Assembly (NCBI GenBank): GCA_965637545.1
Contig: OZ281500.1
Span: forward strand, 20,646,001 to 20,710,000
Origin: Phallusia mammillata
Lineage: Eukaryota
Reading direction: 5' to 3'
DNA: 64,000 bases
Shown: piece after piece, positions 1 to 64,000 of the stretch
Position numbering within the stretch: the first letter of the stretch is position 1
Layout: each line of letters opens with the position of its first letter
The notes under the pieces: generated by a model
Database searches by the model: none
Told to the model about the DNA's origin: nothing
What the model saw: the letters and a program-made list of their open reading frames with translations, nothing else
Translations under genes and position numbers: made by a program

Positions 1-1790
1 CTTTGGCTTTCCCAACAACAGCATAATAGTATTGATTTTCTTTTGAAATTTTTCTGTTTCATAATCATCAATTATAGAGTTGTTGTACTTCTATGGTTGT
101 GTATGGTAGCGGCTGTAGATGCGTTTCGACCCGTTCCATGATCAAAACAGAGAAAAAAGTATAGCTAAATATATGTACGAAAATAAGCATGAAAAGGATT
201 TTTGCAAATTTTACTTTGAAAACGATTTGATCTCTCTGAATGAGTTAAAATGCGAATTTTAACATCTTTTACATCGAATCGCAGACGGAGTGGTAATTTG
301 CGCACGCGTTCCTTATCAAGGCGAAGAAGATTAAGTTTCAAGTTCGATTGCACAAAGAAAGATAAGACATCGTCAGGGTGTGAGGTTACGAAAACTCGCA
401 AGCCGTGGGGTGCGAGGTAAAAAGTGATCAGTGACCTTATCTTGTCCAACCTATATAGCTGTCCGCGATGCGTTGAGTACACAGCATAGGGACAACGATA
501 ATTACGGGCTACTGAACGCAGTTGGTAGCGTGTATAATGCGTAAACAGCGCGGACCAACGAAAATCTCGCACTCTATTGTTGGAGAGACGGGCGCGTCCT
601 CAGAAGCTGTCCTAACGAGACTCGATCAGAAAAAAGGCGGGACCCATTCTAAACAGTGAAGAAAAGTGGTACGCTGCTTGCAAACGAGTGTTAGAAAGAC
701 GAGCGGACAGCAGAAACGAAGGAAAGAGATTTAATCCCACTGACGAGAACAGACAGAAAGGGTTGCTGGTGCTCAAGCGTTCCTCTTGTACAGAACAGTA
801 TTGCATACCATTGTCAGAACATAATGTGGATTTCACATGTCTCTGGCAGCGGATTAGTCAGGGATGAGATTTTCTTCGACTTAATCGCCTTTGTTCTGAA
901 GAGTCCCGCAGAGGGATGTGTATCATTCCGTGCAGCAAATGCATATTAGTGTTAGAGGTCTGTCATAGCAGCGGCTGTATAGTGAGAGGTTTTAGTAATG
1001 GGTAAGTGTATCAAGATTTCAAAATTTCGTAACCTTTAAGAATAGGCGTAATGTTATAGTGGTAGTTATCTGATTAACGTAAACATATTTCATTTCGCAA
1101 CACACTTTTTCGTCACAGTGTTGACAAGTAATTGCTTTTCTGTAAACAGAACAGCAAACTGTATTACGTATGGCCGCTTGTGTCTTTGGGACGTGGACGT
1201 TACGTAAGGCCACAATTTCTAGGCGCAATTATTAATTTGCCTGGTAAGGTAACTCGTGTATGGAGAAGCTAACGTTATAACCCTGTAATTTGGTAGTTGA
1301 TTTGCGTAGGACCCCCCTGATTACCAAAGAAACATCAACGGCGGTTTATTAAACTGACGAGCCAGCGCAGCCATGTCACTGAAGGTTGTTTACCAAAATG
1401 TTTTAATTGGACAACAGCTGACGCCGGTCCGTTGTCAGATTTTATTGGCCACAATAACGGGTCCTCGTTACGGCGATTTTTACTTCTCACACCGCCAGAG
1501 ACAGTTACTGACTTCAGTCACACGCACAGTGCAGTTAAGAAGCAGAGGGGACAAACAGGCAGGCAGTTAACAGCGCGATAAAACGGCCGGGGCATTAATT
1601 GGCTGAAACTTGACATTACAATATGACAGTCAGGGCCATTTGATTTACAGTCGCTTCTCCCCGCAGCCAATTTGAGTTTTCTCTCAGTTTAGCGAAAGTT
1701 TGCAGCACTGTGAAATTGGTTGAGCCGTGTTATGTTTAGGTAACATTGCCTAACCGTTCAACTTGCCTTTCAGCGGATTGCGTAGCTAAT

Positions 1791-4700
1791 ATGTATTGTA
1801 CAATTGCACCGCCGACCGCCCAGGGATTATTGAGTTCTCACTCAGGACATTTTGGATTACCAACGCAGCTCGGGCTAGTACGAGTGCAATCGAGCTGTTC
1901 ATCTTCGGGGTCGGGTAGCGAAAGCGCTTTTGCCCAGCAAAGTCAAACCCTGATCGGCACAAACGCAAAGTACACTGTGATTGGGACCGATGATCTCGCT
2001 CTGCAACTTGCTGGAGATCGGACTCGAGCTAAGTTTTTGGAAACAGGGAGCAACTGTGAACGAAGAACCCGGGCTCCACAGCACTGTGACTCATCGTCAG
2101 CTCCACCTTCAGTGTTGTCAGCTTACCATAGCTCATCCTCCAGTAGTGGTAACTCATCTCCCACATCGTTTTACTCCTTACCAAATCACGACCTGATGTC
2201 TCACCTCCATTCTTCGGGCGCAACGAGACCAGAAAGCCCAGTTGTTGTTGTTGCTGGTGCTGCCTCAGCCCAGCAACACAGACCCAGTACGAGATATCAC
2301 CATCCAGCAGCTACTGCTTCAAGCCCAATCGCCTCGCCAACCACACAAAAGAGTATGTTTTTGAATTGGAAAAACAACAACGTTGGACAGACGCCGCGGC
2401 CCAATGAGGTATCAACAAAAAATAATTCTCTGACCCGAGCTACAACTGCTTTAGGTTTATCACGTCAATGCAACAACGATTTATCAAGCGAAAACTTACC
2501 ACGAAGCAAATCAAACTTCTGCGTAGAACTTTCCAAACAGACGAAAACAACACAAAGTAAAAGGCCGCAAGTTCCCCCCAAATGTGAAAAAGTGATCGAA
2601 ATGTTAAAAAGCAAAGCGAGGAAATCGAATAAAACTCGAGCCGAAATGAATATTAAAAACAATAACTGTCCACCACAAGGTGCCGCTGTCGCCCCGTCGC
2701 CCGTGCAACCGACTGCCAGAAAGGAGCAAAACAAATCTGCTTCTGTTGAACTGAATGCAAAGTGAGTTATACATACAAATATTAGGAACTCTTATATCAG
2801 TAAATGTGTTGATTTATGATATTAATGTTTACGTTTCTTGTGTAGGAAAAGTTTTCTCGAGACATACGATGTTCTTGGGGTGATCGGTGTTGGAGGTGGC
2901 GGAATGGTTTACGCGGGGACCAGAACCACCGACAATCATCCCGTGGCGATCAAACGTATCATGCGAGAGAAGGTGAAACGCTGGGAGCGGATTCAAGGCA
3001 GGACTGTACCACAGGAAATCGCCTTAATGATCAGGTACAATATATGAAACAGTCAAAAGCATATACAGCCAGTGGTGGGATTCAGCCGGTTCGCGCCGGT
3101 TCTACAGAACCGTCTCACAAAATTTATGAGATTAGCGAACCGGTTAGCATTACTGGTTACTGTCAAGGGACTTTTTGTAATAGTATCGGCTGAAAAATAT
3201 GACTATTGTGATAGAACCGTCTGACAAAAAATTGAAACCCACCACTGGATACAGCTAAATTATTGTGCAAAATCAATCAATATGCAAGTAAAGAAACAAC
3301 TGCATTAAAGGCCCCGGTACTAGGGAGGATGGGCGTAATGCGCTTGTGGACACGTGTTCAGTGAGTTCTATTGTTTCGCGGGCTGGTTTAGAAGTCGTCC
3401 ACTGACGTGCCTTCGATTATTCTAATTGCTCAATTCAGTGGTTCGCCCGAGTGCAAACAGCGATCGGGTGCAGGTCTCAATTTACGGCCTTCGAAATTGA
3501 ATGTCACCGCGCAACGGGTGACGACGCTGTTGCTGCGAGAGCGTTAAAAAACGAACGCGTCATTTATGGTCCTAAACAGAAACAATTGAGTCTCACGCAA
3601 TAAACAAATTGGGTGGTTTTCCACTGCAAAAACGACGTGGTAAAAATACGGTAGTACCAACGATGTTCGGCGTCGTTCCGGCGGCACAACACCTCTTAAA
3701 ATGAAAAAATATATTGGTAAAACAGGAAATATTCTTTTGGTATCCACACCTACCCTTGTATGCAATCCTAGATATAAGTCTTAGCCTTGTTGACTTACGA
3801 TAACTGCCTCGGACGTAAAGAGATAAAGTTGGGAAGAATAAGTAAAATATGCTTTTTGTCGTTGTGGAGCAATGCCTAAAATTTCGAGTATTTTTGTGAT
3901 TATTATTGAATTTTTTATTTATTTGTTTGTTTTGTGATTTAAAGGGTGAACGGCCACCAGGGGATCATTCGCCTATTGGATTGGTACGAGTGTCTCGATT
4001 CATTTATTCTTATCCTGGAAAGACCCGCCAGCTCGGTTGATCTGTTTGATTACATTCGCGAAGTTGGAAGGATGAATGAAAAAGAAGCCTGTATGATTTT
4101 CAGACAAGTAAGTTTACAAACATTCCCAACTCTCTACTCTTCCAATATTGGGAAAATCACATAAAAAATTTTCAAGAGTAAAAAGTTTAAAGTTAATAAA
4201 AACAAAAATTACTATAAAAGCAGAGAAATTTATTTACTCTTGCCATTACAAAAGCATTTTTACCAGTGTTTAAATATCGCGTGCAAAACGACATAATTAT
4301 TTTTCCATTCAGATCCTTACTGCCGTTTACCACATCCACACTAGAGGGGTCGTACATCGTGACATCAAAGACGAAAACATTGTCCTTAACCGCGACACTG
4401 GTGAGGCCAAGTTGATCGACTTCGGATGCGGAACTCTCATTCACGAGCATCCTTACCGCGACTTCTCAGGAACTCCAGAGTTTTATCCACCCGAATGGTT
4501 CAATGAGGTAAGACGAAAGTTGGTTAGCCTAATTGTTTGTTCGCTTTACCCAGTGGCCCGCAACCCTTTTCGACGAATTCTTTCTTCAACAATTCAAAAC
4601 CGTTCCATTTCTCTCTAATGTACTACATAGTAGATGCTAAACCGTTCAATAATCATTAAAATTGGGGCTTCTATCAACTTCACAAATGAAATTCCCAGAG

Positions 4701-5812
4701 CTTAAGTATCTGTCTACAAACCACATGAACAAATTAAAGCAAATTACCCCACCCCCTATCAAGTTTCAAAATTCCTCCCTTGGGAAGAATTCCTTTCCGG
4801 TTGGGAACCACCGACATAACCAGTGATTTTTTAGCTGCCAATAAACAGATCCTGCAGAGTAGACATGGCCCATTCATTTGTCCTGCATTTTTGCAATTGT
4901 CTTTTTTGGGATTTTGTTGGAAAAGAATATAAAACAAACTTTGTGAACCACTGACTATAACAAAACTTATCCGCTCTTTATTTCAATTGGTACCAACAAC
5001 ATCAAAATGTGCAAACTTGGCATATAACTCAAACGTGCATATTTTTCTTGTCAGCATTACTATAACGCTCGCACTGCAGCGATTTGGAGCCTGGGAGTTC
5101 TACTCTTCGACATGCTCTGCGGGGAAATCCCCTTTAAATCAAAGACCAAGATCGCACAGGGAAAGTTTGATTTCAAGGTAAATAGCTTGTTTCATATTTT
5201 CAATTGCAAATATGGTTTGTCCGCATCTCAAGACTGCGGGTTGAATAAATAAAAAGATAGCGAATAAGTAGCGCGGTTTGTTTAGAGATACCAACGTCTC
5301 TTCAACTTGATTCGTTTGGACGCGATTGTATTATGTATTGAGTGTAGAAAATGTCAGCTATACGATGTAAGTTATATAATAATGTTACATTGACTGTTTC
5401 AAACAACTGCTATACAAGAGATAAAACGCGGAATGGCTGAAATATAGGCTGTAGTGTACGCTTTCCTAAGTGTTGAAAAATTAGATGAGCATTGCGCACT
5501 TCGGTGAAACAATAAAATTCACCACACAAGTAAAAATAAAAAGTCTTTGGATTGGGTGACATGCCCTAAATAACATGTTGGTGCAATCAACCTAACAGTC
5601 CCTGAATTGCTTGATCAAGTCTTGTGTAAATTCTAACCTCAACCAAACGTGCTCCAATCCGAGTACTTACAATTCTATTTACGAACTTGCAGGGCAATGT
5701 CAGCAGCGAAGCAAAACATCTCATAACATGGATGCTTTCCTTTAAACCCGAATCGCGACCAACTTTAGTGGACATTATGCAACACCCATGGATTGGAGGC
5801 AAAAAATTCTAA
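1791..5812 (+). CDS. PIM: PIM-family serine/threonine kinase with long low-complexity N-terminal extension (6 coding exons)
   Basis: Exons 1791-2761, 2846-3034, 3945-4107, 4313-4507, 5055-5177 and 5693-5812 join in frame at GT-AG sites. Motifs: VAIK, the PIM-type hinge ILERPASSVDLFDYI, HRDIKDEN, DFG, PPEW, WSLGVLLFDMLCGEIPF. The start ATG is uncertain because a good acceptor (ttgcctttcag) lies at ~1773. Confidence 0.93.
3070..3247. mobile_element. hAT-type MITE in PIM intron 2
   Basis: TIRs CAGTGGTGGGATTCA / TGAAACCCACCACTG; 8-bp flanks tatacagc / gatacagc (7/8 match); related copy at 36171-36278. Confidence 0.8.
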
Positions 5813-7204
5813 ATCATATGAAATCTGCCCAGTTCCGTTCCCCTGCCCAGTGTTTACTCTTTTCGAGTCTCTTGAAACGAGTCTTTCTATATGCGTGCAA
5901 TGTTGGTCGAGTGTCTACCTCTGTTGCTGTTTTGTCTGTTATCTCGTTTTCTAGTCAATTTGATGTTACCTTTCAGCTTGAGCTTGCCTATGCAAAATTT
6001 TGAGCGTCTGTGTGTTACGGACATACGTTTTTTAAAATAAACTTTTCTGATACCAAACTGTTGTTGTTTTCTTGTAAAAGTAGTCGTAATGTTGACTGTC
6101 AGTCACTGCAAAAGTTCAATCAAACACGGATATTATGTTGTCGTGGACAAATTGTTGACTAACAAGGTACGCATTTCGGGGCATTTTGGAATCCATATTA
6201 ATTTCATGAATTTATACACGGGAAACGAGTGAAAGTAAAAATGTATCGAATATCATTTGATGATTGGTTCGTCTCCACAATGTCCAGGCAGAATTAATTG
6301 TCACCATTTAATAGTAGGTCACATTGTAGAAGAAAAAAGTTTATCAAGCTGTAATTAAGGTTCAAACCCACGTCAAAAGACTTTCTAAGGTTTGCGCTAA
6401 CTAATATAAACTATATAGCCTTTGGTACCTCTATAAGTCGAAAACTAGTCATTTCGCTTTGTTTGTATGCTTCGTTTTTTAAAACTTAAAATTTTCTTAT
6501 AATACCGCATTTCCGTCCGGGGGTTTTCGTTTCATGCGGCTAGCGATGTCAGCACCGGCGGTTGTTGGCGGATGTTTGTTGCTAGGTTTTCCTAGATGAA
6601 TTAAAAAAAAGACGTTGTCAACTGCCCTTAATCAGCAAAGCACTTGCTTTTCTGTTTTATGGTAAGTTAAATATGCTACCTTAGGTTTTTTTTTTTAAAA
6701 AAAACGGGCCTGACTTTACACTGTATTTTTTTGAACAAATTTAACTAGCGAAGTAGTCAAGTTGCTGGACCTGACCTAATGTTAAACATCCCTAAAACAC
6801 ACTGTTTAAGACCAAAATTGACTCTTGTATTTGTTGTCTTGGTCTTTAATCATACCAGTGCCACTATATTGACAATATAGTGGCTCTGATCATACGCCTG
6901 TCAATCAAACCTTCGGGCCTAATCGGGACTCTCAAAAACGATTCGGGTTCGGGCTCCAATTTTAGGCCCGTTTACAACTCTGAGGCAGATGTCGTTAAAC
7001 TGGCCTGTTTAGACTAACTTCTTTGAGCACGATACTTTTTTCATAGCGTTTTTCAACAAAGTATTTTTAATTCAATATATCCTGAAATCTCCAAAAGGGA
7101 GTGCCTAGACGTATGCATGTTCATTAACAAGGATAAAAAACGCAACAGTGCAAATATTGACTTCATATACATTTGGCCGTGATTGGGAAATTCGCCAGGT
7201 AAAT

Positions 7205-8071
7205 CAGTGGTTCTCAAACTGTAGTACCTAGGAGAGTTTAAGGTGCTTAACTTATAAGTTATCCAAAAAGATATATCCAATTCAGATCATGAAGTGCAAC
7301 TTAACCGACCCAACTGAACAGCTCTGGTATTGGGCAAAACTCGTATCTTGGACATTTATTTGGAATTGCTAACCTTGCTGGTTTAAGAATTCGGCTGTCC
7401 AGGTCAATAGAATAGGTCTATCTCTTGTTCTACCTGAGTTGAGTTGAGTTTATTTCGCTTGGTGAAAGACAACATAGCAACACAATTGCACTAAAACAAT
7501 CACCAAGCCGGAAATAGCTGCGCAACGTTAAAACGTTATGAAGCGCAAAAAAGTGTCGGGCACAATTGGTGGATAGTGGTACAACGCGCTGCAGCTACAC
7601 CGTATTATAAGGCGTTATGTGTCGTTACAACTTCAGGTGGTATGAAGCGATAGCAAAATAGTGGTTTGTGACAGTGGCGTAGGCAGGCGACATTTTTGGG
7701 AGGGGCCAAATAGTTTGCTTTCTAATCCAACTTTTTGGTAATGGCGTAAGGCGTGCTTTTACCAAACACGTGACTTGCCAAACTTTGGTTCGACGGGACA
7801 GCCAAACGCTTTATTGATTTATTCCATGTCTGCATAAATACAAAAGAATGGATTTCGGCTTACAACTTGGTGACAGCAGTCATTTTTGTTAATTTATATG
7901 TTCCTTTGATAGTTTGAAAGACGAAACCACAATGATGAGGGACAAAATTACACTAAATTAAAGTTTCTCAATATATATACAACTTTGAAAATTTGGGAGG
8001 GGCCCTGGCCCCTTTGGCCCCTCCCTGGCTACGCCACTGGTCTGTGATTAGTATAAGTTTGGGAACCACGG
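7205..8071. mobile_element. Degenerate Buster/Charlie-type hAT non-autonomous element containing a nested MITE
   Basis: Left end CAGTGGTTCTCAAAC, right end GTTTGGGAACCACGG; flanks aggtaaat / agttaaat (7/8 match, central TA). Confidence 0.6.
7672..8039. mobile_element. hAT-type MITE (nested)
   Basis: TIRs CAGTGGCGTAG / CTACGCCACTG; flanks gtttgtga / gtctgtga (7/8 match). Confidence 0.8.
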
Positions 8072-8504
8072 AGTTAAATCTATGGATTAATTTTGATTTG
8101 AGCTTATACCTATATTGGCTCAAGTTGGTGGGATATTATGTGATAAATGCTATTTTTGCACCGTTTGAACTTATAAACAACATGCTATTTTCTGCTCCTA
8201 TTTCTCCCTTGCCGTCAAACACAATGGCAATGACAAACTTTCCACTAAGCAAACCATTGCAATAAGTCAAATGCTTTAATAGGACAACAATTTCTAATTG
8301 AAAAAAAAACTCAACCATATTGTTTGGGAAATTAACAAAATACATAGATACCAAAAACACAGACTTATTTACAGATAAGGTAATATACCAATAAGCATTT
8401 CAAGAACAGGTTGAGTTTTTGTTAAGCATATACAAGTTTGCATTTTGAGGGTTTTTCCCATAGGTTTTACTTTGTCCATGTCTTAGAAGCAATCAGTAAT
8501 ACTA

Positions 8505-11500
8505 TTAATTCGATAGTGCCAACAATTCATCAATCATCTTCTCATTTGGACTTGTAAAAGATCTGGTGATAGACCTGAAAAAGACTTGGTGTTGAAGCTT
8601 GGCAAATATCTCGGTAGTTTGGTGATAATTATGAAACCATGGCAACTCATGCATCCTACTTTTAAAGTATGTTAGCAGTTCTGGATTGTGACTTAAATCC
8701 AAATTTGCACACTCTTTTCCGAAAAAGTAATTTAGTCTGGCAGAAATTGGACATATTTGTCGCATAATGGAATCAATTTTGACCAAAGCATCGGGAGTTT
8801 TTGTTCTTGAATATACAAGAGGGCACAAACTCTTTTTCTCTGCAAGTGACATAGCTGATGTAAACTTGTATATTTCTTCAGCATTGCTTCCATTTACAAT
8901 CAGGCCTGCTACATAGTTACACAACAGTTCCCTGTTAGCTTGAACTTTTTCTTTCAGCAAGTCCATTGCATTCTTATCATTTCTCTCCAAGATTAATTTT
9001 ATTAAATCCCTCATGACCAGTGAATGCTTGAGATCTTCCAACAGATCTTCATTTTTAAGTAGATTTTGATACACTAGGTGACTTTTAACAATGTGGGCAC
9101 CTGGGGGGTTTGTTGTTCGCTGCTTTATTGTCTCTAAAAGAGCACTTTCATCTTGACCAAGTGCTTGATTACAAATGTCAGAAACAATTTCTTTCCATGC
9201 ACCTATGTTTATGGTATCGGCCATCACAAAATCTATCGCTTCACGAACTCCAGCATTGTCTAGCAAATGGCTTACTTTTTGCTTTTTTCCGTCATAATTG
9301 GGAATAATCCTTTTTAGCTGATTTTGAAAATCCTCAAACTCATCGAATTTGGCTCTTTCTGAAATAACCGCAAAGAGCCTATCAGAAACTATAACTCCAC
9401 CGTTTGCAAGTTTCTCGATTTGGGATAAACATTGAGCAATGGTCCATTCTTCATTCAGTACTGCTCTCACAAGTTCAAAAAGTTCCTTATCGCCAAAAAT
9501 TAACTCTGGAGGTTCCCTGTTTTCAAGCAGAAAGTGTTCCTGCAAAGCTTTCAAATGATCGGTAGAGATTTGTTTTTGCAAGTCATCTGTAAGCAAACTA
9601 TAAACATCATTTAGCACATTTTCTATCATCTGAAAGTCAGTGGAGTGAGTTAGTGACTGGATTATTGCGTTGACAAGATACATGTAGTCATCTGACTCCA
9701 TTACTGATTGTGTGCCATTTAAAACTTTCAAGCACATAGACTGGTAGTCTATATTGTGAACTGCTGCCTTAGTCCAATAGCTCAATGTCTCCTTCATGAA
9801 GGGAGTTAAGGAAATATTTCCATCCATTATTTTTTCTGCATCGCTAATTTTGTTTCCCTCTAACAATGATAGATATAGAATAAGTTTAGCCTCGGAGGTG
9901 CCATATTTTTCAGACAGCCGATCTAGCAAAAAATCTGACAAATCTTTTGACCAGAATTCAAGGTACTTAGTAGGAATACTTGTAATATCATCATCAAATA
10001 TATGGTCTGCAAACAATGATTTTAAATCTGATACTTGACCAACACTTACAAAGTGCCAAAACAAGTCATTACAGAGCTGAGGTGCCAAATGGCAGTTATT
10101 GGACTTTAAAGCATCTTCAAATGTTTTCATTTGGTTAGATTCTTTGAAAGTATCAAGTGCTGCAGTTAGCAGTGCTTTGGAAGATTTTGAGTTATTTTCA
10201 TTCACAAGTGTTTTAGCAACCAAAGATGGGTTGTCCAGGATTTTTGTAAGATAGACTAACCTAACAGATTTCCGATGGTTATCAATTAGTTCAAGTTGAA
10301 TTTGACAGGTCTTTGGAAGTTTTCTGTAACACCACTGCAACAGAGCATCATCAAATTGAAATCCAAAAGAATGTAGTGCTGTTAGCACTCCCAGATATCG
10401 GTTCAAAACTGCTACACTATACACTTTAAGGCATCCATCAAAAATTAAAGTTCTGGAAAGTATTTTCATTTTGGTAGCCTGTGGCAAATCAGTTTCAAGC
10501 TGGTCCCAAAGTTGTTTTGCTAGCTCTTCGGTATTGATAGAATGGTCAAACAAAGACTTTTTTAAGATTTCAGATAAAGTAGTTGTTAACTGTTGTTCTG
10601 CATAATCATCAATATTTTTCCTGCCAATGTCTTTTTTAACAAATATGTCTTTCTTTTGATTTAATAACCGTTCTTCAACATTAAATCCTAGTGCTAACTT
10701 GTCTTTCAAGTGTTCTAAATCAGACTCATCTTCGACCAATGGCAAAACATAGTGTGGTTTAATTTCCTCATTGGGAGCAATTGTGACCAAATAATCAAGC
10801 ACTAAATGTTTTTTACAACTGACAAGAAGAGGCAAAACCATTGCAGGAAAGTCAGTTTCAGGGTGGTGATTTTCAAGAAATGAAACTTCGTTTTGAATTG
10901 CCTCAATGCTTTGCTCTTGATTTAAGGTGTCAAAAAGATAGGCTTCTGCTAATTTATCAAATCTTTTTGAAAATTTTACCCCACTGCTTGTGTACAGGTT
11001 CTTCATAACTTTGCTAAAATTCGGCATGTCTAAGGCATCCAAAATGTTTGTGTAGTTATTTTCATCATGGGCGTCAACATGATTGATCAAAAACAGTAAC
11101 AAATCATTAAATTCTTGATTCTTTTGCAAAGATGAAATTATGGGCAGAGCATACTGTAAAGGTATTTTTGTTCCAACTCTTGTTCTGTATTGTAAAATTA
11201 TGTCTTGAAAGTTTTCAGTTTGTTTGGCTTTGAGCAACCCGCAACAATAAACAGCTATATCTGACCATCTTAATGGAAAATTATTCTCCATCATATGGGA
11301 CATTATTTCTTGTGCTTTGTCTGTTTCACCAACAGCACACTGGGCCTCCGCAATATGCACAAAACACTTAATGGGTACCTTCATACTATTGTCTTTCATG
11401 TAAGCAATGAAGCCACTGGCATCTTTTAAATTTCCATCTTTACAAGATTTAACAACTAGCTTTGAAAATGTTTCTGTGTTAGGAGCAACATTGCACGCTT

Positions 11501-11906
11501 CCATTGCCTGAAGAACTTCATCGACTACAAACTCCACATTATTGTCCAACATGCTTTGGATATATGCATTGTAGAAAATAACATCCTTTGTTTTGAAATT
11601 GTCATGTATTTTCTGCAATAGGTCTTGCCTTAGATTATGGCCTACCAACTTATCACTGTCAACAAGTCGCAATATGATTCCAACATTAGACAAAGTGAGC
11701 TGATCACTGGCAATCAATTTTTGAACAGTGGAAGATAAAACTTCAAACTCCACAAATCCCTTGTATAGTTTTCGACTCCGAAGATTTGATACATCATAAG
11801 AAGATATTGTTCTTATTGTCGTTTTCTGTAACACTTTTGGTTGTGCCAATAAGCGTACAGATGAAACACAAAATTTGCAAATCCCACCTCGTGCTAAATG
11901 GGCCAT
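8505..11906 (-). CDS. LRPPRC: LRPPRC-like (BSF-like) mitochondrial pentatricopeptide-repeat protein, copy A, single coding exon, 1133 aa
   Basis: Basic, acid-free N-terminal presequence. The PPR block DVIFYNAYIQSMLDNNVEF...MEACNVAPNTETFSKLVVKSCKDGNLKDA...KAQEIMSHM resembles the LRPPRC N-terminal PPR repeats as I recall them. Orthology was not tested. Confidence 0.8.
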   Translation of the reverse strand: MAHLARGGICKFCVSSVRLLAQPKVLQKTTIRTISSYDVSNLRSRKLYKGFVEFEVLSSTVQKLIASDQLTLSNVGIILRLVDSDKLVGHNLRQDLLQKIHDNFKTKDVIFYNAYIQSMLDNNVEFVVDEVLQAMEACNVAPNTETFSKLVVKSCKDGNLKDASGFIAYMKDNSMKVPIKCFVHIAEAQCAVGETDKAQEIMSHMMENNFPLRWSDIAVYCCGLLKAKQTENFQDIILQYRTRVGTKIPLQYALPIISSLQKNQEFNDLLLFLINHVDAHDENNYTNILDALDMPNFSKVMKNLYTSSGVKFSKRFDKLAEAYLFDTLNQEQSIEAIQNEVSFLENHHPETDFPAMVLPLLVSCKKHLVLDYLVTIAPNEEIKPHYVLPLVEDESDLEHLKDKLALGFNVEERLLNQKKDIFVKKDIGRKNIDDYAEQQLTTTLSEILKKSLFDHSINTEELAKQLWDQLETDLPQATKMKILSRTLIFDGCLKVYSVAVLNRYLGVLTALHSFGFQFDDALLQWCYRKLPKTCQIQLELIDNHRKSVRLVYLTKILDNPSLVAKTLVNENNSKSSKALLTAALDTFKESNQMKTFEDALKSNNCHLAPQLCNDLFWHFVSVGQVSDLKSLFADHIFDDDITSIPTKYLEFWSKDLSDFLLDRLSEKYGTSEAKLILYLSLLEGNKISDAEKIMDGNISLTPFMKETLSYWTKAAVHNIDYQSMCLKVLNGTQSVMESDDYMYLVNAIIQSLTHSTDFQMIENVLNDVYSLLTDDLQKQISTDHLKALQEHFLLENREPPELIFGDKELFELVRAVLNEEWTIAQCLSQIEKLANGGVIVSDRLFAVISERAKFDEFEDFQNQLKRIIPNYDGKKQKVSHLLDNAGVREAIDFVMADTINIGAWKEIVSDICNQALGQDESALLETIKQRTTNPPGAHIVKSHLVYQNLLKNEDLLEDLKHSLVMRDLIKLILERNDKNAMDLLKEKVQANRELLCNYVAGLIVNGSNAEEIYKFTSAMSLAEKKSLCPLVYSRTKTPDALVKIDSIMRQICPISARLNYFFGKECANLDLSHNPELLTYFKSRMHELPWFHNYHQTTEIFAKLQHQVFFRSITRSFTSPNEKMIDELLALSN

Positions 11907-13200
11907 GATTTACATCTGCAAATACAACAGACAACATGAAACAATGCTAACATTTTTTACACTGTAAACTTATGATTAATCTATATTATTCGTAATTTTT
12001 CGTAATGCGATGTGTCAAATTCAAGTGACCCTAATGATTTAGTTTTCTTTGAACACAATCTGAAAGTTGCAATTCATTTGTCTCCGGTCTCGACTCTTCA
12101 AAAAACTCACATTGCCGAGCATTTGTCACGTGTTTCTTCATGACTTAGAAAGTTTGTTGGTGTAGATGCCGGTACAATATATTTTTTATTTTTGAAGTGA
12201 CATCGGGTCAAAACAAATTAAGAATCAAACACAATCTATAAATAATAAAAACATCTTAGAAATGTGTTATTTTTAGAGGTTTCACTAAAAAGAATTTATG
12301 AAGGGCTTATGTGGCTTTGGTTGGAGACAAGCAGTCAAACAAATTTTATCCTGGAAATGTCCTGGAAATGAAATTCCAAGGCAAACGTTTGTGGTCAACT
12401 GAATTGGAACGCCATTTATTTATATTTACACAAGCTATTAAATAAGTCAAGAAAGCTTTCAGTTTAAGTTTCCAAAGCGTGACCTGGTGACTTTATAAAC
12501 CGAAATTTTTAAAGTGGATTGCCACGATCTTTTAAATTCACGAAAAAAGTATTATAAAGTTCTGGCAAAGGCATTAAAACGTACACAACATAGTCCCCTT
12601 TTTCTTAAAAATCCTATCCACACCCTAAAACAATTATATTTTAAACACTTCACATTTGTACGATTTCTTCAAGAAATGTTCGTATATTAGGGTATTTCCC
12701 AGTTCCGCTTTAAACTTTGACAAAGGGTTTTTCAAACTTGTGTTCAAACTTAAAACAAGTTCACTGCGGTTTTCTATAGACTTTAGTTCTTGGGGCCTTT
12801 GTTTTTGCAGTTGACTGACTTTTACATTTTTTTGCTCATTATGTAAAATAAAGCAGAACGGAAATACACAACCAATACCATGTAACTATGGTGTATGATC
12901 TTATCAATTTGAAGTAAATGTGTGTTGACTTTGTGATATAATATTCTGCATTGTGAAAAACTTCAACTTTAACAAAAGTATTGGCACTACACCCATGTTA
13001 TCTGTTTAAATAATTTCCGTCCTCTTTTTCTGAAAAACATAAAAACAAATGCTATTTCTGCAAAGTTGCACAATATCTGTAACTATTTTGCAGGTTTTAT
13101 TTTAATTCCCTTTGAAACTACTATACTATATTCAAAATCATAAATGTACAGTTTAAAAAAATGGTAAAATTGTTTCATGTTGTATTTGCAGATGTAAATT

Positions 13201-16200
13201 ATGGCCCATTTAGCACGAAGTGGGATTTGCAAATTTCGTGTTTCATCTGTACGCTTGTTGTCACAACCAAAAGTGTTACAAAAGGCAACTATAAAAACGA
13301 CATCGTATATTAGCGTAGAAAACCTTCGGAAACGAAAACTATACAAAGGATTTGTGGAGTATGAAGTTTTATCTTCCACTGTTCAAAAATTGATTGTCAG
13401 TGATCAGCTCACTTTGTCTAATGTTGGAATCATATTGCGACTTGTTGACAGTGATAAGTTGGTTAGCCATAATCTAAGGCAAGATCTATTGCAGAAAATA
13501 CATGACAATTTCAAAACAAAGGATGTTATTTTCTATAATGCATATATCCAAAGCATGTTGGACAATAATGTGGAGTTTGTAGTCGATGAAGTTCTTCAAG
13601 CAATGGAAGCTTTTAACATTACTCCTAACACAGAAACAATATCAAAACTAGTTGTTAAATCTTGTAAAGATGGAAATTTAAAAGATGCCAGTGCCTTCAT
13701 TACTTACATGAAAGACAATAGTATGAAGGTACCCATTGAGTGTTTTGTGCATATTGCGAAAGCCAAGTGTGCTGTTGGTGAAACAGACAAAGCACAAGAA
13801 ATAATGTCCCACATGATGGAGAATAATTTTCCATTAAGATGGTCAGATATAGCTGTTTATTGTTGCGGGTTGCTCAAAGCCAAACAAACTGAAAACTTTC
13901 AAGACATAATTTTACAATACAAAAAAACAGTAGGAACAAAAATACCTTTACAGTATGCTCTGCCTATACTTTCATCTTTGCAAAAGAATCAAGAATTTAA
14001 TGATTTGTTACTGTTTGTAATCAATCACATTGACGCCCATGATGAAAATAACTACACAAACATTTTGGATGCCTTAGACATGCCGAATTTTAGCAAAGTT
14101 ATGAAGAACCTGTACGCAAGCAGTGGGGTAAAATTTCCAAAAAGATTTGATAAACTAGCAGAAGCCTATCTTTTTGACACCATAAATCAAGAGCAAAGCA
14201 TTGAGGCAATTCAAAACGAAGTTTCATTTCTTGAAAATCACCACCCTGAAACTGACTTTCCTGCAATGGTTTTGCCTCTTCTTGTCAGTTGTAAAAAACA
14301 TTTAGTGCTTGATTATTTGGTCACAATTGCTCCCAATGAGGAAATTAAACCACATTATGTTTTGACATTGATCGAAGATGTGTCTGATTTAAAACACTTG
14401 GAGGACAAGTTAGCACTAGGATTTAATGTTGAAGAACAGTTATTAAATCAAAAGAAAGACGTGTTTGTTTCAACAAACACCAGAAGAAAAAACATTGTGA
14501 TTGAAGATGCAGAACAACTGTTAACAACTGCTTTATCTGAAATCTTAAAAAAATATTTGTTTGACCATTCTATCGATACCAAACAGCTAGCAAATCAACT
14601 TTGGGACCAGCTTCCAACTGATTTGCCACAGGCTACCAAATTTGAAATACTTTCCAAACCCTTAGTTTTTGATGGATGCCTAAAAGTATTTAGTGGAAAA
14701 GGTTTACACCGATATCTGGGAGTGCTTAAGGCACTACATTCTTTTGGATTTCAATTTGATGATGGGTTGTTGCAGTGGTGTTACAGAAAACTTCCAAGGC
14801 CCTGTCAAATTCAACTTGAACTAATTGATAACAATCGGAAATCTGTTAGTTTAATCTACCTTACAAAAATTCTGGACAACCCATCTTTAGTTGCTAAAGC
14901 ACTTGTAAGCGAAATTAATTTAAAATCGTCTAAAGCTTTGCTAGTTTCGGCACTTCATATTTTTAAAGGATCTAACCGAATGAAAACATTTGAAAATGCT
15001 GTAAAGTCCAATAACTGCCATTTGGCACCTCAACTCTGTAATGACTTGTTTTGGCATTTTGTAAGTGTTGGTCAAGTATCAGATTTAAAATCATTGTTTG
15101 CGGACCATATATTTGATGATGATATTACAAGTATTCCTACTAAGTACCTTGAATTCTGGTCAAAAGATTTGTCAGAATTTTTGCTAGATCGGCTGTCTGA
15201 AAAATATAGCACTTCCGAGGCTAAACTTATTCTATATTTATCATTGCTGGAGGGAAACAAAATTAGCGATGCCAAAAAATTAATGGATGGAAATTTTTCC
15301 CTAACACCCTTCATGAAGGAGACATTGTGCTATTGGACCAAGGCAGCAGTTCACAATGTAGACTATCAGTCTATGTGCTTGAAAGTTTTAAATGGCACAC
15401 AATCAGTAATGGAGTCAGATGACTACATGTATCTTGTCAACACAATAATCCAGTCACTAACTCACTGTACTGACTTTCAGATGATTAAAAATGTGCTAAA
15501 TGATGTTTATAATTTGCTTACTGATGACCTGCAAAAACAAATCTCATTCCATTATTTACGAGATTTGCAGGAACACTTTCTACTTGCAAACAGGCAACCT
15601 CCAGGGTTTATTTTTCCCGACCAAAGAGTAGCCAACCTGGCTAATGCTGCATTTCTTGAAGAATGGAGCGCTGCACAGTACCTAGCTGAAATTGAGCAAC
15701 TAGTAAAAAAAAATCTAAGGCCCCCCTATGAGCTTTTTACCCTTATTTCAAGGAGAATCAAACTTGAAGAGTTTGAGAATTTTCAAAGCCAGCTTAAAGG
15801 AATCGCTCCGAACTATAATTGGAAAATGAGAATGTCTTCTGTTGTTTACTATGCAAGGCATTTACTTGACAACACTGGTGTTTGTGAAGCAATGGATTTT
15901 GTAACAGCTGCATCTGTGAAACCACATTCTGAAAATATAAATGTGGGGGAAAGATTTGTCCATGACATTTGTAATCAAGCGCTTGGTCAAGATAAAGGTA
16001 CTCTTCTACAGTCAATTAAACAGCAAATAACAAAACCTCCAGGGAGCTACATTGTTAAAGCTTACCTACTGTATCAAGATCTACTCAAAAATGAAGATCT
16101 GTTGGAAGATCTCAAGCATTCACTGGTCATGAGGGATTTAATAAAATTAATCTTGGAGAGAAATGATGAGAATGCAATGGACTTGCTGAACGAAAAAGTT

Positions 16201-16650
16201 CAAGCTAACAGGGAACTGTTGTGTAACTATGTAGCAGGGCTAATTGCAAATGTGAGCAACGTTAATGAAATTTATGAGTTTACATCACCTATGTCACTTG
16301 CAGAAAAAAGGAGTTTGTGCCCTCATGTATATTCAAAAACAAAAACTCCTGAAAATTTGGTCAAAATTGATTCCATCATGCGAAAAATACTTCCAATTCC
16401 TGCACAGCTAAACTTTTATTTTACGAGAGAATGCATGAATATGGATTTAAGTTGCAATCCAGAAGTGCTTACCTACCTTGAAAGTAGGATGCATGAGGTA
16501 CCATGGTGTCATAATTACTTTGGAACCATAAAGATGTTTGCCAAGCTTCAACACCAAGTCTGTTTTAGGCCTATCACCAGATCTTTTGCATATTCAAGTG
16601 ATGGGGTGATTAACGCTGAGTTCGGATATTCAGAACTGTCAACAAAATGA
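13201..16650 (+). CDS. LRPPRC: LRPPRC-like mitochondrial PPR protein, copy B, single coding exon, 1149 aa
   Basis: Inverted paralog of 8505-11906; near-identical over long blocks; intact ORF. Confidence 0.8.
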   Translation: MAHLARSGICKFRVSSVRLLSQPKVLQKATIKTTSYISVENLRKRKLYKGFVEYEVLSSTVQKLIVSDQLTLSNVGIILRLVDSDKLVSHNLRQDLLQKIHDNFKTKDVIFYNAYIQSMLDNNVEFVVDEVLQAMEAFNITPNTETISKLVVKSCKDGNLKDASAFITYMKDNSMKVPIECFVHIAKAKCAVGETDKAQEIMSHMMENNFPLRWSDIAVYCCGLLKAKQTENFQDIILQYKKTVGTKIPLQYALPILSSLQKNQEFNDLLLFVINHIDAHDENNYTNILDALDMPNFSKVMKNLYASSGVKFPKRFDKLAEAYLFDTINQEQSIEAIQNEVSFLENHHPETDFPAMVLPLLVSCKKHLVLDYLVTIAPNEEIKPHYVLTLIEDVSDLKHLEDKLALGFNVEEQLLNQKKDVFVSTNTRRKNIVIEDAEQLLTTALSEILKKYLFDHSIDTKQLANQLWDQLPTDLPQATKFEILSKPLVFDGCLKVFSGKGLHRYLGVLKALHSFGFQFDDGLLQWCYRKLPRPCQIQLELIDNNRKSVSLIYLTKILDNPSLVAKALVSEINLKSSKALLVSALHIFKGSNRMKTFENAVKSNNCHLAPQLCNDLFWHFVSVGQVSDLKSLFADHIFDDDITSIPTKYLEFWSKDLSEFLLDRLSEKYSTSEAKLILYLSLLEGNKISDAKKLMDGNFSLTPFMKETLCYWTKAAVHNVDYQSMCLKVLNGTQSVMESDDYMYLVNTIIQSLTHCTDFQMIKNVLNDVYNLLTDDLQKQISFHYLRDLQEHFLLANRQPPGFIFPDQRVANLANAAFLEEWSAAQYLAEIEQLVKKNLRPPYELFTLISRRIKLEEFENFQSQLKGIAPNYNWKMRMSSVVYYARHLLDNTGVCEAMDFVTAASVKPHSENINVGERFVHDICNQALGQDKGTLLQSIKQQITKPPGSYIVKAYLLYQDLLKNEDLLEDLKHSLVMRDLIKLILERNDENAMDLLNEKVQANRELLCNYVAGLIANVSNVNEIYEFTSPMSLAEKRSLCPHVYSKTKTPENLVKIDSIMRKILPIPAQLNFYFTRECMNMDLSCNPEVLTYLESRMHEVPWCHNYFGTIKMFAKLQHQVCFRPITRSFAYSSDGVINAEFGYSELSTK

Positions 16651-16872
16651 AATAACACTGGAACTATTTCAACAAACTTTGAATGTTCAGTCATCTTGAA
16701 GAGAAATCTCTACAAGTTTGTTGCAAACCCACTGGCCACAGATAACTAAAACAAGCTTTTATTTTATGGAATGTTCCTCGTATGTTATGTTAGCGAATTT
16801 TAGTTATCTTGCAATTAAAAACAAATGTTCCCTGCTTTTGTGTTTTTTCAAGGACGTGCGTGTTAGTTGTAT

Positions 16873-17243
16873 GGGGGTGCCTTCGAATACTACAGGTGTT
16901 CTAGGTACGCTTGGTAACCTTTTTTCGGGCAACGTAACTCAAAAATACTGCAGGTAACTATATTTGGTGAGATTAAACTCATAATAGGTGCGACGTGACT
17001 CGAAAATACGACAGCTGCTTTTTATGCGACGAATCGTAAATACTGCAGTTAACGTTAAACACGCAAATAGTGCTGAAAAAGTGTTACGATAGTCCCAACA
17101 CACACCCAAAACTAAACCCTAACCACGAGTTTACTCGCTTCAAAACAGGTTACCAGCACTATTTACAGGCTTTGTTGCATTAAAACGAGTAACCTGCAGT
17201 ATACCTAGCGGACCAAGTGGACCTGTAGTATTCGAAGGCACCG
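16873..17243. mobile_element. MITE with 22-bp perfect inverted repeat
   Basis: GGTGCCTTCGAATACTACAGGT (16876) and its exact reverse complement ending at 17242; agttgtat on both flanks (16865-16872, 17244-17251); internal AAATACTGCAG repeats. Confidence 0.7.
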
Positions 17244-18630
17244 AGTTGTATATGCAGGGCAGTGTTTTTTTCAAACTTGCTGTACTGACAAGAAAAAAAT
17301 GGATCGCAAGGCATTATGCAAAGGCTACAATCCGTTTACCGCTGCCTACTTTTTCGTAGCTCAAGCAACACACGTACAGTTTGATTGGGAATGTTTTTTT
17401 GGCAAAAAAACGTTGTGAAAGTTGGCTGCCGTTGACTGCCACATTTACGTTTAAAAGTAAATTATTTACTAAATACGTGACGAACACGCACTGGTGGCAA
17501 AGCTTCTGGTTTGTGAAGGGCAGGAACGGTGAACGCAATGTGTCGGATAATCTCTTTCTTTAATTTTAGTCATCGCAATAATTATCATTTAGGCACAAAG
17601 AAATCTTTTTTTTGTCCGGATTCCCGGGAAATAAGTATTTTTTCCCTATACCCCGAGAGTCAACAGGGCTTATGCCTTATAGCAAATATTTGCACAATGT
17701 GCGCACATTTTGGCACCTGCAAATTTTCGAAAAATTTGTGCCCATTTACGCTTGCACATTGTGCAAAAAACGCTCGCATCCCCGTCTCCCGAGAATTTAA
17801 AATCCGGGAAAATAGAAGGAGCTTCTGTGCTGGGACAGTACATCGTTGTCACCATGGTATTGATGCAAAGGGGTTCTGGGATTGCAAAAAAACAGCGGGG
17901 AAAGTAAAAATGACACTTTGTGGGTTAACAAGAATCACACATACACATGATTTTAACACGTTTTATTTCACCGTAAACACCGCATAGTTTTGACTGGTCT
18001 GTTAAGTACAGTGAAAGAACACTACAGAACAATTTGCATAAACCATGGGCCTATTTTGGTTGATCGTTGCAATCTTTCTGTTCAGTAGGCTAGTAACTGA
18101 GATAAACAGACATTTTTTTTGAAATTATGTAGACAACATCTAAACACTCAGTAAATTTGAATAAGTTCGAGACCATAAATTTAAAATTGAATGCCTTTTG
18201 AAGGTTGGCTAGCCTAATGTATTTTGCGACGCGTACACGAAACAAACGTATTGGCCTTTCATGGGTTGGTAGGCTATTTTGAATGACAAGTACAGGTAAA
18301 TTTGGTTTGTGTGCATATCAGTTGCGGGTTTGTACACAATAAAAAAACATATACTGCAAATATTTTGTGGACCTCTATAACCAAATAGAAACGATAGAAA
18401 TGCAATTTTGTGGATTTATACAAACTTTACAAGCCCTGAGACTGTTTAGCGTGGTGCAGGTGAAATCAAGAAAATGTGCATATAGTATAAAGCATGAATA
18501 CGAATTTGTACATTTACAACGGATATATATTACGACACATGCTTACATGAGTGGTTGTTAACCTATGTGTACAATTACCCCCAAACAGGTTAACTTGTTT
18601 TACCCCCAAACAGGTTAACTGGTTTACAGT

Positions 18631-19932
18631 TTACACTATAAAACTTCGGATCTGTTCGGAAACACGTGATCCACACGTCGGGCAATTTACGTGACGCAAG
18701 GCACAACCCGAACAGGCGGAGAGGTGACCGCACGGCAGAAACACTACGCTTGCTGGCTCTCTTCTGCAATCTCTGCACATCCTAGCTTGTCGTAGTTGCT
18801 CGAGCTCATATTCAATAGACGGCGAAAGGAGTTCATCTTCACTACTGGAGCTGCTACTTCTGCCACTGCTCTCGCCTGTACTGTTTACTCTTCTGCGATG
18901 AGATGATTGAGCACTGGGTAATCTCCTTGGAACAGCTGAAGTGGAATTCTCGTTCGCAATTGCCGATGGAAGACGAACTACTGCGTCCAGCAGGTCATCC
19001 AGGCCATGAAAAAGTTCATTACGTTGTTCCACGTGCCTGTTAGAACGTTGGTATGTTAATTTCGGCACTCTTTCGGGAAAAAAGTTAGCCATACCTTTCC
19101 ACTGCTGTTCTTAACAGAACGTCAGCGAAACCCATTCTCCGAAGCGTGGAAACAGATTGAGATTCAGAAAGGTATTCTCTTACTCTTCTGTGGTGATTTT
19201 CCACGAATATCGACTGGCTATGAAAGGTTGAATGATGCGTGTTAAATTTAAACTGCTTCTTATAGCATGGTGTATGTTAAATTTAGAATGTTTTAATCAA
19301 CCTGGTTTGATTGATCGCTGATGGCATGCGATGTACCGTCGTATCAAAAGTATTTGCTTGGCCGTTGGCTTGCGCTGAGGCGACAACATCATGAACGAAC
19401 TGAGGTCCAACAAGTTGCAACAAAAATTCACATCTGAATGCATACAAAAACGTTTATTACACTTTTTGAACTTGAAAGTTTAACAATGTTAATTGCAATA
19501 AAATTTTTGGATTTATAGATTCCAGTCGGACTATCCTGCAATCCACTTTCCCAGACGTTTCCAGGTTAGTAAAAGAGGCAGGAAACTGCATACAAACTCC
19601 AATATCAAATACTAACCTTGGATACCATTTAGAATGCTCTGTTAAAGGATCATCATCCACTAACCAATTACAAAGGCCACCATTGCAATGCCAGCATTTA
19701 ACCCTGTCTGATTCCCCTGCAAAAAACGTCAAACGTGTTTACAAACGTCACAGGAAATATAACATACGGATTTCTGGCACTCACCTATATAAAAGAAACC
19801 AGCTTCGGCCAGTTGCCGCGGTGTAGCTTCTATGTAATGACCTTGCCATTCTCTTCCTGGTGTGTTAAATGTAGCCAATCTTGCTTCAATACTTCTCAAG
19901 CTGGTATGAACCGGTCTTTGCGCAGAAAACAT
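18631..19932 (-). CDS. IAP-1: single BIR (IBM-groove type) - UBA - RING
   Basis: Spliced frame MFSAQRPV...RLATF...LAEAGFFYIG|ESDRVKCWHCNGGLCNWLVDDDPLTEHSKWYPR|CEFL...|...RRMGFADVLLRTAVER|...CRDCRREPASVVFLPCGHLSACSGC...CPTC...SFIV*. The 5' end is uncertain. Confidence 0.88.
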
Positions 19933-20208
19933 TGTATTTTTACTTGCAATCAACTTCTATGTCAACTGAATATACCAAAGGTTTAAGACTTACTCTTGCA
20001 CTCACGATTAAACGTTTTGCAAAAAAAACGAACATGATATACTCAATATACAAACTAAAATATGGAAAACTACATTCGTCCCTTTGCACTGCGCTGACCT
20101 TCTGTTGGTGAATGCCAAGCTTCCTTATTTGGAAGAACAATACAACTGGTACCGGCTTGCCCTTTGGTGCTTAACCGACGCGTTAGCTTTTTACTTCGGT
20201 GAAAAAAA

Positions 20209-20220
20209 GGGGAAATTCCC
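20209..20220. promoter_or_regulatory. NF-kB-like site GGGGAAATTCCC upstream of IAP-1
   Basis: Matches GGGRNNYYCC; ~280 bp upstream of the ATG at 19932. Confidence 0.4.
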
Positions 20221-21424
20221 TGGTGTTTTTGGTCAAAAAAACTGCTGACGCGAACTGTGTCGAACCGCAACGTAACGCGAACCAATAGCAATGACTAATG
20301 AGCCCGTTGTTCGCACTCAAACATGTCAAAAAACAAAACTTTTAAAGGGATATACGTCATAAGTTTTGATTTCGAGTTGATTTCGCTAATGAACACATGG
20401 TGAAACAACTGCCCTGAACAATCGCCATGCCGTAAGTAGCTGTTACAACTTTGTAGAGCGCAAAAACAGTGGAAGGCATCATTGGTGAAACTGAATTCGG
20501 CGCACTTCTGAGTGAAACACGACTTAACTTATGGATACGTGGGACCAATCGAGAGGGCCCTAGAATGAGGCTATCTTGACGATCAACCACTGAATTATCT
20601 TTGCAAAAAAGAGAAGTTGGTTAAGTTAATTGTAATGACCAAATTGAATCGCTTATAGCTATAGTGAATACACAGTGTAAAATTCGACCACCCAAAAGTT
20701 TCAGTGACAAGAGAGTCAGTGACAAACGAAACTTTGACTCACAAAGCAATTAGCGACAGCTTAACGCTGAACACTAGTTATAGTAAACCATAGTACAACA
20801 GTAACGGGTGTAGTGAATAAATGTTTACCAGACATCGTTTCTTACTTTAATGGCGTTAATCATTACTTTGTGTGATTAAATAAGGGCTGTTGTTTTCCCA
20901 GAAAGACAATTTACTTTGCTCCCTCGAAGTTAACAAATGCGTTTTACGAGCGTGTTTTTACGACGGGCAAAACGAGTTGTTTTTTATTTAAAAAGCTGGC
21001 GCAAGACACAGCAAAAACATATTCTTGTAAGCCGAGCAAACGCTACGATAAAAACACGATAACAAACACACAACATTTGACATGAATAATAATAATTCCA
21101 GCAGCACATGAAAAGAATTAATATCTGGTCATTTTGCTCCCTCATATTAAAAGTTATTATTGTGCGCAACATACAAAAGTTTAGTTTATATCAACACTGT
21201 TTTGTACTAATAGCATTTACTTGTTAGTAGTTTTGTATATATGTCCAGTAGCAGAATAGAAAGTACCACAAAAAACAGCAAGTGCCGCAAGAAAAGTACT
21301 ACTCATAGCAGTATAATAGGAAAATGAACGTTGTGGAACTAGTAAAACCAGTCAGAACTTGTTAATAGAAGCTATGTCTAGAAGGACCGGCACGCGAAGT
21401 GAACTTGTACATTTTTTTACTGGG

Positions 21425-24400
21425 TTAGGGCACCATATTCTCAACAAGGGTTTTACATATTGGGCACTTTTGAGAGCTTTCGCGACAACCGTCACAACTG
21501 GCAAGGTGATGACACGGCAGGAGCATCACCGAAGCTTCCTTCAGTAAGCAAACTTTGCACTGTCGTTCATACTGTAACTGCTGAAGCTCAAATTCGACAG
21601 TGGTGTTCACTGGTATTGTGTTGTCTTCCTCTAGTCGACTGATGGTGTCGCTTTCAACGTGGGTCTCATTCTCTTTTAAACACTCGTCAACCAACTGAAC
21701 TGTGCTGTTAACAGTGGCGTTGTTTTTGCGGCATCTGTAATTATAATTTTTGAATTAATTTTTCTACACCAGGTAAATTTGTAGGACCGGGGAAAAATGG
21801 TATACAAACACTATTTTACTTAAAATCAACAACATGTCAAGCAGGCCAGTAAATTAACCGAACTTGTTGTAATATCAGTTTGACAATGCAATTTTGGAAG
21901 CCGCAATACACAACATGAATGGCCGAGGTGACCAATTTTACCGTGTCAGAGCTTTGCGAATGGTGGCATTCTCAAACCCCAAGTCTTTAACAGCTGCGAC
22001 AATTTCGGATTCTTGTATTTCTTTTTCGATGCTTTCTGCCAGCAGCCGTTCCTCTTCCCTTTGGCACGCTTCTGCCCAGCTGCATAAAAAAAACGCATAA
22101 ATTATTCAAAGGTTTTCGTGCTTTTCGAGTCTTTAAATATCTCAACTCACTTGGTTCCGCAGATATCGTGTCCTTCTCCGTTGTTTACACGACTGACAAA
22201 TTCAGGACCTTGGCATTGTAACAGAAATTCGCAGCTAAAAATACAAGAACGGTTTCGTTAAGACAAGTACATAGCAACCATTTAAGACCCAAACAATCTA
22301 AAAGTAGAATGGGAAGTATGGGCTTCATAAAATGGCTTCCAAAATTTTAAACACTCTTTTTGGTACCATAACTAGTTAAACTAATTTGGATAGAATCAGA
22401 ACATGTTGGCTCATTCCGAAACCTTTTTATTCTGGCTATACCATGCACTGAGGGATGTGTGGCTTATAAATTAACCTGAAGCATATTTACATTTCGACGA
22501 TCCCTATTGACATACCGGGTAATTTCCAATGACAAGCGACCATACTTAACTATTGGCCATACAAGCACGAGACCAAATGAAGTGTTAACAGTTATCAAAG
22601 TTTTTGATTTACTTACTTTGGTGAATGTTTAGCGTGTTCGACCCACGGAACATCGTTACGTTCCCAGTTGTGAAAGCCTTTGTTGCAATACCAGCACTTC
22701 AAACGATCCCTTTCGCCTAAGATTTAAAAGAAACAAATATAAGAGTTGCTCTAAAACACTATTTTCATGTAGCAGTGTAGAAAAACAGAACTAAAAATGA
22801 TTTAGTTCGTAGCTTCTTACTGAGAAGCTTCTATTGATCGTGTTCGAGAAGAACAATTGGCCTTTTCTAACGACAATAAACTTTTATTGCTCTTTACAGA
22901 CACTTAAGATGCCTTTTTAGCGAAATATATTAGTTCTTTGTAAGATTGTCAACTGATCTTGTGTCTTACCAAGAAAGTATAATCCGGCCTGGGCTAGTTC
23001 CTGTGGAGTGGCGTTGATGTGATTAGGCCAATTAAACTTGAACGTTGCCAATCTCGTTCTTTCATCAGCCATGTGTGGATTTTTGGGTGAAGTGCAAGGA
23101 AACGCGTCAACACTTCCTCTTTCCCTATCTTGGTGTGCGCGCGCTGTTGAAAGCGAGTAGCGTGAATGTGCGAAAACTGGCGCATTGGAATGGTTCTTTT
23201 CCACAGCTCTCGTTGACTGTACAACTGACAGCGGAACGTTAAAAGATGGCGCCTGACTGAGGTGTACGGGACCTCGTTGCAGCAGTTCACCAGCGGTCAT
23301 CTTTCGAAGCAGCGGAGAAATGGACGGCTGTGAGCCACTGGTTTTTGGTTGAACAGTAACTGTAGGGGATGGTGTGGTGTCTGTGCACAAAGACATAGAA
23401 ACTGTGATTCACCGAACCCGCCTCAAAAGGAAACCGAATATTAAAAATTCCGGCCGAATCAGACCGAACCTAAAATCCCGTTCTTATGGATGTTTTCAAC
23501 TGAACCTTGTGTTGTTGATGCAAGTCAATTATGACACTCCAAAATCACTTTTACAATGTGTAAGCTTTACTTAACTTCTAATATTTTGCAGACAAGGTGG
23601 CTCGTATTTTTTAAACGCAACAACTATAGTTAGTTCATAATGTTTCATATTGGCGATATTTACGGTTTTGGTATAAATATCACACAACAAAAACAAATTA
23701 AAAACATCGGTTTCGGTCAAATTTTTTAAAAAATGCTGGGGCCGAAACCGAAACATGGGAAACGGCATATTCGGCCGAAATGTTTTGGATAGAAACATCA
23801 AACATGTGTGCACTAAATTTCCCCCATTGTTATCTAACCACCGACAGATGGTAGACGGGGCTAGTAGTTTCTTTTCAGTTTATCACACATTCGCTTACCT
23901 GTGGGTCGGTTAGCTCTGCCTGTATCAGCCGCAAACTGACACTGAATATCATGCCACGACTGCATTCTTTGTTTATCTACTGGTACCCGCATATCTTCCA
24001 CGGCATGACCGCAACTGTTAAATGTAAAACTCCTTTTACAAACATGCAAACATCCAGCACTAAAGCATTCTGCTATAGTTGTACTGTGTCGTTTAGTTCT
24101 GCCTTTTATTCACACAAACATGGCGTAACTATTGAGATATCGGTTGCCATGATTCAGAGCACGATGGCAACACCGAAAGGCTGTTCAATGAGTAACGGTT
24201 TCAAAAATAGTGACAGAAACCAAGTCAATTCACGTTCAAAAACTGACTCTTTAACGAGTCTTTGGAAACGCTCTGTGGAACAATATGGATTTTAGATACA
24301 ATTGTTTTCGACTTACCGATAGCATTTAATGCGGTCTCTGTATCCAGTGTAGTAAAACCCGTTTTGTGCCAATTCTTTGACACTGACAGTTGTTGCGGGA

Positions 24401-24622
24401 AGAAACTTTTGAAATGTAGCAACTCGATATGATTCAACTTCAACGTCTCCTGTAAAAGACAACAGAAAAATGTAAAATCTATAGTTTCGATATTTACACC
24501 CGAAGTGGTGCACAGGTTTAGAATTAATCTATTGTACCTGGAAATATGTAAGTAGTCTCTTGTCCTGGTGGATCATTAGCAAACCTCATCACTCGGCCGT
24601 CAGATGCAACTTGTAAAGCCAT
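21425..24622 (-). CDS. IAP-2: BIR-BIR-UBA-RING with shortened RING tail
   Basis: Exon 1 (24538-24622) MALQVASDGR...YIFPG; BIR1 ...[16 protein letters not shown]|CGH...WHDIQC; BIR2 ...AGLYFLG|ERDRLKCWYC...WVEHAKHSPN|C; UBA KDLGFENATIRKAL; RING CKVC...PCHH...CPIC, ending VENMVP*. Confidence 0.88.
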
Positions 24623-26374
24623 TTTAGTGCTACTGTTATACGCTAAACAACATAAAAAATCAAGTCAAAGGCTTCTAAAGTAAAATTTCTTTGTCTAACT
24701 GCGCAAGTTGGCTACATGCTTGCAACTGTACTACTGTTGAGTGTTGACCAAGTGCCGAACATGTTTTATAGCGCCAGTTCCGCATTGCGAAGAGCTGTAA
24801 AGTGCACTTGACATTCTAGAGTGTGGAGTATGCTTATGCCGCCTACAAAAACCACCAGTCTCTTGAATCGCCTTGTTGCCTTTTTCCAAGTTCGAAACAC
24901 GCGCCTACGCATACTGGCATTGGGAAATTTCAATTGCTGTTTTCCAATGACTTGACTTCTATTAAAAGTCTGCACAAGCGCCAACAACCCGTACTGCTGC
25001 CAAAAATCACTGAGACGTTCTTATGCGGTAAAAAAACTTTATTAATATCTAACCAACCTAGTTAATAAAAGGTATGCGTATTGTTGGTTTTACAACCCAC
25101 TGTGTTTGCTTTGCTATTCTCCTCCCACATTAGGGCTTTTTCAGCACGAGGTATTAAACCAGCCAAAGTTCTGACGCAAGCACTGTACCGCGATATGTGC
25201 CAAAACATGTTTTCCAAGTTGTCGTTGGTCTTGTTTAACCTTGTTGATTTGAAATGAAAATAATTTGATGTTGAACCACTATGTGTCACTGACAGGTGTT
25301 GACTTACTTTTATGTTGCAATAAAAAAAGATGAATATTTGCTGACATGCTGACTTTTAAACCAATTCACTCACTTGATCTAAAACGAATGAATTAACCAT
25401 TTCTTCGAGTTTTGAATATCTTTCCAGCGGCTATTTCAGAGCAGAACTGGCATGGTAAGTTAGCAGAATAGGATTATATCTCTGTTACGAACCCTTACAT
25501 TCTTCACAACAAGCACTCTTACTCATGTATATAGTTCCTTTTGTGTTCTGTTATGCGTAAAAATCACAACATAAAGACGAGGTTTTCAGGTTACCGTACA
25601 ACCAACCACAGCAGCATGCTACCTGCCCCGCCCTTACGCTAACATTCGTTTCGCGGTGGAAAATGTTGGGGTTCTTCCATCCCCATGACGATTGAACGGA
25701 AATTTTGTATTTTTTCGTTTGACTTACCGTTAGCGCAACCCAACTCGCCTTGTCTTTGACGGTCAAATTGTTTATTTTTCAATGATACGTAACCTGACGC
25801 ACCCCAAATTCCAGTTTCCTTTCACGCAATGACGTATTTTCGACAATCCCAAGCAGGTGGAAATTCTTCAAAGACCAATTTCAGGGTTGTTTTGAATTAT
25901 TACATCAACCTTCTACCGTGGATAATTGATTTTGATGGGTGAGAATTGAAAATTAATTTTAGCACAGAAAAACATAAGGCAGTTAAGGCCCATTGTCTTG
26001 TACTTTAAACTTTGCCACACATGTTATATTGCTGTTTTACATTTTGCAAAGTCAGTGATTACCAAACTTGTTCTATTAGTGTACAGCTTTAAGGTACAAT
26101 GCACAATATATAATCCAAAAAATCATGCTAATTTTTAGTTTTTAATTAACAAGCTAAGTAAGTGACCTGTAAGGTCACTGTTATTTTGCGGATACTACAG
26201 TTTGCAAACCAGTGAGTAAAGTCAATAAGCCATTCCTTTTTTTAAAGCTTACTGGTTTAAACAGACGCTAGTTAAACTAACATGCTGGTTTTAATTGTGG
26301 GGAATACACAGCGTGCGTGTAGGATATATTGACAGGAGGAACTAAAGGTTTGCACAATAAACGTTGTTATGCGT

Positions 26375-26454
26375 GGGAATACCTCAAACGGAAATTCCCA
26401 TTTACGTGACTTCGTGTGTGTAGATAAGAGGTAAAAATCCTCTCAGAATTTCCC
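26375..26454. promoter_or_regulatory. Cluster of NF-kB-like motifs between IAP-3 and IAP-2
   Basis: GGGAATTTCC on the minus strand (26390-26399), GGGAAATTCT on the minus strand (26445-26454), and partial GGGAATACCT (26375). Confidence 0.35.
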
Positions 26455-27087
26455 TAACCTTCATATCTGTTCACGGTTTGCATGAGTATTGTTCTAAATA
26501 TTGCTACATTTTTTCATCCACTCTGGATTTAAACGTGTCGATTGTTTTTAATAGTGTAGTTTTGGAATCACGTGTGTTGTCAAAACGATTCAACGATTTC
26601 TTAGTTTGATTATTTAAACACTAAAAACGACAAAAATAGGAAGATTTTTTTGCATGGCATTAGGATAATTGAGAATAAATTGGGCAACGCACGCAAAATC
26701 ATTACAACAGTAACACAAATGTTATTGTTTCGATAGAAAATGCTCATTTTGTGATTACCTTGATTGACACCGTTAACAATCATGCACAAATAGGACCATT
26801 TTATGCTTTGCATAAATAATAGAAAATCATAAATTCATCTTTTAAGATGCGCTGGCAGGAACGATAAAAACACACTATGATTCGCTTAACGAAAATATAT
26901 CATTACAATTCGATGTAATTGAAATAAAGCATCATAAAATAGTGCACAAAATGTAAATAGACTTTCACAAAGCACATTGCAAAAAAAATATTACAAAACA
27001 TATCGTACAGTCTAAGTAGCGTGTGTATGTGATAATGTACTTGTATAAATAGCAATAGCAATAAATTAAATCAAACAACGCATGCAT

Positions 27088-29341
27088 TTACACGATATAT
27101 GAAGCTATAGTTTCATCAACTCGACTTTTGCACATTGGACATGTAGTGACGTCAGCTCCACACCTTCGGCAACAAGCAATGTGACCACACGGAAGTAGGA
27201 CAACAGAAGCTTTCTCCTGGTGACATTTCTTGCATTGACGTTCTTCTTCCAGTCGGTAAAGTTGTTCTGCAACGGGACTAATTCTCGATGGGCCACTGGA
27301 GGCAGCAGAGGATGGGTTTAGTTGAGTAGCTGGCTCTTGGCCCTCTGGTGCCTCGTTGGGATGCGCCAATATGTCGTCTATTAGTTGTTCTGCCGTTGTT
27401 ATTTTACAATGTTCCCCGCGAAAGTTACTGCAAATGCAAAATTTTGAATTGACAGCAAATATGGTTTTCTGTATATCAAACCTGGTGTTTCACCACTGTA
27501 TACCTTTCTATGGCAAGGCGAATCTCCGGAAAACCGAAACCTATTTTCACTGCTTCTTTAACAAATTCGGATGAACTCATGAATTTATCCACTTTTTCCT
27601 TCAGCTTTCGTTGTTCCTCTCTAGGGTCGACGATTTGGACTCGACTTGAAGACGAACGCCTGTAAATACCATTAAAGATTAACCGTCTTCGACTGTACAA
27701 TGGTAGAGAAAAAATCCTTACTGTAGTCCAGAGACGGCCGGTTGCAATGTGGGTCCACTGCGTGGGGTTGGACGGTTTAAATTTGGATATTGGGCGACGA
27801 CGTTGTGTACGAATTCGACTCCTTTCTTTTGTAACAAATATTCACACCTAAAAAATGTTGGTATTTATGAGACTGAATATGTTCAAGAGAAAAAATGAAC
27901 TTACGAAGGAAACCACTTTGCGTGTTCAAACCACGGTTCGTCATTTGGGCGCCAGTTTTGCAGACCTCCATTACAGTACCAGCATTTAACTCTATCTGAT
28001 GATCCTGCACAAAAATACACATTGTCATTCCAATTTCGTTTGCACCTTACTACATTGTTGTAAGCAAGTGGTGAAAACAAGACGTTGGGTAAAATACAAT
28101 ACCTAAATAGTAGAGTCCGGCCTCGGCGAACTGTTGAAAACTTGCATTGATTCGGTCTGAGGGCCAGTTGTGACGATTTCCTGTAAACGTGCTCAGTCGG
28201 TCGCTTTCCCTCTTCATGTGACTGTTTACGGGGTCGAGACAGGGAAATAGAGACTCTCGCGCACTGTTAGTGGAGGTCTCGTTGTTTCTCGAAGCCGCTG
28301 GGTCGTCCCGTGAGCGTTCTACAGCACGTGTAGAAGCTACAACACTTGGGGGAGGTGTAGGAAGTGCAGGCTGTGGGGAAGATACTCTGGCAGTTTGTAT
28401 GTGTGCCCGATTGGGTCCATGCATCAAAGCAAGTCCTGCTGGTATTCTGTGTTCCTCATTTTCACTGTGGCGCTGCCTTGTTGCTAATGTTGGCGATAAA
28501 CTTGAGTGACCTGAGCAGATTTAGAATATATAAATTCTTCTGTTTGTATGTTATACATCAGTTTTTTAATACATACATATGGGAATATTTCTAGGCTCCC
28601 TGCCTGAGAGGAACTCACAATCATCATTATGCCAGTTTTGTGATGAAGGGTCGTCATTTAGCGTCCAGTCTTGAACGCTTCCTCCACAGCTAAGAAAGAA
28701 TGTTAAGTAAAAGCACGAGTAATAGTCTTACAAAGGCGGGAAATAACGGCTAAATAGGAGGAAGGCGCTACGCAACATTCATTTACTAAATGAAACACAA
28801 TACAACAGGAAAGAGAAGTGAAACACCGCACAGTTTACTGCACACAACGAAACTAAGTAACTAGTTGATAAAGTTTAAACGCGTAACAGTTCTTTAAGGC
28901 GATAAGATCCATATTATCCCTAATATATGGAAGTTTACGGATATTAAATGTATGAAACTTAAACCACCTAAACGAATTTGCAATTTTGGCCTATATTCAA
29001 GCTATGCATAACATACCTGAAGCATTTTACTCGGTCTTTGTAACCAGTGTAGTAAAATCCGTGAAGAGCGAGTACTCGTGGGTCGACAGGGGAGTAGTTT
29101 GGAAACTTTGCAAAAGTGCCAAGTCGATATGTTTCCCGCTCTGTGTCACCTGCACAAAACATGCCAATTTAGTTATTCTACACTTTGCATTCCTGCCCAA
29201 CTTTCAGTTACTAAGAAGAATAATGCCTAGCCTACCATGCTGCAAAGTACGAAACTTACCTGGTAAAATGTACGAACTACGTTGTCCTGGTGGGTCCCTG
29301 CCAGGCAAAACTGACCTACCATCAAACTCAAGCATTGCCAT
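27088..29341 (-). CDS. IAP-3: BIR-BIR-UBA-RING (8 exons, intact)
   Basis: Exon 1 (29260-29341) MAMLEFDGR...; BIR1 [14 protein letters not shown]|CGGSVQDW...WHNDDC; BIR2 AGLYYLG|[33 protein letters not shown]|CEYL; UBA KIGFGFPEIRLAIER; RING CKKC...CGH...CPMC...SYIV*. All splice phases are compatible. Confidence 0.92.
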
Positions 29342-32004
29342 TCGACTCAACGATTAAATCACGCTGAACAAATTCGCAAGATATAATTTACTTCAGTACG
29401 GTATGAATGATATCCAAAGTGTGACAATGCTAATATACTTAAGCCTGGGGCAGCACCAGTTTCTAGATGCGCCTAGCGCTTTTTTCAAATTTGAACAAAA
29501 CTGTTGACAACCACCGCCATTGGCTACGTGCGGGGATCGACATAGGTGCTTACTCAAGCGAAACAAAACAAGGTTTGAATCAAACTCGCATCACGCAGTC
29601 AATATTTACTCGTTTTTCTCTTGACACGCTGCAAAGCTGCCTTAAACAAGATTTTTGCCTTTGACTAGTCCACTGGTTTGTGATCTTTTCAATTGTATTC
29701 AAGTATAATGTTGCTTACAGTTGCAATTTTATGTTCATTTTGATCTAGTTCTGTGGAACAAAACCATAATTAAAAAAATAACTGGCTTAAAAAGCTATTT
29801 GCATTAGTCCTTTGTAGTCTGTATTTACATTCTTTAAAATGCTTTTCAACGTATGTGCGTTTGGACGGTGAACTATATACGTCACATGGTAAACAACAGC
29901 ATTGAACGGCGCTCGAAAAAAGTCTAGACGAGACCAGACTCGACCAGCAGTCTCAAATTCCAAAGCCGAACAACAACACCAATGTAACCACGTTTACTCT
30001 TACCTGCTGTATAGGTACAAAGTGTAAAGATGTTTTCGATTTAACAACAAACTGTGGGAAATGCATTATGTTTTTAGTACCTATAATCCAGCATCTTTAC
30101 CTACATCATCCAGCAATACTTCATATGTTACGTTCAACACTGGTAACGCATTTGCCACATTACTTAGTCACACTGTGACAAGGTGTCTACAGCAAATTAT
30201 TGTAATATCCGGTTCCGCTCATCACTGCATTACCTCTTGTGACGAGTTTCAAAACAATACACCGTACAACGGTGGTACTATAGGTGGTTCCTCACTTTCT
30301 GACGCACTTGCTGGGACAGGTGAACAACAAATGCCTTGTTGAGCCCTCGAGTTTCTGTCAAAGCGGACCATTCAAGGGTAAACCAACAAAACAATCTCGT
30401 TTGGTGCGTCACTGCAGTTAATATCAGAACCCATATTTTTTTACGCTTTTGTTTTTACAGGTAAACAATATTTGCCTTCCTCCTAAAAGCTTTAATATTT
30501 ATCACTGCAGGATTTAAGAACACAATGAAGACTCTTTGTAATTAATGTCAAATATAAACGACATGATGTATGTTTACGGATTGTGAGTTCTTTGGACGAA
30601 TGACATCATACTTTGTGTTGACTGATCATACACATAGGCCTAGCTGGCGACTAGTGAAAGCGTCTACTTTCCTACTAATCCATATTTTGAACATACTGTT
30701 GTTAAAAGCCTACAAAAACTATACCATTATAGCTGAGTAACTGCTTTGGTTGAATATTATGTAGTGGGTAAAAACGGCATTGACTATAGTGCTTTCCACT
30801 CACGCAACAATATTGGTGCAACATGCATCACATGTGTTTCCGTGTTAGAAATAACATATTAGTTACAAAATCCCTGAACCAACAATAAAGTGTTGTTTTC
30901 AACGGTCAAAGGGTTGGTGATTTCAATTGAATCTCTTCAATTAAAAAAACTTTCAGGCATGTTTGCAAAATAACGTTTGGAGCAAGTTTGTAGTTATTGT
31001 TACAAAACAAAGCAATATATAGTCTATCTACATCTACGTGGTAGTTTTGAAGTTATAAACCAGATTACAAATAATTTTATGCGCCCCGACTTCGAAACAG
31101 GGACAAAAGTAAAGCATAATTCACCCAGGGCCCCTTAAAATGTCGTGGCACTTAGATGCATATTTTTAGGAAAACAAAGGTATAATTTTGTTTGTTTGTT
31201 ATATTCCGTCCCTTACTCCGAAACACAGATGCTTTTCATGCTATCATCAAAGTATGATGTAATGCAAATTACCGATTCCTAAAACCTTATCATGTCAAAA
31301 CAAAACTATGAAACTACGGCGTAATATTTGTCAAAAGCTCGATTGTTGTAAGTACATCACACGTATTGCAGCTGTTTGCACAGTGCGATGAACAAACACA
31401 TAAAGCCACTAGTGAGACATTTACCTGTAAATACAACTACACAAAAATGCCGATTTCGCATCGAGTTCAGTTTGTGGTTTACCGGTCTTTCACAGTTCAG
31501 AACAGTATTGCACAGTCTATAACGCAAAGTTGTGTTAAACTCAGTGCAACCGGAAGGTAACACATTGTGGCGCAAAACGCAACTACTATACAAGTCAACC
31601 AGGTAATTTTAGCGTGGAAGTTTATAAGGACAGCAACTTATTACAACACATACGCACATAAGTTGAAACTTTGTCATACGCGTTGACTTGATCTGGTTCG
31701 TAGTCACCTTTGCGGTGCAGCTGCAGGCCGTTCAATTATTATTCACCCATCACCGTTTTGCGCTTTACAATGTTTTAGCGTTGCGCAGCTATTTCCGGCT
31801 TGACGGTTGTTTCAGTGCTATTGTCTCGTTATGTTTACCAAGCAAAATAAACTCATCTCATCTCAAAGTCGATTGTCATGGAACAAAACAAACGCACTAA
31901 TTAGAGAGCTGTCAAAAATATAAGTTTATGTACTGATTGTAATTTATTGGTACTTTTTTCACGGTCATTTGTTATGCCTGTACATAGAAACAACAATTAA
32001 AAAA

Positions 32005-33925
32005 TGACCGTAAGCGCCGCTGTTTGGCAATTTAGTTCGCTTTGTCCAATACTCTAGGTGGCTCCAAAGGTCATCTTGGCCGAATGGTCTGGCGCGCCTG
32101 ACCCATATACATACATAAAAAAAAACTTGATCGGGATTCGTCCCCGGGAGTGTCCTGGGTTCGAACCCCGTGAAAAAAATATATATATAAGATGTGTAGT
32201 TCGGCATTGCGCTGATTGTTTGTGTGATGTTAAACAATAGTTTGCTGATATAAAGCCGGTAATAAAACAAATCTCGTTCCTGTATTATTCGGTTTATCCT
32301 TAGTGAAGTTAAGGTATATAGGATTCATTTACACAAAAAATATTTTTGTAATATAATACCAAACTTACACTTAAATTAAAAAATTAGTTATTGCAACTAC
32401 AGTAATTCCCAATAAAATACTCGAAAACAGTTTCACTGCATACTTCGTTTTTCAAAGTGAGAAAGTGGGAAAATGTTCACACCCAACTGTTACTGGGCAC
32501 ACGTGAAGATTTCACATTTCTAACACAACTTAACTCTGGAAAAGTTTTACCAAACGCGCTATCTTTAACTAAATAAAGTAAGCTTAACCAACCCAAACCA
32601 CCATTGTAGCGGGATCACCGCCCCTAACTTGGTAAACACCAGGTCACCCTGCACTAACGGCTTAGCGCTGAAGCCAAAGTTGATATGGTCACACCGAACA
32701 GGGCCTAAACTAAAACACCTTTAACAAATATGCAAATACAATAACGCTGGATTAAGGCAGAGCGACTTTCAAGTTTTCAATACATCACAACAGAATACAA
32801 CGCTAACACGTTTTTCAACCCCACTCAGAACACTGTGAACAACACGATGCCCAAGCGAGAACTGCCTCAAATCTAACACAAAGCATGCAGCGTTGCCGAA
32901 TTGTTTCGGCAGGCCTGATAAATCGTTCTTATACACCAAGCCTGCATACCTAATTCGTAACTCCCGCACACTGGTTTAGCTTGTGGGCGCTGATTATATT
33001 TAAAACAATGTAAAATCAGAACGTTACACCAAGCACGTGGCAACCCACCACCAATACTGGACACCAACACCAACACGTTTCACGGCGCCCAAAGAAAAAG
33101 CCATATCGTCGACTAGCGACGCTCTTCACATTCCAACGCAATCAACGCTTTACAAACCAATCACCCCTAAGGGAAAGCAGCAAAGGTGTCATACCAACTA
33201 AACGTAACTAAGGTGCCACAACGAAGAAGAATGAAAACAATAAGTGACGGTGACAAAACCACCAAGCCGCTACCACTTTTTTCAACCGCACTGATCTTGG
33301 CGGCCATTTACAATGTGCAAGCACGACACGTCGACGCCCAAATCATTGGTGCGAGACAGCAGTTGACTAGGCAAGCGCATGTAGCGGTACATGAGAACGT
33401 GTCATCACAAAAAATGAAATTCAAATACAAACAAATGTAAAGTTAAATATAGACAAAAGTGTGCGTGTAATAACAATAGTAAATAATATTATGTGAAAAC
33501 AGGTTACATATAAACAAAGAGTGTGAGAAATCAATAGAAATACAACCGTAAAAAAATAAATCGAGGAACCTTTGAAAACATTAACTATTACAAGTGCATA
33601 GATAAGACGAAGTAGATTTAATAACCAAAAGGAAACTAAATAAATAACAGTGATGTTGTGCAATAAAACAAAGAGATTAGCATTGTGTGTACGCGCTCAT
33701 TACAAAAGAAACAATAGTTCCAAACAAGTTATTACCAGCGCAACGTTTTTAAGGCAAACTCTAGCAAGACGGATTCGAGACTCCAAAAAAGTCGCTGGAG
33801 TCAAGTCTTGGTATTGTAATGGTGGTCTTCAGAATTGGGACAGAAATGATGATCCATGGTTTGAACACGCGAAATGGTTTCCAAAGGTTTCCCAACCTTA
33901 ACCGACCAACATCATTTAATGTAAC
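32005..33925 (+). pseudogene. IAP-5-like relic: promoter and intron remnants plus fused BIR fragment
   Basis: Segments resemble 39076-39300 and 40636-40690. 33800-33920 reads [29 protein letters not shown] (first Zn Cys changed to Ser), directly followed by FPNLNRPT in another frame. No BIR1 or RING exons found. Confidence 0.75.
32069..32172 (+). other. tRNA-derived (Pol III A/B-box) element, possible SINE head or tRNA pseudogene
   Basis: A-box-like TGGCCGAATGG (32077) and B-box GGGTTCGAACCCC (32157); related copies at 36791-36848 (partial) and 38958-39060 (inverted). Confidence 0.5.
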
Positions 33926-34231
33926 CATTGTGCAACAATGAGAAGATTTTCGGCATGTGTTCGAATGCAAAGAGCAGATCATAAAGTGTAATTTGTCGAT
34001 CTTTGTCGTCACCTAGCGATTTTCTCAATGACAGTTTGTTTATCACGTAAAAGCTGGTCACGCTGGATTGTATTGGGTAAACCTTTGTACATGGAATAGT
34101 GCTAAGCCCGAATCACAGTGATGTTATAGCAAAACTTGACATGTGTAAAAAGTTACGATTTGATAAATATGCTGCCGTAGCCATTAATCAATTTCTTAAG
34201 TATAAAATAGTATTTTGCTCATTCCATTAAT

Positions 34232-36623
34232 TCAGAACAAGCAAAATATTGTTTCTTCAACAGGACTTTTGCACAATGGACAGGTAGTGACGTCAGCTCC
34301 ACACCTTGGACAACACACAATGTGACCACACGGAAGTAGGACATCAGAAGCTCTTTCCTGGTGACATTTCTTGCATTGACGTTCTTCTTCCAGTCGTTGA
34401 AGTTGTTCTGCAACGGGACTGATTTTCGAGGAGCCGCTGGAGGCAGAAGAGGGTGGGTTTAGTTGATTCCCGGGATCTTGGACCTCTGTTTTGTTGGGGT
34501 GCGCCAATATGTCGTCTGTAAGTTGTGCTAAAGTTGTTATCTGACAATGTTCGCCGTTAAAGTTTCTGAAAAATAAAAAGTGTTTGACATTATTATCTTT
34601 TGGTTTGCAAGCGACTTTCTGTATTACATACCTTAGAATAGCGAGCCGAATGTCCGCAAAACTGAAACCCATTTCAGATGCTTCCTTTGCAAGCTTGGAT
34701 GAACTTAGAAACTGATCAACTTTTTCCTTAAGCTTTCGTTGTTGCTCTCTAGGGTCAAAGATTTCGACTGCACCTCCTAAGTCGTTTTCAGATGACAGGT
34801 GCCTACAAAAAACGGTTTGTTAGCAGTTCGGTCCGCGCAATAATATTCAGCCAACGTCCTTACTGAGGTCCACAGACAACTTCATGCGTGGGTCGACGTC
34901 TTTCCCTCTGCATGTGACTGTTGACAGGGTCGAGACCAGGGAACAACGACTCGCGCGCACCGCTAGTGGAAGTCTCGTTGTAGTTAAAAAACGACGGTTC
35001 GTGGAAAAACGCGCGAGGTGATAAAGCTACATCACTTTGTGGAGGAAAAGAAACAGAGAGTTGTGGAGCAGATACTCCAGCGAACGACAAACGTTGTTGA
35101 CCTGCGTAGATATAGGAGATATAAGCTACTGTTCGTAAGTAACGCAAACAGTTTTGATTATAGTTACTTACGTAATGGAATATTTCTAGGCTCCCTGCCT
35201 GAGAAGAATTCACAGTCATCATTATGCCAGTTTTGTGATGACGGGTTGTCATTTAGAGTCCAGTCCTGTACACTTTCTCCACAGCTAAGAAACAAAGGTA
35301 ATCAAAACACGAGAAATAAAATAACTTCAAAAAATAACGCTATAATATGAACAAATAGCTACACAAAATGCGGGCAAATAAGTTTTAAATAATTAAATTA
35401 TTAATAAACTCATTAGATCGACGGGAATCCTGAAACACTAATGGGTAATGAGATTAAAGCGCAAAAAATAGATAGTCCTTAAAACTAAAGTTTTGAGTGA
35501 CAAACGAAATTCAGCTGCAGCAGTCGCTGTCCAAAGTTAAATAATCCAGTTTTAAACTTCAACAGTTTGGAAGAATGATATTTGCAGGTGATTGAAGGCC
35601 TTCAACCAAGGTACACAAACACACCCAAAGCATTTTACTCGATCTTTGTATCCAGTGTAGTAAAATCCGTGAAAATCCAGTGCTCGTCGTTGTTTACACA
35701 ATAAAATGCGACATGCGTAAACACAATGCGACAGGAAACAGAAGTGAAATACCGTGAAGTTTATCAACAAGAACTAAACTTACTAATTAACTAACTTAGT
35801 CCTGTATGTTAAAACGCGTAACTTAACAGTCTTTAAAGGCGACAAGATATAAAAGTTTTTGAATCTACCTTGGTTTCAGAATACTAAATGTTTAAAACTT
35901 AAACCACCTAAATCGTACAAAAAATACATTTGCAACTTTGGCCCTTAATCAAATTGCACAACGTACCTAAAGCATTTTACTCGGTCTTGGTATCCTGTGT
36001 AGTAAAATCCGTCAAGAGCGAGTGCTCGTGGGTCGACGGGGGCGTAGTTAGGAAACTTTGCAAAAGTGCCAAGTCGATACGTTTCCTGCTCTGTGTCACC
36101 TGGACAAAAACATATCGGCTATTAGTTACTCTACAAATATTGTTTATGAAAACTGACATAACATCATACTCAGTGGTAGGATTCAATTTTTTTTGTCATG
36201 CTAACCGGTTCCCTGATTTCATAAATTTCGTGAGACGATTCTATGAAACCGGTGCAAACCGTCTGAATCCCACCACTGATCATACTCTATGTCCAGCATT
36301 ACTATGAATACTACCAAATATATCTTATTTAGCAAAATATTAATATATACTCTAATCAATGTGTTAATGAAATCGAAAACAACATGCTAACGCTAAACTG
36401 ACGTATATGTGTAGTAGTTTATGCGTTTTTTAAGCATAAAAAAGCATGCAAATTCATTAGTGCAAAAACAAAAATCGTTTTACAGTTATATTGTCGTCCA
36501 TGTTTGTCAACATTTAATGGTTTTTGTTGTGAGGTTTTTTCCTGGCGGAATATAAGCACTGTGTTCACTTGGTGGGTCTCCTCCACATCCAACAACCCTA
36601 CCATTTACTTCGATATTCACCAT
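34232..36623 (-). CDS. IAP-4: BIR1-UBA-RING, second BIR deleted in frame; exon-1 donor mutated (possible pseudogene)
   Basis: Exon 1 (36542-36623) MVNIEVNGR...YIPPG is followed by GA instead of GT. BIR1 exons at ~35967-36100 and ~35170-35285 are intact. The linker reads NSHMQRE-RRRPTHEVVCGPQ| directly into the UBA exon. RING ends IFCLF*. Confidence 0.7.
36171..36278. mobile_element. hAT-type MITE in IAP-4 intron 1
   Basis: TIRs CAGTGGTAGGATTCA / TGAATCCCACCACTG; perfect 8-bp TSD atcatact. Confidence 0.88.
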
Positions 36624-36790
36624 TGAACAGCTTTATATGTGTAGATAAAACACCTGTGTACTTCTCGCTATACGCTAACAACAGAAACTCCGAATTCTTC
36701 TAAACTCACTCTTCTCTCGCTGCGTTAAGGTTCGTTTCTATATCATCACGCACACTAAAAGAGCCCTCGCATTTATAGCTATACTGCGGC

Positions 36791-36848
36791 AAAAAAACCT
36801 GATGGGGATTCGTCCCCGGGAGTGTCCTGAGTTCGAACTCCGTGAAAA
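36791..36848 (+). other. Partial tRNA-like element (3' half with B-box) in the IAP-4 promoter
   Basis: GGGGATTCGTCCCCGGGAGTGTCCTGAGTTCGAACTCCGTGAAAA, nearly identical to 32130-32176. Confidence 0.5.
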
Positions 36849-37540
36849 TAGGGAAAGGTCACGTGCTGTTTCAAAAGAACCGCGATACCGTGGGAAAAAT
36901 TGTGCCGGGAGGTATGGTTGTGTGGTGTGGTATGATTGGGTTGTCGCTTGCAAACTATCTTTTATGCATTGGCTGCAGCTACAATAACAACTTGTTAATT
37001 AAATCAAAATAAAATTATATACAACTAAAATACATGTGTCAAACTTGATTTGAAGGTTTTTTTTCCAACTAAAGAAATTATGCTGTGTATGAATTCATAG
37101 GGCAACATTATACAGCACAAAAGCGTGTTCGTTTCTCTTTCTATTCTCTTTCGGTGACTGACGTAAAACGTTTGCCTGGAAATGCTGCACACGATACGTT
37201 GTCTGCATTGGTAAATATTTTGAGCGTTTGTTAAAACTACTTGTCTATGCCAGTGGTAAATATTTAAGCGTTTAAAGGTTTGTTGCTGGTTGACCGCATA
37301 GGATGAAATCATAAGAGCCAACATTACGTCATGCAGGGATTACAAACTTCAATGTTGCAAATAGTTCGAGTCGAAGAAAACGTTTGAATTTAAATGTGTA
37401 ATCAATAAAATAAAATATGGTCAGCATTAAACGACGAGAACTGTATATGTAACATAAACAATTGTTCTAAATGAAAAATATAACATACGACAAAAAAGAA
37501 AATATGGGTTAAGATATATAAACAAGCATACTCAGTAGAC

Positions 37541-37787
37541 CAGTGGTCGGCAACCGCCGGTCCGCGGCCCGGTACCGGTCCGCGAGGAGTTCGTTACCGG
37601 GCCGTATAATTTTTCAGGTTAAATGCTATACAACATTGTTTCCATGTATCCCGGGGATGATAAACTATGTCGCAACCGCTACAAACTAATTTAAGCGTTT
37701 TTATTGCTAAATATTTGTAGTTTTTTTGAAGACCGGTCCGCGATAAAATTTCACGGTCCGCAGTGCCATAAAGGTTGCCGACCCCTG
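37541..37787. mobile_element. Buster/Charlie-type hAT MITE
   Basis: TIRs CAGTGGTCGGCAACC / GGTTGCCGACCCCTG; perfect TSD cagtagac; empty paralogous site at 50245-50252. Confidence 0.9.
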
Positions 37788-37983
37788 CAGTAGACAGTCA
37801 AGGCGGCAAAGATTTACATGAATGATAAAAGTAACGTCGTTTTTTTGAAAAAAGCAAACAAATTCAGCTGTATAGAACTTAATATAATAAAAATGTTTCG
37901 ATGAATGATTTTTTTAAACTTGGCAACAAAATTACGAAAAATGTGCATTTCCGTGAACTCCCCTGTTTCCGCGTTTTTCAGGT

Positions 37984-38590
37984 CTAGGTTTTCATTTCAG
38001 GTCTATTTAAGTTTGGAAACTTGGCAACAATATTGTAGACGAATTGTGGGCCCCTGCGTTGCAACAGGAATTCACACCTATTAAAAGATTTAGGTTCTTT
38101 TTATTTACAGGAAAATGTTTAAAAGGGACTTACGTTGGAAACAATTTGGCATGTTCACTCCATGGATCATCGTTCTTATGCCAGTTCTGCAAACAACCGT
38201 TGCGGTACCAACATTTTAACCGATCCGGTTCACCTGGTTTAGGAAAAAGTCCCTAAATAACTTTTCCGGTTCACCTGGTTTAGGAAGAAATCCCTAAATA
38301 ACTTTTGTTGGTGCTAGATCAAACTTAGGAACACTATACACGGACTTGAAAATTAATTTAATCATGAACATGTTGTAAATAATACTGGGGTGAAAACAGA
38401 AAATGCAAACGGTTTCGTGAAGTAATTGCGCCAATATCACAAACAGTGTGTCGCGAATAAACCTTGCGCAGAGGTGGGTGGATTGCCTTCTTTACGAGTT
38501 AGTTCTTGTGTTCCAGGTTGATTCTCAACAGACTGCGTCTCCCGTGGGCCGTGACCAGACGAAGAAACAGGTGATAGACGTAGTTGTGCG
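37984..38590 (-). pseudogene. Relic of the 3' half of IAP-7
   Basis: Paralogous to 50452-51130. The BIR N-half exon is deleted, WYC is changed to WYR (Zn ligand lost), a ~39-bp tandem duplication crosses the acceptor (38225-38305), and the same ...T-stop (ACC TAG) is retained. Confidence 0.8.
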
Positions 38591-38957
38591 CTTCCGTATT
38601 TCTGCCAAGTCACTTCCTTCAGTCAAATGTTTGCATTTCGGCGATGTCGTTAACGCGTATTTCGCGGAACTACATTTAATGGCATCGAATAATATTTGTG
38701 ATTTGGGAAACATACAAAACAAAAATATGCCTAGCATTTAATTTTCGATCTTTTTGTCGCTAATCGTTATAAAAAAGCACAACGCATACGCACTCTAAGG
38801 TAAAATTTTGTTATAAGCTGATTTTAATCAAGATTGTTTCTCATTTTAATTACCAAGTTTATCTATACAGGTAACAAAACATAAAAGCTGGTTAGATAAG
38901 TTAAGCAGTTAACAAGATAAATTTATGTATTGATCGTAAATTATGGGTACTTTTTTT

Positions 38958-39060
38958 ACATGGTTCGAACCCAATGCGCTTCCGGGGACGAATCTCCATC
39001 AGGGATTTTATGTGTGTACATGAGTCAGGCACGCCGGACCTTTTGGCCGAGTTCCAGCCC
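38958..39060 (-). other. Inverted tRNA-like element upstream of IAP-5
   Basis: Minus strand reads CTCGGCCAAAAGGTCCGGCGTGCCTGACTCATG...GGAGATTCGTCCCCGG...GGGTTCGAACC. Confidence 0.45.
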
Positions 39061-39913
39061 CACCAATTCAAAACCTGACCGTAAGCGCCGCAATTTGGCA
39101 ATGTAGCTCGCTTTGGCTAATACTTTAGGTGGCGCCAAAGGTCAACAATTTAAACCCTTCCTTATATGGTGGGTGTATTTCGACACTGTGCTGAATGTTT
39201 GTGGAATGTTGAACAATAGCTCATGGATATAAAGCCCGTATTAAAACAAATCCCGCTCTTCGTTTACTCGATCCTTCGAAAAATGTGAAGTTGAGGTGTA
39301 GGATTTAATCACACATACACTATTTTTGCAGTTTCTTATCAAACTCGAAAAAGTTAAACCGTCTTTTACCAATAGTACATGGATTCCCCGCGGACATAGT
39401 TCAATAGTATCCACTGCCCCAAACTTTTAGTAAACGAATGCTGCACAAATGCAGAAAATCAGATTAAGGTGATAGCATATTAGCTCTACTTTCCCAACTT
39501 TTCAATTTACTATAAACTACACTACTTTTCCAGGAAACAAATCACACTTATCAAGTTCGATTCCACACAGGAAAACAAACGGCCTTCATAAGCGGATGTA
39601 ATACGTTGCTTTGTATTAAGTTTAAGAAATCGAAATCGTAAAAAAACCTTCAGCAATGTAACACCGACAACGCGAACATCGTTGTTACTTTTGGACATCG
39701 CGTCAGATATTGCGCAACAAGCCGGGTAAACACTGCCCGCGCGCCATTGTTGCGAAACTCTTTTATGTTGCCATCCCCTTTGTGTCCTTTTGCCGGCAAT
39801 GAATATAAAAGCAAACCAACAATTTAATCAATTTATTGCTCATGCCGGTTTGGTGATATAAAGCGGTGTTTGAAGCTTAACCCTTAAATCAAATGACGCC
39901 GAAAACGTGCAAT

Positions 39914-42020
39914 ATGTCGGACATTGAGGTAGATGGCAGAATTTTAAATTCGACCAGAGAACCGCCAGGTCAGCACAGCGTTTATATTCCACCGGGTAAG
40001 TTATGTTGTGCAGTAAACAGTTGAAGTTTGTAAGCATATATTGTTCTATTTCAGTTGAAAGAAATCGCGAAGTTCACAGACTGGCGACTTTTGCACGTTT
40101 TCCGCAGTTTGCACCAGTCAACCCATGTGCACTTGCAAGAAATGGATTTTATTTTACCGGTTACAAGGACCGAGTAAAATGTTTCAGGTTTGTGGGGATG
40201 GTTAAATGTACGATTTACTTTTTTCAAGCTTATTTAAATTCGTATTTTACAGTTGCGGCCAAACAGTTGACTCTTGGGCGATTGGCGACGACCCAACGTC
40301 TTTAAGGTGGCATGATCGTGATTGTCCGTTTGCAACAGGAAATGATACCGAAAACGTTGCAATTGAAAGTAAGTTTTTCTACATAGTCAACATTTAACAT
40401 GTAAGTTTAGCCTTATAAAACCGTACACAAATTACTCAAGTATAGAGCGACAGATGATAAGCGCCAATTGAAACGTTTATTTACGTAACAGAAACATTAA
40501 TTTCGCCTATTTGGAAACCATCGTCAGTTTTCATCTTATTCAAATGGAATGATAAGAAATAATACTGATGTTAAAAAGGTAACCTGATATCTCTTGCACA
40601 AGCACACAGAAATGTTCACATTCCAAAAAGGTTGCTTACACCGGACAGTTGCTGTCCACACATGAAGATTTCACAATGCTAACAAAACTTTTGAAATCTG
40701 CACAGGGTTTCACACGAGACATGTTGGAAATTCCACGCCGCCACAAACTTTAAGAATTCCAAACAGGTTAACACCAGCGGCTGCAACGTCTTCAAGGGAA
40801 ACTCCAATAAGACGGAGTCGAGATTCCGATGAAGACACCGAAGTCGCACGTTACGAAACAATTTTCACCTGCCCGGACCCCACAAATCCCCACATGCGAG
40901 ATGAAGCTCGTCGGTTGCAAACGTTTGTTGATAATCTGAGAAATTGGCCTTCACACAGAATCGCAGCAACCCCCGATCAAATGACCAAGGCTGGACTTTA
41001 TTATCTCGGTAAGTGTGACTGAATAGTATCAATTCGCCAGTTGCTGTTTCCAAATTGTATCCGAATTTATTTACAAATCTCATAAAGGTTGGTTTATAAT
41101 TTAGCTTGTCATTTTTAGGCCAGAGGGATCGAGTAAAGTGTTGGTATTGTAATGGAGGTCTGCAGAATTGGGACAGGAATGATGATCCATGGTTTGAACA
41201 CGCGAAATGGTTTCCAAGGTAGGATTTCACTATAAGCTGACACACGAAATTCTTTAACATTTTTTTTATAATTTTCATAGTTGCGAGTTTTTGCTTCAAA
41301 AGAAAGGACCAGCTTATGTTCACAACGTTGTGGCCCAGTTTCCCAATCTCAACCGACCAACACCAGTTAATGCTGCCAACAGACAGAATTTGCCACAAGT
41401 TGCATCCGGTTTGCAGAGGTCAAGATCAAACATGCCAATTATTGTTGATCCGAGAGAAGAAGTGAGAAAAAGGGAAAGAAAAGTTGATGAAGAAATGCGA
41501 AGATCGCCTCTTGTGGCCAAAGCAAAGGGGATGGGATTCAGTGAAAAAGAAATTCGCTGCGCATTGTTAAGGTAAATAAAATAATAATTTACAAACAATT
41601 TTTTTTGGTGTTCAACACCAATATAAACATCTACCGTTAAGAAAAAGTCATTCTTTTTTTTCTAATTGATATAGGAAGCATGAAGAAAGCGAAGAGTTTT
41701 GTTCGAATCTTGAAAGTTTCGTTGAATGCATTCTATCGAATCCGGATCCGATTCCAGAAGATCGTGATCTAACTTTGGATGCTGGAGGTTCAACAAACTT
41801 GGAAGGCGAAGTAAATAGAGGAGGAGACCAGCAAACGATCAAGGAACTTGACCGATTACAAGCATCAAGGACATGTCGGATTTGTCGGACATCTCAGGCA
41901 AATATTGTGTTACTTCCGTGCGGTCATATCGCCTGTTGTGAAGGGTGCAGTAAGGGATTGAAAAAATGCCCTGTTTGCAAAAGTTTTGTGCGTGAAACTG
42001 TGAAATCGTACATTGTGTGA
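39914..42020 (+). CDS. IAP-5: BIR-BIR-UBA-RING (7 exons, intact, opposite strand to the other intact IAPs)
   Basis: Exons 39914-39995, 40055-40187, 40253-40368, 40706-41008, 41119-41218, 41281-41570 and 41675-42020 join in frame. All Zn ligands are present; ends SYIV*; TATAAAG at 39857. Confidence 0.93.
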
Positions 42021-45000
42021 ATCATTTTGAAGATTTGTTTTAAGACTTTTTTGTAGAAAGAAGTGCATTTGCTGTCAATTGTTAATTCATGTTTACTGTG
42101 ATTGTTTATTTTTGTTGCTGTTTTATATAGTCCTGTCTGCAGTAATCGTATTCTGTTGCAATGCAAGTACAAGTGTTATCAACCTTTTCATATTGTTATT
42201 TGTATTAGGAAATTTCTGTTTTTTAGTTGTTTTTGCGTCTATTTACTTCATAGGCAAGTGATGATTTTTTTGATTTATTCTCATCAACAAAACTTATTTT
42301 ATTTATTTTGTGCAAAAGTTCTCACTGTGCATACCCTCATCACCTCACTGTCATTCTCCGACTTGAATTGTTGTTTGTTATTCGCTAAATATGATGTTTT
42401 CTGCTTCAATTATAAATGCATTACGATATGGCAAATAATAATGTCAATATTGTTACATTGCCTTTAGTAAAATTGCCGATGTCACTTCAACTAGTCAATT
42501 TGAGGCTATTAACAAATCGTTTAAATGTTTACGTAAATTCCTAATATTTGTACATAATCAAAATAAAATAAAAAAACTGTATTTTGTACATAATTCATAA
42601 CGCTGTTATGATTTGAGATTGTATATGTGACAAAAGAAAACATTGTACAAATAAACTTCCTCAGCGGGCTTATAAAGTCAATTATAATTGAGTTGCTTGT
42701 GGTAAATGTAATTCAGTGTTTCTATTCCACTCAAGTATTTCGGCATTAACCGTAGCCATCACATCATTTCCAAATGTTTTTGTGCGTTTCATCTACATTT
42801 GGTATCATAATGTCCATTAAATTCTGTTGGTTAAGTTTTAATGCTCGTTTGTCGTTATTAGTTTGAATGAAAAAAACTATTTCAAATAGTTGAGTACGCC
42901 CATACCGTGGCATATTCTGACCCTCACATCATTGTCCAAAAATAGCACATAGCTGATGCAACACGAGAAGCCAATAAAGTGACGTTTGTTTGTCTACGAC
43001 TCTACGTGATACGCCAGCAAAGGTCGTATAGCTTACTTGGAGTCAGTCAGTGTACATTTCTCATTACCGAAACCTGATATGAACACAAACTACACACTGG
43101 TTGTGAAATACTGCTACGTGGAACCTTTAAACCTGCGTTTCTTAACCTTTTTTGACCGGTGGCCCTGATGAGAAGCTGGTGAACTTTTATTGAGGGATAA
43201 ATTGGTTCTAAACTCATGTTTTATTTATCCATTTTCCGCGTGAAAAGGTTAAATTAAACCCAATATTATTTCAACAAACTTATCCAGAGATAATGTTGTA
43301 AAAACATAGCTAAGATAAGTTTTTGACATTTTCTTTACAGTATGAGCAAAATTTATGTAAATCGTAATTCCCCACACGAAAAGTTAAAGCTTACACTATA
43401 GGAGTTGGAAAGTGAAAAATTAACAACTGATGTTTTTCATTCAAACTTTGGTCACACATTTGTTTTTGGGTACCACGTTGTTCGTATATTATATAGAGTT
43501 TTGTCAATACGAAAGATTTAAAAGTTGCCTTACTGGAAAAATATGCAAATTGGTTTCAGAAGGTTTGGAAAATCCCAGCGTGATGAACCCGGTACCAAAT
43601 CTGCTCTCAAACAGAAAGTACCTTTCACAAGTATTCAGGAGTTGCGCCGTGAGCCAAGTACGGACGTCAGGTTGTGTTATTATTTGATGACAAAATTGAA
43701 TGTATGTTTGGCTTACTAGGAAAATATCTAGCTATCTTTGATCGGGACGGCTTCCTCGTTTGTTTTCCAAAAAGGCATGTTTTATCACCACAGCAGTAGG
43801 CTATTACAATTTTTTCTGTGTCAACATAACGAGATTAAACCTATATTCCCACTACTTCGAATTTTGTTTTCTGCAACCTCATAGCTTTTTTCAACCAGGG
43901 GCAACTTATAATACTTTTAAGTTAATCAGTACTTTCAGAGTAAATACGTTACAACTTATATTACCAAATTTAAGCGTGCATTGCGATTAATATTTATCTT
44001 ACCACATTTGGGCACTAATTGGAAGGTAAAATATAAAAACGTTAATTAGAAACAGCATGACTATTACGTTTACTTAAACCATATATGGGGTAGTCAAATC
44101 GGTCCAAAAGTGAAAGTGTTTGACAACATGGCAACATATTACAAAAGGCTGCGTTTTGTGCATTGTAAAGGTTACACATACCTATAAATAGTTGATGTTA
44201 GACAGTTGTTTGGGCGCAATACTTTAGTTCAGGGTAAACAGTGCCAGGCTTTTTTCGGGTCGCATTCTCGTTTGCACGGAAGCTTAAGTTAAACGGGCTT
44301 GTTACAGGCCTGAATTCACACTTGGCCTTATTTGTACCTCAATTCCATTATGGTTTCTGAATTGGACTTGTAGAGATGCCTTTAACTTTGCTTTAGTTAC
44401 GACGTTAAGAAGTATCACGTAATGGTTTATTTTAAAACCATCTAAATATAGGCCGATGAGCATACCACTCCAAATATGGTTATGTAATTTGACACCCACT
44501 CGACCTAACATGTAATACGATCGCATCAAAACATTGAAGTAATAGTAGTTTGTAAGAAAGACTTTCACAGTGTGAAATCACACACCCCTTGTAGTAAAAA
44601 CCCTCTTACTCAGGGTTGAAAGTAAGAAGAAATGTTTGTAGCCTCGACGAGCTTAACGACGTAACAACACTTTGGATGCTTAAAAAGATTTCTGTCTCTT
44701 GCAAACGTCCACAATCATGAACATTTTTACTCACTTTTAAGAAGAAAAAAACGTTTTTCTTTCTATAAACCTATGTTTAAAATATATCAGTATACAAAAC
44801 TTAAGAAACTGTTTGTAAACAAGACCTAAGAAAATATAAAACTGTAATGATTTTTACATGTTGTATTTGAAAAATGACATTGTGTAAATTGATTAAATAA
44901 ATATATTAGTGCAACGCAGTCATATAGCACAACAGGAAAAAGGTAGCTGAGTTCAAAAAGGAACTTTTTGCATTTCTTTGGCGCACGTTTACACACAGAC

Positions 45001-45359
45001 ATATCAAAAAGTATGAATAAATAAATTAAAAATAATAAAAATGAAAACAAATTGCCTAATTTTCTATTAATATCGACAGGTATTACACTGTGAAATTGGG
45101 GATAAGTGCATATTTATAAAAAACTTTTTTGTTTTCTTTTTTGTCGTATTTTTTTTAAAAAAGGGTAAATTGCATATGCTGCACAAACGACACCTTATTT
45201 TGACTACAGAAAGTGAACTTTTACGAATCAAGCTACAGAAAGCATAAAAATGAACAGAAAATATGTTAAAAACGTAATCTCGTGTTTAATCTCAGCAAAG
45301 GTGTTAAAAACATAACTGTTTTGTTAAATTACCGTCAGGATGAATTATTGGTAAAATCG

Positions 45360-45700
45360 TTTTGGAATAGTGACAATAAACGTGAAGTAATAATATACAA
45401 AATTACACACATGAACTTTTTTAAGGTTGTACGAGACTATTATCGTGGCTTTTTTCTAACATTCGTTTTTAGGCACATATTAAACAATTAAGGAATTGAT
45501 GATTTATAGGTGTAACCTTTTGGAATAGTGACAATAAACGTAAAGTAATAAGATAAGATACAAAATTTACAAAACATAACTTGCACCTTTTTAAATGTTT
45601 GAATTTTCACTTTTTTGAGGTTGTATGATAAAATATCATCGTGGCAAATTTTCTAACATACGATTTATAGGCACAAAATTAAACAATAAAGGAATTAATA
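45360..45700. repeat. Tandem duplication of the IAP-6 terminal codons and 3'UTR
   Basis: 45360-45500 resembles 45517-45700 (tggaatagtgacaataaacgt...; the minus strand reads INSLIV* versus INSFIV*). Confidence 0.7.
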
Positions 45701-48700
45701 GCTTCACGCACAAGGGAATTACAAATAGGGCAGTGGCGTAAATCTTTTGAGCAGTTAGCGCATGTTGCTAGATGACCGCAGGGAAGTAGCACAACTGAGG
45801 CATTGGATCTTTCACACACTTTACAAGATCTAAGTTTTTTAAGATTATGTAGCTCTTGCGCGACTGACGTTTCGCCGCTTGCTGAGGAACTAGAGGCGGT
45901 TGGAATTTCTGACAATGAGGCCTGATTTGATGTGGGAATTTGGCCTTGATTTTCCAACATGTAATTCACCATACTTTCGAAACTGGGATATGGGGCGTCA
46001 GCTTCTTCAAACCTCCTGCAAGAAATAAAATGAAAAAATTTAAACACCAAAAAATAATTCTATATGAAAACAGACAAATTCTTAAAACGTTACCAAATGT
46101 TTTGTCGATAAACCTTTTCACCAAAACAAAAGCCAAGGAAAATCTCCAGCTAGAATTGGTTTTTCATTTCTTAACATTGGTGCTTTATTTAGATATTTAC
46201 CTCAACATTGCAAAACGAATTTCCGTTTCGCTAAAACCCATGGTCTTGGCTTCTTCCACAAATGACGATCTTCGCATCTCTTCATCAACTTTTCTTTCCC
46301 GTTTTCTTACTTCTTCTCTCGGATCAACAATGATTGGCATGTTTGATCTTGACCTCTGCAAACCGGATGCAACTTGTGGCAGATTGAGAGCACTTGCACT
46401 ATTAACTGGTGTTGGTCGGTTGAGGTTGGGAAATTGGGCCACAACGTTGTGGACATAAGCTGGTCCTTTCTTTTGAAGTAAAAACTCGCAACTGAAAAAA
46501 TTAAAATAAATTAAATTGATGAAGAATTTTGTGTGTCAGCTTATAGTGAAATCTTACCTTGGAAACCATTTTGCGTGTTCAAACCATGGATCATCATTCC
46601 TGTCCCAATTCTGAAGACCTCCATTGCAATACCAACACTTGACTCGATCCCTCTCGCCTAAAAATGACAAACAATGATATCAAATTTTCCAAAGATAATT
46701 CAGTTTTGATTAAGATGCTTCGCAAAATTAGACAGGAATTGGGGCCCAAACCCCGAAACCCAGCCCGAAGATGATTGTTTTAAAAAAGCAAGGTCTTAAA
46801 AATACCCGAAAGTTGGTAAAAATGCGGCAAAAATGAGTGTAAAATCAGGCCCAAAAAGCCCAACTTACAACTTTAAACCGTAAGCCACTTACCAAGATAA
46901 TAAAGTCCAGCGTCGACCATTTGTTCGGGTGTTGCTGCGATTCGGTGTGAAGGCCAATTTCTCAGATTATCGACAAACGTTTGTAACCTGTGTGCTCTGT
47001 TCCTCATGTGGGGGTTTACCGGATCAGCGCAGGGGAAAAGGTTCTCGGTTTCGTCAACTTCCCTTGGTCGTTCTATTGATCTAGGTCTGACCCTTTGTGC
47101 TGACGTCGAGGAAGTCGAGACTGCTGGGTTTAAATCGCGTCTAACTTCGTGACTTCTACTTTGCCGATTTTCTGTTGTTGTTGTTTCTCGTGTCTGACGT
47201 AGTGGGTTTCCACCTAATCAGGAAGTAATATAATGAAAGGAAATGATTCATTTGCGTACGAACGCGGGGAAATCTTGGGCGAAATCAGTCAATCAGATTT
47301 CGGTTCATTCATATGCAAACTCAAGATAATATTGGGACGGCACCAGTTTTGTATCGATATGAAACTTCGTTACACCACCACCAATAGTATAGATGTCTTG
47401 TTGCTTTCGGTGCTGGTGTAGAACTGAAACTGCTGCTAATGAACTGCTGCTAGGCGTACTTACTGTTATTTACCCTAATATGGTGACCTGTATACGACGT
47501 CGAACCGTCGGTATAAAAATACAATTGCTGAAGGGGCTTTTTAAATTTGATATTATGCCTGGAACCAACAGCTTATATAGAAGTAGTTTAGTACCTAGCA
47601 TTTCCAAGCAATTCTCCACACGTGAATGCCACAGAATATGTTACGCGTAAATGCCTATGTTGGTCAGGTCACATGACATGAATAGCGAGACAGATATAGA
47701 CATATATATATACGGTTAGTAGATATTGACGTCATATACAGGCGGGGCAATAGCTCCGTTAAGCCTTTATATTTAAAGCTTTTTCACCTGCCCTTGTTTG
47801 TCTTACGTTTAATCACGTGCAAATGCTCATAAAAGTCTTATTTGGGTTTTTTAACTTACCAATCGGAACGTTGTCGGTGCTCTCGCCTGCAATTAGCTGA
47901 CAGTCTTCGGCGTGCCATCTTTCCCATGTTGGGTCATCGCCAACAACCCAGTTTTCCACAGTCAAACCACACCTACAAATAAATGACAAGTTACATATAA
48001 GATGAACTTAATTCATAACTGGGATCAGCCCTGAAGCGTTCATGCAGACCATGTTGCACATAAGGCTTAAAGTCATTAAATGCCAATCCAGGCGAAACAC
48101 AATAGCTTTGAAAGGAACGCCCACGTTCAACCATTTGTTATTTTGACAACCGATATAATTAGTCCAAAGCAAGTGGGTTAAATTTAAATGTGGGCGAGAC
48201 GATACGCAACGTCGCATACAGGTCATTGGGGAAATGAACTAACTTACTGAAAGCATTTCACACGGTCCTTGTATCCGGTGTAGAAAAATCCATGCTTGGC
48301 AAGTGCACACGGGTTTACAGGGGAAAACTCCGGAAATTTCGCAAATGTGGTGAGTCGATAAATTTCTCGAAATGTGTCACCTTAAAACAATCAAAAAGGA
48401 TTACATTGCATTTCCTATGACGAATATTGTTCTTGAATGGACACGAGTCAAAGTTCAAAAAATACGTTTGTGCTGCGTCATGTTTTGCTGACGACACCCA
48501 AACTCAAGATGACGCAAGGGTTTGCCAACTAAGCGCTCGACGCACTACATTATGTGTGTCACGTTCACAATTTCCCAATTATTTATGCAACAAACAACAT
48601 CAACACAGTGGGTAAAAAGTTAAATTGGTCATTTCAGGATATCAGTCTAGAACACGTTCTTTAGGAATATTATAATAAACAGAATATCAAAAATGTGTCG

Positions 48701-49514
48701 ATTTACGGTTTAGAATTCTCTAACGTTTAAATGACTATACACAACAAATCAAAGTTATATGCGGCCTTAAAGAACAAGCCAGAAACCCGGCCCTAGCACG
48801 ATTTTTTGAAAGCAAGTAATTAGACCCGAAAGTTTAATTACTCAGCGTTAAAATACAATATGACGGAAAAGTTAGGCCCGAACTAAGATTGTTTCTTTTT
48901 GACTAAAGTCCGAACCGAAGCCCCATACAACCTTACATCAAATGACAAAAACATACAAACTAATACACATGTCAAAAAACAAAGTTATCGGAACGTCATA
49001 CTTTACACATTATGTATACATATGTATTGGCATGTCTGTTTCTCATGAAATTATTACTAATTAAAACAGTTGGGTAAAAAACGATAACAGAAGCTTAAAA
49101 CATGCGACGACAAACATGACGCCAATTCAAACAAGAGAACATTGTACCTGATGAAATGCATTAAAATGTGATGGCACAAGTCAAAACTCCGTTTAAAGTG
49201 TTCAACTCCAATTACGTGTTTCAATCAATCGTAACAAAATAAAACATCACACTGCAGAAAACAATTACAACTGTTGTAAACGGAGTAGTGCCAACGTGAA
49301 CACATGTAGAATAAAATCTTTTGCCTCTATACTTTAAATTTAGTTTTAACTTGTTCTTTTTATGAAAAAAGCTTTAATACTTGGTTTGGCGATCATGTTC
49401 GTCGACATAATATATTAAGTTGTATTATTTACCTGGCGGAATATAAGCACTGCGTTGACCTGGTGGGTCGCGTCCGCTTTCTACAACCCTACCATCAACT
49501 TCGATATTCAACAT
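45679..49514 (-). CDS. IAP-6: BIR-BIR-UBA-RING (7 exons, intact)
   Basis: Exon 1 (49433-49514) MLNIEVDGR...YIPPG; BIR1 exons ~48253-48385 and ~47860-47975; linker/BIR2 ~46895-47215 and ~46560-46660; UBA exon ~46203-46492; RING CKVC...CGH...CPIC...SFIV*. Confidence 0.92.
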
Positions 49515-49659
49515 AGAACAACTTGGCTTGGCAGATAAAACGTCTGTATTATACGTATTTGTATAAGCTCACGCTGTTTTCACGTTGCTACGTTACTATT
49601 CAAGCTCGTTTCGCTACGTTGAGGTTCGCGTCTGTATGCTCACGCTAAAAGCGCCCTCG

Positions 49660-49702
49660 TATTTATAGCCAGACAGCATTGTGACGTCAGAAACGTCACG
49701 TG
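49660..49702 (-). promoter_or_regulatory. IAP-6 core promoter: TATA box, CRE palindrome and E-box
   Basis: TATAAATA on the minus strand (49660-49667), TGACGTCA (49682-49689), CACGTG (~49697). Confidence 0.55.
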
Positions 49703-50451
49703 TAATCTCGAGATACCGCGAAACCGCTGGAAAAATGAGCCGGAAATCGCGGAATGAAAACTTTTCCATTTATTTTCCATGCCAGGTGTTATGCATGACT
49801 TAAACTTGATTTAAAAGTTTACTGCAACTAAAGAAATGAACAAATGAATATGGCAACATTATACAGCATGAGCGTGCTCCTTTCTCTTTCTATTCTCTTT
49901 GCGAGCGCGACGTAAAACGTCTGTCGATCAGCTGAGCCCGATACGTTGTCATGCTCCAGTGGTAAATATTTTGAGAGAACGTTAAAAATACTTGTTTTAT
50001 TGCTGGTTAATCGCATAGGAGAAAATCATTCAAGAAAACATTATGTAATGCAGCGTTCTTTAACTTCAACACTATAAATGGTTCGAGTAGCAAAGAAAAC
50101 GTTTAAATTTAAATGTGTAATAAAGAGGAAAAAATATGGTCAGCATTAGTTGAGTAAAACTGTATATGTAATATAAACAATGGTTCTAAATAAAAAATAA
50201 AAGATAAAACAGGAAATACGGATCAAGATATCAACAAGCATACTCAGTAGATAGTCAAAACATTTACATAAATAATAAAGTAACGTCATTTTTAAATAGA
50301 AAAGAAACTTCAGATTTATAGAAATTAAAGTAAAAAAAATGATTCGATTGAATACTGCACATACGACGATCTCTATTTTCGGTTTTGTTTTCTGATCATT
50401 GATGTTGTGTTTTTTTGTATCAAATTAAGGAACAATGTGCATTTCCGTGAA

Positions 50452-51665
50452 CTAGGTTCTTGGTTCAGGCCTATTTAAGTTTGGAAACTTGGCAACAATA
50501 TTGTGGACGAATTGTGGGCCTTTGTGTTGCAACAGGAATTCACACCTATTAAAAGATCTGGGTAATTTTTATTCAGGGGAAAGTGTTTAAAATGAACTTA
50601 CGTTGGAAACCATTTGGCATGTTCACTCCATGGATCATCATTCCTATGCCAGTTCTGCAAACCACCGTTGCAGTACCAACATTTTACCCGATCTCTTTCA
50701 CCTGTTTACGTTTAAAAATACATAAATCACGTTTGTTGGTGCTAGAGTCAAACTTACCAAGGTAAAATAGTCCAGCCTCTGCCATCTGCTTTGGAGTTGC
50801 TCGAATCCTGTGTGAAGGCCAGTTGTGGTGATTTTTAATGAAGGTTTGCTCACGGGATTTTACATCCCGCATTGCCGGATTTCGAGGTTCCAAACAAGGA
50901 AAAAGATTCCCAGAATCGCGGGAGCTGTGGGGAACTGGGATGAAAATAGAAAATGGACACAGTTTCGTTAGGAATTGCGCCAATATCACAAAAGATGTGG
51001 CGCAAATAAACCTCGCGCAGAGGCGGGTTGATTGCCATCTTCACGAGTCAGTTCTTGTGCTCCAGGTTGTATTTCAACAGACTGCGTGGGAAGTCTCCCA
51101 TGATCAGTGGGTGAAGAAGCAGGTATTGGACGTAATTGGCGAAATAATGCGTCTGAAAAAGATTTAAAAAGCAAGCAAGCTAGACACACCAAGTATGGTA
51201 ATTTAAACGTCGTACTTAGCGGTACGTTAGTTTCATCAACTCCATTTGCAAAGTCGCAATCATTTTGGTGCCAGCGTCGATCTGCTGGGTTGTCGCTTGC
51301 AATCCAATCCTGTACGCATTGGCCGCAGCTAAAATCACAACTTGTATAGTAAATGAAAATAAATGTGTACAACTGTAAACTGCACCTGAAACATTTGACT
51401 CTGTCCTTGTAACCAGTGTAATAAAATCCGTTTTCTGCCAACTGATATGGATTTTGTACATTGCTTCTAGAAAACTTCAAAAACGTTGAAACTCGGTATG
51501 ATTCGCGTTCCTTGTTTCCTGCTCGAATATGAGGTTTAAAATGTTATTTCGGACATTCTGTCTAATATAACTTGTTGAACCTGGTGGTATGTAGAAGCTC
51601 TTTTGACCTGGCGCATCACTACCAAGCGAAATATTACGACCATCTGTTACAATTTGGTCGTCCAT
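50452..51665 (-). CDS. IAP-7: BIR-BIR only (no UBA, no RING)
   Basis: [10 protein letters not shown]...YIPPG|[13 protein letters not shown]...[15 protein letters not shown]|CGQCVQDW...WHQNDC|linker with an extra 77-nt intron (50935-51011)|...AGLFYLG|[17 protein letters not shown]...EHAKWFPT|[30 protein letters not shown]. Confidence 0.85.
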
Positions 51666-51915
51666 TGTGCTTTGGTTTGATCGATAAGTTTCGGATATTG
51701 CAGTACACCGTACAGTGCAGTATTGAATCTCCACTGACACTGGTTATTTGTAATGTTGGAAGTGATTGCGTGGAGCATTTTATAGTTGAAATTACGCCCA
51801 AATGGTGCAAGCTGTTACTTCAGGTGATGTAATCGAGAGAGTTTAAAAAAGAAAAAAGCAAGCGAGAAACGAGAGCGTAAGTGAAAAACGCCGCGTCATT
51901 GTCACATGACGAGTT

Positions 51916-51927
51916 GGGGACTTCCCC
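51916..51927. promoter_or_regulatory. NF-kB-like site GGGGACTTCCCC upstream of IAP-7
   Basis: Matches GGGRNNYYCC; ~250 bp upstream of the ATG at 51665. Confidence 0.4.
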
Positions 51928-52571
51928 TTTAAGGCCACGTTGAAAACAAATTTTCCTGTGAGATTTTGGAAAGTATTCCTGTACTGGAATTGATTTTTTC
52001 CCCAATACTCACAAAATGTTTATGCTTTTCATCCATGTAGTAATGTATTTGTTTCATGTATGCAAACCATAGCATTCGTACAACAATGGACACTTATTTA
52101 CACATATTTCATTCAAGACACAATTTTATTGCGAATACATCACTCCGTTTAATTAACCACAAAATAAATGGAAGCATGCAAGGTAAGATATTTCGATATG
52201 GTACAATCTTTACAGTCAGCTGACATTACCCTGGCAACATCTAAACAAATAATAAACGCCACAGAGTCAGCAAAACAAGACTATAGCGTCAGCACAAAAG
52301 ATTACGTGTTAGCAAATAAAGCACAAATAACTTGTGTACAAACAATTACGTCATGAAACTGAATCAGCACGAAATAAAAGATTTAAATGGATATTGCTGA
52401 TTATGAAAACGAAAGTGCAAGAGGTTTTTATGGCCTTGGTAGCAAGTAAATACACTTCTAAAAACAACAACACTGCACATTCGGGATATTTTATTACTCA
52501 TGATTATGAACACAATAGGCGAATAAGCACAACAGATCATTAAAACATACAGTATACAAAGTAAATTCTCG

Positions 52572-55500
52572 TCATAACTCGGTTTTCTGGTTCGAAGCTT
52601 CGACCGAATCTTCTTTTCCGCGACCCCACGACTTTCTAAAAACAAAAGAAAAAAAATTGGACATTAGTTTCTTAAAATATATATTTCGCTAAGTGAAAGT
52701 GTTATGCCGAAATGACAAATATAAATAAAGCTACCTGATATTGGCGTTCCAAGAATCGATGTATTCCATCTCGTTGGCCAGTTGCCTAATATCAGGGCGT
52801 CCAAAAACTATGTTTCTGATGCTGTATACGGCCAGAAGATAGCTGTAAAAGTTAAGGCAAAAACTGTTAATAGCCATCAACCAAAGTCAGAAACTGTTTT
52901 TAGCATTTTCCAAGAAAGATTGTTTGGACACGGCCTTTTTCAGTAGCAAAAACAACATGATGCTTGTTTTCATCTATACAGCTTGAGGAAAAACTAGCAA
53001 ATTTATGCCGATATAGTTCACGGCATCTGCAAGACACTAGGTATGTTAGTTTCATTGTGGCAATTTTTTGACACGAGAAATCGTATTAATTTGTGAAGAT
53101 GTATTTTTATGAAAAGTACAGATCACCTTCGCCTAAAAACGCCAATTTTCTTCAGAGCAAACAAAGCTGCTTTTTCGCCAAAACTTCGCTGAGTTTCTTC
53201 TTTTCTTTTGGTCCTCTCCATCTCTTGGCGTTGAAATTCGTCAACTACCCTTTAAAAGTATACATACCTATCCATGTCAAAGCGGCAACACAAAACACAG
53301 CATAAATTACCGTGGCAAAAAAGGGGAGGGTAGCCACTATATACATATAGAAGGTGTGAAAGGGTATCAAGGCCCACTGCTTACGTTTTAAGGGCATAAA
53401 AATATGTTTTATCTAGTCATAAAATATAACGATCCGTAAGGTATGCGATATGTTTGTTTTGCATGATAGCTGTCCAGTTGTGTGGAATAGGTCATAGATG
53501 GGCCTTTCTTACATGCATGAACCTCTACATGAAGGGAGTTTACATGCACACATTCATTGCATTCTATACTATATCGACGCGCCATTAGTTTACATGAACA
53601 GACAGACCACTTCCGTTCAAACAAAGCTAAGTTAATCAAATCAGATAGTCGGGCTTCAACACGTGACAAACGTCAGCTGTGCGTAAACTTACATCTCATC
53701 CGCTGCATCGTCGTCATTTCCTTGCGGGGAAATCCATGGAATGGCTGAAAAAATACGTCATCAGTTTATTTCAAAAATGGCGGCAAAAATGTATAGTTAT
53801 CAAACTTATGTCTTGACTTTTTACAATCAATAACAGTAAAGGTATTTTATTCGCACGCTGCCATGAATCACAACCCACATTTTTTTCAGTAATTCTAACT
53901 ACTAGTATCACCGAACCAGAGGTGAAACTGCGTTTTGGGTCCAAAATTTAGGTATAAAGCAAGCCTGAAGTGAAAATACAAACCCGAAACCAATAATGAC
54001 CTAGCATTCAACACAAAGCCCAAAGTCAGCCCAAAAATTTTGGTAAGAAAACATTTGCGACAAACAAATAATGTCGATTGTGAACTCAAGCTCGTTTTAT
54101 TCAAATAAAAGTCAAACCAGAATCGAAAATCCACAATGTCCGGAGACCTATAGTTTAGGTTGCTGTCATATGATCGCTTGTTATGGTTGTGATCACATAC
54201 AATCGTCGTCAGAAAATAGCAAGTATGGGTTGTTGAAAACGAACCGAAACCTCACAACTGCTTGTAGACAATTCACATACTGGTGTAAGTTGTTTAAGCA
54301 CCAGGGGCTTTTTGAGTGAACGTGACGAAAGATTACAGACCATTATGAGCTCATTACCAAAACCTTGATATGCACATACATGCGAATTGTCACGTAAAAT
54401 CCACCGCTGGACAAACCTGGACTCTCAGCAGAGTTGACCTTCTTTCTCAAGTCCTTCACCTTTTCGTTTAGCGCAGCAGCCGTGGTGTTCTCATACGTGT
54501 AAAAATAGCAGGATGGTGTTTTGGACGTGGTGAGAACGGTGTGGAATTCGCCAGCGGGAACCTTTAAGAACGGTTGGGTTTTTACCTGTTTTGGATTTCG
54601 TTCAAGAAATCAACCTTTACCCGAATTTTTTCGCCTGCTTTCAGAGTGACTTCATCACCAGCCTGAGCGTCGAACTTTACCGAAACTTCGCCCTGAAGCA
54701 CTTCCAGTGACGCGTTACCGAAATCTTCCTGCACGAAGTTGTTCAGAGACATACCTGTCAGAGCAAAGTTTTTCGCCTTTACATCTATGTATACAGTTTA
54801 CATTTGGATTTTTTGTTTGACTGTTTGTAGTTTACCATTGTGCAACCCACATAGTTTCAATGTGTTACTCTATAGTTTCAATGGGAAATGCACTTTCTCT
54901 TGATTTCACTGCACTCACTACAGCGTGGGTCTTCAATTTCAATAGTATGTTTGCTCCGAGCTTAATTATTTTTTCATATGGTATTGACAAAACCAATAAA
55001 ATTATTAACTAAAGGTTGTCATTAAACTAAAAAAAGTGTATTTTCACAAATAGTTATAAAACATAGGTATACTGGATTGGTTTGGTACCTGGAAAATCAG
55101 CCACAAAAACAACATCAATGGTTTGATTCCTGTATTCCTGTTTAAGTGATCGCAACTTAGTTCTCCAATCACTCAGTTCTGACAAAACAGGCAATACAAA
55201 CTTAGGCTTTTTGAATGGTGACCAATCATAACCCGCCAACTCCACAGAGGGATCAAAAACCCTGCGAATAAAGTATTAATTTTTTTCAGCAACTTAAACT
55301 AATAGCAAAAAAAGTTGCCACTAGTTCTGCAAAATACCTTTGCTGAAATCTTCCATTCATTGATTTCCATACATCAAAATATATTTCAGGCTTATCGATG
55401 CCAAGGTCAATCAACCTTTCTCTGACACAACGAGCATATTGAATAGCCATGTCTGGATGCACAGACCATCTGCTCTTCTTGGCCGATAACACGAAAACCT

Positions 55501-58414
55501 TAACAACAGAACATATTGAAGGCAACTGCAACTATAAACATTAGAGTTGTTTAACTTACCCCAGGCCTGAGGAAGCCCTCTTTTCCACTGCTATCTTTAT
55601 ACATTACTTTAATATGTTGATTTGCAAATGAGTGTACCATCATGTCCCAGCTGTAACCATAGGGCCCCTGTGTCCAGCCATTATACCCCTGAAACAGAAT
55701 TCATCAGTTAATGCATATGACAAAAAGAACAATGTTGAAGCACTGAAATTTACCTTAGTGATAAAATGAGAGTAAGGCAGAAATAATTGTTCCGATATGT
55801 AGCTGAGAGTTAGAAACGTAACAAGAACATGCTTCCACCTATGATGTCAACACAACATTAGGCCAAATGTACAATATTGGTAGGTCTTTTCACCAATAAA
55901 CTAAAGAAAAGCACCTTGTTTTGATTTGTTCCCCCTTTTTGGGCTCATAAATGCATGATGGGTTTTGTTTTGCACTGGCAGTATCAAAAATATTGCAGCA
56001 AATATTAAAACTATTTAAAAACTGCTTGAAGGTGTCACAATGGCAAAACACAAACATTGTAGCAAGCATTGCATAAGGAAACATACCTAGAATAAACACA
56101 TAAATTTTAGGCAGTATAGGAACTACATGTTAATTTAAACAGTTTAAATAAGATAAAAAACACCAACAAACAGGTAAAAAAATTAAGAAGATATGTGTCC
56201 TAATATGCCTAAAAAATTCACTACACAAAAGTATTAGTAGTGGATGCTGTTTAAGGTCAACAATTAGGAATCGTCTTACCAATTCGAAACAGCTGAGAAT
56301 TCATGCAATGGAAACTGCCACACATTAAAAATCCAAGCCATCGTGTTTTATCAAAAAACAGTATGAAACCCACAGAAAAGTCAAGTATAAATCCTCCAAG
56401 ATGTACAATGACATAATCCATTGTAGAATCAGACAAAACCAACCTAAACAATCAAATGACAAAAGTTGAACTAATGTTCAAAACCCAATCCTAAATGTGT
56501 GGGTATATTTAAGTAAAACCCTTTTACTGCCATAAACTTTGTAGCATAAGGATTACAGGCAGGTTCCAAAATCAAAAAATTCTGTAAGACCTTTTATGCA
56601 GATACAACAATCTAAAATACCCACCTGATGGGATCAAACACCCAATGTGCTGATAACCTTTGCATTGAGTAGCCAAGCAGCCAATCGGATTCAGTTTTCT
56701 TCAAACCAGCATAGAAATATACAAGAAAAATCTGCAATCAATAAGATGCTTTAAAATAAAAAGGTATTTCCATGACAGTTGTTTTTTTACATTGAGTTAC
56801 AAACCTGAAATCTAAGTAAAGTGTAATTCCACAGAGGAACATGGGTGTTTTGAATTGATTTCCGGAAATACCCATCAACAGACCTAAAATGAAAAAGTAT
56901 GATTGCAATAGCACCACTACAAACCCATTCCTTCTTGACATAAAAAAATAGTTTTAAATGTACCATGTGTACTCTATAACAAGTATAAAAATCGTACATG
57001 TATCTGTGTCCATCTGTCAACAGAAACAGAATGCTCAAAAGACCATAAAGGTAGGAATGATTGTTCCAGACAGACTTGTCCAGCATAAAAAAGTACCAAT
57101 ATACAAGTGCAAAGCAAAAACAGCTGATTCTGTACATAAAACCAAGTGCGATCCCACAAGCACCTATAAAAACATGCTTTTCGTTAGGATGTAGAACTTC
57201 CTATTAGTATAACACATAACTAGGACAGCTATTGTTTTATGTTTAGCTGAAATGTTTTATAAAACAGCTTGTTTAACATAAAATATATTATCATTTGAAC
57301 AACAAGAACATGAAAAGGTAATATAGATATATACAACAACACAGTAACACACTTACAAAGAAACAAAACAGCATAAAGTGCAGCCATGTAATCATAGCTT
57401 AAAGGTTTAAGAGAATGAATATAAGGAAATCTGCACAGGTCCTCTGTGCCCTCTCCATATCTCGCATCCACATGAACCATTCCTCTCTCCTGGGGAATGT
57501 CAATCATCATCAATATTCCTGTTCAGAAAACACACAATTTGTTTTATTACAGCACCTAATGTTTAATTTTTCAGTACTTTACAACGATGAACAGTCCAGT
57601 TGTCATTGCTTTACAAAGGCAAATCAATAATTCAAAACACATTAATTGCTAGTTGAAAAATGTATAAAAATTGTTTCGAACAGCAAGTGTTTTTCTGCAA
57701 TTACTGTATAGCTAAAAGCCCTGTATGAGTTTAGTGCAGTGGTTTTCAAACTTTTTTTTATTGTGACGCCCCTGGACAAGTTTTCTGGACTTGCGACGCA
57801 CCAGCAAATAAAAGTTAATGAGGAAACTTATTATTAAAGTTATGTTTATTGATACAACAACAAAATGCCACGAAACGGAACTATTCTGCGACGCCCTAGG
57901 AAAATTAAAACGACGCACCAGGGCGTCGCGACACACAGTTTGAGAACCACTGGTTTAGTGTCTTTCAACCAACTTCAAATGCCACTCAATCAATGCTTCA
58001 GTTGTGGCAGTACATTTTTAAACAAGTTCTTTGGTAAACATATCAATACTTGTTTCCAACAAAGATGACCGAACCCCTTAAACTATTGTTTGGAGTAGAA
58101 GCAGTAACATAATATTGACATGTAAATATACACAACACTAACATGTTTAACTATACATCAAGAAAAAATTGTAAAACTAATGCCATAAATGTCAAAGTTT
58201 TAGAATAACAAGTCATACAATGCAATCAGAAAAGAATGTTTAAATTGGCTGCATGTGGTTTTTACTAGGGGTGTTGCAAAACACACTTACCATAAGCGAT
58301 TCTTGCATAAGCTAAAATAGAGGCATCTCGGGGCTTATTGAGCAAAATAACCAAGCTTTTCCACGATAATAGTTCCCTAGGATTAAATCCAAACAGTTCT
58401 TTCATTTGCGTCAT
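52572..58414 (-). CDS. GGCX: Vitamin K-dependent gamma-glutamyl carboxylase (multi-exon)
   Basis: Exons encode [99 protein letters not shown] and FRRSY...IRNIVFGRP, ending QKTEL*. The start codon is uncertain because the ORF is open up to 58612. Confidence 0.96.
57737..57952. mobile_element. Buster/Charlie-type hAT MITE in GGCX intron 1
   Basis: TIRs CAGTGGTTTTCAAAC / GTTTGAGAACCACTG; perfect TSD gtttagtg. Confidence 0.9.
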
Positions 58415-59230
58415 GATTCCAAGTGCAACCACAGCAGGAAAATACCGACTGTCACAGTTGTTTCCTTGCTGGTACTTTTTGTCTGTTCTCCACAGTAGGC
58501 GAAAACGCCGCAAGCAAAATCTTCCCACTGGGGAAAACCCTCCGCGGTTTTTCTTTTCTTGAAGTCGATTACCCTCAGCAACGATTTTGCAAATAACTTT
58601 GGACTTTAGCACGAAAACACTTTATTACAAGAAAACAGATTTCTGCCTTGGTACACTTAAAACAGCAACTGTATTCCTTTGTTAAAAACTGTGCGCTAAT
58701 ATTTTTTTGTTAAAAACGAGATTCACACCAGACGCGGTTGGCGGACAGCGACGCGTTTTTGCGTTCAATGGCAAGCGACGAGGTATTCACACCAGTCAAC
58801 GTCTTGCTCTTGCGGGGCGTCATCGACTGATGCATTTACCGCTTTTCCAATATTTGTGACGTCGCCCTTGATCGACGTTTTGATGGGAAAATTTTGTATG
58901 TTTTACACATATACTTTTTCACGGGTTTTGCGAGTTGGTCCTACTTCTAAATCAGGTCACTCCACCATGTCGACGTGCCAACCATTGCGGTTGATCTCTC
59001 GATAAATGGCGGTGCAGCAAGACGAGCAAACCGACACCGATTTATTTTTCAATAGACGCCTGATAAAAGATCATACCTGAAAATAGACGCCTGATAAAAG
59101 ATCATTCCTGTGTACTTACGTCAATTTTTCCATTAGATAACTCGTGTGTTTGTTGATGTTTTTTGTTTATCTTTTTTCCAATATAGGCTAGGCTACTCCT
59201 TCAGGAGTGTGGCTGTGGATACTTGTACAA

Positions 59231-60026
59231 CAGTGGTTCCCAACCTTTTTGAACTTGCGGCACCCTATCAAAGAGATAAATAGTTTGCGGCACCCTGGCA
59301 AAACTGGATCAATTTTATGAGGCTTCTGTATTTCAAATAACTGTATGAAACAACACAGAATGAGTTGTACAGTATAGCGCGTGTAAATAAATGTATTTAT
59401 TCAAAAGTCAGTGTGAAATTTGGGCCTGACTTCTTGCACAAAGTACCATAATATGTGAAGGTACATTCGATAAAACCACCCGCATTTCTTCCTCAACTAT
59501 AAGTAGTCGTTCTCGTTTTTTAGTTTTTATATTCGTTAATACGGAAAATTCACTCTCACATGGGTATGACGAGGAAAACTGCAACAAAAGCACAATAGCT
59601 TTCTTTCCAACGCAAAGATGTTCATTTTCAATTTTTATGCGCGTCGAGAGGCATCTGCTTGTGCATCAGCTTAAAATTTCCATCGTTACGCTTAAATTTT
59701 CCATCGCTATGCTATTCAAACTTGTTTATGGAAAGAAACGCAACGAGTCGAAACCTCTTTCACTCTGTTTTTTTCCTGGGCGAGAAAACAAACGCTTACC
59801 GCGAAGTATAAACTTACCGCCAGCGACTTCCCCACGAAGCGAATTTCCAGAATGGAGCTGGGAAATTTGCGAGACGCGAAGCTTAATACACACTGAAACT
59901 CGGTTAGAAATAAATGCCGCACTTAACGGGTGAAAGTTGAAGTAAAGAATGGGTCGCAGTATTGCAACATCAATATCTCGCGGCACCCCTGAGCATTGCA
60001 ATTGGCACCCCGGTTGGGAACCACTG
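59231..60026 (-). mobile_element. Internally deleted Buster/Charlie hAT transposon with C-terminal transposase remnant
   Basis: Perfect 15-bp TIRs CAGTGGTTCCCAACC; flanks ttgtacaa / ctgtacaa. 59408-59640 on the minus strand reads KKAIVLLLQFSSSYPCESEFSVLTNIKTKKRERL...LCARSQAQISH*, resembling the hAT dimerisation domain. Confidence 0.88.
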
Positions 60027-60757
60027 CTGTACAACAAAAGTATGTGAGTTTTGGTTACACACATTTCGATAGTCACCTTGCTTCCCCAATTCGTTGAAAA
60101 TTGTCTTCATTTCGTCGATTCTGAAAACCAAAAAATATGTGTCAGTTCAGGAATAACAAACAGCCCGTTCCGCGTTTTTCGATGTCTTCATCATGCGAAA
60201 ATTTCCAACGTAAACAGAAACAGTGTTGTATGTTTGTTCCTCCATTAAACAAACCTCCACCTGGTTTTCCGATTTTTTTATTTCAGTGGATCAACATAAC
60301 TCATTGCTAATTCGCTAATGTGTGTCTGACTGTCTTGACGATAGCGACCCAAAAGCTACACCACCTGCCTTCAATCGCATAATGCACACTAAAACTGACT
60401 GCTCGCGCCGCGTCGAGAAAAGATTGTAATACTGTAGCCTGCCACATACCCACAACACACCATTATTTTTAACTCAGTTTTATTAGGTTTAAAAAAATAA
60501 ATATTGAACTCTAAAAAAAGAGGAACGCATTTTATATCACAACTGTTTCCTCTTACAAGAAAATACTATGTAAATTCATTAGAAAGGCTCGGTTCTAATT
60601 AACTTCTTGTGTTTACGTTATGGTTCGAAATTCCAAGTAGTATATTTAACTAGCTTTGATTCAAACACTTGAATGAACAAAAAAGTTAAAACATGTGAAA
60701 TAACTGGACGCAATATAACATTAACAACGTCAGTTTTTTAATTTCCAATCTGAATAA

Positions 60758-61245
60758 TGTTGGCACCAGGGTTAGTTGCGGTCATCTTTTTAAAATTTTC
60801 TTTTTCGCCACCCAAATTAGTTGTGGTCAACGTTTTATACACGACCAATATTCATTTTTCCATCAATATTACTTGTGATCAAAATTGAAATGTATAGTCA
60901 CTGTTGCCACCAAAGTTAGTCGTGGTCAACGTTTAATGCAGGACCAACATTCATATTTTCATCCATATTAGGCCTACTTGTGGCCAAACTTTAAGTCTAT
61001 AGTCACTGTTGCCACCAAAGTTAGTTGTGGCCAATGTTTATTATATGACCAACATTCGTATTTCCATCAATATTACTTGCGGCTAAAGTTTAAATCTATA
61101 GTCATGGTTGCCACCCTATCTAGCGGTGGTCAACGTTTGGAAATTCAACGTCAATGTTTAAAATATAACACATGTTGCCACCCAAACTAGTTGTGGTTAA
61201 CGTTTAAAATTTTCGAATGTTGCCACCAATGTTGGTTGTGTTCAA
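60758..61245. repeat. Degenerate tandem array of a ~30-bp quasi-palindrome in ~100-bp units
   Basis: Core GTTGCCACC-N-TAGTTGTGGTCAACGTTT at ~60759, 60805, 60903, 61008, 61107, 61174 and 61219. Confidence 0.8.
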
Positions 61246-63744
61246 CTTAAATGTGTGGTTCTTGACACATTATACTTGTAATACTGTACCAGAAATCCAT
61301 CTTCCTTCGTTCATCTGGTATAAAAGTGGTTGTTCATCTTCTTCAGTGCAATTTGCACCTCACTTTATATAATATGTAACACACAGACATAACCACACAA
61401 ACATACCAGTGGGTCGCTATCGTCCTGTGCGCACCTATAATGCCGCCGCAACTAGACAACAAACGATAACAAAAAACAAAAAATCTGCTTTCTTGCCTGA
61501 CTGTCTGCTTTCTCTCCCCAAACATAGCCTATGATAACAAAAGCTGAGGCGATAACGTCCGACCGTCGAAACTTTCCCAAAGTAAAGTTATGAAACAAAC
61601 TTTGCTTTGAGGTAGCTTACCGGGCCAAGCCAACAATAAATGCGACATTTGTGTAGTAATACATCAGTCAAGAAATAATAATAATAATTCACACATGGTA
61701 AATAAAATAGTAAACACCAAACAGCTCAAAAACCCATAAAACAACCTTCAAAAAATGAGAAAGTCCTGCGAAACAAACTGAGGGTTTGACCATAGGTAAA
61801 CGGTACAACAAGAATGTTTTGTGCATCTGCATAGCATCGCAACCCAACCACAGTCGAGGGTCTTCCTAATGAAGAATCAACTGATAGTGGATCGTTCAAC
61901 CGATACAGATGCACGGCACTGACAGAACAGTGCGACACCAAGCGACAGATCCCTACGTTTAGTATGCGCTGATCTAGAGTTGAAAGTGATGGCAGTGCCC
62001 AGGAGAAAGCCACGTTTAAGTGCGAACAACAAACCAACATACAGGCACTGCCAAATCAAAATCATCATCAGAGACAGACCCACCCAAGGTATGACAGTTT
62101 AAGCATGAAAATGGGGGAATAACACTCTTAAGGTATTTTTAGCCGGCGTGCTCGCGAACCGTTCCTCTCCACTCTCCAACCGGCTCGTTTGTCCGACGGA
62201 TAGCGAAGTTTACTAGGAACGCCTGCACCGGTACCCATCTCCGGTGGAATTTTAACCCCTTAGGGGCCTGGGTGGGTGACGGCGACGAATTTCTAAACCT
62301 AGGTTTAGAGGTAAAGTTATTTAGCCACGCGCCACGCCTAACTAGAACGATAACTTTTGGGGATAGTGGCACGCAAATCCCATGCTCCATTCTGTCTACT
62401 CTACCCCTAGTTATCGGTGCTACAAGTATCTACACCATGGCGTAACCTAATTTGTAGCACCAAAAAAACAAAAACAACCGGACCTTCAATTCGCTGGACC
62501 ATACAATGACGAATGAAGGCCGCAACGCAAGTTAACCTAAAGCTATTGCCTAGAAAAAAATGTCGCATTCATTGTTGACTATAACGCGACCGCGTCTCCT
62601 ATAGTTAACATCACTTTGTTCTGAGGATATCCATGATTCGCATAATCTCGAAGTGTCGATGACTTTTGATTTGTTGGATCTGAAACGAAAAACAACTAGT
62701 TGGTTATAGTTGCTGTTATTTTAGTTTAAAAATATCTACCCAGATTTTTTAATGTATGAACTGTTTCAAAATGATATTTCCTAACACGTGTTTAAAAACT
62801 ATTAGTTTCCGAAGTGCAGAGTTCTGTTTTTCGCTCACCACAAACTCTGTAGGAAAAAATCAAAATGCTGTCATATCTCAATCTTACACACATTACCTTG
62901 AGTTTTTTAGAGTTGCCGGATAAACGTGTTTTTTAGAGTTGTCGGATAAACATCAGCCACTTCCAGAGCTTCTATGCATTTGAACTGAAAAAGGTAGTAA
63001 TATAATCCACAAGTTAACGATAACGAAAAACTTAGCATAAAAAACACATATGCCACATCGATTCGTGTCAGCTTATAAGCAACTATAGTTGTCGAAAGAT
63101 TTGGAAATTAAAAGGTTATACGCAAACTATAGTTAAAAGTCCGAATTAACCTACAACATTCATGACAAAAGCGCCATTCATAATTTACATGAAGTCTAAC
63201 CTTTGATGCTTGCCATTGTTTTCGTAACAATGTAATCAACAACATACTTCATAAAATCGAATGTTTTGCTTTTGTAGACTGCAAAACAAAGCTTTGTTAA
63301 ATAAACAGACTTCGCATAACTGGTATGCTTGTAAACCAGTTGTTTTCAATTTCTCCAAAAAAGCACAACGAATACATTTAACAAAGTTAAGTTTATTGGT
63401 GGGATATCTTATTTGGCAATTTACGGTCAAGCACCAGTTTACAGGAAAAATACTCAAGTTATATAAATTAGCTGCAACTAAATTGACCGACACACGGTGT
63501 GGCATGTAAAAAATGTAAAAAGCAACACACAGTATCCAAGTTTCATTTACTAATTTAACCATATCTTTAAACAGCATTGGGTTTAAGTTACTTACCAATT
63601 TCTGAATGTTATGCAACTTCAACCAATAGTCCTGGGATAATTCGGAGTTTTACTTTAGCAACAATTTTAACAACCACCACTTACTTAAACAAATCGAAGT
63701 GCGCTTTAGCAATTAACCCTGCCTCGCCTTGCTTCGGCCGTGTG

Positions 63745-63790
63745 TGACGTCATAAAAATCGCATTTTGGAACGCCAATCGACCAATCAGA
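63745..63790. promoter_or_regulatory. Candidate promoter: CRE palindrome plus two CCAAT boxes
   Basis: TGACGTCA (63745-63752), CCAAT at 63774 and CCAATCAG at 63782, in a locally CpG-rich patch. Confidence 0.45.
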
Positions 63791-64000
63791 GCGAAGAGCG
63801 TAATAAACGAAATGCGCTGAAACGCGGTTATGTGCGTCATTTTTGTTGAATAGGTCGTACCTTAGCTAGTTTCAAACATCTGAGCTTCAGTTTAGGTCCA
63901 ATTAGGTTCTCTGATGTAACTGATTGCACGCCTAATGTGCGTTTACTGTAAGTTTGCGTATGGAATGAATGCATCAACCACTTTTGTCCTGACTACAGTG

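What the first reader, a model, noticed from the sequence alone, without database searches (positions are those of the whole stretch)
18631..51665. IAP array that samples a combinatorial set of domain architectures
Seen: four full BIR-BIR-UBA-RING genes (IAP-2, 3, 5, 6), one lacking the first BIR (IAP-1), one lacking the second (IAP-4), one lacking UBA-RING (IAP-7), and two relics, all within 33 kb. The second BIR has the LxxW..DDPW.EH.KW IBM-groove signature of cIAP/XIAP BIR3; the first does not. Known: IAP expansions occur in ascidians and bivalves. Inference: a birth-and-death apoptosis/immunity locus producing full ligases, single-BIR variants and ligase-dead binders that could regulate one another.
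Basis: partly seen in the sequence, partly recalled or inferred. Interest (0 to 1): 0.75.

Follow-up and report, generated by a model that had tools for sequence, protein, structure and literature searches.

The report
Sea-squirt IAP gene cluster with variants
A 33-kb stretch, probably of a sea-squirt genome, holds seven neighbouring copies of a cell-death-regulator (IAP) gene plus broken fragments, some copies having lost a domain through partial duplication or deletion; such clusters are already described in other animals, so this one is real but ordinary.

Summary
I found one further small exon fragment.

- **Full genes:** IAP-2, 3, 5 and 6 are BIR-BIR-UBA-RING.
- **IAP-1:** it has the second-type BIR, UBA and RING, with an intact reading frame. 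No BIR1 remnant lies upstream.
- **IAP-7:** it has two BIRs and a stop about 80 nt into exon 6. RNA contigs from three runs show three of its five introns spliced and end at that stop. None joins to IAP-6. Introns 2 and 3 were not seen spliced.
- **IAP-4:** this copy of IAP-3 has a roughly 0.43-kb in-frame deletion of BIR2. Its first splice donor is destroyed (GT to GA), and amino-acid change is about twice as fast as in IAP-3. It is probably a dying gene.

Repeat structure points to birth and death by unequal recombination. The IAP-7/IAP-6 pair was duplicated as a unit, giving relic 2 plus IAP-4. IAP-4 is a hybrid. IAP-5 and IAP-6 share a conversion tract.

The birth-and-death part is supported. 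Cross-regulation between copies is untested, and IAP-1 and IAP-4 have no RNA evidence.

A 2026 survey of metazoan IAPs describes closely similar clusters in bumblebees and ants, and reports 18 IAPs in Ciona. This is a new member of a known kind. The scan noted another IAP cluster elsewhere in this genome.

The parts
18631..19932 (-). IAP-1 (A): one BIR of the second type, then UBA and RING. Exons are about 19932-19785, 19716-19617, 19433-19337 or 19302, 19213/19217-19095 and 19036-18631.
   Evidence: tblastn; splice models and UBA 'MGF' exon; open 290-303 aa frame; no BIR1 remnant upstream; no in-frame phase-1 acceptor upstream of the ATG. No RNA evidence.
21425..24622 (-). IAP-2 (B): full BIR-BIR-UBA-RING gene of 8 exons. 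It is a divergent copy: BIR1 lacks the W and DDP motifs, and the RING tail is 4 residues shorter.
27088..29341 (-). IAP-3 (C): full BIR-BIR-UBA-RING gene of 485 aa and 8 exons, with an extra 62-nt intron inside exon 6.
33798..33920 (+). Relic 1: a BIR2 exon-5 fragment, 94% identical to IAP-5 and IAP-6, joined directly to the interior of exon 6. The first zinc Cys is changed to Ser.
34232..36623 (-). IAP-4 (D): a copy of IAP-3 with an F-like 5' end. A roughly 0.43-kb in-frame deletion removes BIR2, and the exon-1 donor is GT>GA. Probable pseudogene.
35597..35687 (-). Extra partial copy of the BIR1a exon inside IAP-4 intron 2.
37984..38586 (-). Relic 2: a decayed paralogue of IAP-7 holding BIR2b with CxxC changed to CxxR, the start of exon 6 with the same TAG stop, and part of intron 3.
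39914..42020 (+). IAP-5 (E): full BIR-BIR-UBA-RING gene of 456 aa and 7 exons.
45679..49514 (-). IAP-6 (F): full BIR-BIR-UBA-RING gene of 458 aa and 7 exons. No RNA contig lay on its exons in the three RNA runs.
50452..51665 (-). IAP-7 (G): BIR-BIR with no UBA or RING, modelled as 233 aa in 6 exons. It is transcribed, and introns 1, 4 and 5 are confirmed by RNA joints.
41106..41584 (+). Conversion tract of IAP-5 (exon 5, intron 5, exon 6), 87.7% identical to 46185-46670 of IAP-6. The other exons of the pair are 60-73% identical.

Best explanation
This is a lineage-specific tandem array of XIAP/cIAP-like ubiquitin ligases, probably in an ascidian genome, that evolves by birth and death. The ancestral gene has a short conserved N-terminal exon, a divergent first BIR, an IBM-groove-type second BIR, a UBA and a C-terminal RING. 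Unequal recombination between copies duplicated genes and gene pairs. The domain-variant copies are by-products of that process. IAP-7 arose from an incomplete duplication whose breakpoint lies about 80 nt into exon 6. It has been kept as a transcribed two-BIR protein without the ligase domain. IAP-1 is an old copy that has only the second BIR plus UBA and RING. IAP-4 is a recombinant copy of IAP-3 that lost BIR2 through a deletion and is now decaying. Shown here: the anatomy, the duplication history, and the transcription and partial splicing of IAP-7. Inferred from family knowledge: the full copies bind IBM-bearing partners through BIR2 and ubiquitylate them through RING dimers, and IAP-7 can bind such partners but cannot ubiquitylate them.
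For: Seven genes with conserved intron positions and open frames. IAP-3 and IAP-4 are colinear at 75-87% through exons and introns. The region upstream of IAP-4 plus relic 2 (36491-38586) matches IAP-7 plus the region upstream of IAP-6 (49386-51138). IAP-7 and relic 2 share the same TAG, and homology of IAP-7 to IAP-5 and IAP-6 ends just before it. For IAP-7, RNA contigs of three runs carry GT-AG joints at 51517/51580, 50699/50756 and 50543/50600. These joints are absent from the DNA run. The contigs end at 50453, inside the stop codon, and none joins to IAP-6. In the BIR2 of IAP-7, pN is 0.17-0.22 while pS is saturated at 0.82-0.88, and its tree branch is short. For IAP-4, the donor is GA, the deletion is in frame, 33 polarised amino-acid changes fall on its lineage against 16 on IAP-3 with equal third-position changes, and its UBA-RING branch is 0.30 against 0.08. 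The UBA profile hits the XIAP UBA (2kna) at E = 4e-4. Published precedents for such clusters are in PMC13159474.
Against: Introns 2 and 3 of IAP-7 were not seen spliced. In run X1, unspliced contigs cover 50923-51158 and 51168-51355 at a depth similar to the exons, so part of the RNA may encode only BIR1. There is no RNA evidence at all for IAP-1 or IAP-4. The pairwise dN/dS of 0.36 between IAP-3 and IAP-4 is below the value of about 0.6 expected if IAP-4 had been neutral since duplication, so it was constrained for a time or still has some function. RNA came from one study and from assembled contigs, which show presence only. The species name rests on earlier agents' notes.
Confidence: 0.78

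Rival explanations
1. One reading: the array is a selected regulatory module. Full ligases, single-BIR variants and a ligase-dead binder act on one another, for example through RING heterodimers, competition for IBM partners, or IAP-7 acting as a decoy.
For: IAP-7 is transcribed while neighbouring IAP-6 is not detected in the same runs. IAP-7 BIR2 is highly conserved. The RING-less form already existed when the IAP-7/IAP-6 pair was duplicated as a unit. IAP-1 keeps all its motifs. Ants keep a comparable RING-less plus full pair in tandem (PMC13159474).
Against: No interaction data of any kind exist here. The second copy of the pair (relic 2 plus IAP-4) is decaying in both members. IAP-4, the 'BIR1-only' state, is probably dead. 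Partial duplication and deletion explain each architecture without invoking selection for a set.
Confidence: 0.15
2. All three variant copies are non-functional debris of duplication, and only the four full genes matter.
For: IAP-4 has a broken donor and accelerated protein change. IAP-7 RNA in X1 includes unspliced introns 2 and 3. IAP-1 has no RNA evidence, and its last exon found no relatives in the word search.
Against: IAP-7 and IAP-1 are old, with synonymous sites saturated against every other copy. Both still keep open frames, canonical splice sites, all zinc ligands and conserved tails. Relic 2 shows how a dead copy of IAP-7 looks by comparison.
Confidence: 0.05
3. The variants are artefacts of gene modelling, and the missing domains are supplied by splicing to neighbouring genes' exons: IAP-2 BIR1 to IAP-1, and IAP-7 to the IAP-6 UBA-RING.
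For: Each pair lies on the same strand, 0.9-1.5 kb apart.
Against: No joint links IAP-7 to IAP-6. IAP-7 contigs run unbroken into its stop codon, and IAP-6 exons are uncovered in the same runs. Upstream of the IAP-1 ATG, no acceptor has the phase needed to continue from a phase-1 exon-3 donor with an open frame.
Confidence: 0.02

Closest known systems
Bombus terrestris IAP cluster (PMC13159474)
   Same: A tandem cluster in which a two-BIR-plus-RING gene was duplicated. One copy lost about 300 bp, which created a one-BIR-plus-RING architecture. Both forms sit side by side.
   Different: That cluster is in an insect and is DIAP-like. No UBA is noted in the passages I read. Here the deleted copy (IAP-4) also carries a broken splice donor and looks moribund.
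Formicidae DIAP1-like gene with a tandem two-BIR, RING-less partner (PMC13159474)
   Same: A RING-less two-BIR gene lies next to its full-length parent. The cause given is incomplete duplication rather than later loss. This parallels IAP-7 next to IAP-6.
   Different: The ant pair is conserved across a whole family. Conservation of IAP-7 in other ascidians was not tested here.
Ascidian IAP expansions: Ciona intestinalis with 18 IAPs (PMC13159474) and Botrylloides violaceus with more than 10 BIRC2-like genes (PMC10542563)
   Same: Lineage-specific IAP amplification in tunicates, with divergent BIR groups.
   Different: In the passages I read, those papers report gene counts for ascidians, not the structure of any ascidian IAP locus. 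Phallusia was not found by word search in the survey's main text.
Human XIAP (BIR3-UBA-RING part) and the cIAP1/cIAP2 tandem pair
   Same: BIR2 here matches BIR3-type domains best. The UBA region matches the XIAP UBA. The RING is C-terminal with a conserved hydrophobic tail.
   Different: There are two BIRs rather than three, and no CARD. The first BIR has unusual zinc-ligand spacing, and a short conserved N-terminal exon precedes it.
Bivalve IAP expansions (Crassostrea, Mercenaria, Mizuhopecten; cited in PMC13159474)
   Same: Tandem duplication is a major driver there, and the copies vary in BIR and RING content.
   Different: Those families are far larger and belong to a different phylum.

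Membership tests
IAP (BIR-containing) proteins | At least one BIR domain with Cys-Cys-His-Cys zinc ligands | tested here: met
   Pfam BIR hits on separate exons (46.8, 35.5, 18.5 and 15.7 bits). The second BIR has canonical CxxC-x16-H-x6-C in IAP-1, 2, 3, 5, 6 and 7. The first BIR keeps four ligands but with the spacing CxxC-x18-H-x3-C.
RING-type IAP E3 ligases (XIAP/cIAP/DIAP class) | C-terminal C3HC4 RING | tested here: met
   Six RING motifs by regex. Pfam zf-C3HC4_3 at E = 1e-10 to 1e-14 on three of them. Met for IAP-1 to IAP-6 and not met for IAP-7, which stops before the UBA.
RING-type IAP E3 ligases (XIAP/cIAP/DIAP class) | E3 ligase activity and RING dimerisation | not testable with these tools
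   Needs biochemistry. The conserved C-terminal tail (S-Y/F-I-V) is present in IAP-1, 3, 5 and 6, altered in IAP-4 and shortened in IAP-2.
UBA-containing IAPs (XIAP, cIAP1/2, DIAP2) | UBA domain between the last BIR and the RING | tested here: met
   A profile of six paralogues gives the XIAP UBA (2kna) as best solved-structure match at E = 4.3e-4, with UBAP1 UBA next. Pfam UBA was matched only weakly, by 2 of 6 members, best E = 0.045. Only the first two helices were tested, because the domain is split by an intron.
Type II (IBM-groove) BIR, as in XIAP BIR3 | Groove residues (L307, W310, E314, W323 by XIAP numbering, from my own knowledge) and binding of IBM peptides | tested here: inconclusive
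   The sequence GGLQNW..DDPW.EHAKW keeps Leu, Trp, an acidic residue and the second Trp. The best solved relatives are BIR3-type domains. Binding was not tested.
XIAP or cIAP orthologue | Three BIR domains, plus a CARD in cIAPs | tested here: not met
   Only two BIRs are present, and about 50 residues separate UBA and RING, so there is no CARD. I file this as XIAP/cIAP-like, not as an orthologue.
Birth-and-death tandem gene family | Tandem paralogues of differing age together with pseudogenes or relics at one locus | tested here: met
   Divergence ranges from dS of about 0.2-0.6 (IAP-3 against IAP-4) to saturated. Three relics and one probable pseudogene are present.

The most novel reading that the evidence does not exclude
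The unit of duplication and of function is a two-gene module: a RING-less two-BIR gene placed directly upstream of a full BIR-BIR-UBA-RING ligase. IAP-7 would be a kept, separately expressed antagonist or buffer of its neighbours. This would make the locus a chordate counterpart of the ant DIAP1-like plus two-BIR pair.
Probability: 0.15. Interest if true: 0.5.

Novelty: new member of a known kind. Interest (0 to 1): 0.3.

Why it matters
The locus gives a compact, readable example of how IAP domain architectures change. Incomplete duplication, in-frame deletion, hybrid genes and gene conversion all occur within 33 kb of a chordate genome. It also supplies one transcribed RING-less IAP that could be tested as a natural ligase-dead binder. 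Ascidians are reported to lack caspase-9 and Apaf-1 (PMC13159474), so how their expanded IAPs are used is an open question. The general principle, however, has already been described for other animals.

Tried and rejected
- **Word searches:** the protein database returned one hit at 41% identity for the long open frame of IAP-7, and nothing for the last exon of IAP-1. The database seems to hold no transcript-derived proteins of this species in the reachable length range, so these searches could not test expression.
- **First search call:** it failed on coordinate order.
- **Structure prediction:** AlphaFold2 without an alignment on P0001, an intronless BIR1-type protein from another assembly, gave mean pLDDT 43.5. 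It was unusable, so no fold search was made.
- **Solved structures for BIR1:** the search with the C-terminal half of BIR1 gave nothing significant.
- **Poly(A) signals:** I looked for AATAAA or ATTAAA downstream of each stop. Only IAP-4 and IAP-6 had one (ATTAAA), about 310-390 nt downstream; the other five, IAP-7 included, had none, which is uninformative.
- **Large profile search:** I did not run it, because the family is not in doubt.
- **IAP-1 as an alternative 3' end of IAP-2:** rejected on reading-frame phase.
- **IAP-7 spliced on to IAP-6:** rejected on RNA contigs.
- **Spliced protein models:** these could not be handed to the search or fold tools, because they have no single reference and I did not type long sequences.
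Full report
**What is there.** The window has no N and is 33-44% G+C in 2-kb windows. Motif scans in six frames found six IAP-type RING motifs and the split halves of many BIR domains.

I took the exons of the + strand gene at 39914-42020 as queries. A tblastn with them mapped seven genes and two relics between 18631 and 51665, and nothing convincing elsewhere in the window. Pfam confirms BIR and zf-C3HC4_3 on the separate exons.

Splice modelling used GT-AG introns and required open frames. It places the introns at the same positions in all copies. The assembled models all give single open reading frames:

| Gene | My label | Strand | Length | Architecture |
|---|---|---|---|---|
| IAP-1 | A | - | 290-303 aa | BIR (second type), UBA, RING |
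| IAP-2 | B | - | 452 aa from the ATG at 24622 | BIR-BIR-UBA-RING |
| IAP-3 | C | - | 485 aa | BIR-BIR-UBA-RING |
| IAP-4 | D | - | 356 aa | BIR1, UBA, RING; BIR2 deleted |
| IAP-5 | E | + | 456 aa | BIR-BIR-UBA-RING |
| IAP-6 | F | - | 458 aa | BIR-BIR-UBA-RING |
| IAP-7 | G | - | 233 aa | BIR-BIR only |

A profile search of every intergenic stretch found no hidden BIR1 upstream of IAP-1 and no UBA or RING downstream of IAP-7. I add a third fragment, a partial BIR1a exon copy in IAP-4 intron 2 at 35597-35687.

**The domains.**
- **Second BIR.** It has canonical CxxC-x16-H-x6-C spacing. Its central exon is closest to NAIP BIR2, ML-IAP, cIAP1 BIR3 and XIAP BIR3 among solved structures. It keeps the Leu, Trp, acidic residue and second Trp that line the IBM groove of XIAP BIR3 (residue roles are from my own knowledge).
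- **First BIR.** Its N-terminal half is a clear Pfam BIR (35.5 bits). Its C-terminal half is weak (15.7 bits) and has no significant solved relative. Every copy shows CxxC-x18-H-x3-C.
- **BIR1 in another assembly.** The same spacing occurs in P0001, a 126-aa protein from a different public assembly. There exons 1 to 3 are fused without introns.
- **UBA.** The call rests on a profile of the six paralogues. Its best solved match is the XIAP UBA, 2kna, at E = 4.3e-4. Pfam UBA is only weak.
- **CARD.** There is none, because UBA and RING are about 50 residues apart.

**How the array was built.** A self-comparison shows four things.
- **IAP-3 and IAP-4** are colinear at 75-87% identity through exons and introns.
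- **A duplicated unit.** The stretch upstream of IAP-4, including relic 2 (36491-38586), matches IAP-7 plus the stretch upstream of IAP-6 (49386-51138). A RING-less gene plus a full gene was therefore copied as one unit.
- **IAP-4 is a hybrid.** Its exon 1 and promoter region resemble IAP-6, while its body from exon 2 onward resembles IAP-3.
- **IAP-5 and IAP-6 are inverted paralogues.** A tract covering exon 5, intron 5 and exon 6 is 95%, 84% and 87% identical. Their other exons are 60-73% identical, and their last exons are 37% identical as protein. I read this tract as gene conversion.

IAP-7 and relic 2 share the same TAG. The homology of IAP-7 to IAP-5 and IAP-6 ends a few codons before that stop, about 80 nt into exon 6. 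The RING-less form therefore arose by incomplete duplication and predates the duplication of the unit.

Relic 1 is 94% identical to exon 5 of IAP-5 and IAP-6, and is joined directly to the interior of exon 6. It has lost a zinc Cys. Relic 2 has CxxC changed to CxxR.

**Are the variants alive?** Synonymous sites are saturated for most pairs, so most duplications are old.

*IAP-7.* In BIR2, pN is only 0.17-0.22 against pS of 0.82-0.88, and the BIR2 tree branch is the second shortest after IAP-6. This indicates purifying selection.

One RNA-like run held 45% of the sampled words of the IAP-7 stretch. I laid three such runs and one DNA run on 45760-51759. The results were:
- **Spliced joints.** All three RNA runs carried contigs with GT-AG joints at 50543/50600 and 50699/50756, which are introns 5 and 4.
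- **Intron 1.** One run carried the joint 51517/51580.
- **DNA control.** The DNA run covers the region unspliced.
- **Stop codon.** The RNA contigs run without a break to 50453, inside the stop codon.
- **IAP-6.** No contig joins to IAP-6, and IAP-6 exons are uncovered in these runs.

Two caveats apply. Introns 2 and 3 were not seen spliced, and in run X1 unspliced contigs cover them (50923-51158 and 51168-51355). Retention of intron 3 would stop the frame at 50986. Assembled contigs also show presence, not absence or level.

*IAP-1.* It keeps all zinc ligands, the MGF motif of the UBA and the conserved S-F-I-V tail, despite saturated divergence from every other copy. No acceptor upstream of its ATG could continue in frame from a phase-1 exon-3 donor. 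It has no RNA evidence.

*IAP-4.* Five lines of evidence point to decay:
- **Splice donor.** Its exon-1 donor reads GA where all other copies read GT.
- **Deletion.** A roughly 0.43-kb deletion fuses exon 4 to the tail of exon 6a in frame and removes BIR2.
- **Amino-acid change.** Its lineage carries 33 polarised amino-acid changes against 16 for IAP-3. Some of these columns lie at the misaligned deletion junction; without them the count is about 23 against 13. Third-position changes are equal, at 20 and 19.
- **RING.** Within the RING, a conserved Val is changed to Asp, and the C-terminal tail is altered.
- **Tree branch.** Its UBA-RING branch is 0.30 against 0.08 for IAP-3.

The pairwise dN/dS with IAP-3 is 0.36. 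IAP-4 was therefore constrained for part of its history. I call it a probable, fairly recent pseudogene.

**Comparison with what is known.** A 2026 survey of 2,843 metazoan IAPs (PMC13159474) reports the following:
- **Bumblebee.** A bumblebee cluster has six genes with two architectures, created by loss of about 300 bp.
- **Ants.** Ants carry a RING-less two-BIR gene in tandem with its full parent, explained by incomplete duplication.
- **Ciona.** Ciona intestinalis has 18 IAPs.
- **Tunicate apoptosome.** Tunicates have lost caspase-9 and Apaf-1.

Botrylloides violaceus has more than ten BIRC2-like genes (PMC10542563). The word 'Phallusia' does not occur in the survey's main text, and my searches found no paper on this locus.

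Earlier agents of this scan name the genome as Phallusia mammillata, and they noted a second IAP cluster elsewhere in it. I did not verify the species.

**Verdict.** Birth and death is well shown. Of the three variant architectures, one is transcribed and constrained (IAP-7), one is intact but has no RNA evidence (IAP-1), and one is probably dying (IAP-4). Mutual regulation between copies is speculation. This is a new member of a known kind of locus, and I score its interest at 0.3.

Noticed in passing
window 41106-41584 and 46185-46670: IAP-5 and IAP-6 are inverted paralogues. They are 95%, 84% and 87% identical over exon 5, intron 5 and exon 6, but only 60-73% identical in their other exons and 37% identical as protein in the last exon. 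This looks like a gene-conversion tract between convergent copies.
   Followed up: partly
window 40187-40368 (IAP-5 BIR1) and the same exon in IAP-2, 3, 4, 6 and 7; L001:10001-10381: The first BIR has zinc-ligand spacing CxxC-x18-H-x3-C instead of the canonical x16-H-x6. The same spacing occurs in a 126-aa protein from another public assembly, where exons 1 to 3 are fused without introns. Folding that protein without an alignment failed (pLDDT 43.5).
   Followed up: partly
window 48010-48051: A 42-base element in IAP-6 intron 2 has a summed contig depth of about 48,000 in the DNA run, against about 105 around it. It also sits in RNA contigs with unrelated flanks. It is a very high-copy repeat.
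   Followed up: no
window 39914-39995 and the first exons of IAP-2, 3, 4, 6 and 7: A short first exon of 27-28 codons, containing DGR and PPGQ..YIPPG, is conserved in six of the seven genes. It is absent from IAP-1. Its role is unknown.
   Followed up: no
window 8542-11977 and 13136-16601: An inverted duplication of about 3.5 kb at 87% identity lies to the left of the array.
   Followed up: no
window 50505-50525: The DNA run carries a contig with four differences (G>A and three T>C) in the last exon of IAP-7. The RNA contigs match the window. This is probably a second haplotype.
   Followed up: no
window 31991-32365 and 38948-39345; 3070-3153 and 36195-36278; 60807-61138: Short dispersed and tandem repeats at 72-86% identity lie between and beside the IAP genes. 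They may have served as recombination substrates.
   Followed up: no

What the first reader, a model, noticed from the sequence alone, without database searches (positions are those of the whole stretch)
39914..39995. Conserved N-terminal exon in six IAPs carries a caspase-type xxxD-G site: possible cleavage switch
Seen: an 82-85 nt first exon encodes a peptide outside the BIR fold that is conserved while the inter-BIR linkers are not. IAP-2 VASD-GR..DPPGQ..YIFPG; IAP-3 LEFD-GR..DPPGQ..YILPG; IAP-5 IEVD-GR..EPPGQ..YIPPG; IAP-6 IEVD-GR..DPPGQ..YIPPG; IAP-7 IVTD-GR..DAPGQ..YIPPG. The damaged IAP-4 has IEVN-GR. Known: initiator caspases prefer (I/L)ExD with a small P1' residue, and Drosophila DIAP1 is regulated by caspase removal of a short N-terminal peptide. 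Inference: an analogous, possibly undescribed, caspase-controlled N-terminal module.
Basis: partly seen in the sequence, partly recalled or inferred. Interest (0 to 1): 0.72.

Follow-up and report, generated by a model that had tools for sequence, protein, structure and literature searches.

The report
Sea-squirt IAP head module with caspase-type site
Six neighbouring cell-death-inhibitor (IAP) genes of the sea squirt Phallusia mammillata start with a short exon for a conserved peptide in front of their first BIR domain. The peptide occurs in IAPs from all three sea-squirt orders, and it begins with a nearly invariant Asp-Gly pair that looks like a caspase cutting site, although no cutting has been shown.

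Summary
All six copies of the 82-85-nt exon exist at the stated places, with conserved phase-1 donors. IAP-5's exon 1 is spliced as predicted in RNA-like contigs, and IAP-2's matches a deposited Phallusia mammillata protein.

A profile of the six copies finds it in front of the first BIR of IAPs from Phallusia, Ciona, Clavelina and Styela. It also occurs in Endozoicomonas IAPs and in intronless IAPs carried by retroelement-like metagenome contigs.

- **Consensus:** Φ-(E/V)-x-D-G-R-Φ-Φ-x3-R-D-P-P-G-Q-x-S-V-Y-I-x-P-G-D.
- **Conservation:** Asp-Gly is kept in 55 of 57 untruncated named ascidian proteins. What lies upstream varies from 4 to 532 residues and is not conserved.
- **Structure:** two AlphaFold models put the Asp at the border between a disordered leader and an ordered segment. 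That segment's best structural match is the autoinhibited DIAP1 BIR1.
- **Prior description:** the module matches no solved chain, gets no Pfam family of its own, and its core motif appears in no searched paper.

The caspase-switch reading is therefore partly supported: the sequence logic holds in orthologues, but cleavage is untested. A purely structural Asp-Gly remains a serious rival.

I rate it a new variant of a known kind (caspase-cleavable IAP leaders in insects), of moderate interest.

The parts
39914..39995 (+). IAP-5 exon 1: Met1 to Pro27 plus the first base of a split codon. It encodes the leader (MSD), the IEVD-G site and the EPPGQ..YIPP module.
   Evidence: Sequence. The splice 39995/40055 is seen in contigs of three runs, and those contigs start at 39897-39899.
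39932..39937 (+). Codons GAT GGC for Asp7-Gly8 of IAP-5, the proposed scissile bond (P1-P1').
   Evidence: Sequence. Column statistics give Asp 77/82 and Gly 80/82.
40055..40187 (+). IAP-5 exon 2, first half of BIR1. The split codon G+TT gives Val where relatives have an invariant Gly.
40253..40368 (+). IAP-5 exon 3, second half of BIR1, with the unusual zinc-ligand spacing C-x2-C-x18-H-x3-C.
40706..42020 (+). IAP-5 exons 4-7 (40706-41008, 41119-41218, 41281-41571, 41675-42020): linker, BIR2, UBA-like region and RING. The protein has 456 residues in total.
   Evidence: The gene model translates without a stop. All joints are present in the spliced contig.
24538..24622 (-). IAP-2 exon 1 (VASD-G).
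   Evidence: It matches the N-terminus of P0003 = CAB3225570.1.
29260..29341 (-). IAP-3 exon 1 (LEFD-G).
   Evidence: It is 94% identical to the N-terminus of P0004.
36542..36623 (-). IAP-4 exon 1 relic: IEVN-G, PPSE in place of PPGQ, and a donor changed from GT to GA.
49433..49514 (-). IAP-6 exon 1 (IEVD-G).
51581..51665 (-). IAP-7 exon 1 (IVTD-G, DAPGQ).
24317..24449 (-). IAP-2 exon 2 (133 nt, start of BIR1). The equivalent exons are IAP-3 29017-29149, IAP-4 35967-36099, IAP-6 48248-48380 and IAP-7 51386-51518, all on the minus strand.

Best explanation
The exon encodes a tunicate-wide head module that always sits directly in front of the first, atypical BIR domain of IAPs.

Shown:
- The module has a fixed layout. 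A leader of variable length and sequence comes first, then Φ-(E/V)-x-D-G-R-Φ-Φ, three variable residues, then R-D-P-P-G-Q-x-S-V-Y-I-x-P-G-D, which runs into BIR helix 1.
- It is as conserved as the BIR domains themselves.

Predicted: the part from the Gly onward is ordered and packs on BIR1. Everything up to the Asp is disordered.

Inferred: a caspase with (I/V/L)ExD-type preference cuts after the Asp. Ciona has a caspase-8/10-like enzyme and an IETD-fmk-sensitive step in tail regression. Cutting would remove the leader, which is 4-30 residues in most two-BIR forms and a 160-530-residue head in three-BIR forms. It would leave Gly-Arg-Φ-Φ as a new N-terminus already lying along the BIR1 peptide groove.

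The consequence is open. It could switch BIR1's binding competence, as the Asp20 cut does in DIAP1, or mark the protein through a Gly N-degron.
For: 1. Asp-Gly is near-invariant across deep paralogues and all three ascidian orders, with P4 aliphatic, P3 mostly Glu or Val and P2 free.
2. The leader upstream is unconserved (identity 0.11) and ranges from 4 to 532 residues, as expected if only its removal matters.
3. Two independent AlphaFold models were made, of Phallusia P0004 and Ciona P0048. In P0004 every residue before the Gly has pLDDT below 50. In P0048 residues 10-27 fall below 50 and the 21-30 block averages 48. Confidence then rises through the module (block means 62 and 76 in P0004, 74 and 86 in P0048) to above 90 at the BIR. 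A short strand starts one residue after the Gly.
4. In both models the best structural match is autoinhibited DIAP1 BIR1 (3siq; Z 13.3 and 13.2). The alignment starts at the P1' Gly opposite DIAP1 residue 2. In DIAP1 that N-terminal sequence occupies the BIR1 groove until the caspase cut at Asp20 (PMC3972657).
5. By my count of a DIAP1 sequence recalled from memory (not from a tool), the Asp lies 26 residues before the conserved Glu of BIR helix 1, against 24 in DIAP1.
6. The pseudogenised IAP-4 has lost the Asp, the GQ and the splice donor together.
7. Ciona has a caspase-8/10-like initiator, and Z-IETD-fmk delays tail regression (PMC10923776).
8. Caspase cuts that expose Gly feed the ZYG11B/ZER1 Gly N-degron pathway (PMC7458402).
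Against: - There is no biochemical evidence of cleavage in any tunicate IAP.
- Asp-Gly is also a favoured turn or capping pair, so its invariance could be structural.
- The strongest conservation (DPPGQ, Y-I-x-P-G) lies outside the site and needs another explanation.
- In many intronless copies only 4-7 residues precede the Asp, which is little to remove.
- P3 is Val in a quarter of sequences.
- About 6-12% of sequences have Glu, Ala, Pro or Ser at P1.
- One Endozoicomonas ascidiicola copy keeps the rest of the module without Asp-Gly.
- The start of the structural alignment at the Gly partly reflects trimming of low-confidence residues, and I could not inspect model coordinates.
- IAP-5 itself replaces the otherwise invariant Gly-Asp after YIPP with Val-Glu.
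Confidence: 0.45

Rival explanations
1. The module is a purely structural extension of BIR1. It is a folded flap on the atypical first BIR. The Asp caps or salt-bridges the start of the flap and the Gly provides backbone freedom. No protease is involved.
For: The most invariant residues (D-P-P-G-Q, S, Y-I-x-P-G-D) lie in the part predicted to pack on BIR1 at pLDDT 76-94. The module always travels with one BIR subtype, the one with W-H-x3-C spacing. Asp-Gly is retained even in retroelement copies with a 4-residue leader. Glu replaces Asp conservatively in 10 unnamed sequences.
Against: Neither model builds a strand before the Asp-Gly, which argues against a hairpin with Asp-Gly at the turn. In P0004 the Asp itself has pLDDT below 50; for P0048 the tool gives no per-residue value for it. 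A structural cap would not explain the aliphatic P4 and acidic P3 preference combined with a free P2. Asn, the usual structural substitute for Asp before Gly, is seen only in the pseudogene.
Confidence: 0.33
2. The site acts as a bait or pseudosubstrate. Φ-E-x-D-G presents a substrate-like loop that engages the caspase active site while BIR1 docks on the enzyme. This would resemble the reactive-site cleavage of baculovirus p35 or the mechanism-based inhibition reported for DIAP2 (both from my own knowledge).
For: The site evidence is the same as for the main explanation. In addition, the site is tethered about 25 residues from a BIR domain, the geometry used by IAP-caspase complexes such as 1i3o and 3sip, which are among the structural matches.
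Against: No solved inhibitory linker aligns with the module: the XIAP linker-BIR2 chains match only from the BIR helix onward. Nothing here tests enzyme binding.
Confidence: 0.1
3. The module is a docking motif for a partner. The invariant P-G-Q-x-S fits the TRAF-type PxQx(S/T) pattern (from my own knowledge). BIR1 is most similar in sequence to the TRAF2-binding BIR1 of cIAP1/2, so the module could recruit a TRAF or another adaptor.
For: P, G, Q and S are near-invariant (83/84, 83/84, 83/84 and 74/84). The best single-BIR sequence matches of BIR1 are cIAP2 and cIAP1 BIR1, including the TRAF2 complex 3m0a.
Against: The segment is predicted folded against BIR1 rather than free. The pattern match is short and recalled, not tested. 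This reading does not explain the Asp-Gly.
Confidence: 0.08

Closest known systems
DIAP1 and other insect IAPs: N-terminal leader removed by caspase cleavage after Asp20 (PMC3972657 and the Tenev 2007, Li 2011 and Ditzel 2003 papers cited there)
   Same: A caspase-type Asp site sits about 25 residues upstream of BIR1 helix 1 (the DIAP1 figure is my count of a sequence recalled from memory). A segment N-terminal of BIR1 lies in the place of the groove-bound peptide. The autoinhibited DIAP1 BIR1 (3siq) is the best structural match of both models.
   Different: There is no sequence similarity between the leaders or modules. In DIAP1 the removed leader is the groove ligand, whereas here the retained Gly-Arg-Φ-Φ is modelled there and the leader is disordered and variable. 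The new N-terminus is Gly, not Asn. A strongly conserved 17-residue DPPGQ..YIxPGD block has no insect counterpart.
XIAP linker-BIR2 element that blocks caspase-3/7 (1i3o, 1i4o, 1i51)
   Same: A conserved peptide immediately N-terminal of a BIR domain contains an Asp and is functionally tied to caspases.
   Different: The profile aligns to these chains only from the BIR helix onward. The XIAP linker binds in reverse orientation and is not cleaved (own knowledge). The ascidian site has forward substrate polarity.
IAP-binding motifs (N-terminal Ala-x-Pro/Ala-Φ tetrapeptides exposed by proteolysis)
   Same: A tetrapeptide with hydrophobic positions 3 and 4 would become N-terminal only after cleavage, and it is modelled as a short strand beside the BIR sheet.
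   Different: Position 1 is Gly, not Ala. It would act in cis on its own BIR. Groove occupancy is inferred from superposition ranges, not seen in coordinates.
Host-derived IAPs of Endozoicomonadaceae (PMC11521996)
   Same: Endozoicomonas IAPs closest to ascidian IAPs are already published. I find that they carry the same head module.
   Different: The paper does not describe the module. Two bacterial copies keep DIExD-G behind long N-terminal extensions, and one E. ascidiicola copy has lost Asp-Gly.

Membership tests
IAP family (BIR-containing proteins with RING) | At least one BIR domain, and a C-terminal RING in the ligase-type members | tested here: met
   Pfam finds BIR (2-3 stretches), zf-C3HC4_3 and, in some, UBA_BIRC2-3 in P0003, P0004, P0054 and others. 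The IAP-5 model shows BIR1, BIR2 and a RING.
DIAP1-type caspase-activated IAP leader | Caspase cleavage after an Asp N-terminal of BIR1 | not testable with these tools
   Only the site consensus could be scored: Asp 77/82, Gly 80/82, P4 Ile/Val/Leu/Thr 77/82.
DIAP1-type caspase-activated IAP leader | The removable leader itself occupies the BIR1 peptide groove before cleavage | tested here: not met
   Most or all of the leader has pLDDT below 50 in both models, and it is unconserved. The segment aligned to DIAP1 residues 2 onward starts after the Asp.
DIAP1-type caspase-activated IAP leader | The neo-N-terminus is a destabilising Asn (Arg/N-degron route) | tested here: not met
   P1' is Gly in 80 of 82 sequences. 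A Gly N-degron is possible (PMC7458402) but is a different pathway.
DIAP1-type caspase-activated IAP leader | Sequence homology of the pre-BIR1 segment | tested here: not met
   The profile of module plus BIR1 aligns to DIAP1 chains (1sdz, 3sip, 3siq) only from profile position 36.
XIAP linker-BIR2 caspase-inhibitory element | Alignable linker preceding the BIR | tested here: not met
   Chains 1i3o_E, 1i4o_C and 1i51_E match profile positions 37-110 only.
IAP-binding motif (IBM) | N-terminal Ala followed by x-(Pro/Ala)-hydrophobic | tested here: not met
   The would-be N-terminus is Gly-Arg-(Ile/Val/Leu)-(Tyr/Ile/Val/Leu). Only position 4 fits.
TRAF-binding PxQx(S/T) motif | Pattern present in an accessible, extended peptide | tested here: inconclusive
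   The pattern P-G-Q-x-S is near-invariant, but the segment is modelled as packed on BIR1. Binding was not testable.

The most novel reading that the evidence does not exclude
The module is a cleavage-operated latch that works the opposite way to DIAP1. A caspase cut after the invariant Asp does not remove a groove ligand but creates one. It frees the alpha-amino group of a Gly-Arg-Φ-Φ peptide that is already held along the BIR1 groove by the DPPGQ..YIxPGD scaffold. Caspase activity would then switch BIR1 between open and self-capped states, or expose a Gly N-degron. In three-BIR IAPs the same cut would detach a 160-530-residue helical head. The switch would be specific to tunicates, which have lost caspase-9 and Apaf-1, and it has been copied by their bacterial symbionts and by a retroelement lineage.
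Probability: 0.15. Interest if true: 0.8.

Novelty: new variant of a known kind. Interest (0 to 1): 0.55.

Why it matters
Tunicates are the closest invertebrate relatives of vertebrates. They have rebuilt their apoptosis machinery: caspase-9 and Apaf-1 are lost, and Ciona has 18 IAPs (PMC13159474).

A module as conserved as the BIR domains themselves is present on dozens of paralogues per species. It is retained when IAPs are captured by symbiotic bacteria and by mobile elements. It is therefore likely to be central to how these IAPs are controlled.

It gives a concrete, cheap experiment: an Asp-to-Asn mutant, tagged IAPs in Ciona tail regression, and IETD-fmk. That experiment would test whether feedback cleavage of IAPs by caspases, so far established in insects, also operates in a chordate lineage through an independently evolved peptide.

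Tried and rejected
- **Beta-hairpin with Asp-Gly at a type I' turn.** Rejected as the leading reading because neither AlphaFold model builds a strand before the Asp, and most or all of the leader has pLDDT below 50.
- **Homology to the XIAP linker or the DIAP1 leader.** No solved chain aligns to the module.
- **Upstream in-frame ATG at 39893 as the true start of IAP-5.** Contigs of three runs begin at 39897-39899, just downstream of it. Contig ends are not true 5' ends, so a 7-residue longer leader cannot be excluded. This does not affect the site.
- **Trans-splice acceptor at the contig start.** There is no AG before 39897.
- **Post-cleavage N-myristoylation of the Gly.** Unlikely because Arg follows the Gly (own knowledge of the NMT consensus).
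- **Looking up the contig of the uncultured-Endozoicomonas IAP by exact protein.** This failed. The locus was later reached through the genome scan.
- **Rfam and ORF scan of the high-depth patches at 36.8-37.8 kb.** Nothing was found.

Limits:
- The spliced IAP-5 protein has no reference id, so I could not hand it to the search or folding tools. P0004 (close to IAP-3), P0003 (IAP-2) and Ciona P0048 (IEVD-G, like IAP-5) served as proxies.
Full report
**What is in the window.** The window carries a tandem array of IAP genes. A six-frame motif search and tblastn with a hand-built IAP-5 protein locate these features:

| Gene or fragment | Position | Notes |
|---|---|---|
| IAP-1 | about 18.6-19.95 kb (-) | one BIR plus RING, no head exon |
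| IAP-2 | 21.4-24.6 kb (-) | |
| IAP-3 | 27.1-29.3 kb (-) | |
| IAP-4 | 34.2-36.6 kb (-) | damaged |
| IAP-5 | 39914-42020 (+) | |
| IAP-6 | 45.7-49.5 kb (-) | |
| IAP-7 | 50.5-51.7 kb (-) | |
| BIR fragments | 33.8 and 38.0-38.2 kb | |

The organism is the ascidian Phallusia mammillata. The deposited protein CAB3225570.1 / A0A6F9D8D2 (P0003) maps exon by exon onto IAP-2 at 91-100% identity. This agrees with earlier scan note s1-382233.

- The six head exons are 82 or 85 nt. Each begins with ATG and ends in phase 1 at CCAG|GT. Each is followed by a 133-nt exon with AG/GT borders that opens BIR1.
- The quoted peptides are correct.
- IAP-4 has Asn for Asp, SE for GQ and GA for the GT donor, so it is a decaying copy.
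- For IAP-5, all six introns I predicted are joined exactly in a 1377-nt contig of run X1 and in partial contigs of three further runs (X2, X3, X8). These are RNA-like runs holding about half or less of the genomic words.
- The IAP-5 contigs start at 39897-39899, just after an upstream in-frame ATG at 39893. ATG 39914 is therefore the first start codon in the sequence recovered. Contig ends are not true 5' ends.
- One correction: the final Gly of 'YIPPG' is a split codon. After splicing it is Gly in five genes but Val in IAP-5, where 84 of 84 relatives have Gly.

**The module is tunicate-wide, not a local feature.** I ran a profile of the six peptides (A1) exhaustively against 1.84 billion representative proteins. 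It gave 75 hits at E<=1e-3. About a dozen multi-stretch hits are low-complexity noise. The rest are IAPs, or short ORFs that read from the exon into the intron as '...YIPPGK...'. The latter show that the intron position is conserved in other genomes.

Named hits come from:
- Phallusia mammillata, Ciona intestinalis and C. savignyi (Phlebobranchia);
- Clavelina lepadiformis (Aplousobranchia);
- Styela clava (Stolidobranchia);
- Endozoicomonas.

A word-indexed search with nine full-length members found 365 proteins at E<=1e-10. Among the best 120 the same taxa recur, together with many unnamed metagenome proteins.

In every case the module directly precedes the first BIR. This includes three-BIR 'ZF(RING)-14' and XIAP-like proteins, in which 160-532 residues lie upstream. 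That upstream head is probably the about 165-residue helical domain of scan note s1-364025.

No named non-tunicate animal protein was hit. Pfam assigns nothing to the module. No solved chain aligns to it. The string DPPGQ occurs in none of the roughly 8.4 million searchable papers. A 2026 survey of metazoan IAPs that includes Ciona never uses a word beginning 'cleav'.

**Anatomy of the module.** Column counts come from 84 sequences that are less than 90% identical to each other (A3).

| Position | Residues |
|---|---|
| P4 | Ile 34, Val 27, Thr 12, Leu 4 |
| P3 | Glu 32, Val 21, Asp 8, Gln 7 |
| P2 | free (Ser, His, Thr, Ala, Cys...) |
| P1 | Asp 77 of 82 |
| P1' | Gly 80 of 82 |
| P2' | Arg 46 |
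| P3', P4' | hydrophobic |
| next three | variable |
| then | Arg 68, Asp 81, Pro 80, Pro 83, Gly 83, Gln 83, x, Ser 74, Val 52, Tyr 83, Ile 78, x, Pro 79, Gly 84, Asp 64 |
| after three more | the invariant Glu-x-Tyr-Arg of BIR helix 1 |

Among named ascidian proteins, Asp-Gly is kept in 55 of 57 that are not truncated gene models. Among unnamed ones the counts are DG 108, EG 10, AG 3 and neither 2. The leader before the Asp ranges from 4 to 532 residues.

Mean pairwise identity in nine diverse full-length proteins is 0.11 for the leader, 0.56 for the module, 0.46 for BIR1, 0.10 for the linker and 0.60 for BIR2.

**Structure predictions.** I folded Phallusia P0004:1-123 (LEFD-G) and Ciona P0048:1-143 (IEVD-G, like IAP-5) with family alignments. 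The mean pLDDT was 82 for both.
- In P0004, residues 1-12, up to and including the Asp, have pLDDT below 50. Confidence rises through the module (62, then 76) to above 90 in the BIR.
- In P0048, residues 10-27 are below 50 and the 21-30 block averages 48. The blocks 31-40 and 41-50 average 74 and 86.
- A short strand starts one residue after the Gly in both models (residues 14-15 and 34-36). No strand precedes the Asp.
- In both models the top structural match is the autoinhibited DIAP1 BIR1, 3siq. For P0004: Z 13.3, rmsd 2.0, 91 residues. For P0048: Z 13.2, rmsd 2.4, 90 residues.
- Both alignments start at the P1' Gly opposite DIAP1 residue 2. BIR-only structures align only from the residue before helix 1.
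- Because low-confidence residues were trimmed, the exact start is partly forced. Roughly 5-7 more residues align than for BIR-only DIAP1 chains.
- In DIAP1 the N-terminal sequence occupies the BIR1 groove until drICE cuts after Asp20 (PMC3972657). I infer, without coordinates, that Gly-Arg-Φ-Φ is modelled along the same groove. In the Ciona model the only strand-labelled partners long enough to pair with a three-residue strand are the BIR sheet strands.

**Interpretation.** The sequence logic of a caspase site is present and survives the orthologue test: aliphatic P4, acidic P3, free P2, invariant Asp, invariant small P1'. The site sits at an order/disorder border, downstream of an unconstrained leader. 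Ciona has a caspase-8/10-like initiator and an IETD-fmk-sensitive step in tail regression (PMC10923776). Tunicates lack caspase-9 and Apaf-1 (PMC13159474). A cut would expose Gly, a known N-degron class after caspase cleavage (PMC7458402).

The analogy with DIAP1 is functional at best.
- The sequences are unrelated.
- The leader is not the modelled groove ligand.
- The new N-terminus differs.
- Most of the conservation lies in a DPPGQ..YIxPGD block that a cleavage site does not explain.

A purely structural Asp-Gly therefore remains a serious rival. I put cleavage at about 0.45, including a bait-type variant, and structural-only at about one third.

**Natural experiments.**
- Endozoicomonas IAPs derived from ascidian hosts are already published (PMC11521996). 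I find the module in three bacterial loci. Two keep DIEHD-G and DIEPD-G behind long N-terminal extensions. The E. ascidiicola copy reads LSAQVY where relatives have xxDGxxY, but keeps [15 protein letters not shown].
- Intronless, module-bearing IAPs of 437-490 residues lie in metagenome contigs in a conserved same-strand order. That order is small BIR protein, IAP, dUTPase, an unknown protein of about 370 residues, a gag-like protein with a CCHC knuckle, RT-RNase H, then integrase.
- Two versions of this arrangement differ by 27-60% at the protein level yet keep the order.
- The element-specific protein has 32 clusters, none from a named organism.
- These captured IAPs keep Asp-Gly with leaders of only 4-10 residues. 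This fits either a structural role or a cut that is needed for activity.

**Verdict.** The module appears undescribed. As a mechanism it would be a new, independently evolved variant of the caspase-cleavable IAP leader known from insects.

Noticed in passing
L001:1282-10530, L002, L004:4229-20275, L005, L006 (metagenome contigs): Intronless IAPs with the ascidian head module sit in a conserved same-strand gene order. The order is small BIR protein, IAP, dUTPase, an unknown ~370-aa protein, a gag-like protein with a CCHC knuckle, RT-RNase H and integrase. Two versions are only 40-73% identical at the protein level yet keep the order. This looks like a retroelement lineage of more than 20 kb that carries IAP genes. 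The element-specific protein has 32 clusters, all unnamed. No LTR was found within the 20.5 kb held, and no paper was found with a limited search. The host is unknown.
   Followed up: partly
L007:3001-3324, L008:3001-3348, L009:495-782: Endozoicomonas genomes encode IAPs with the ascidian head module. The host-to-symbiont transfer is already published (PMC11521996). Two loci keep DIExD-G inside ORFs of 732 and 1220 codons. The E. ascidiicola copy has lost Asp-Gly, and its locus has only 30% G+C against 46-49% for the other two.
   Followed up: partly
window 40253-40368 and the equivalent exon 3 of the other copies: The first BIR of this subfamily has zinc-ligand spacing C-x2-C-x18-H-x3-C, with Trp-His adjacent, instead of the canonical C-x2-C-x16-H-x6-C. 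W-H-x3-C is near-invariant in 84 sequences, and the region is modelled at pLDDT above 90.
   Followed up: partly
window 39995/40055: IAP-5, the copy at the finding's coordinates, is expressed. After splicing it has Val-Glu where 84 of 84 relatives have Gly and 64 of 84 have Asp (…YIPP-V-E…). Its module-BIR1 junction is therefore atypical.
   Followed up: partly
window 36794-36990 and 37385-37778: Contig depth in the RNA-like runs is 100-250 here, against 1-9 over IAP-5, with many loose ends on both sides. These are most likely dispersed repeats. There is no Rfam match and no convincing ORF.
   Followed up: partly
window 33800-33926 (+) and 37999-38234 (-): Stray BIR2-exon fragments lie here. 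The first is 96% identical at protein level to IAP-5 exon 5. They are debris of duplication or gene conversion within the array.
   Followed up: no
window 29017-29353 and 35173-36103: The deposited P. mammillata protein P0004 (CAB3267788.1) matches IAP-3 in exons 1-2 (94-98%). At 85% identity or more, its exon-3 part matches only the damaged IAP-4 (89%). It also has five extra N-terminal residues where the window has a stop codon. This suggests a mosaic or haplotype difference, or gene conversion, between IAP-3 and IAP-4.
   Followed up: no
window 21941-22236: IAP-2 has one more intron than IAP-5. The exon corresponding to IAP-5 exon 6 is split into 22153-22236 and 21941-22081.
   Followed up: no
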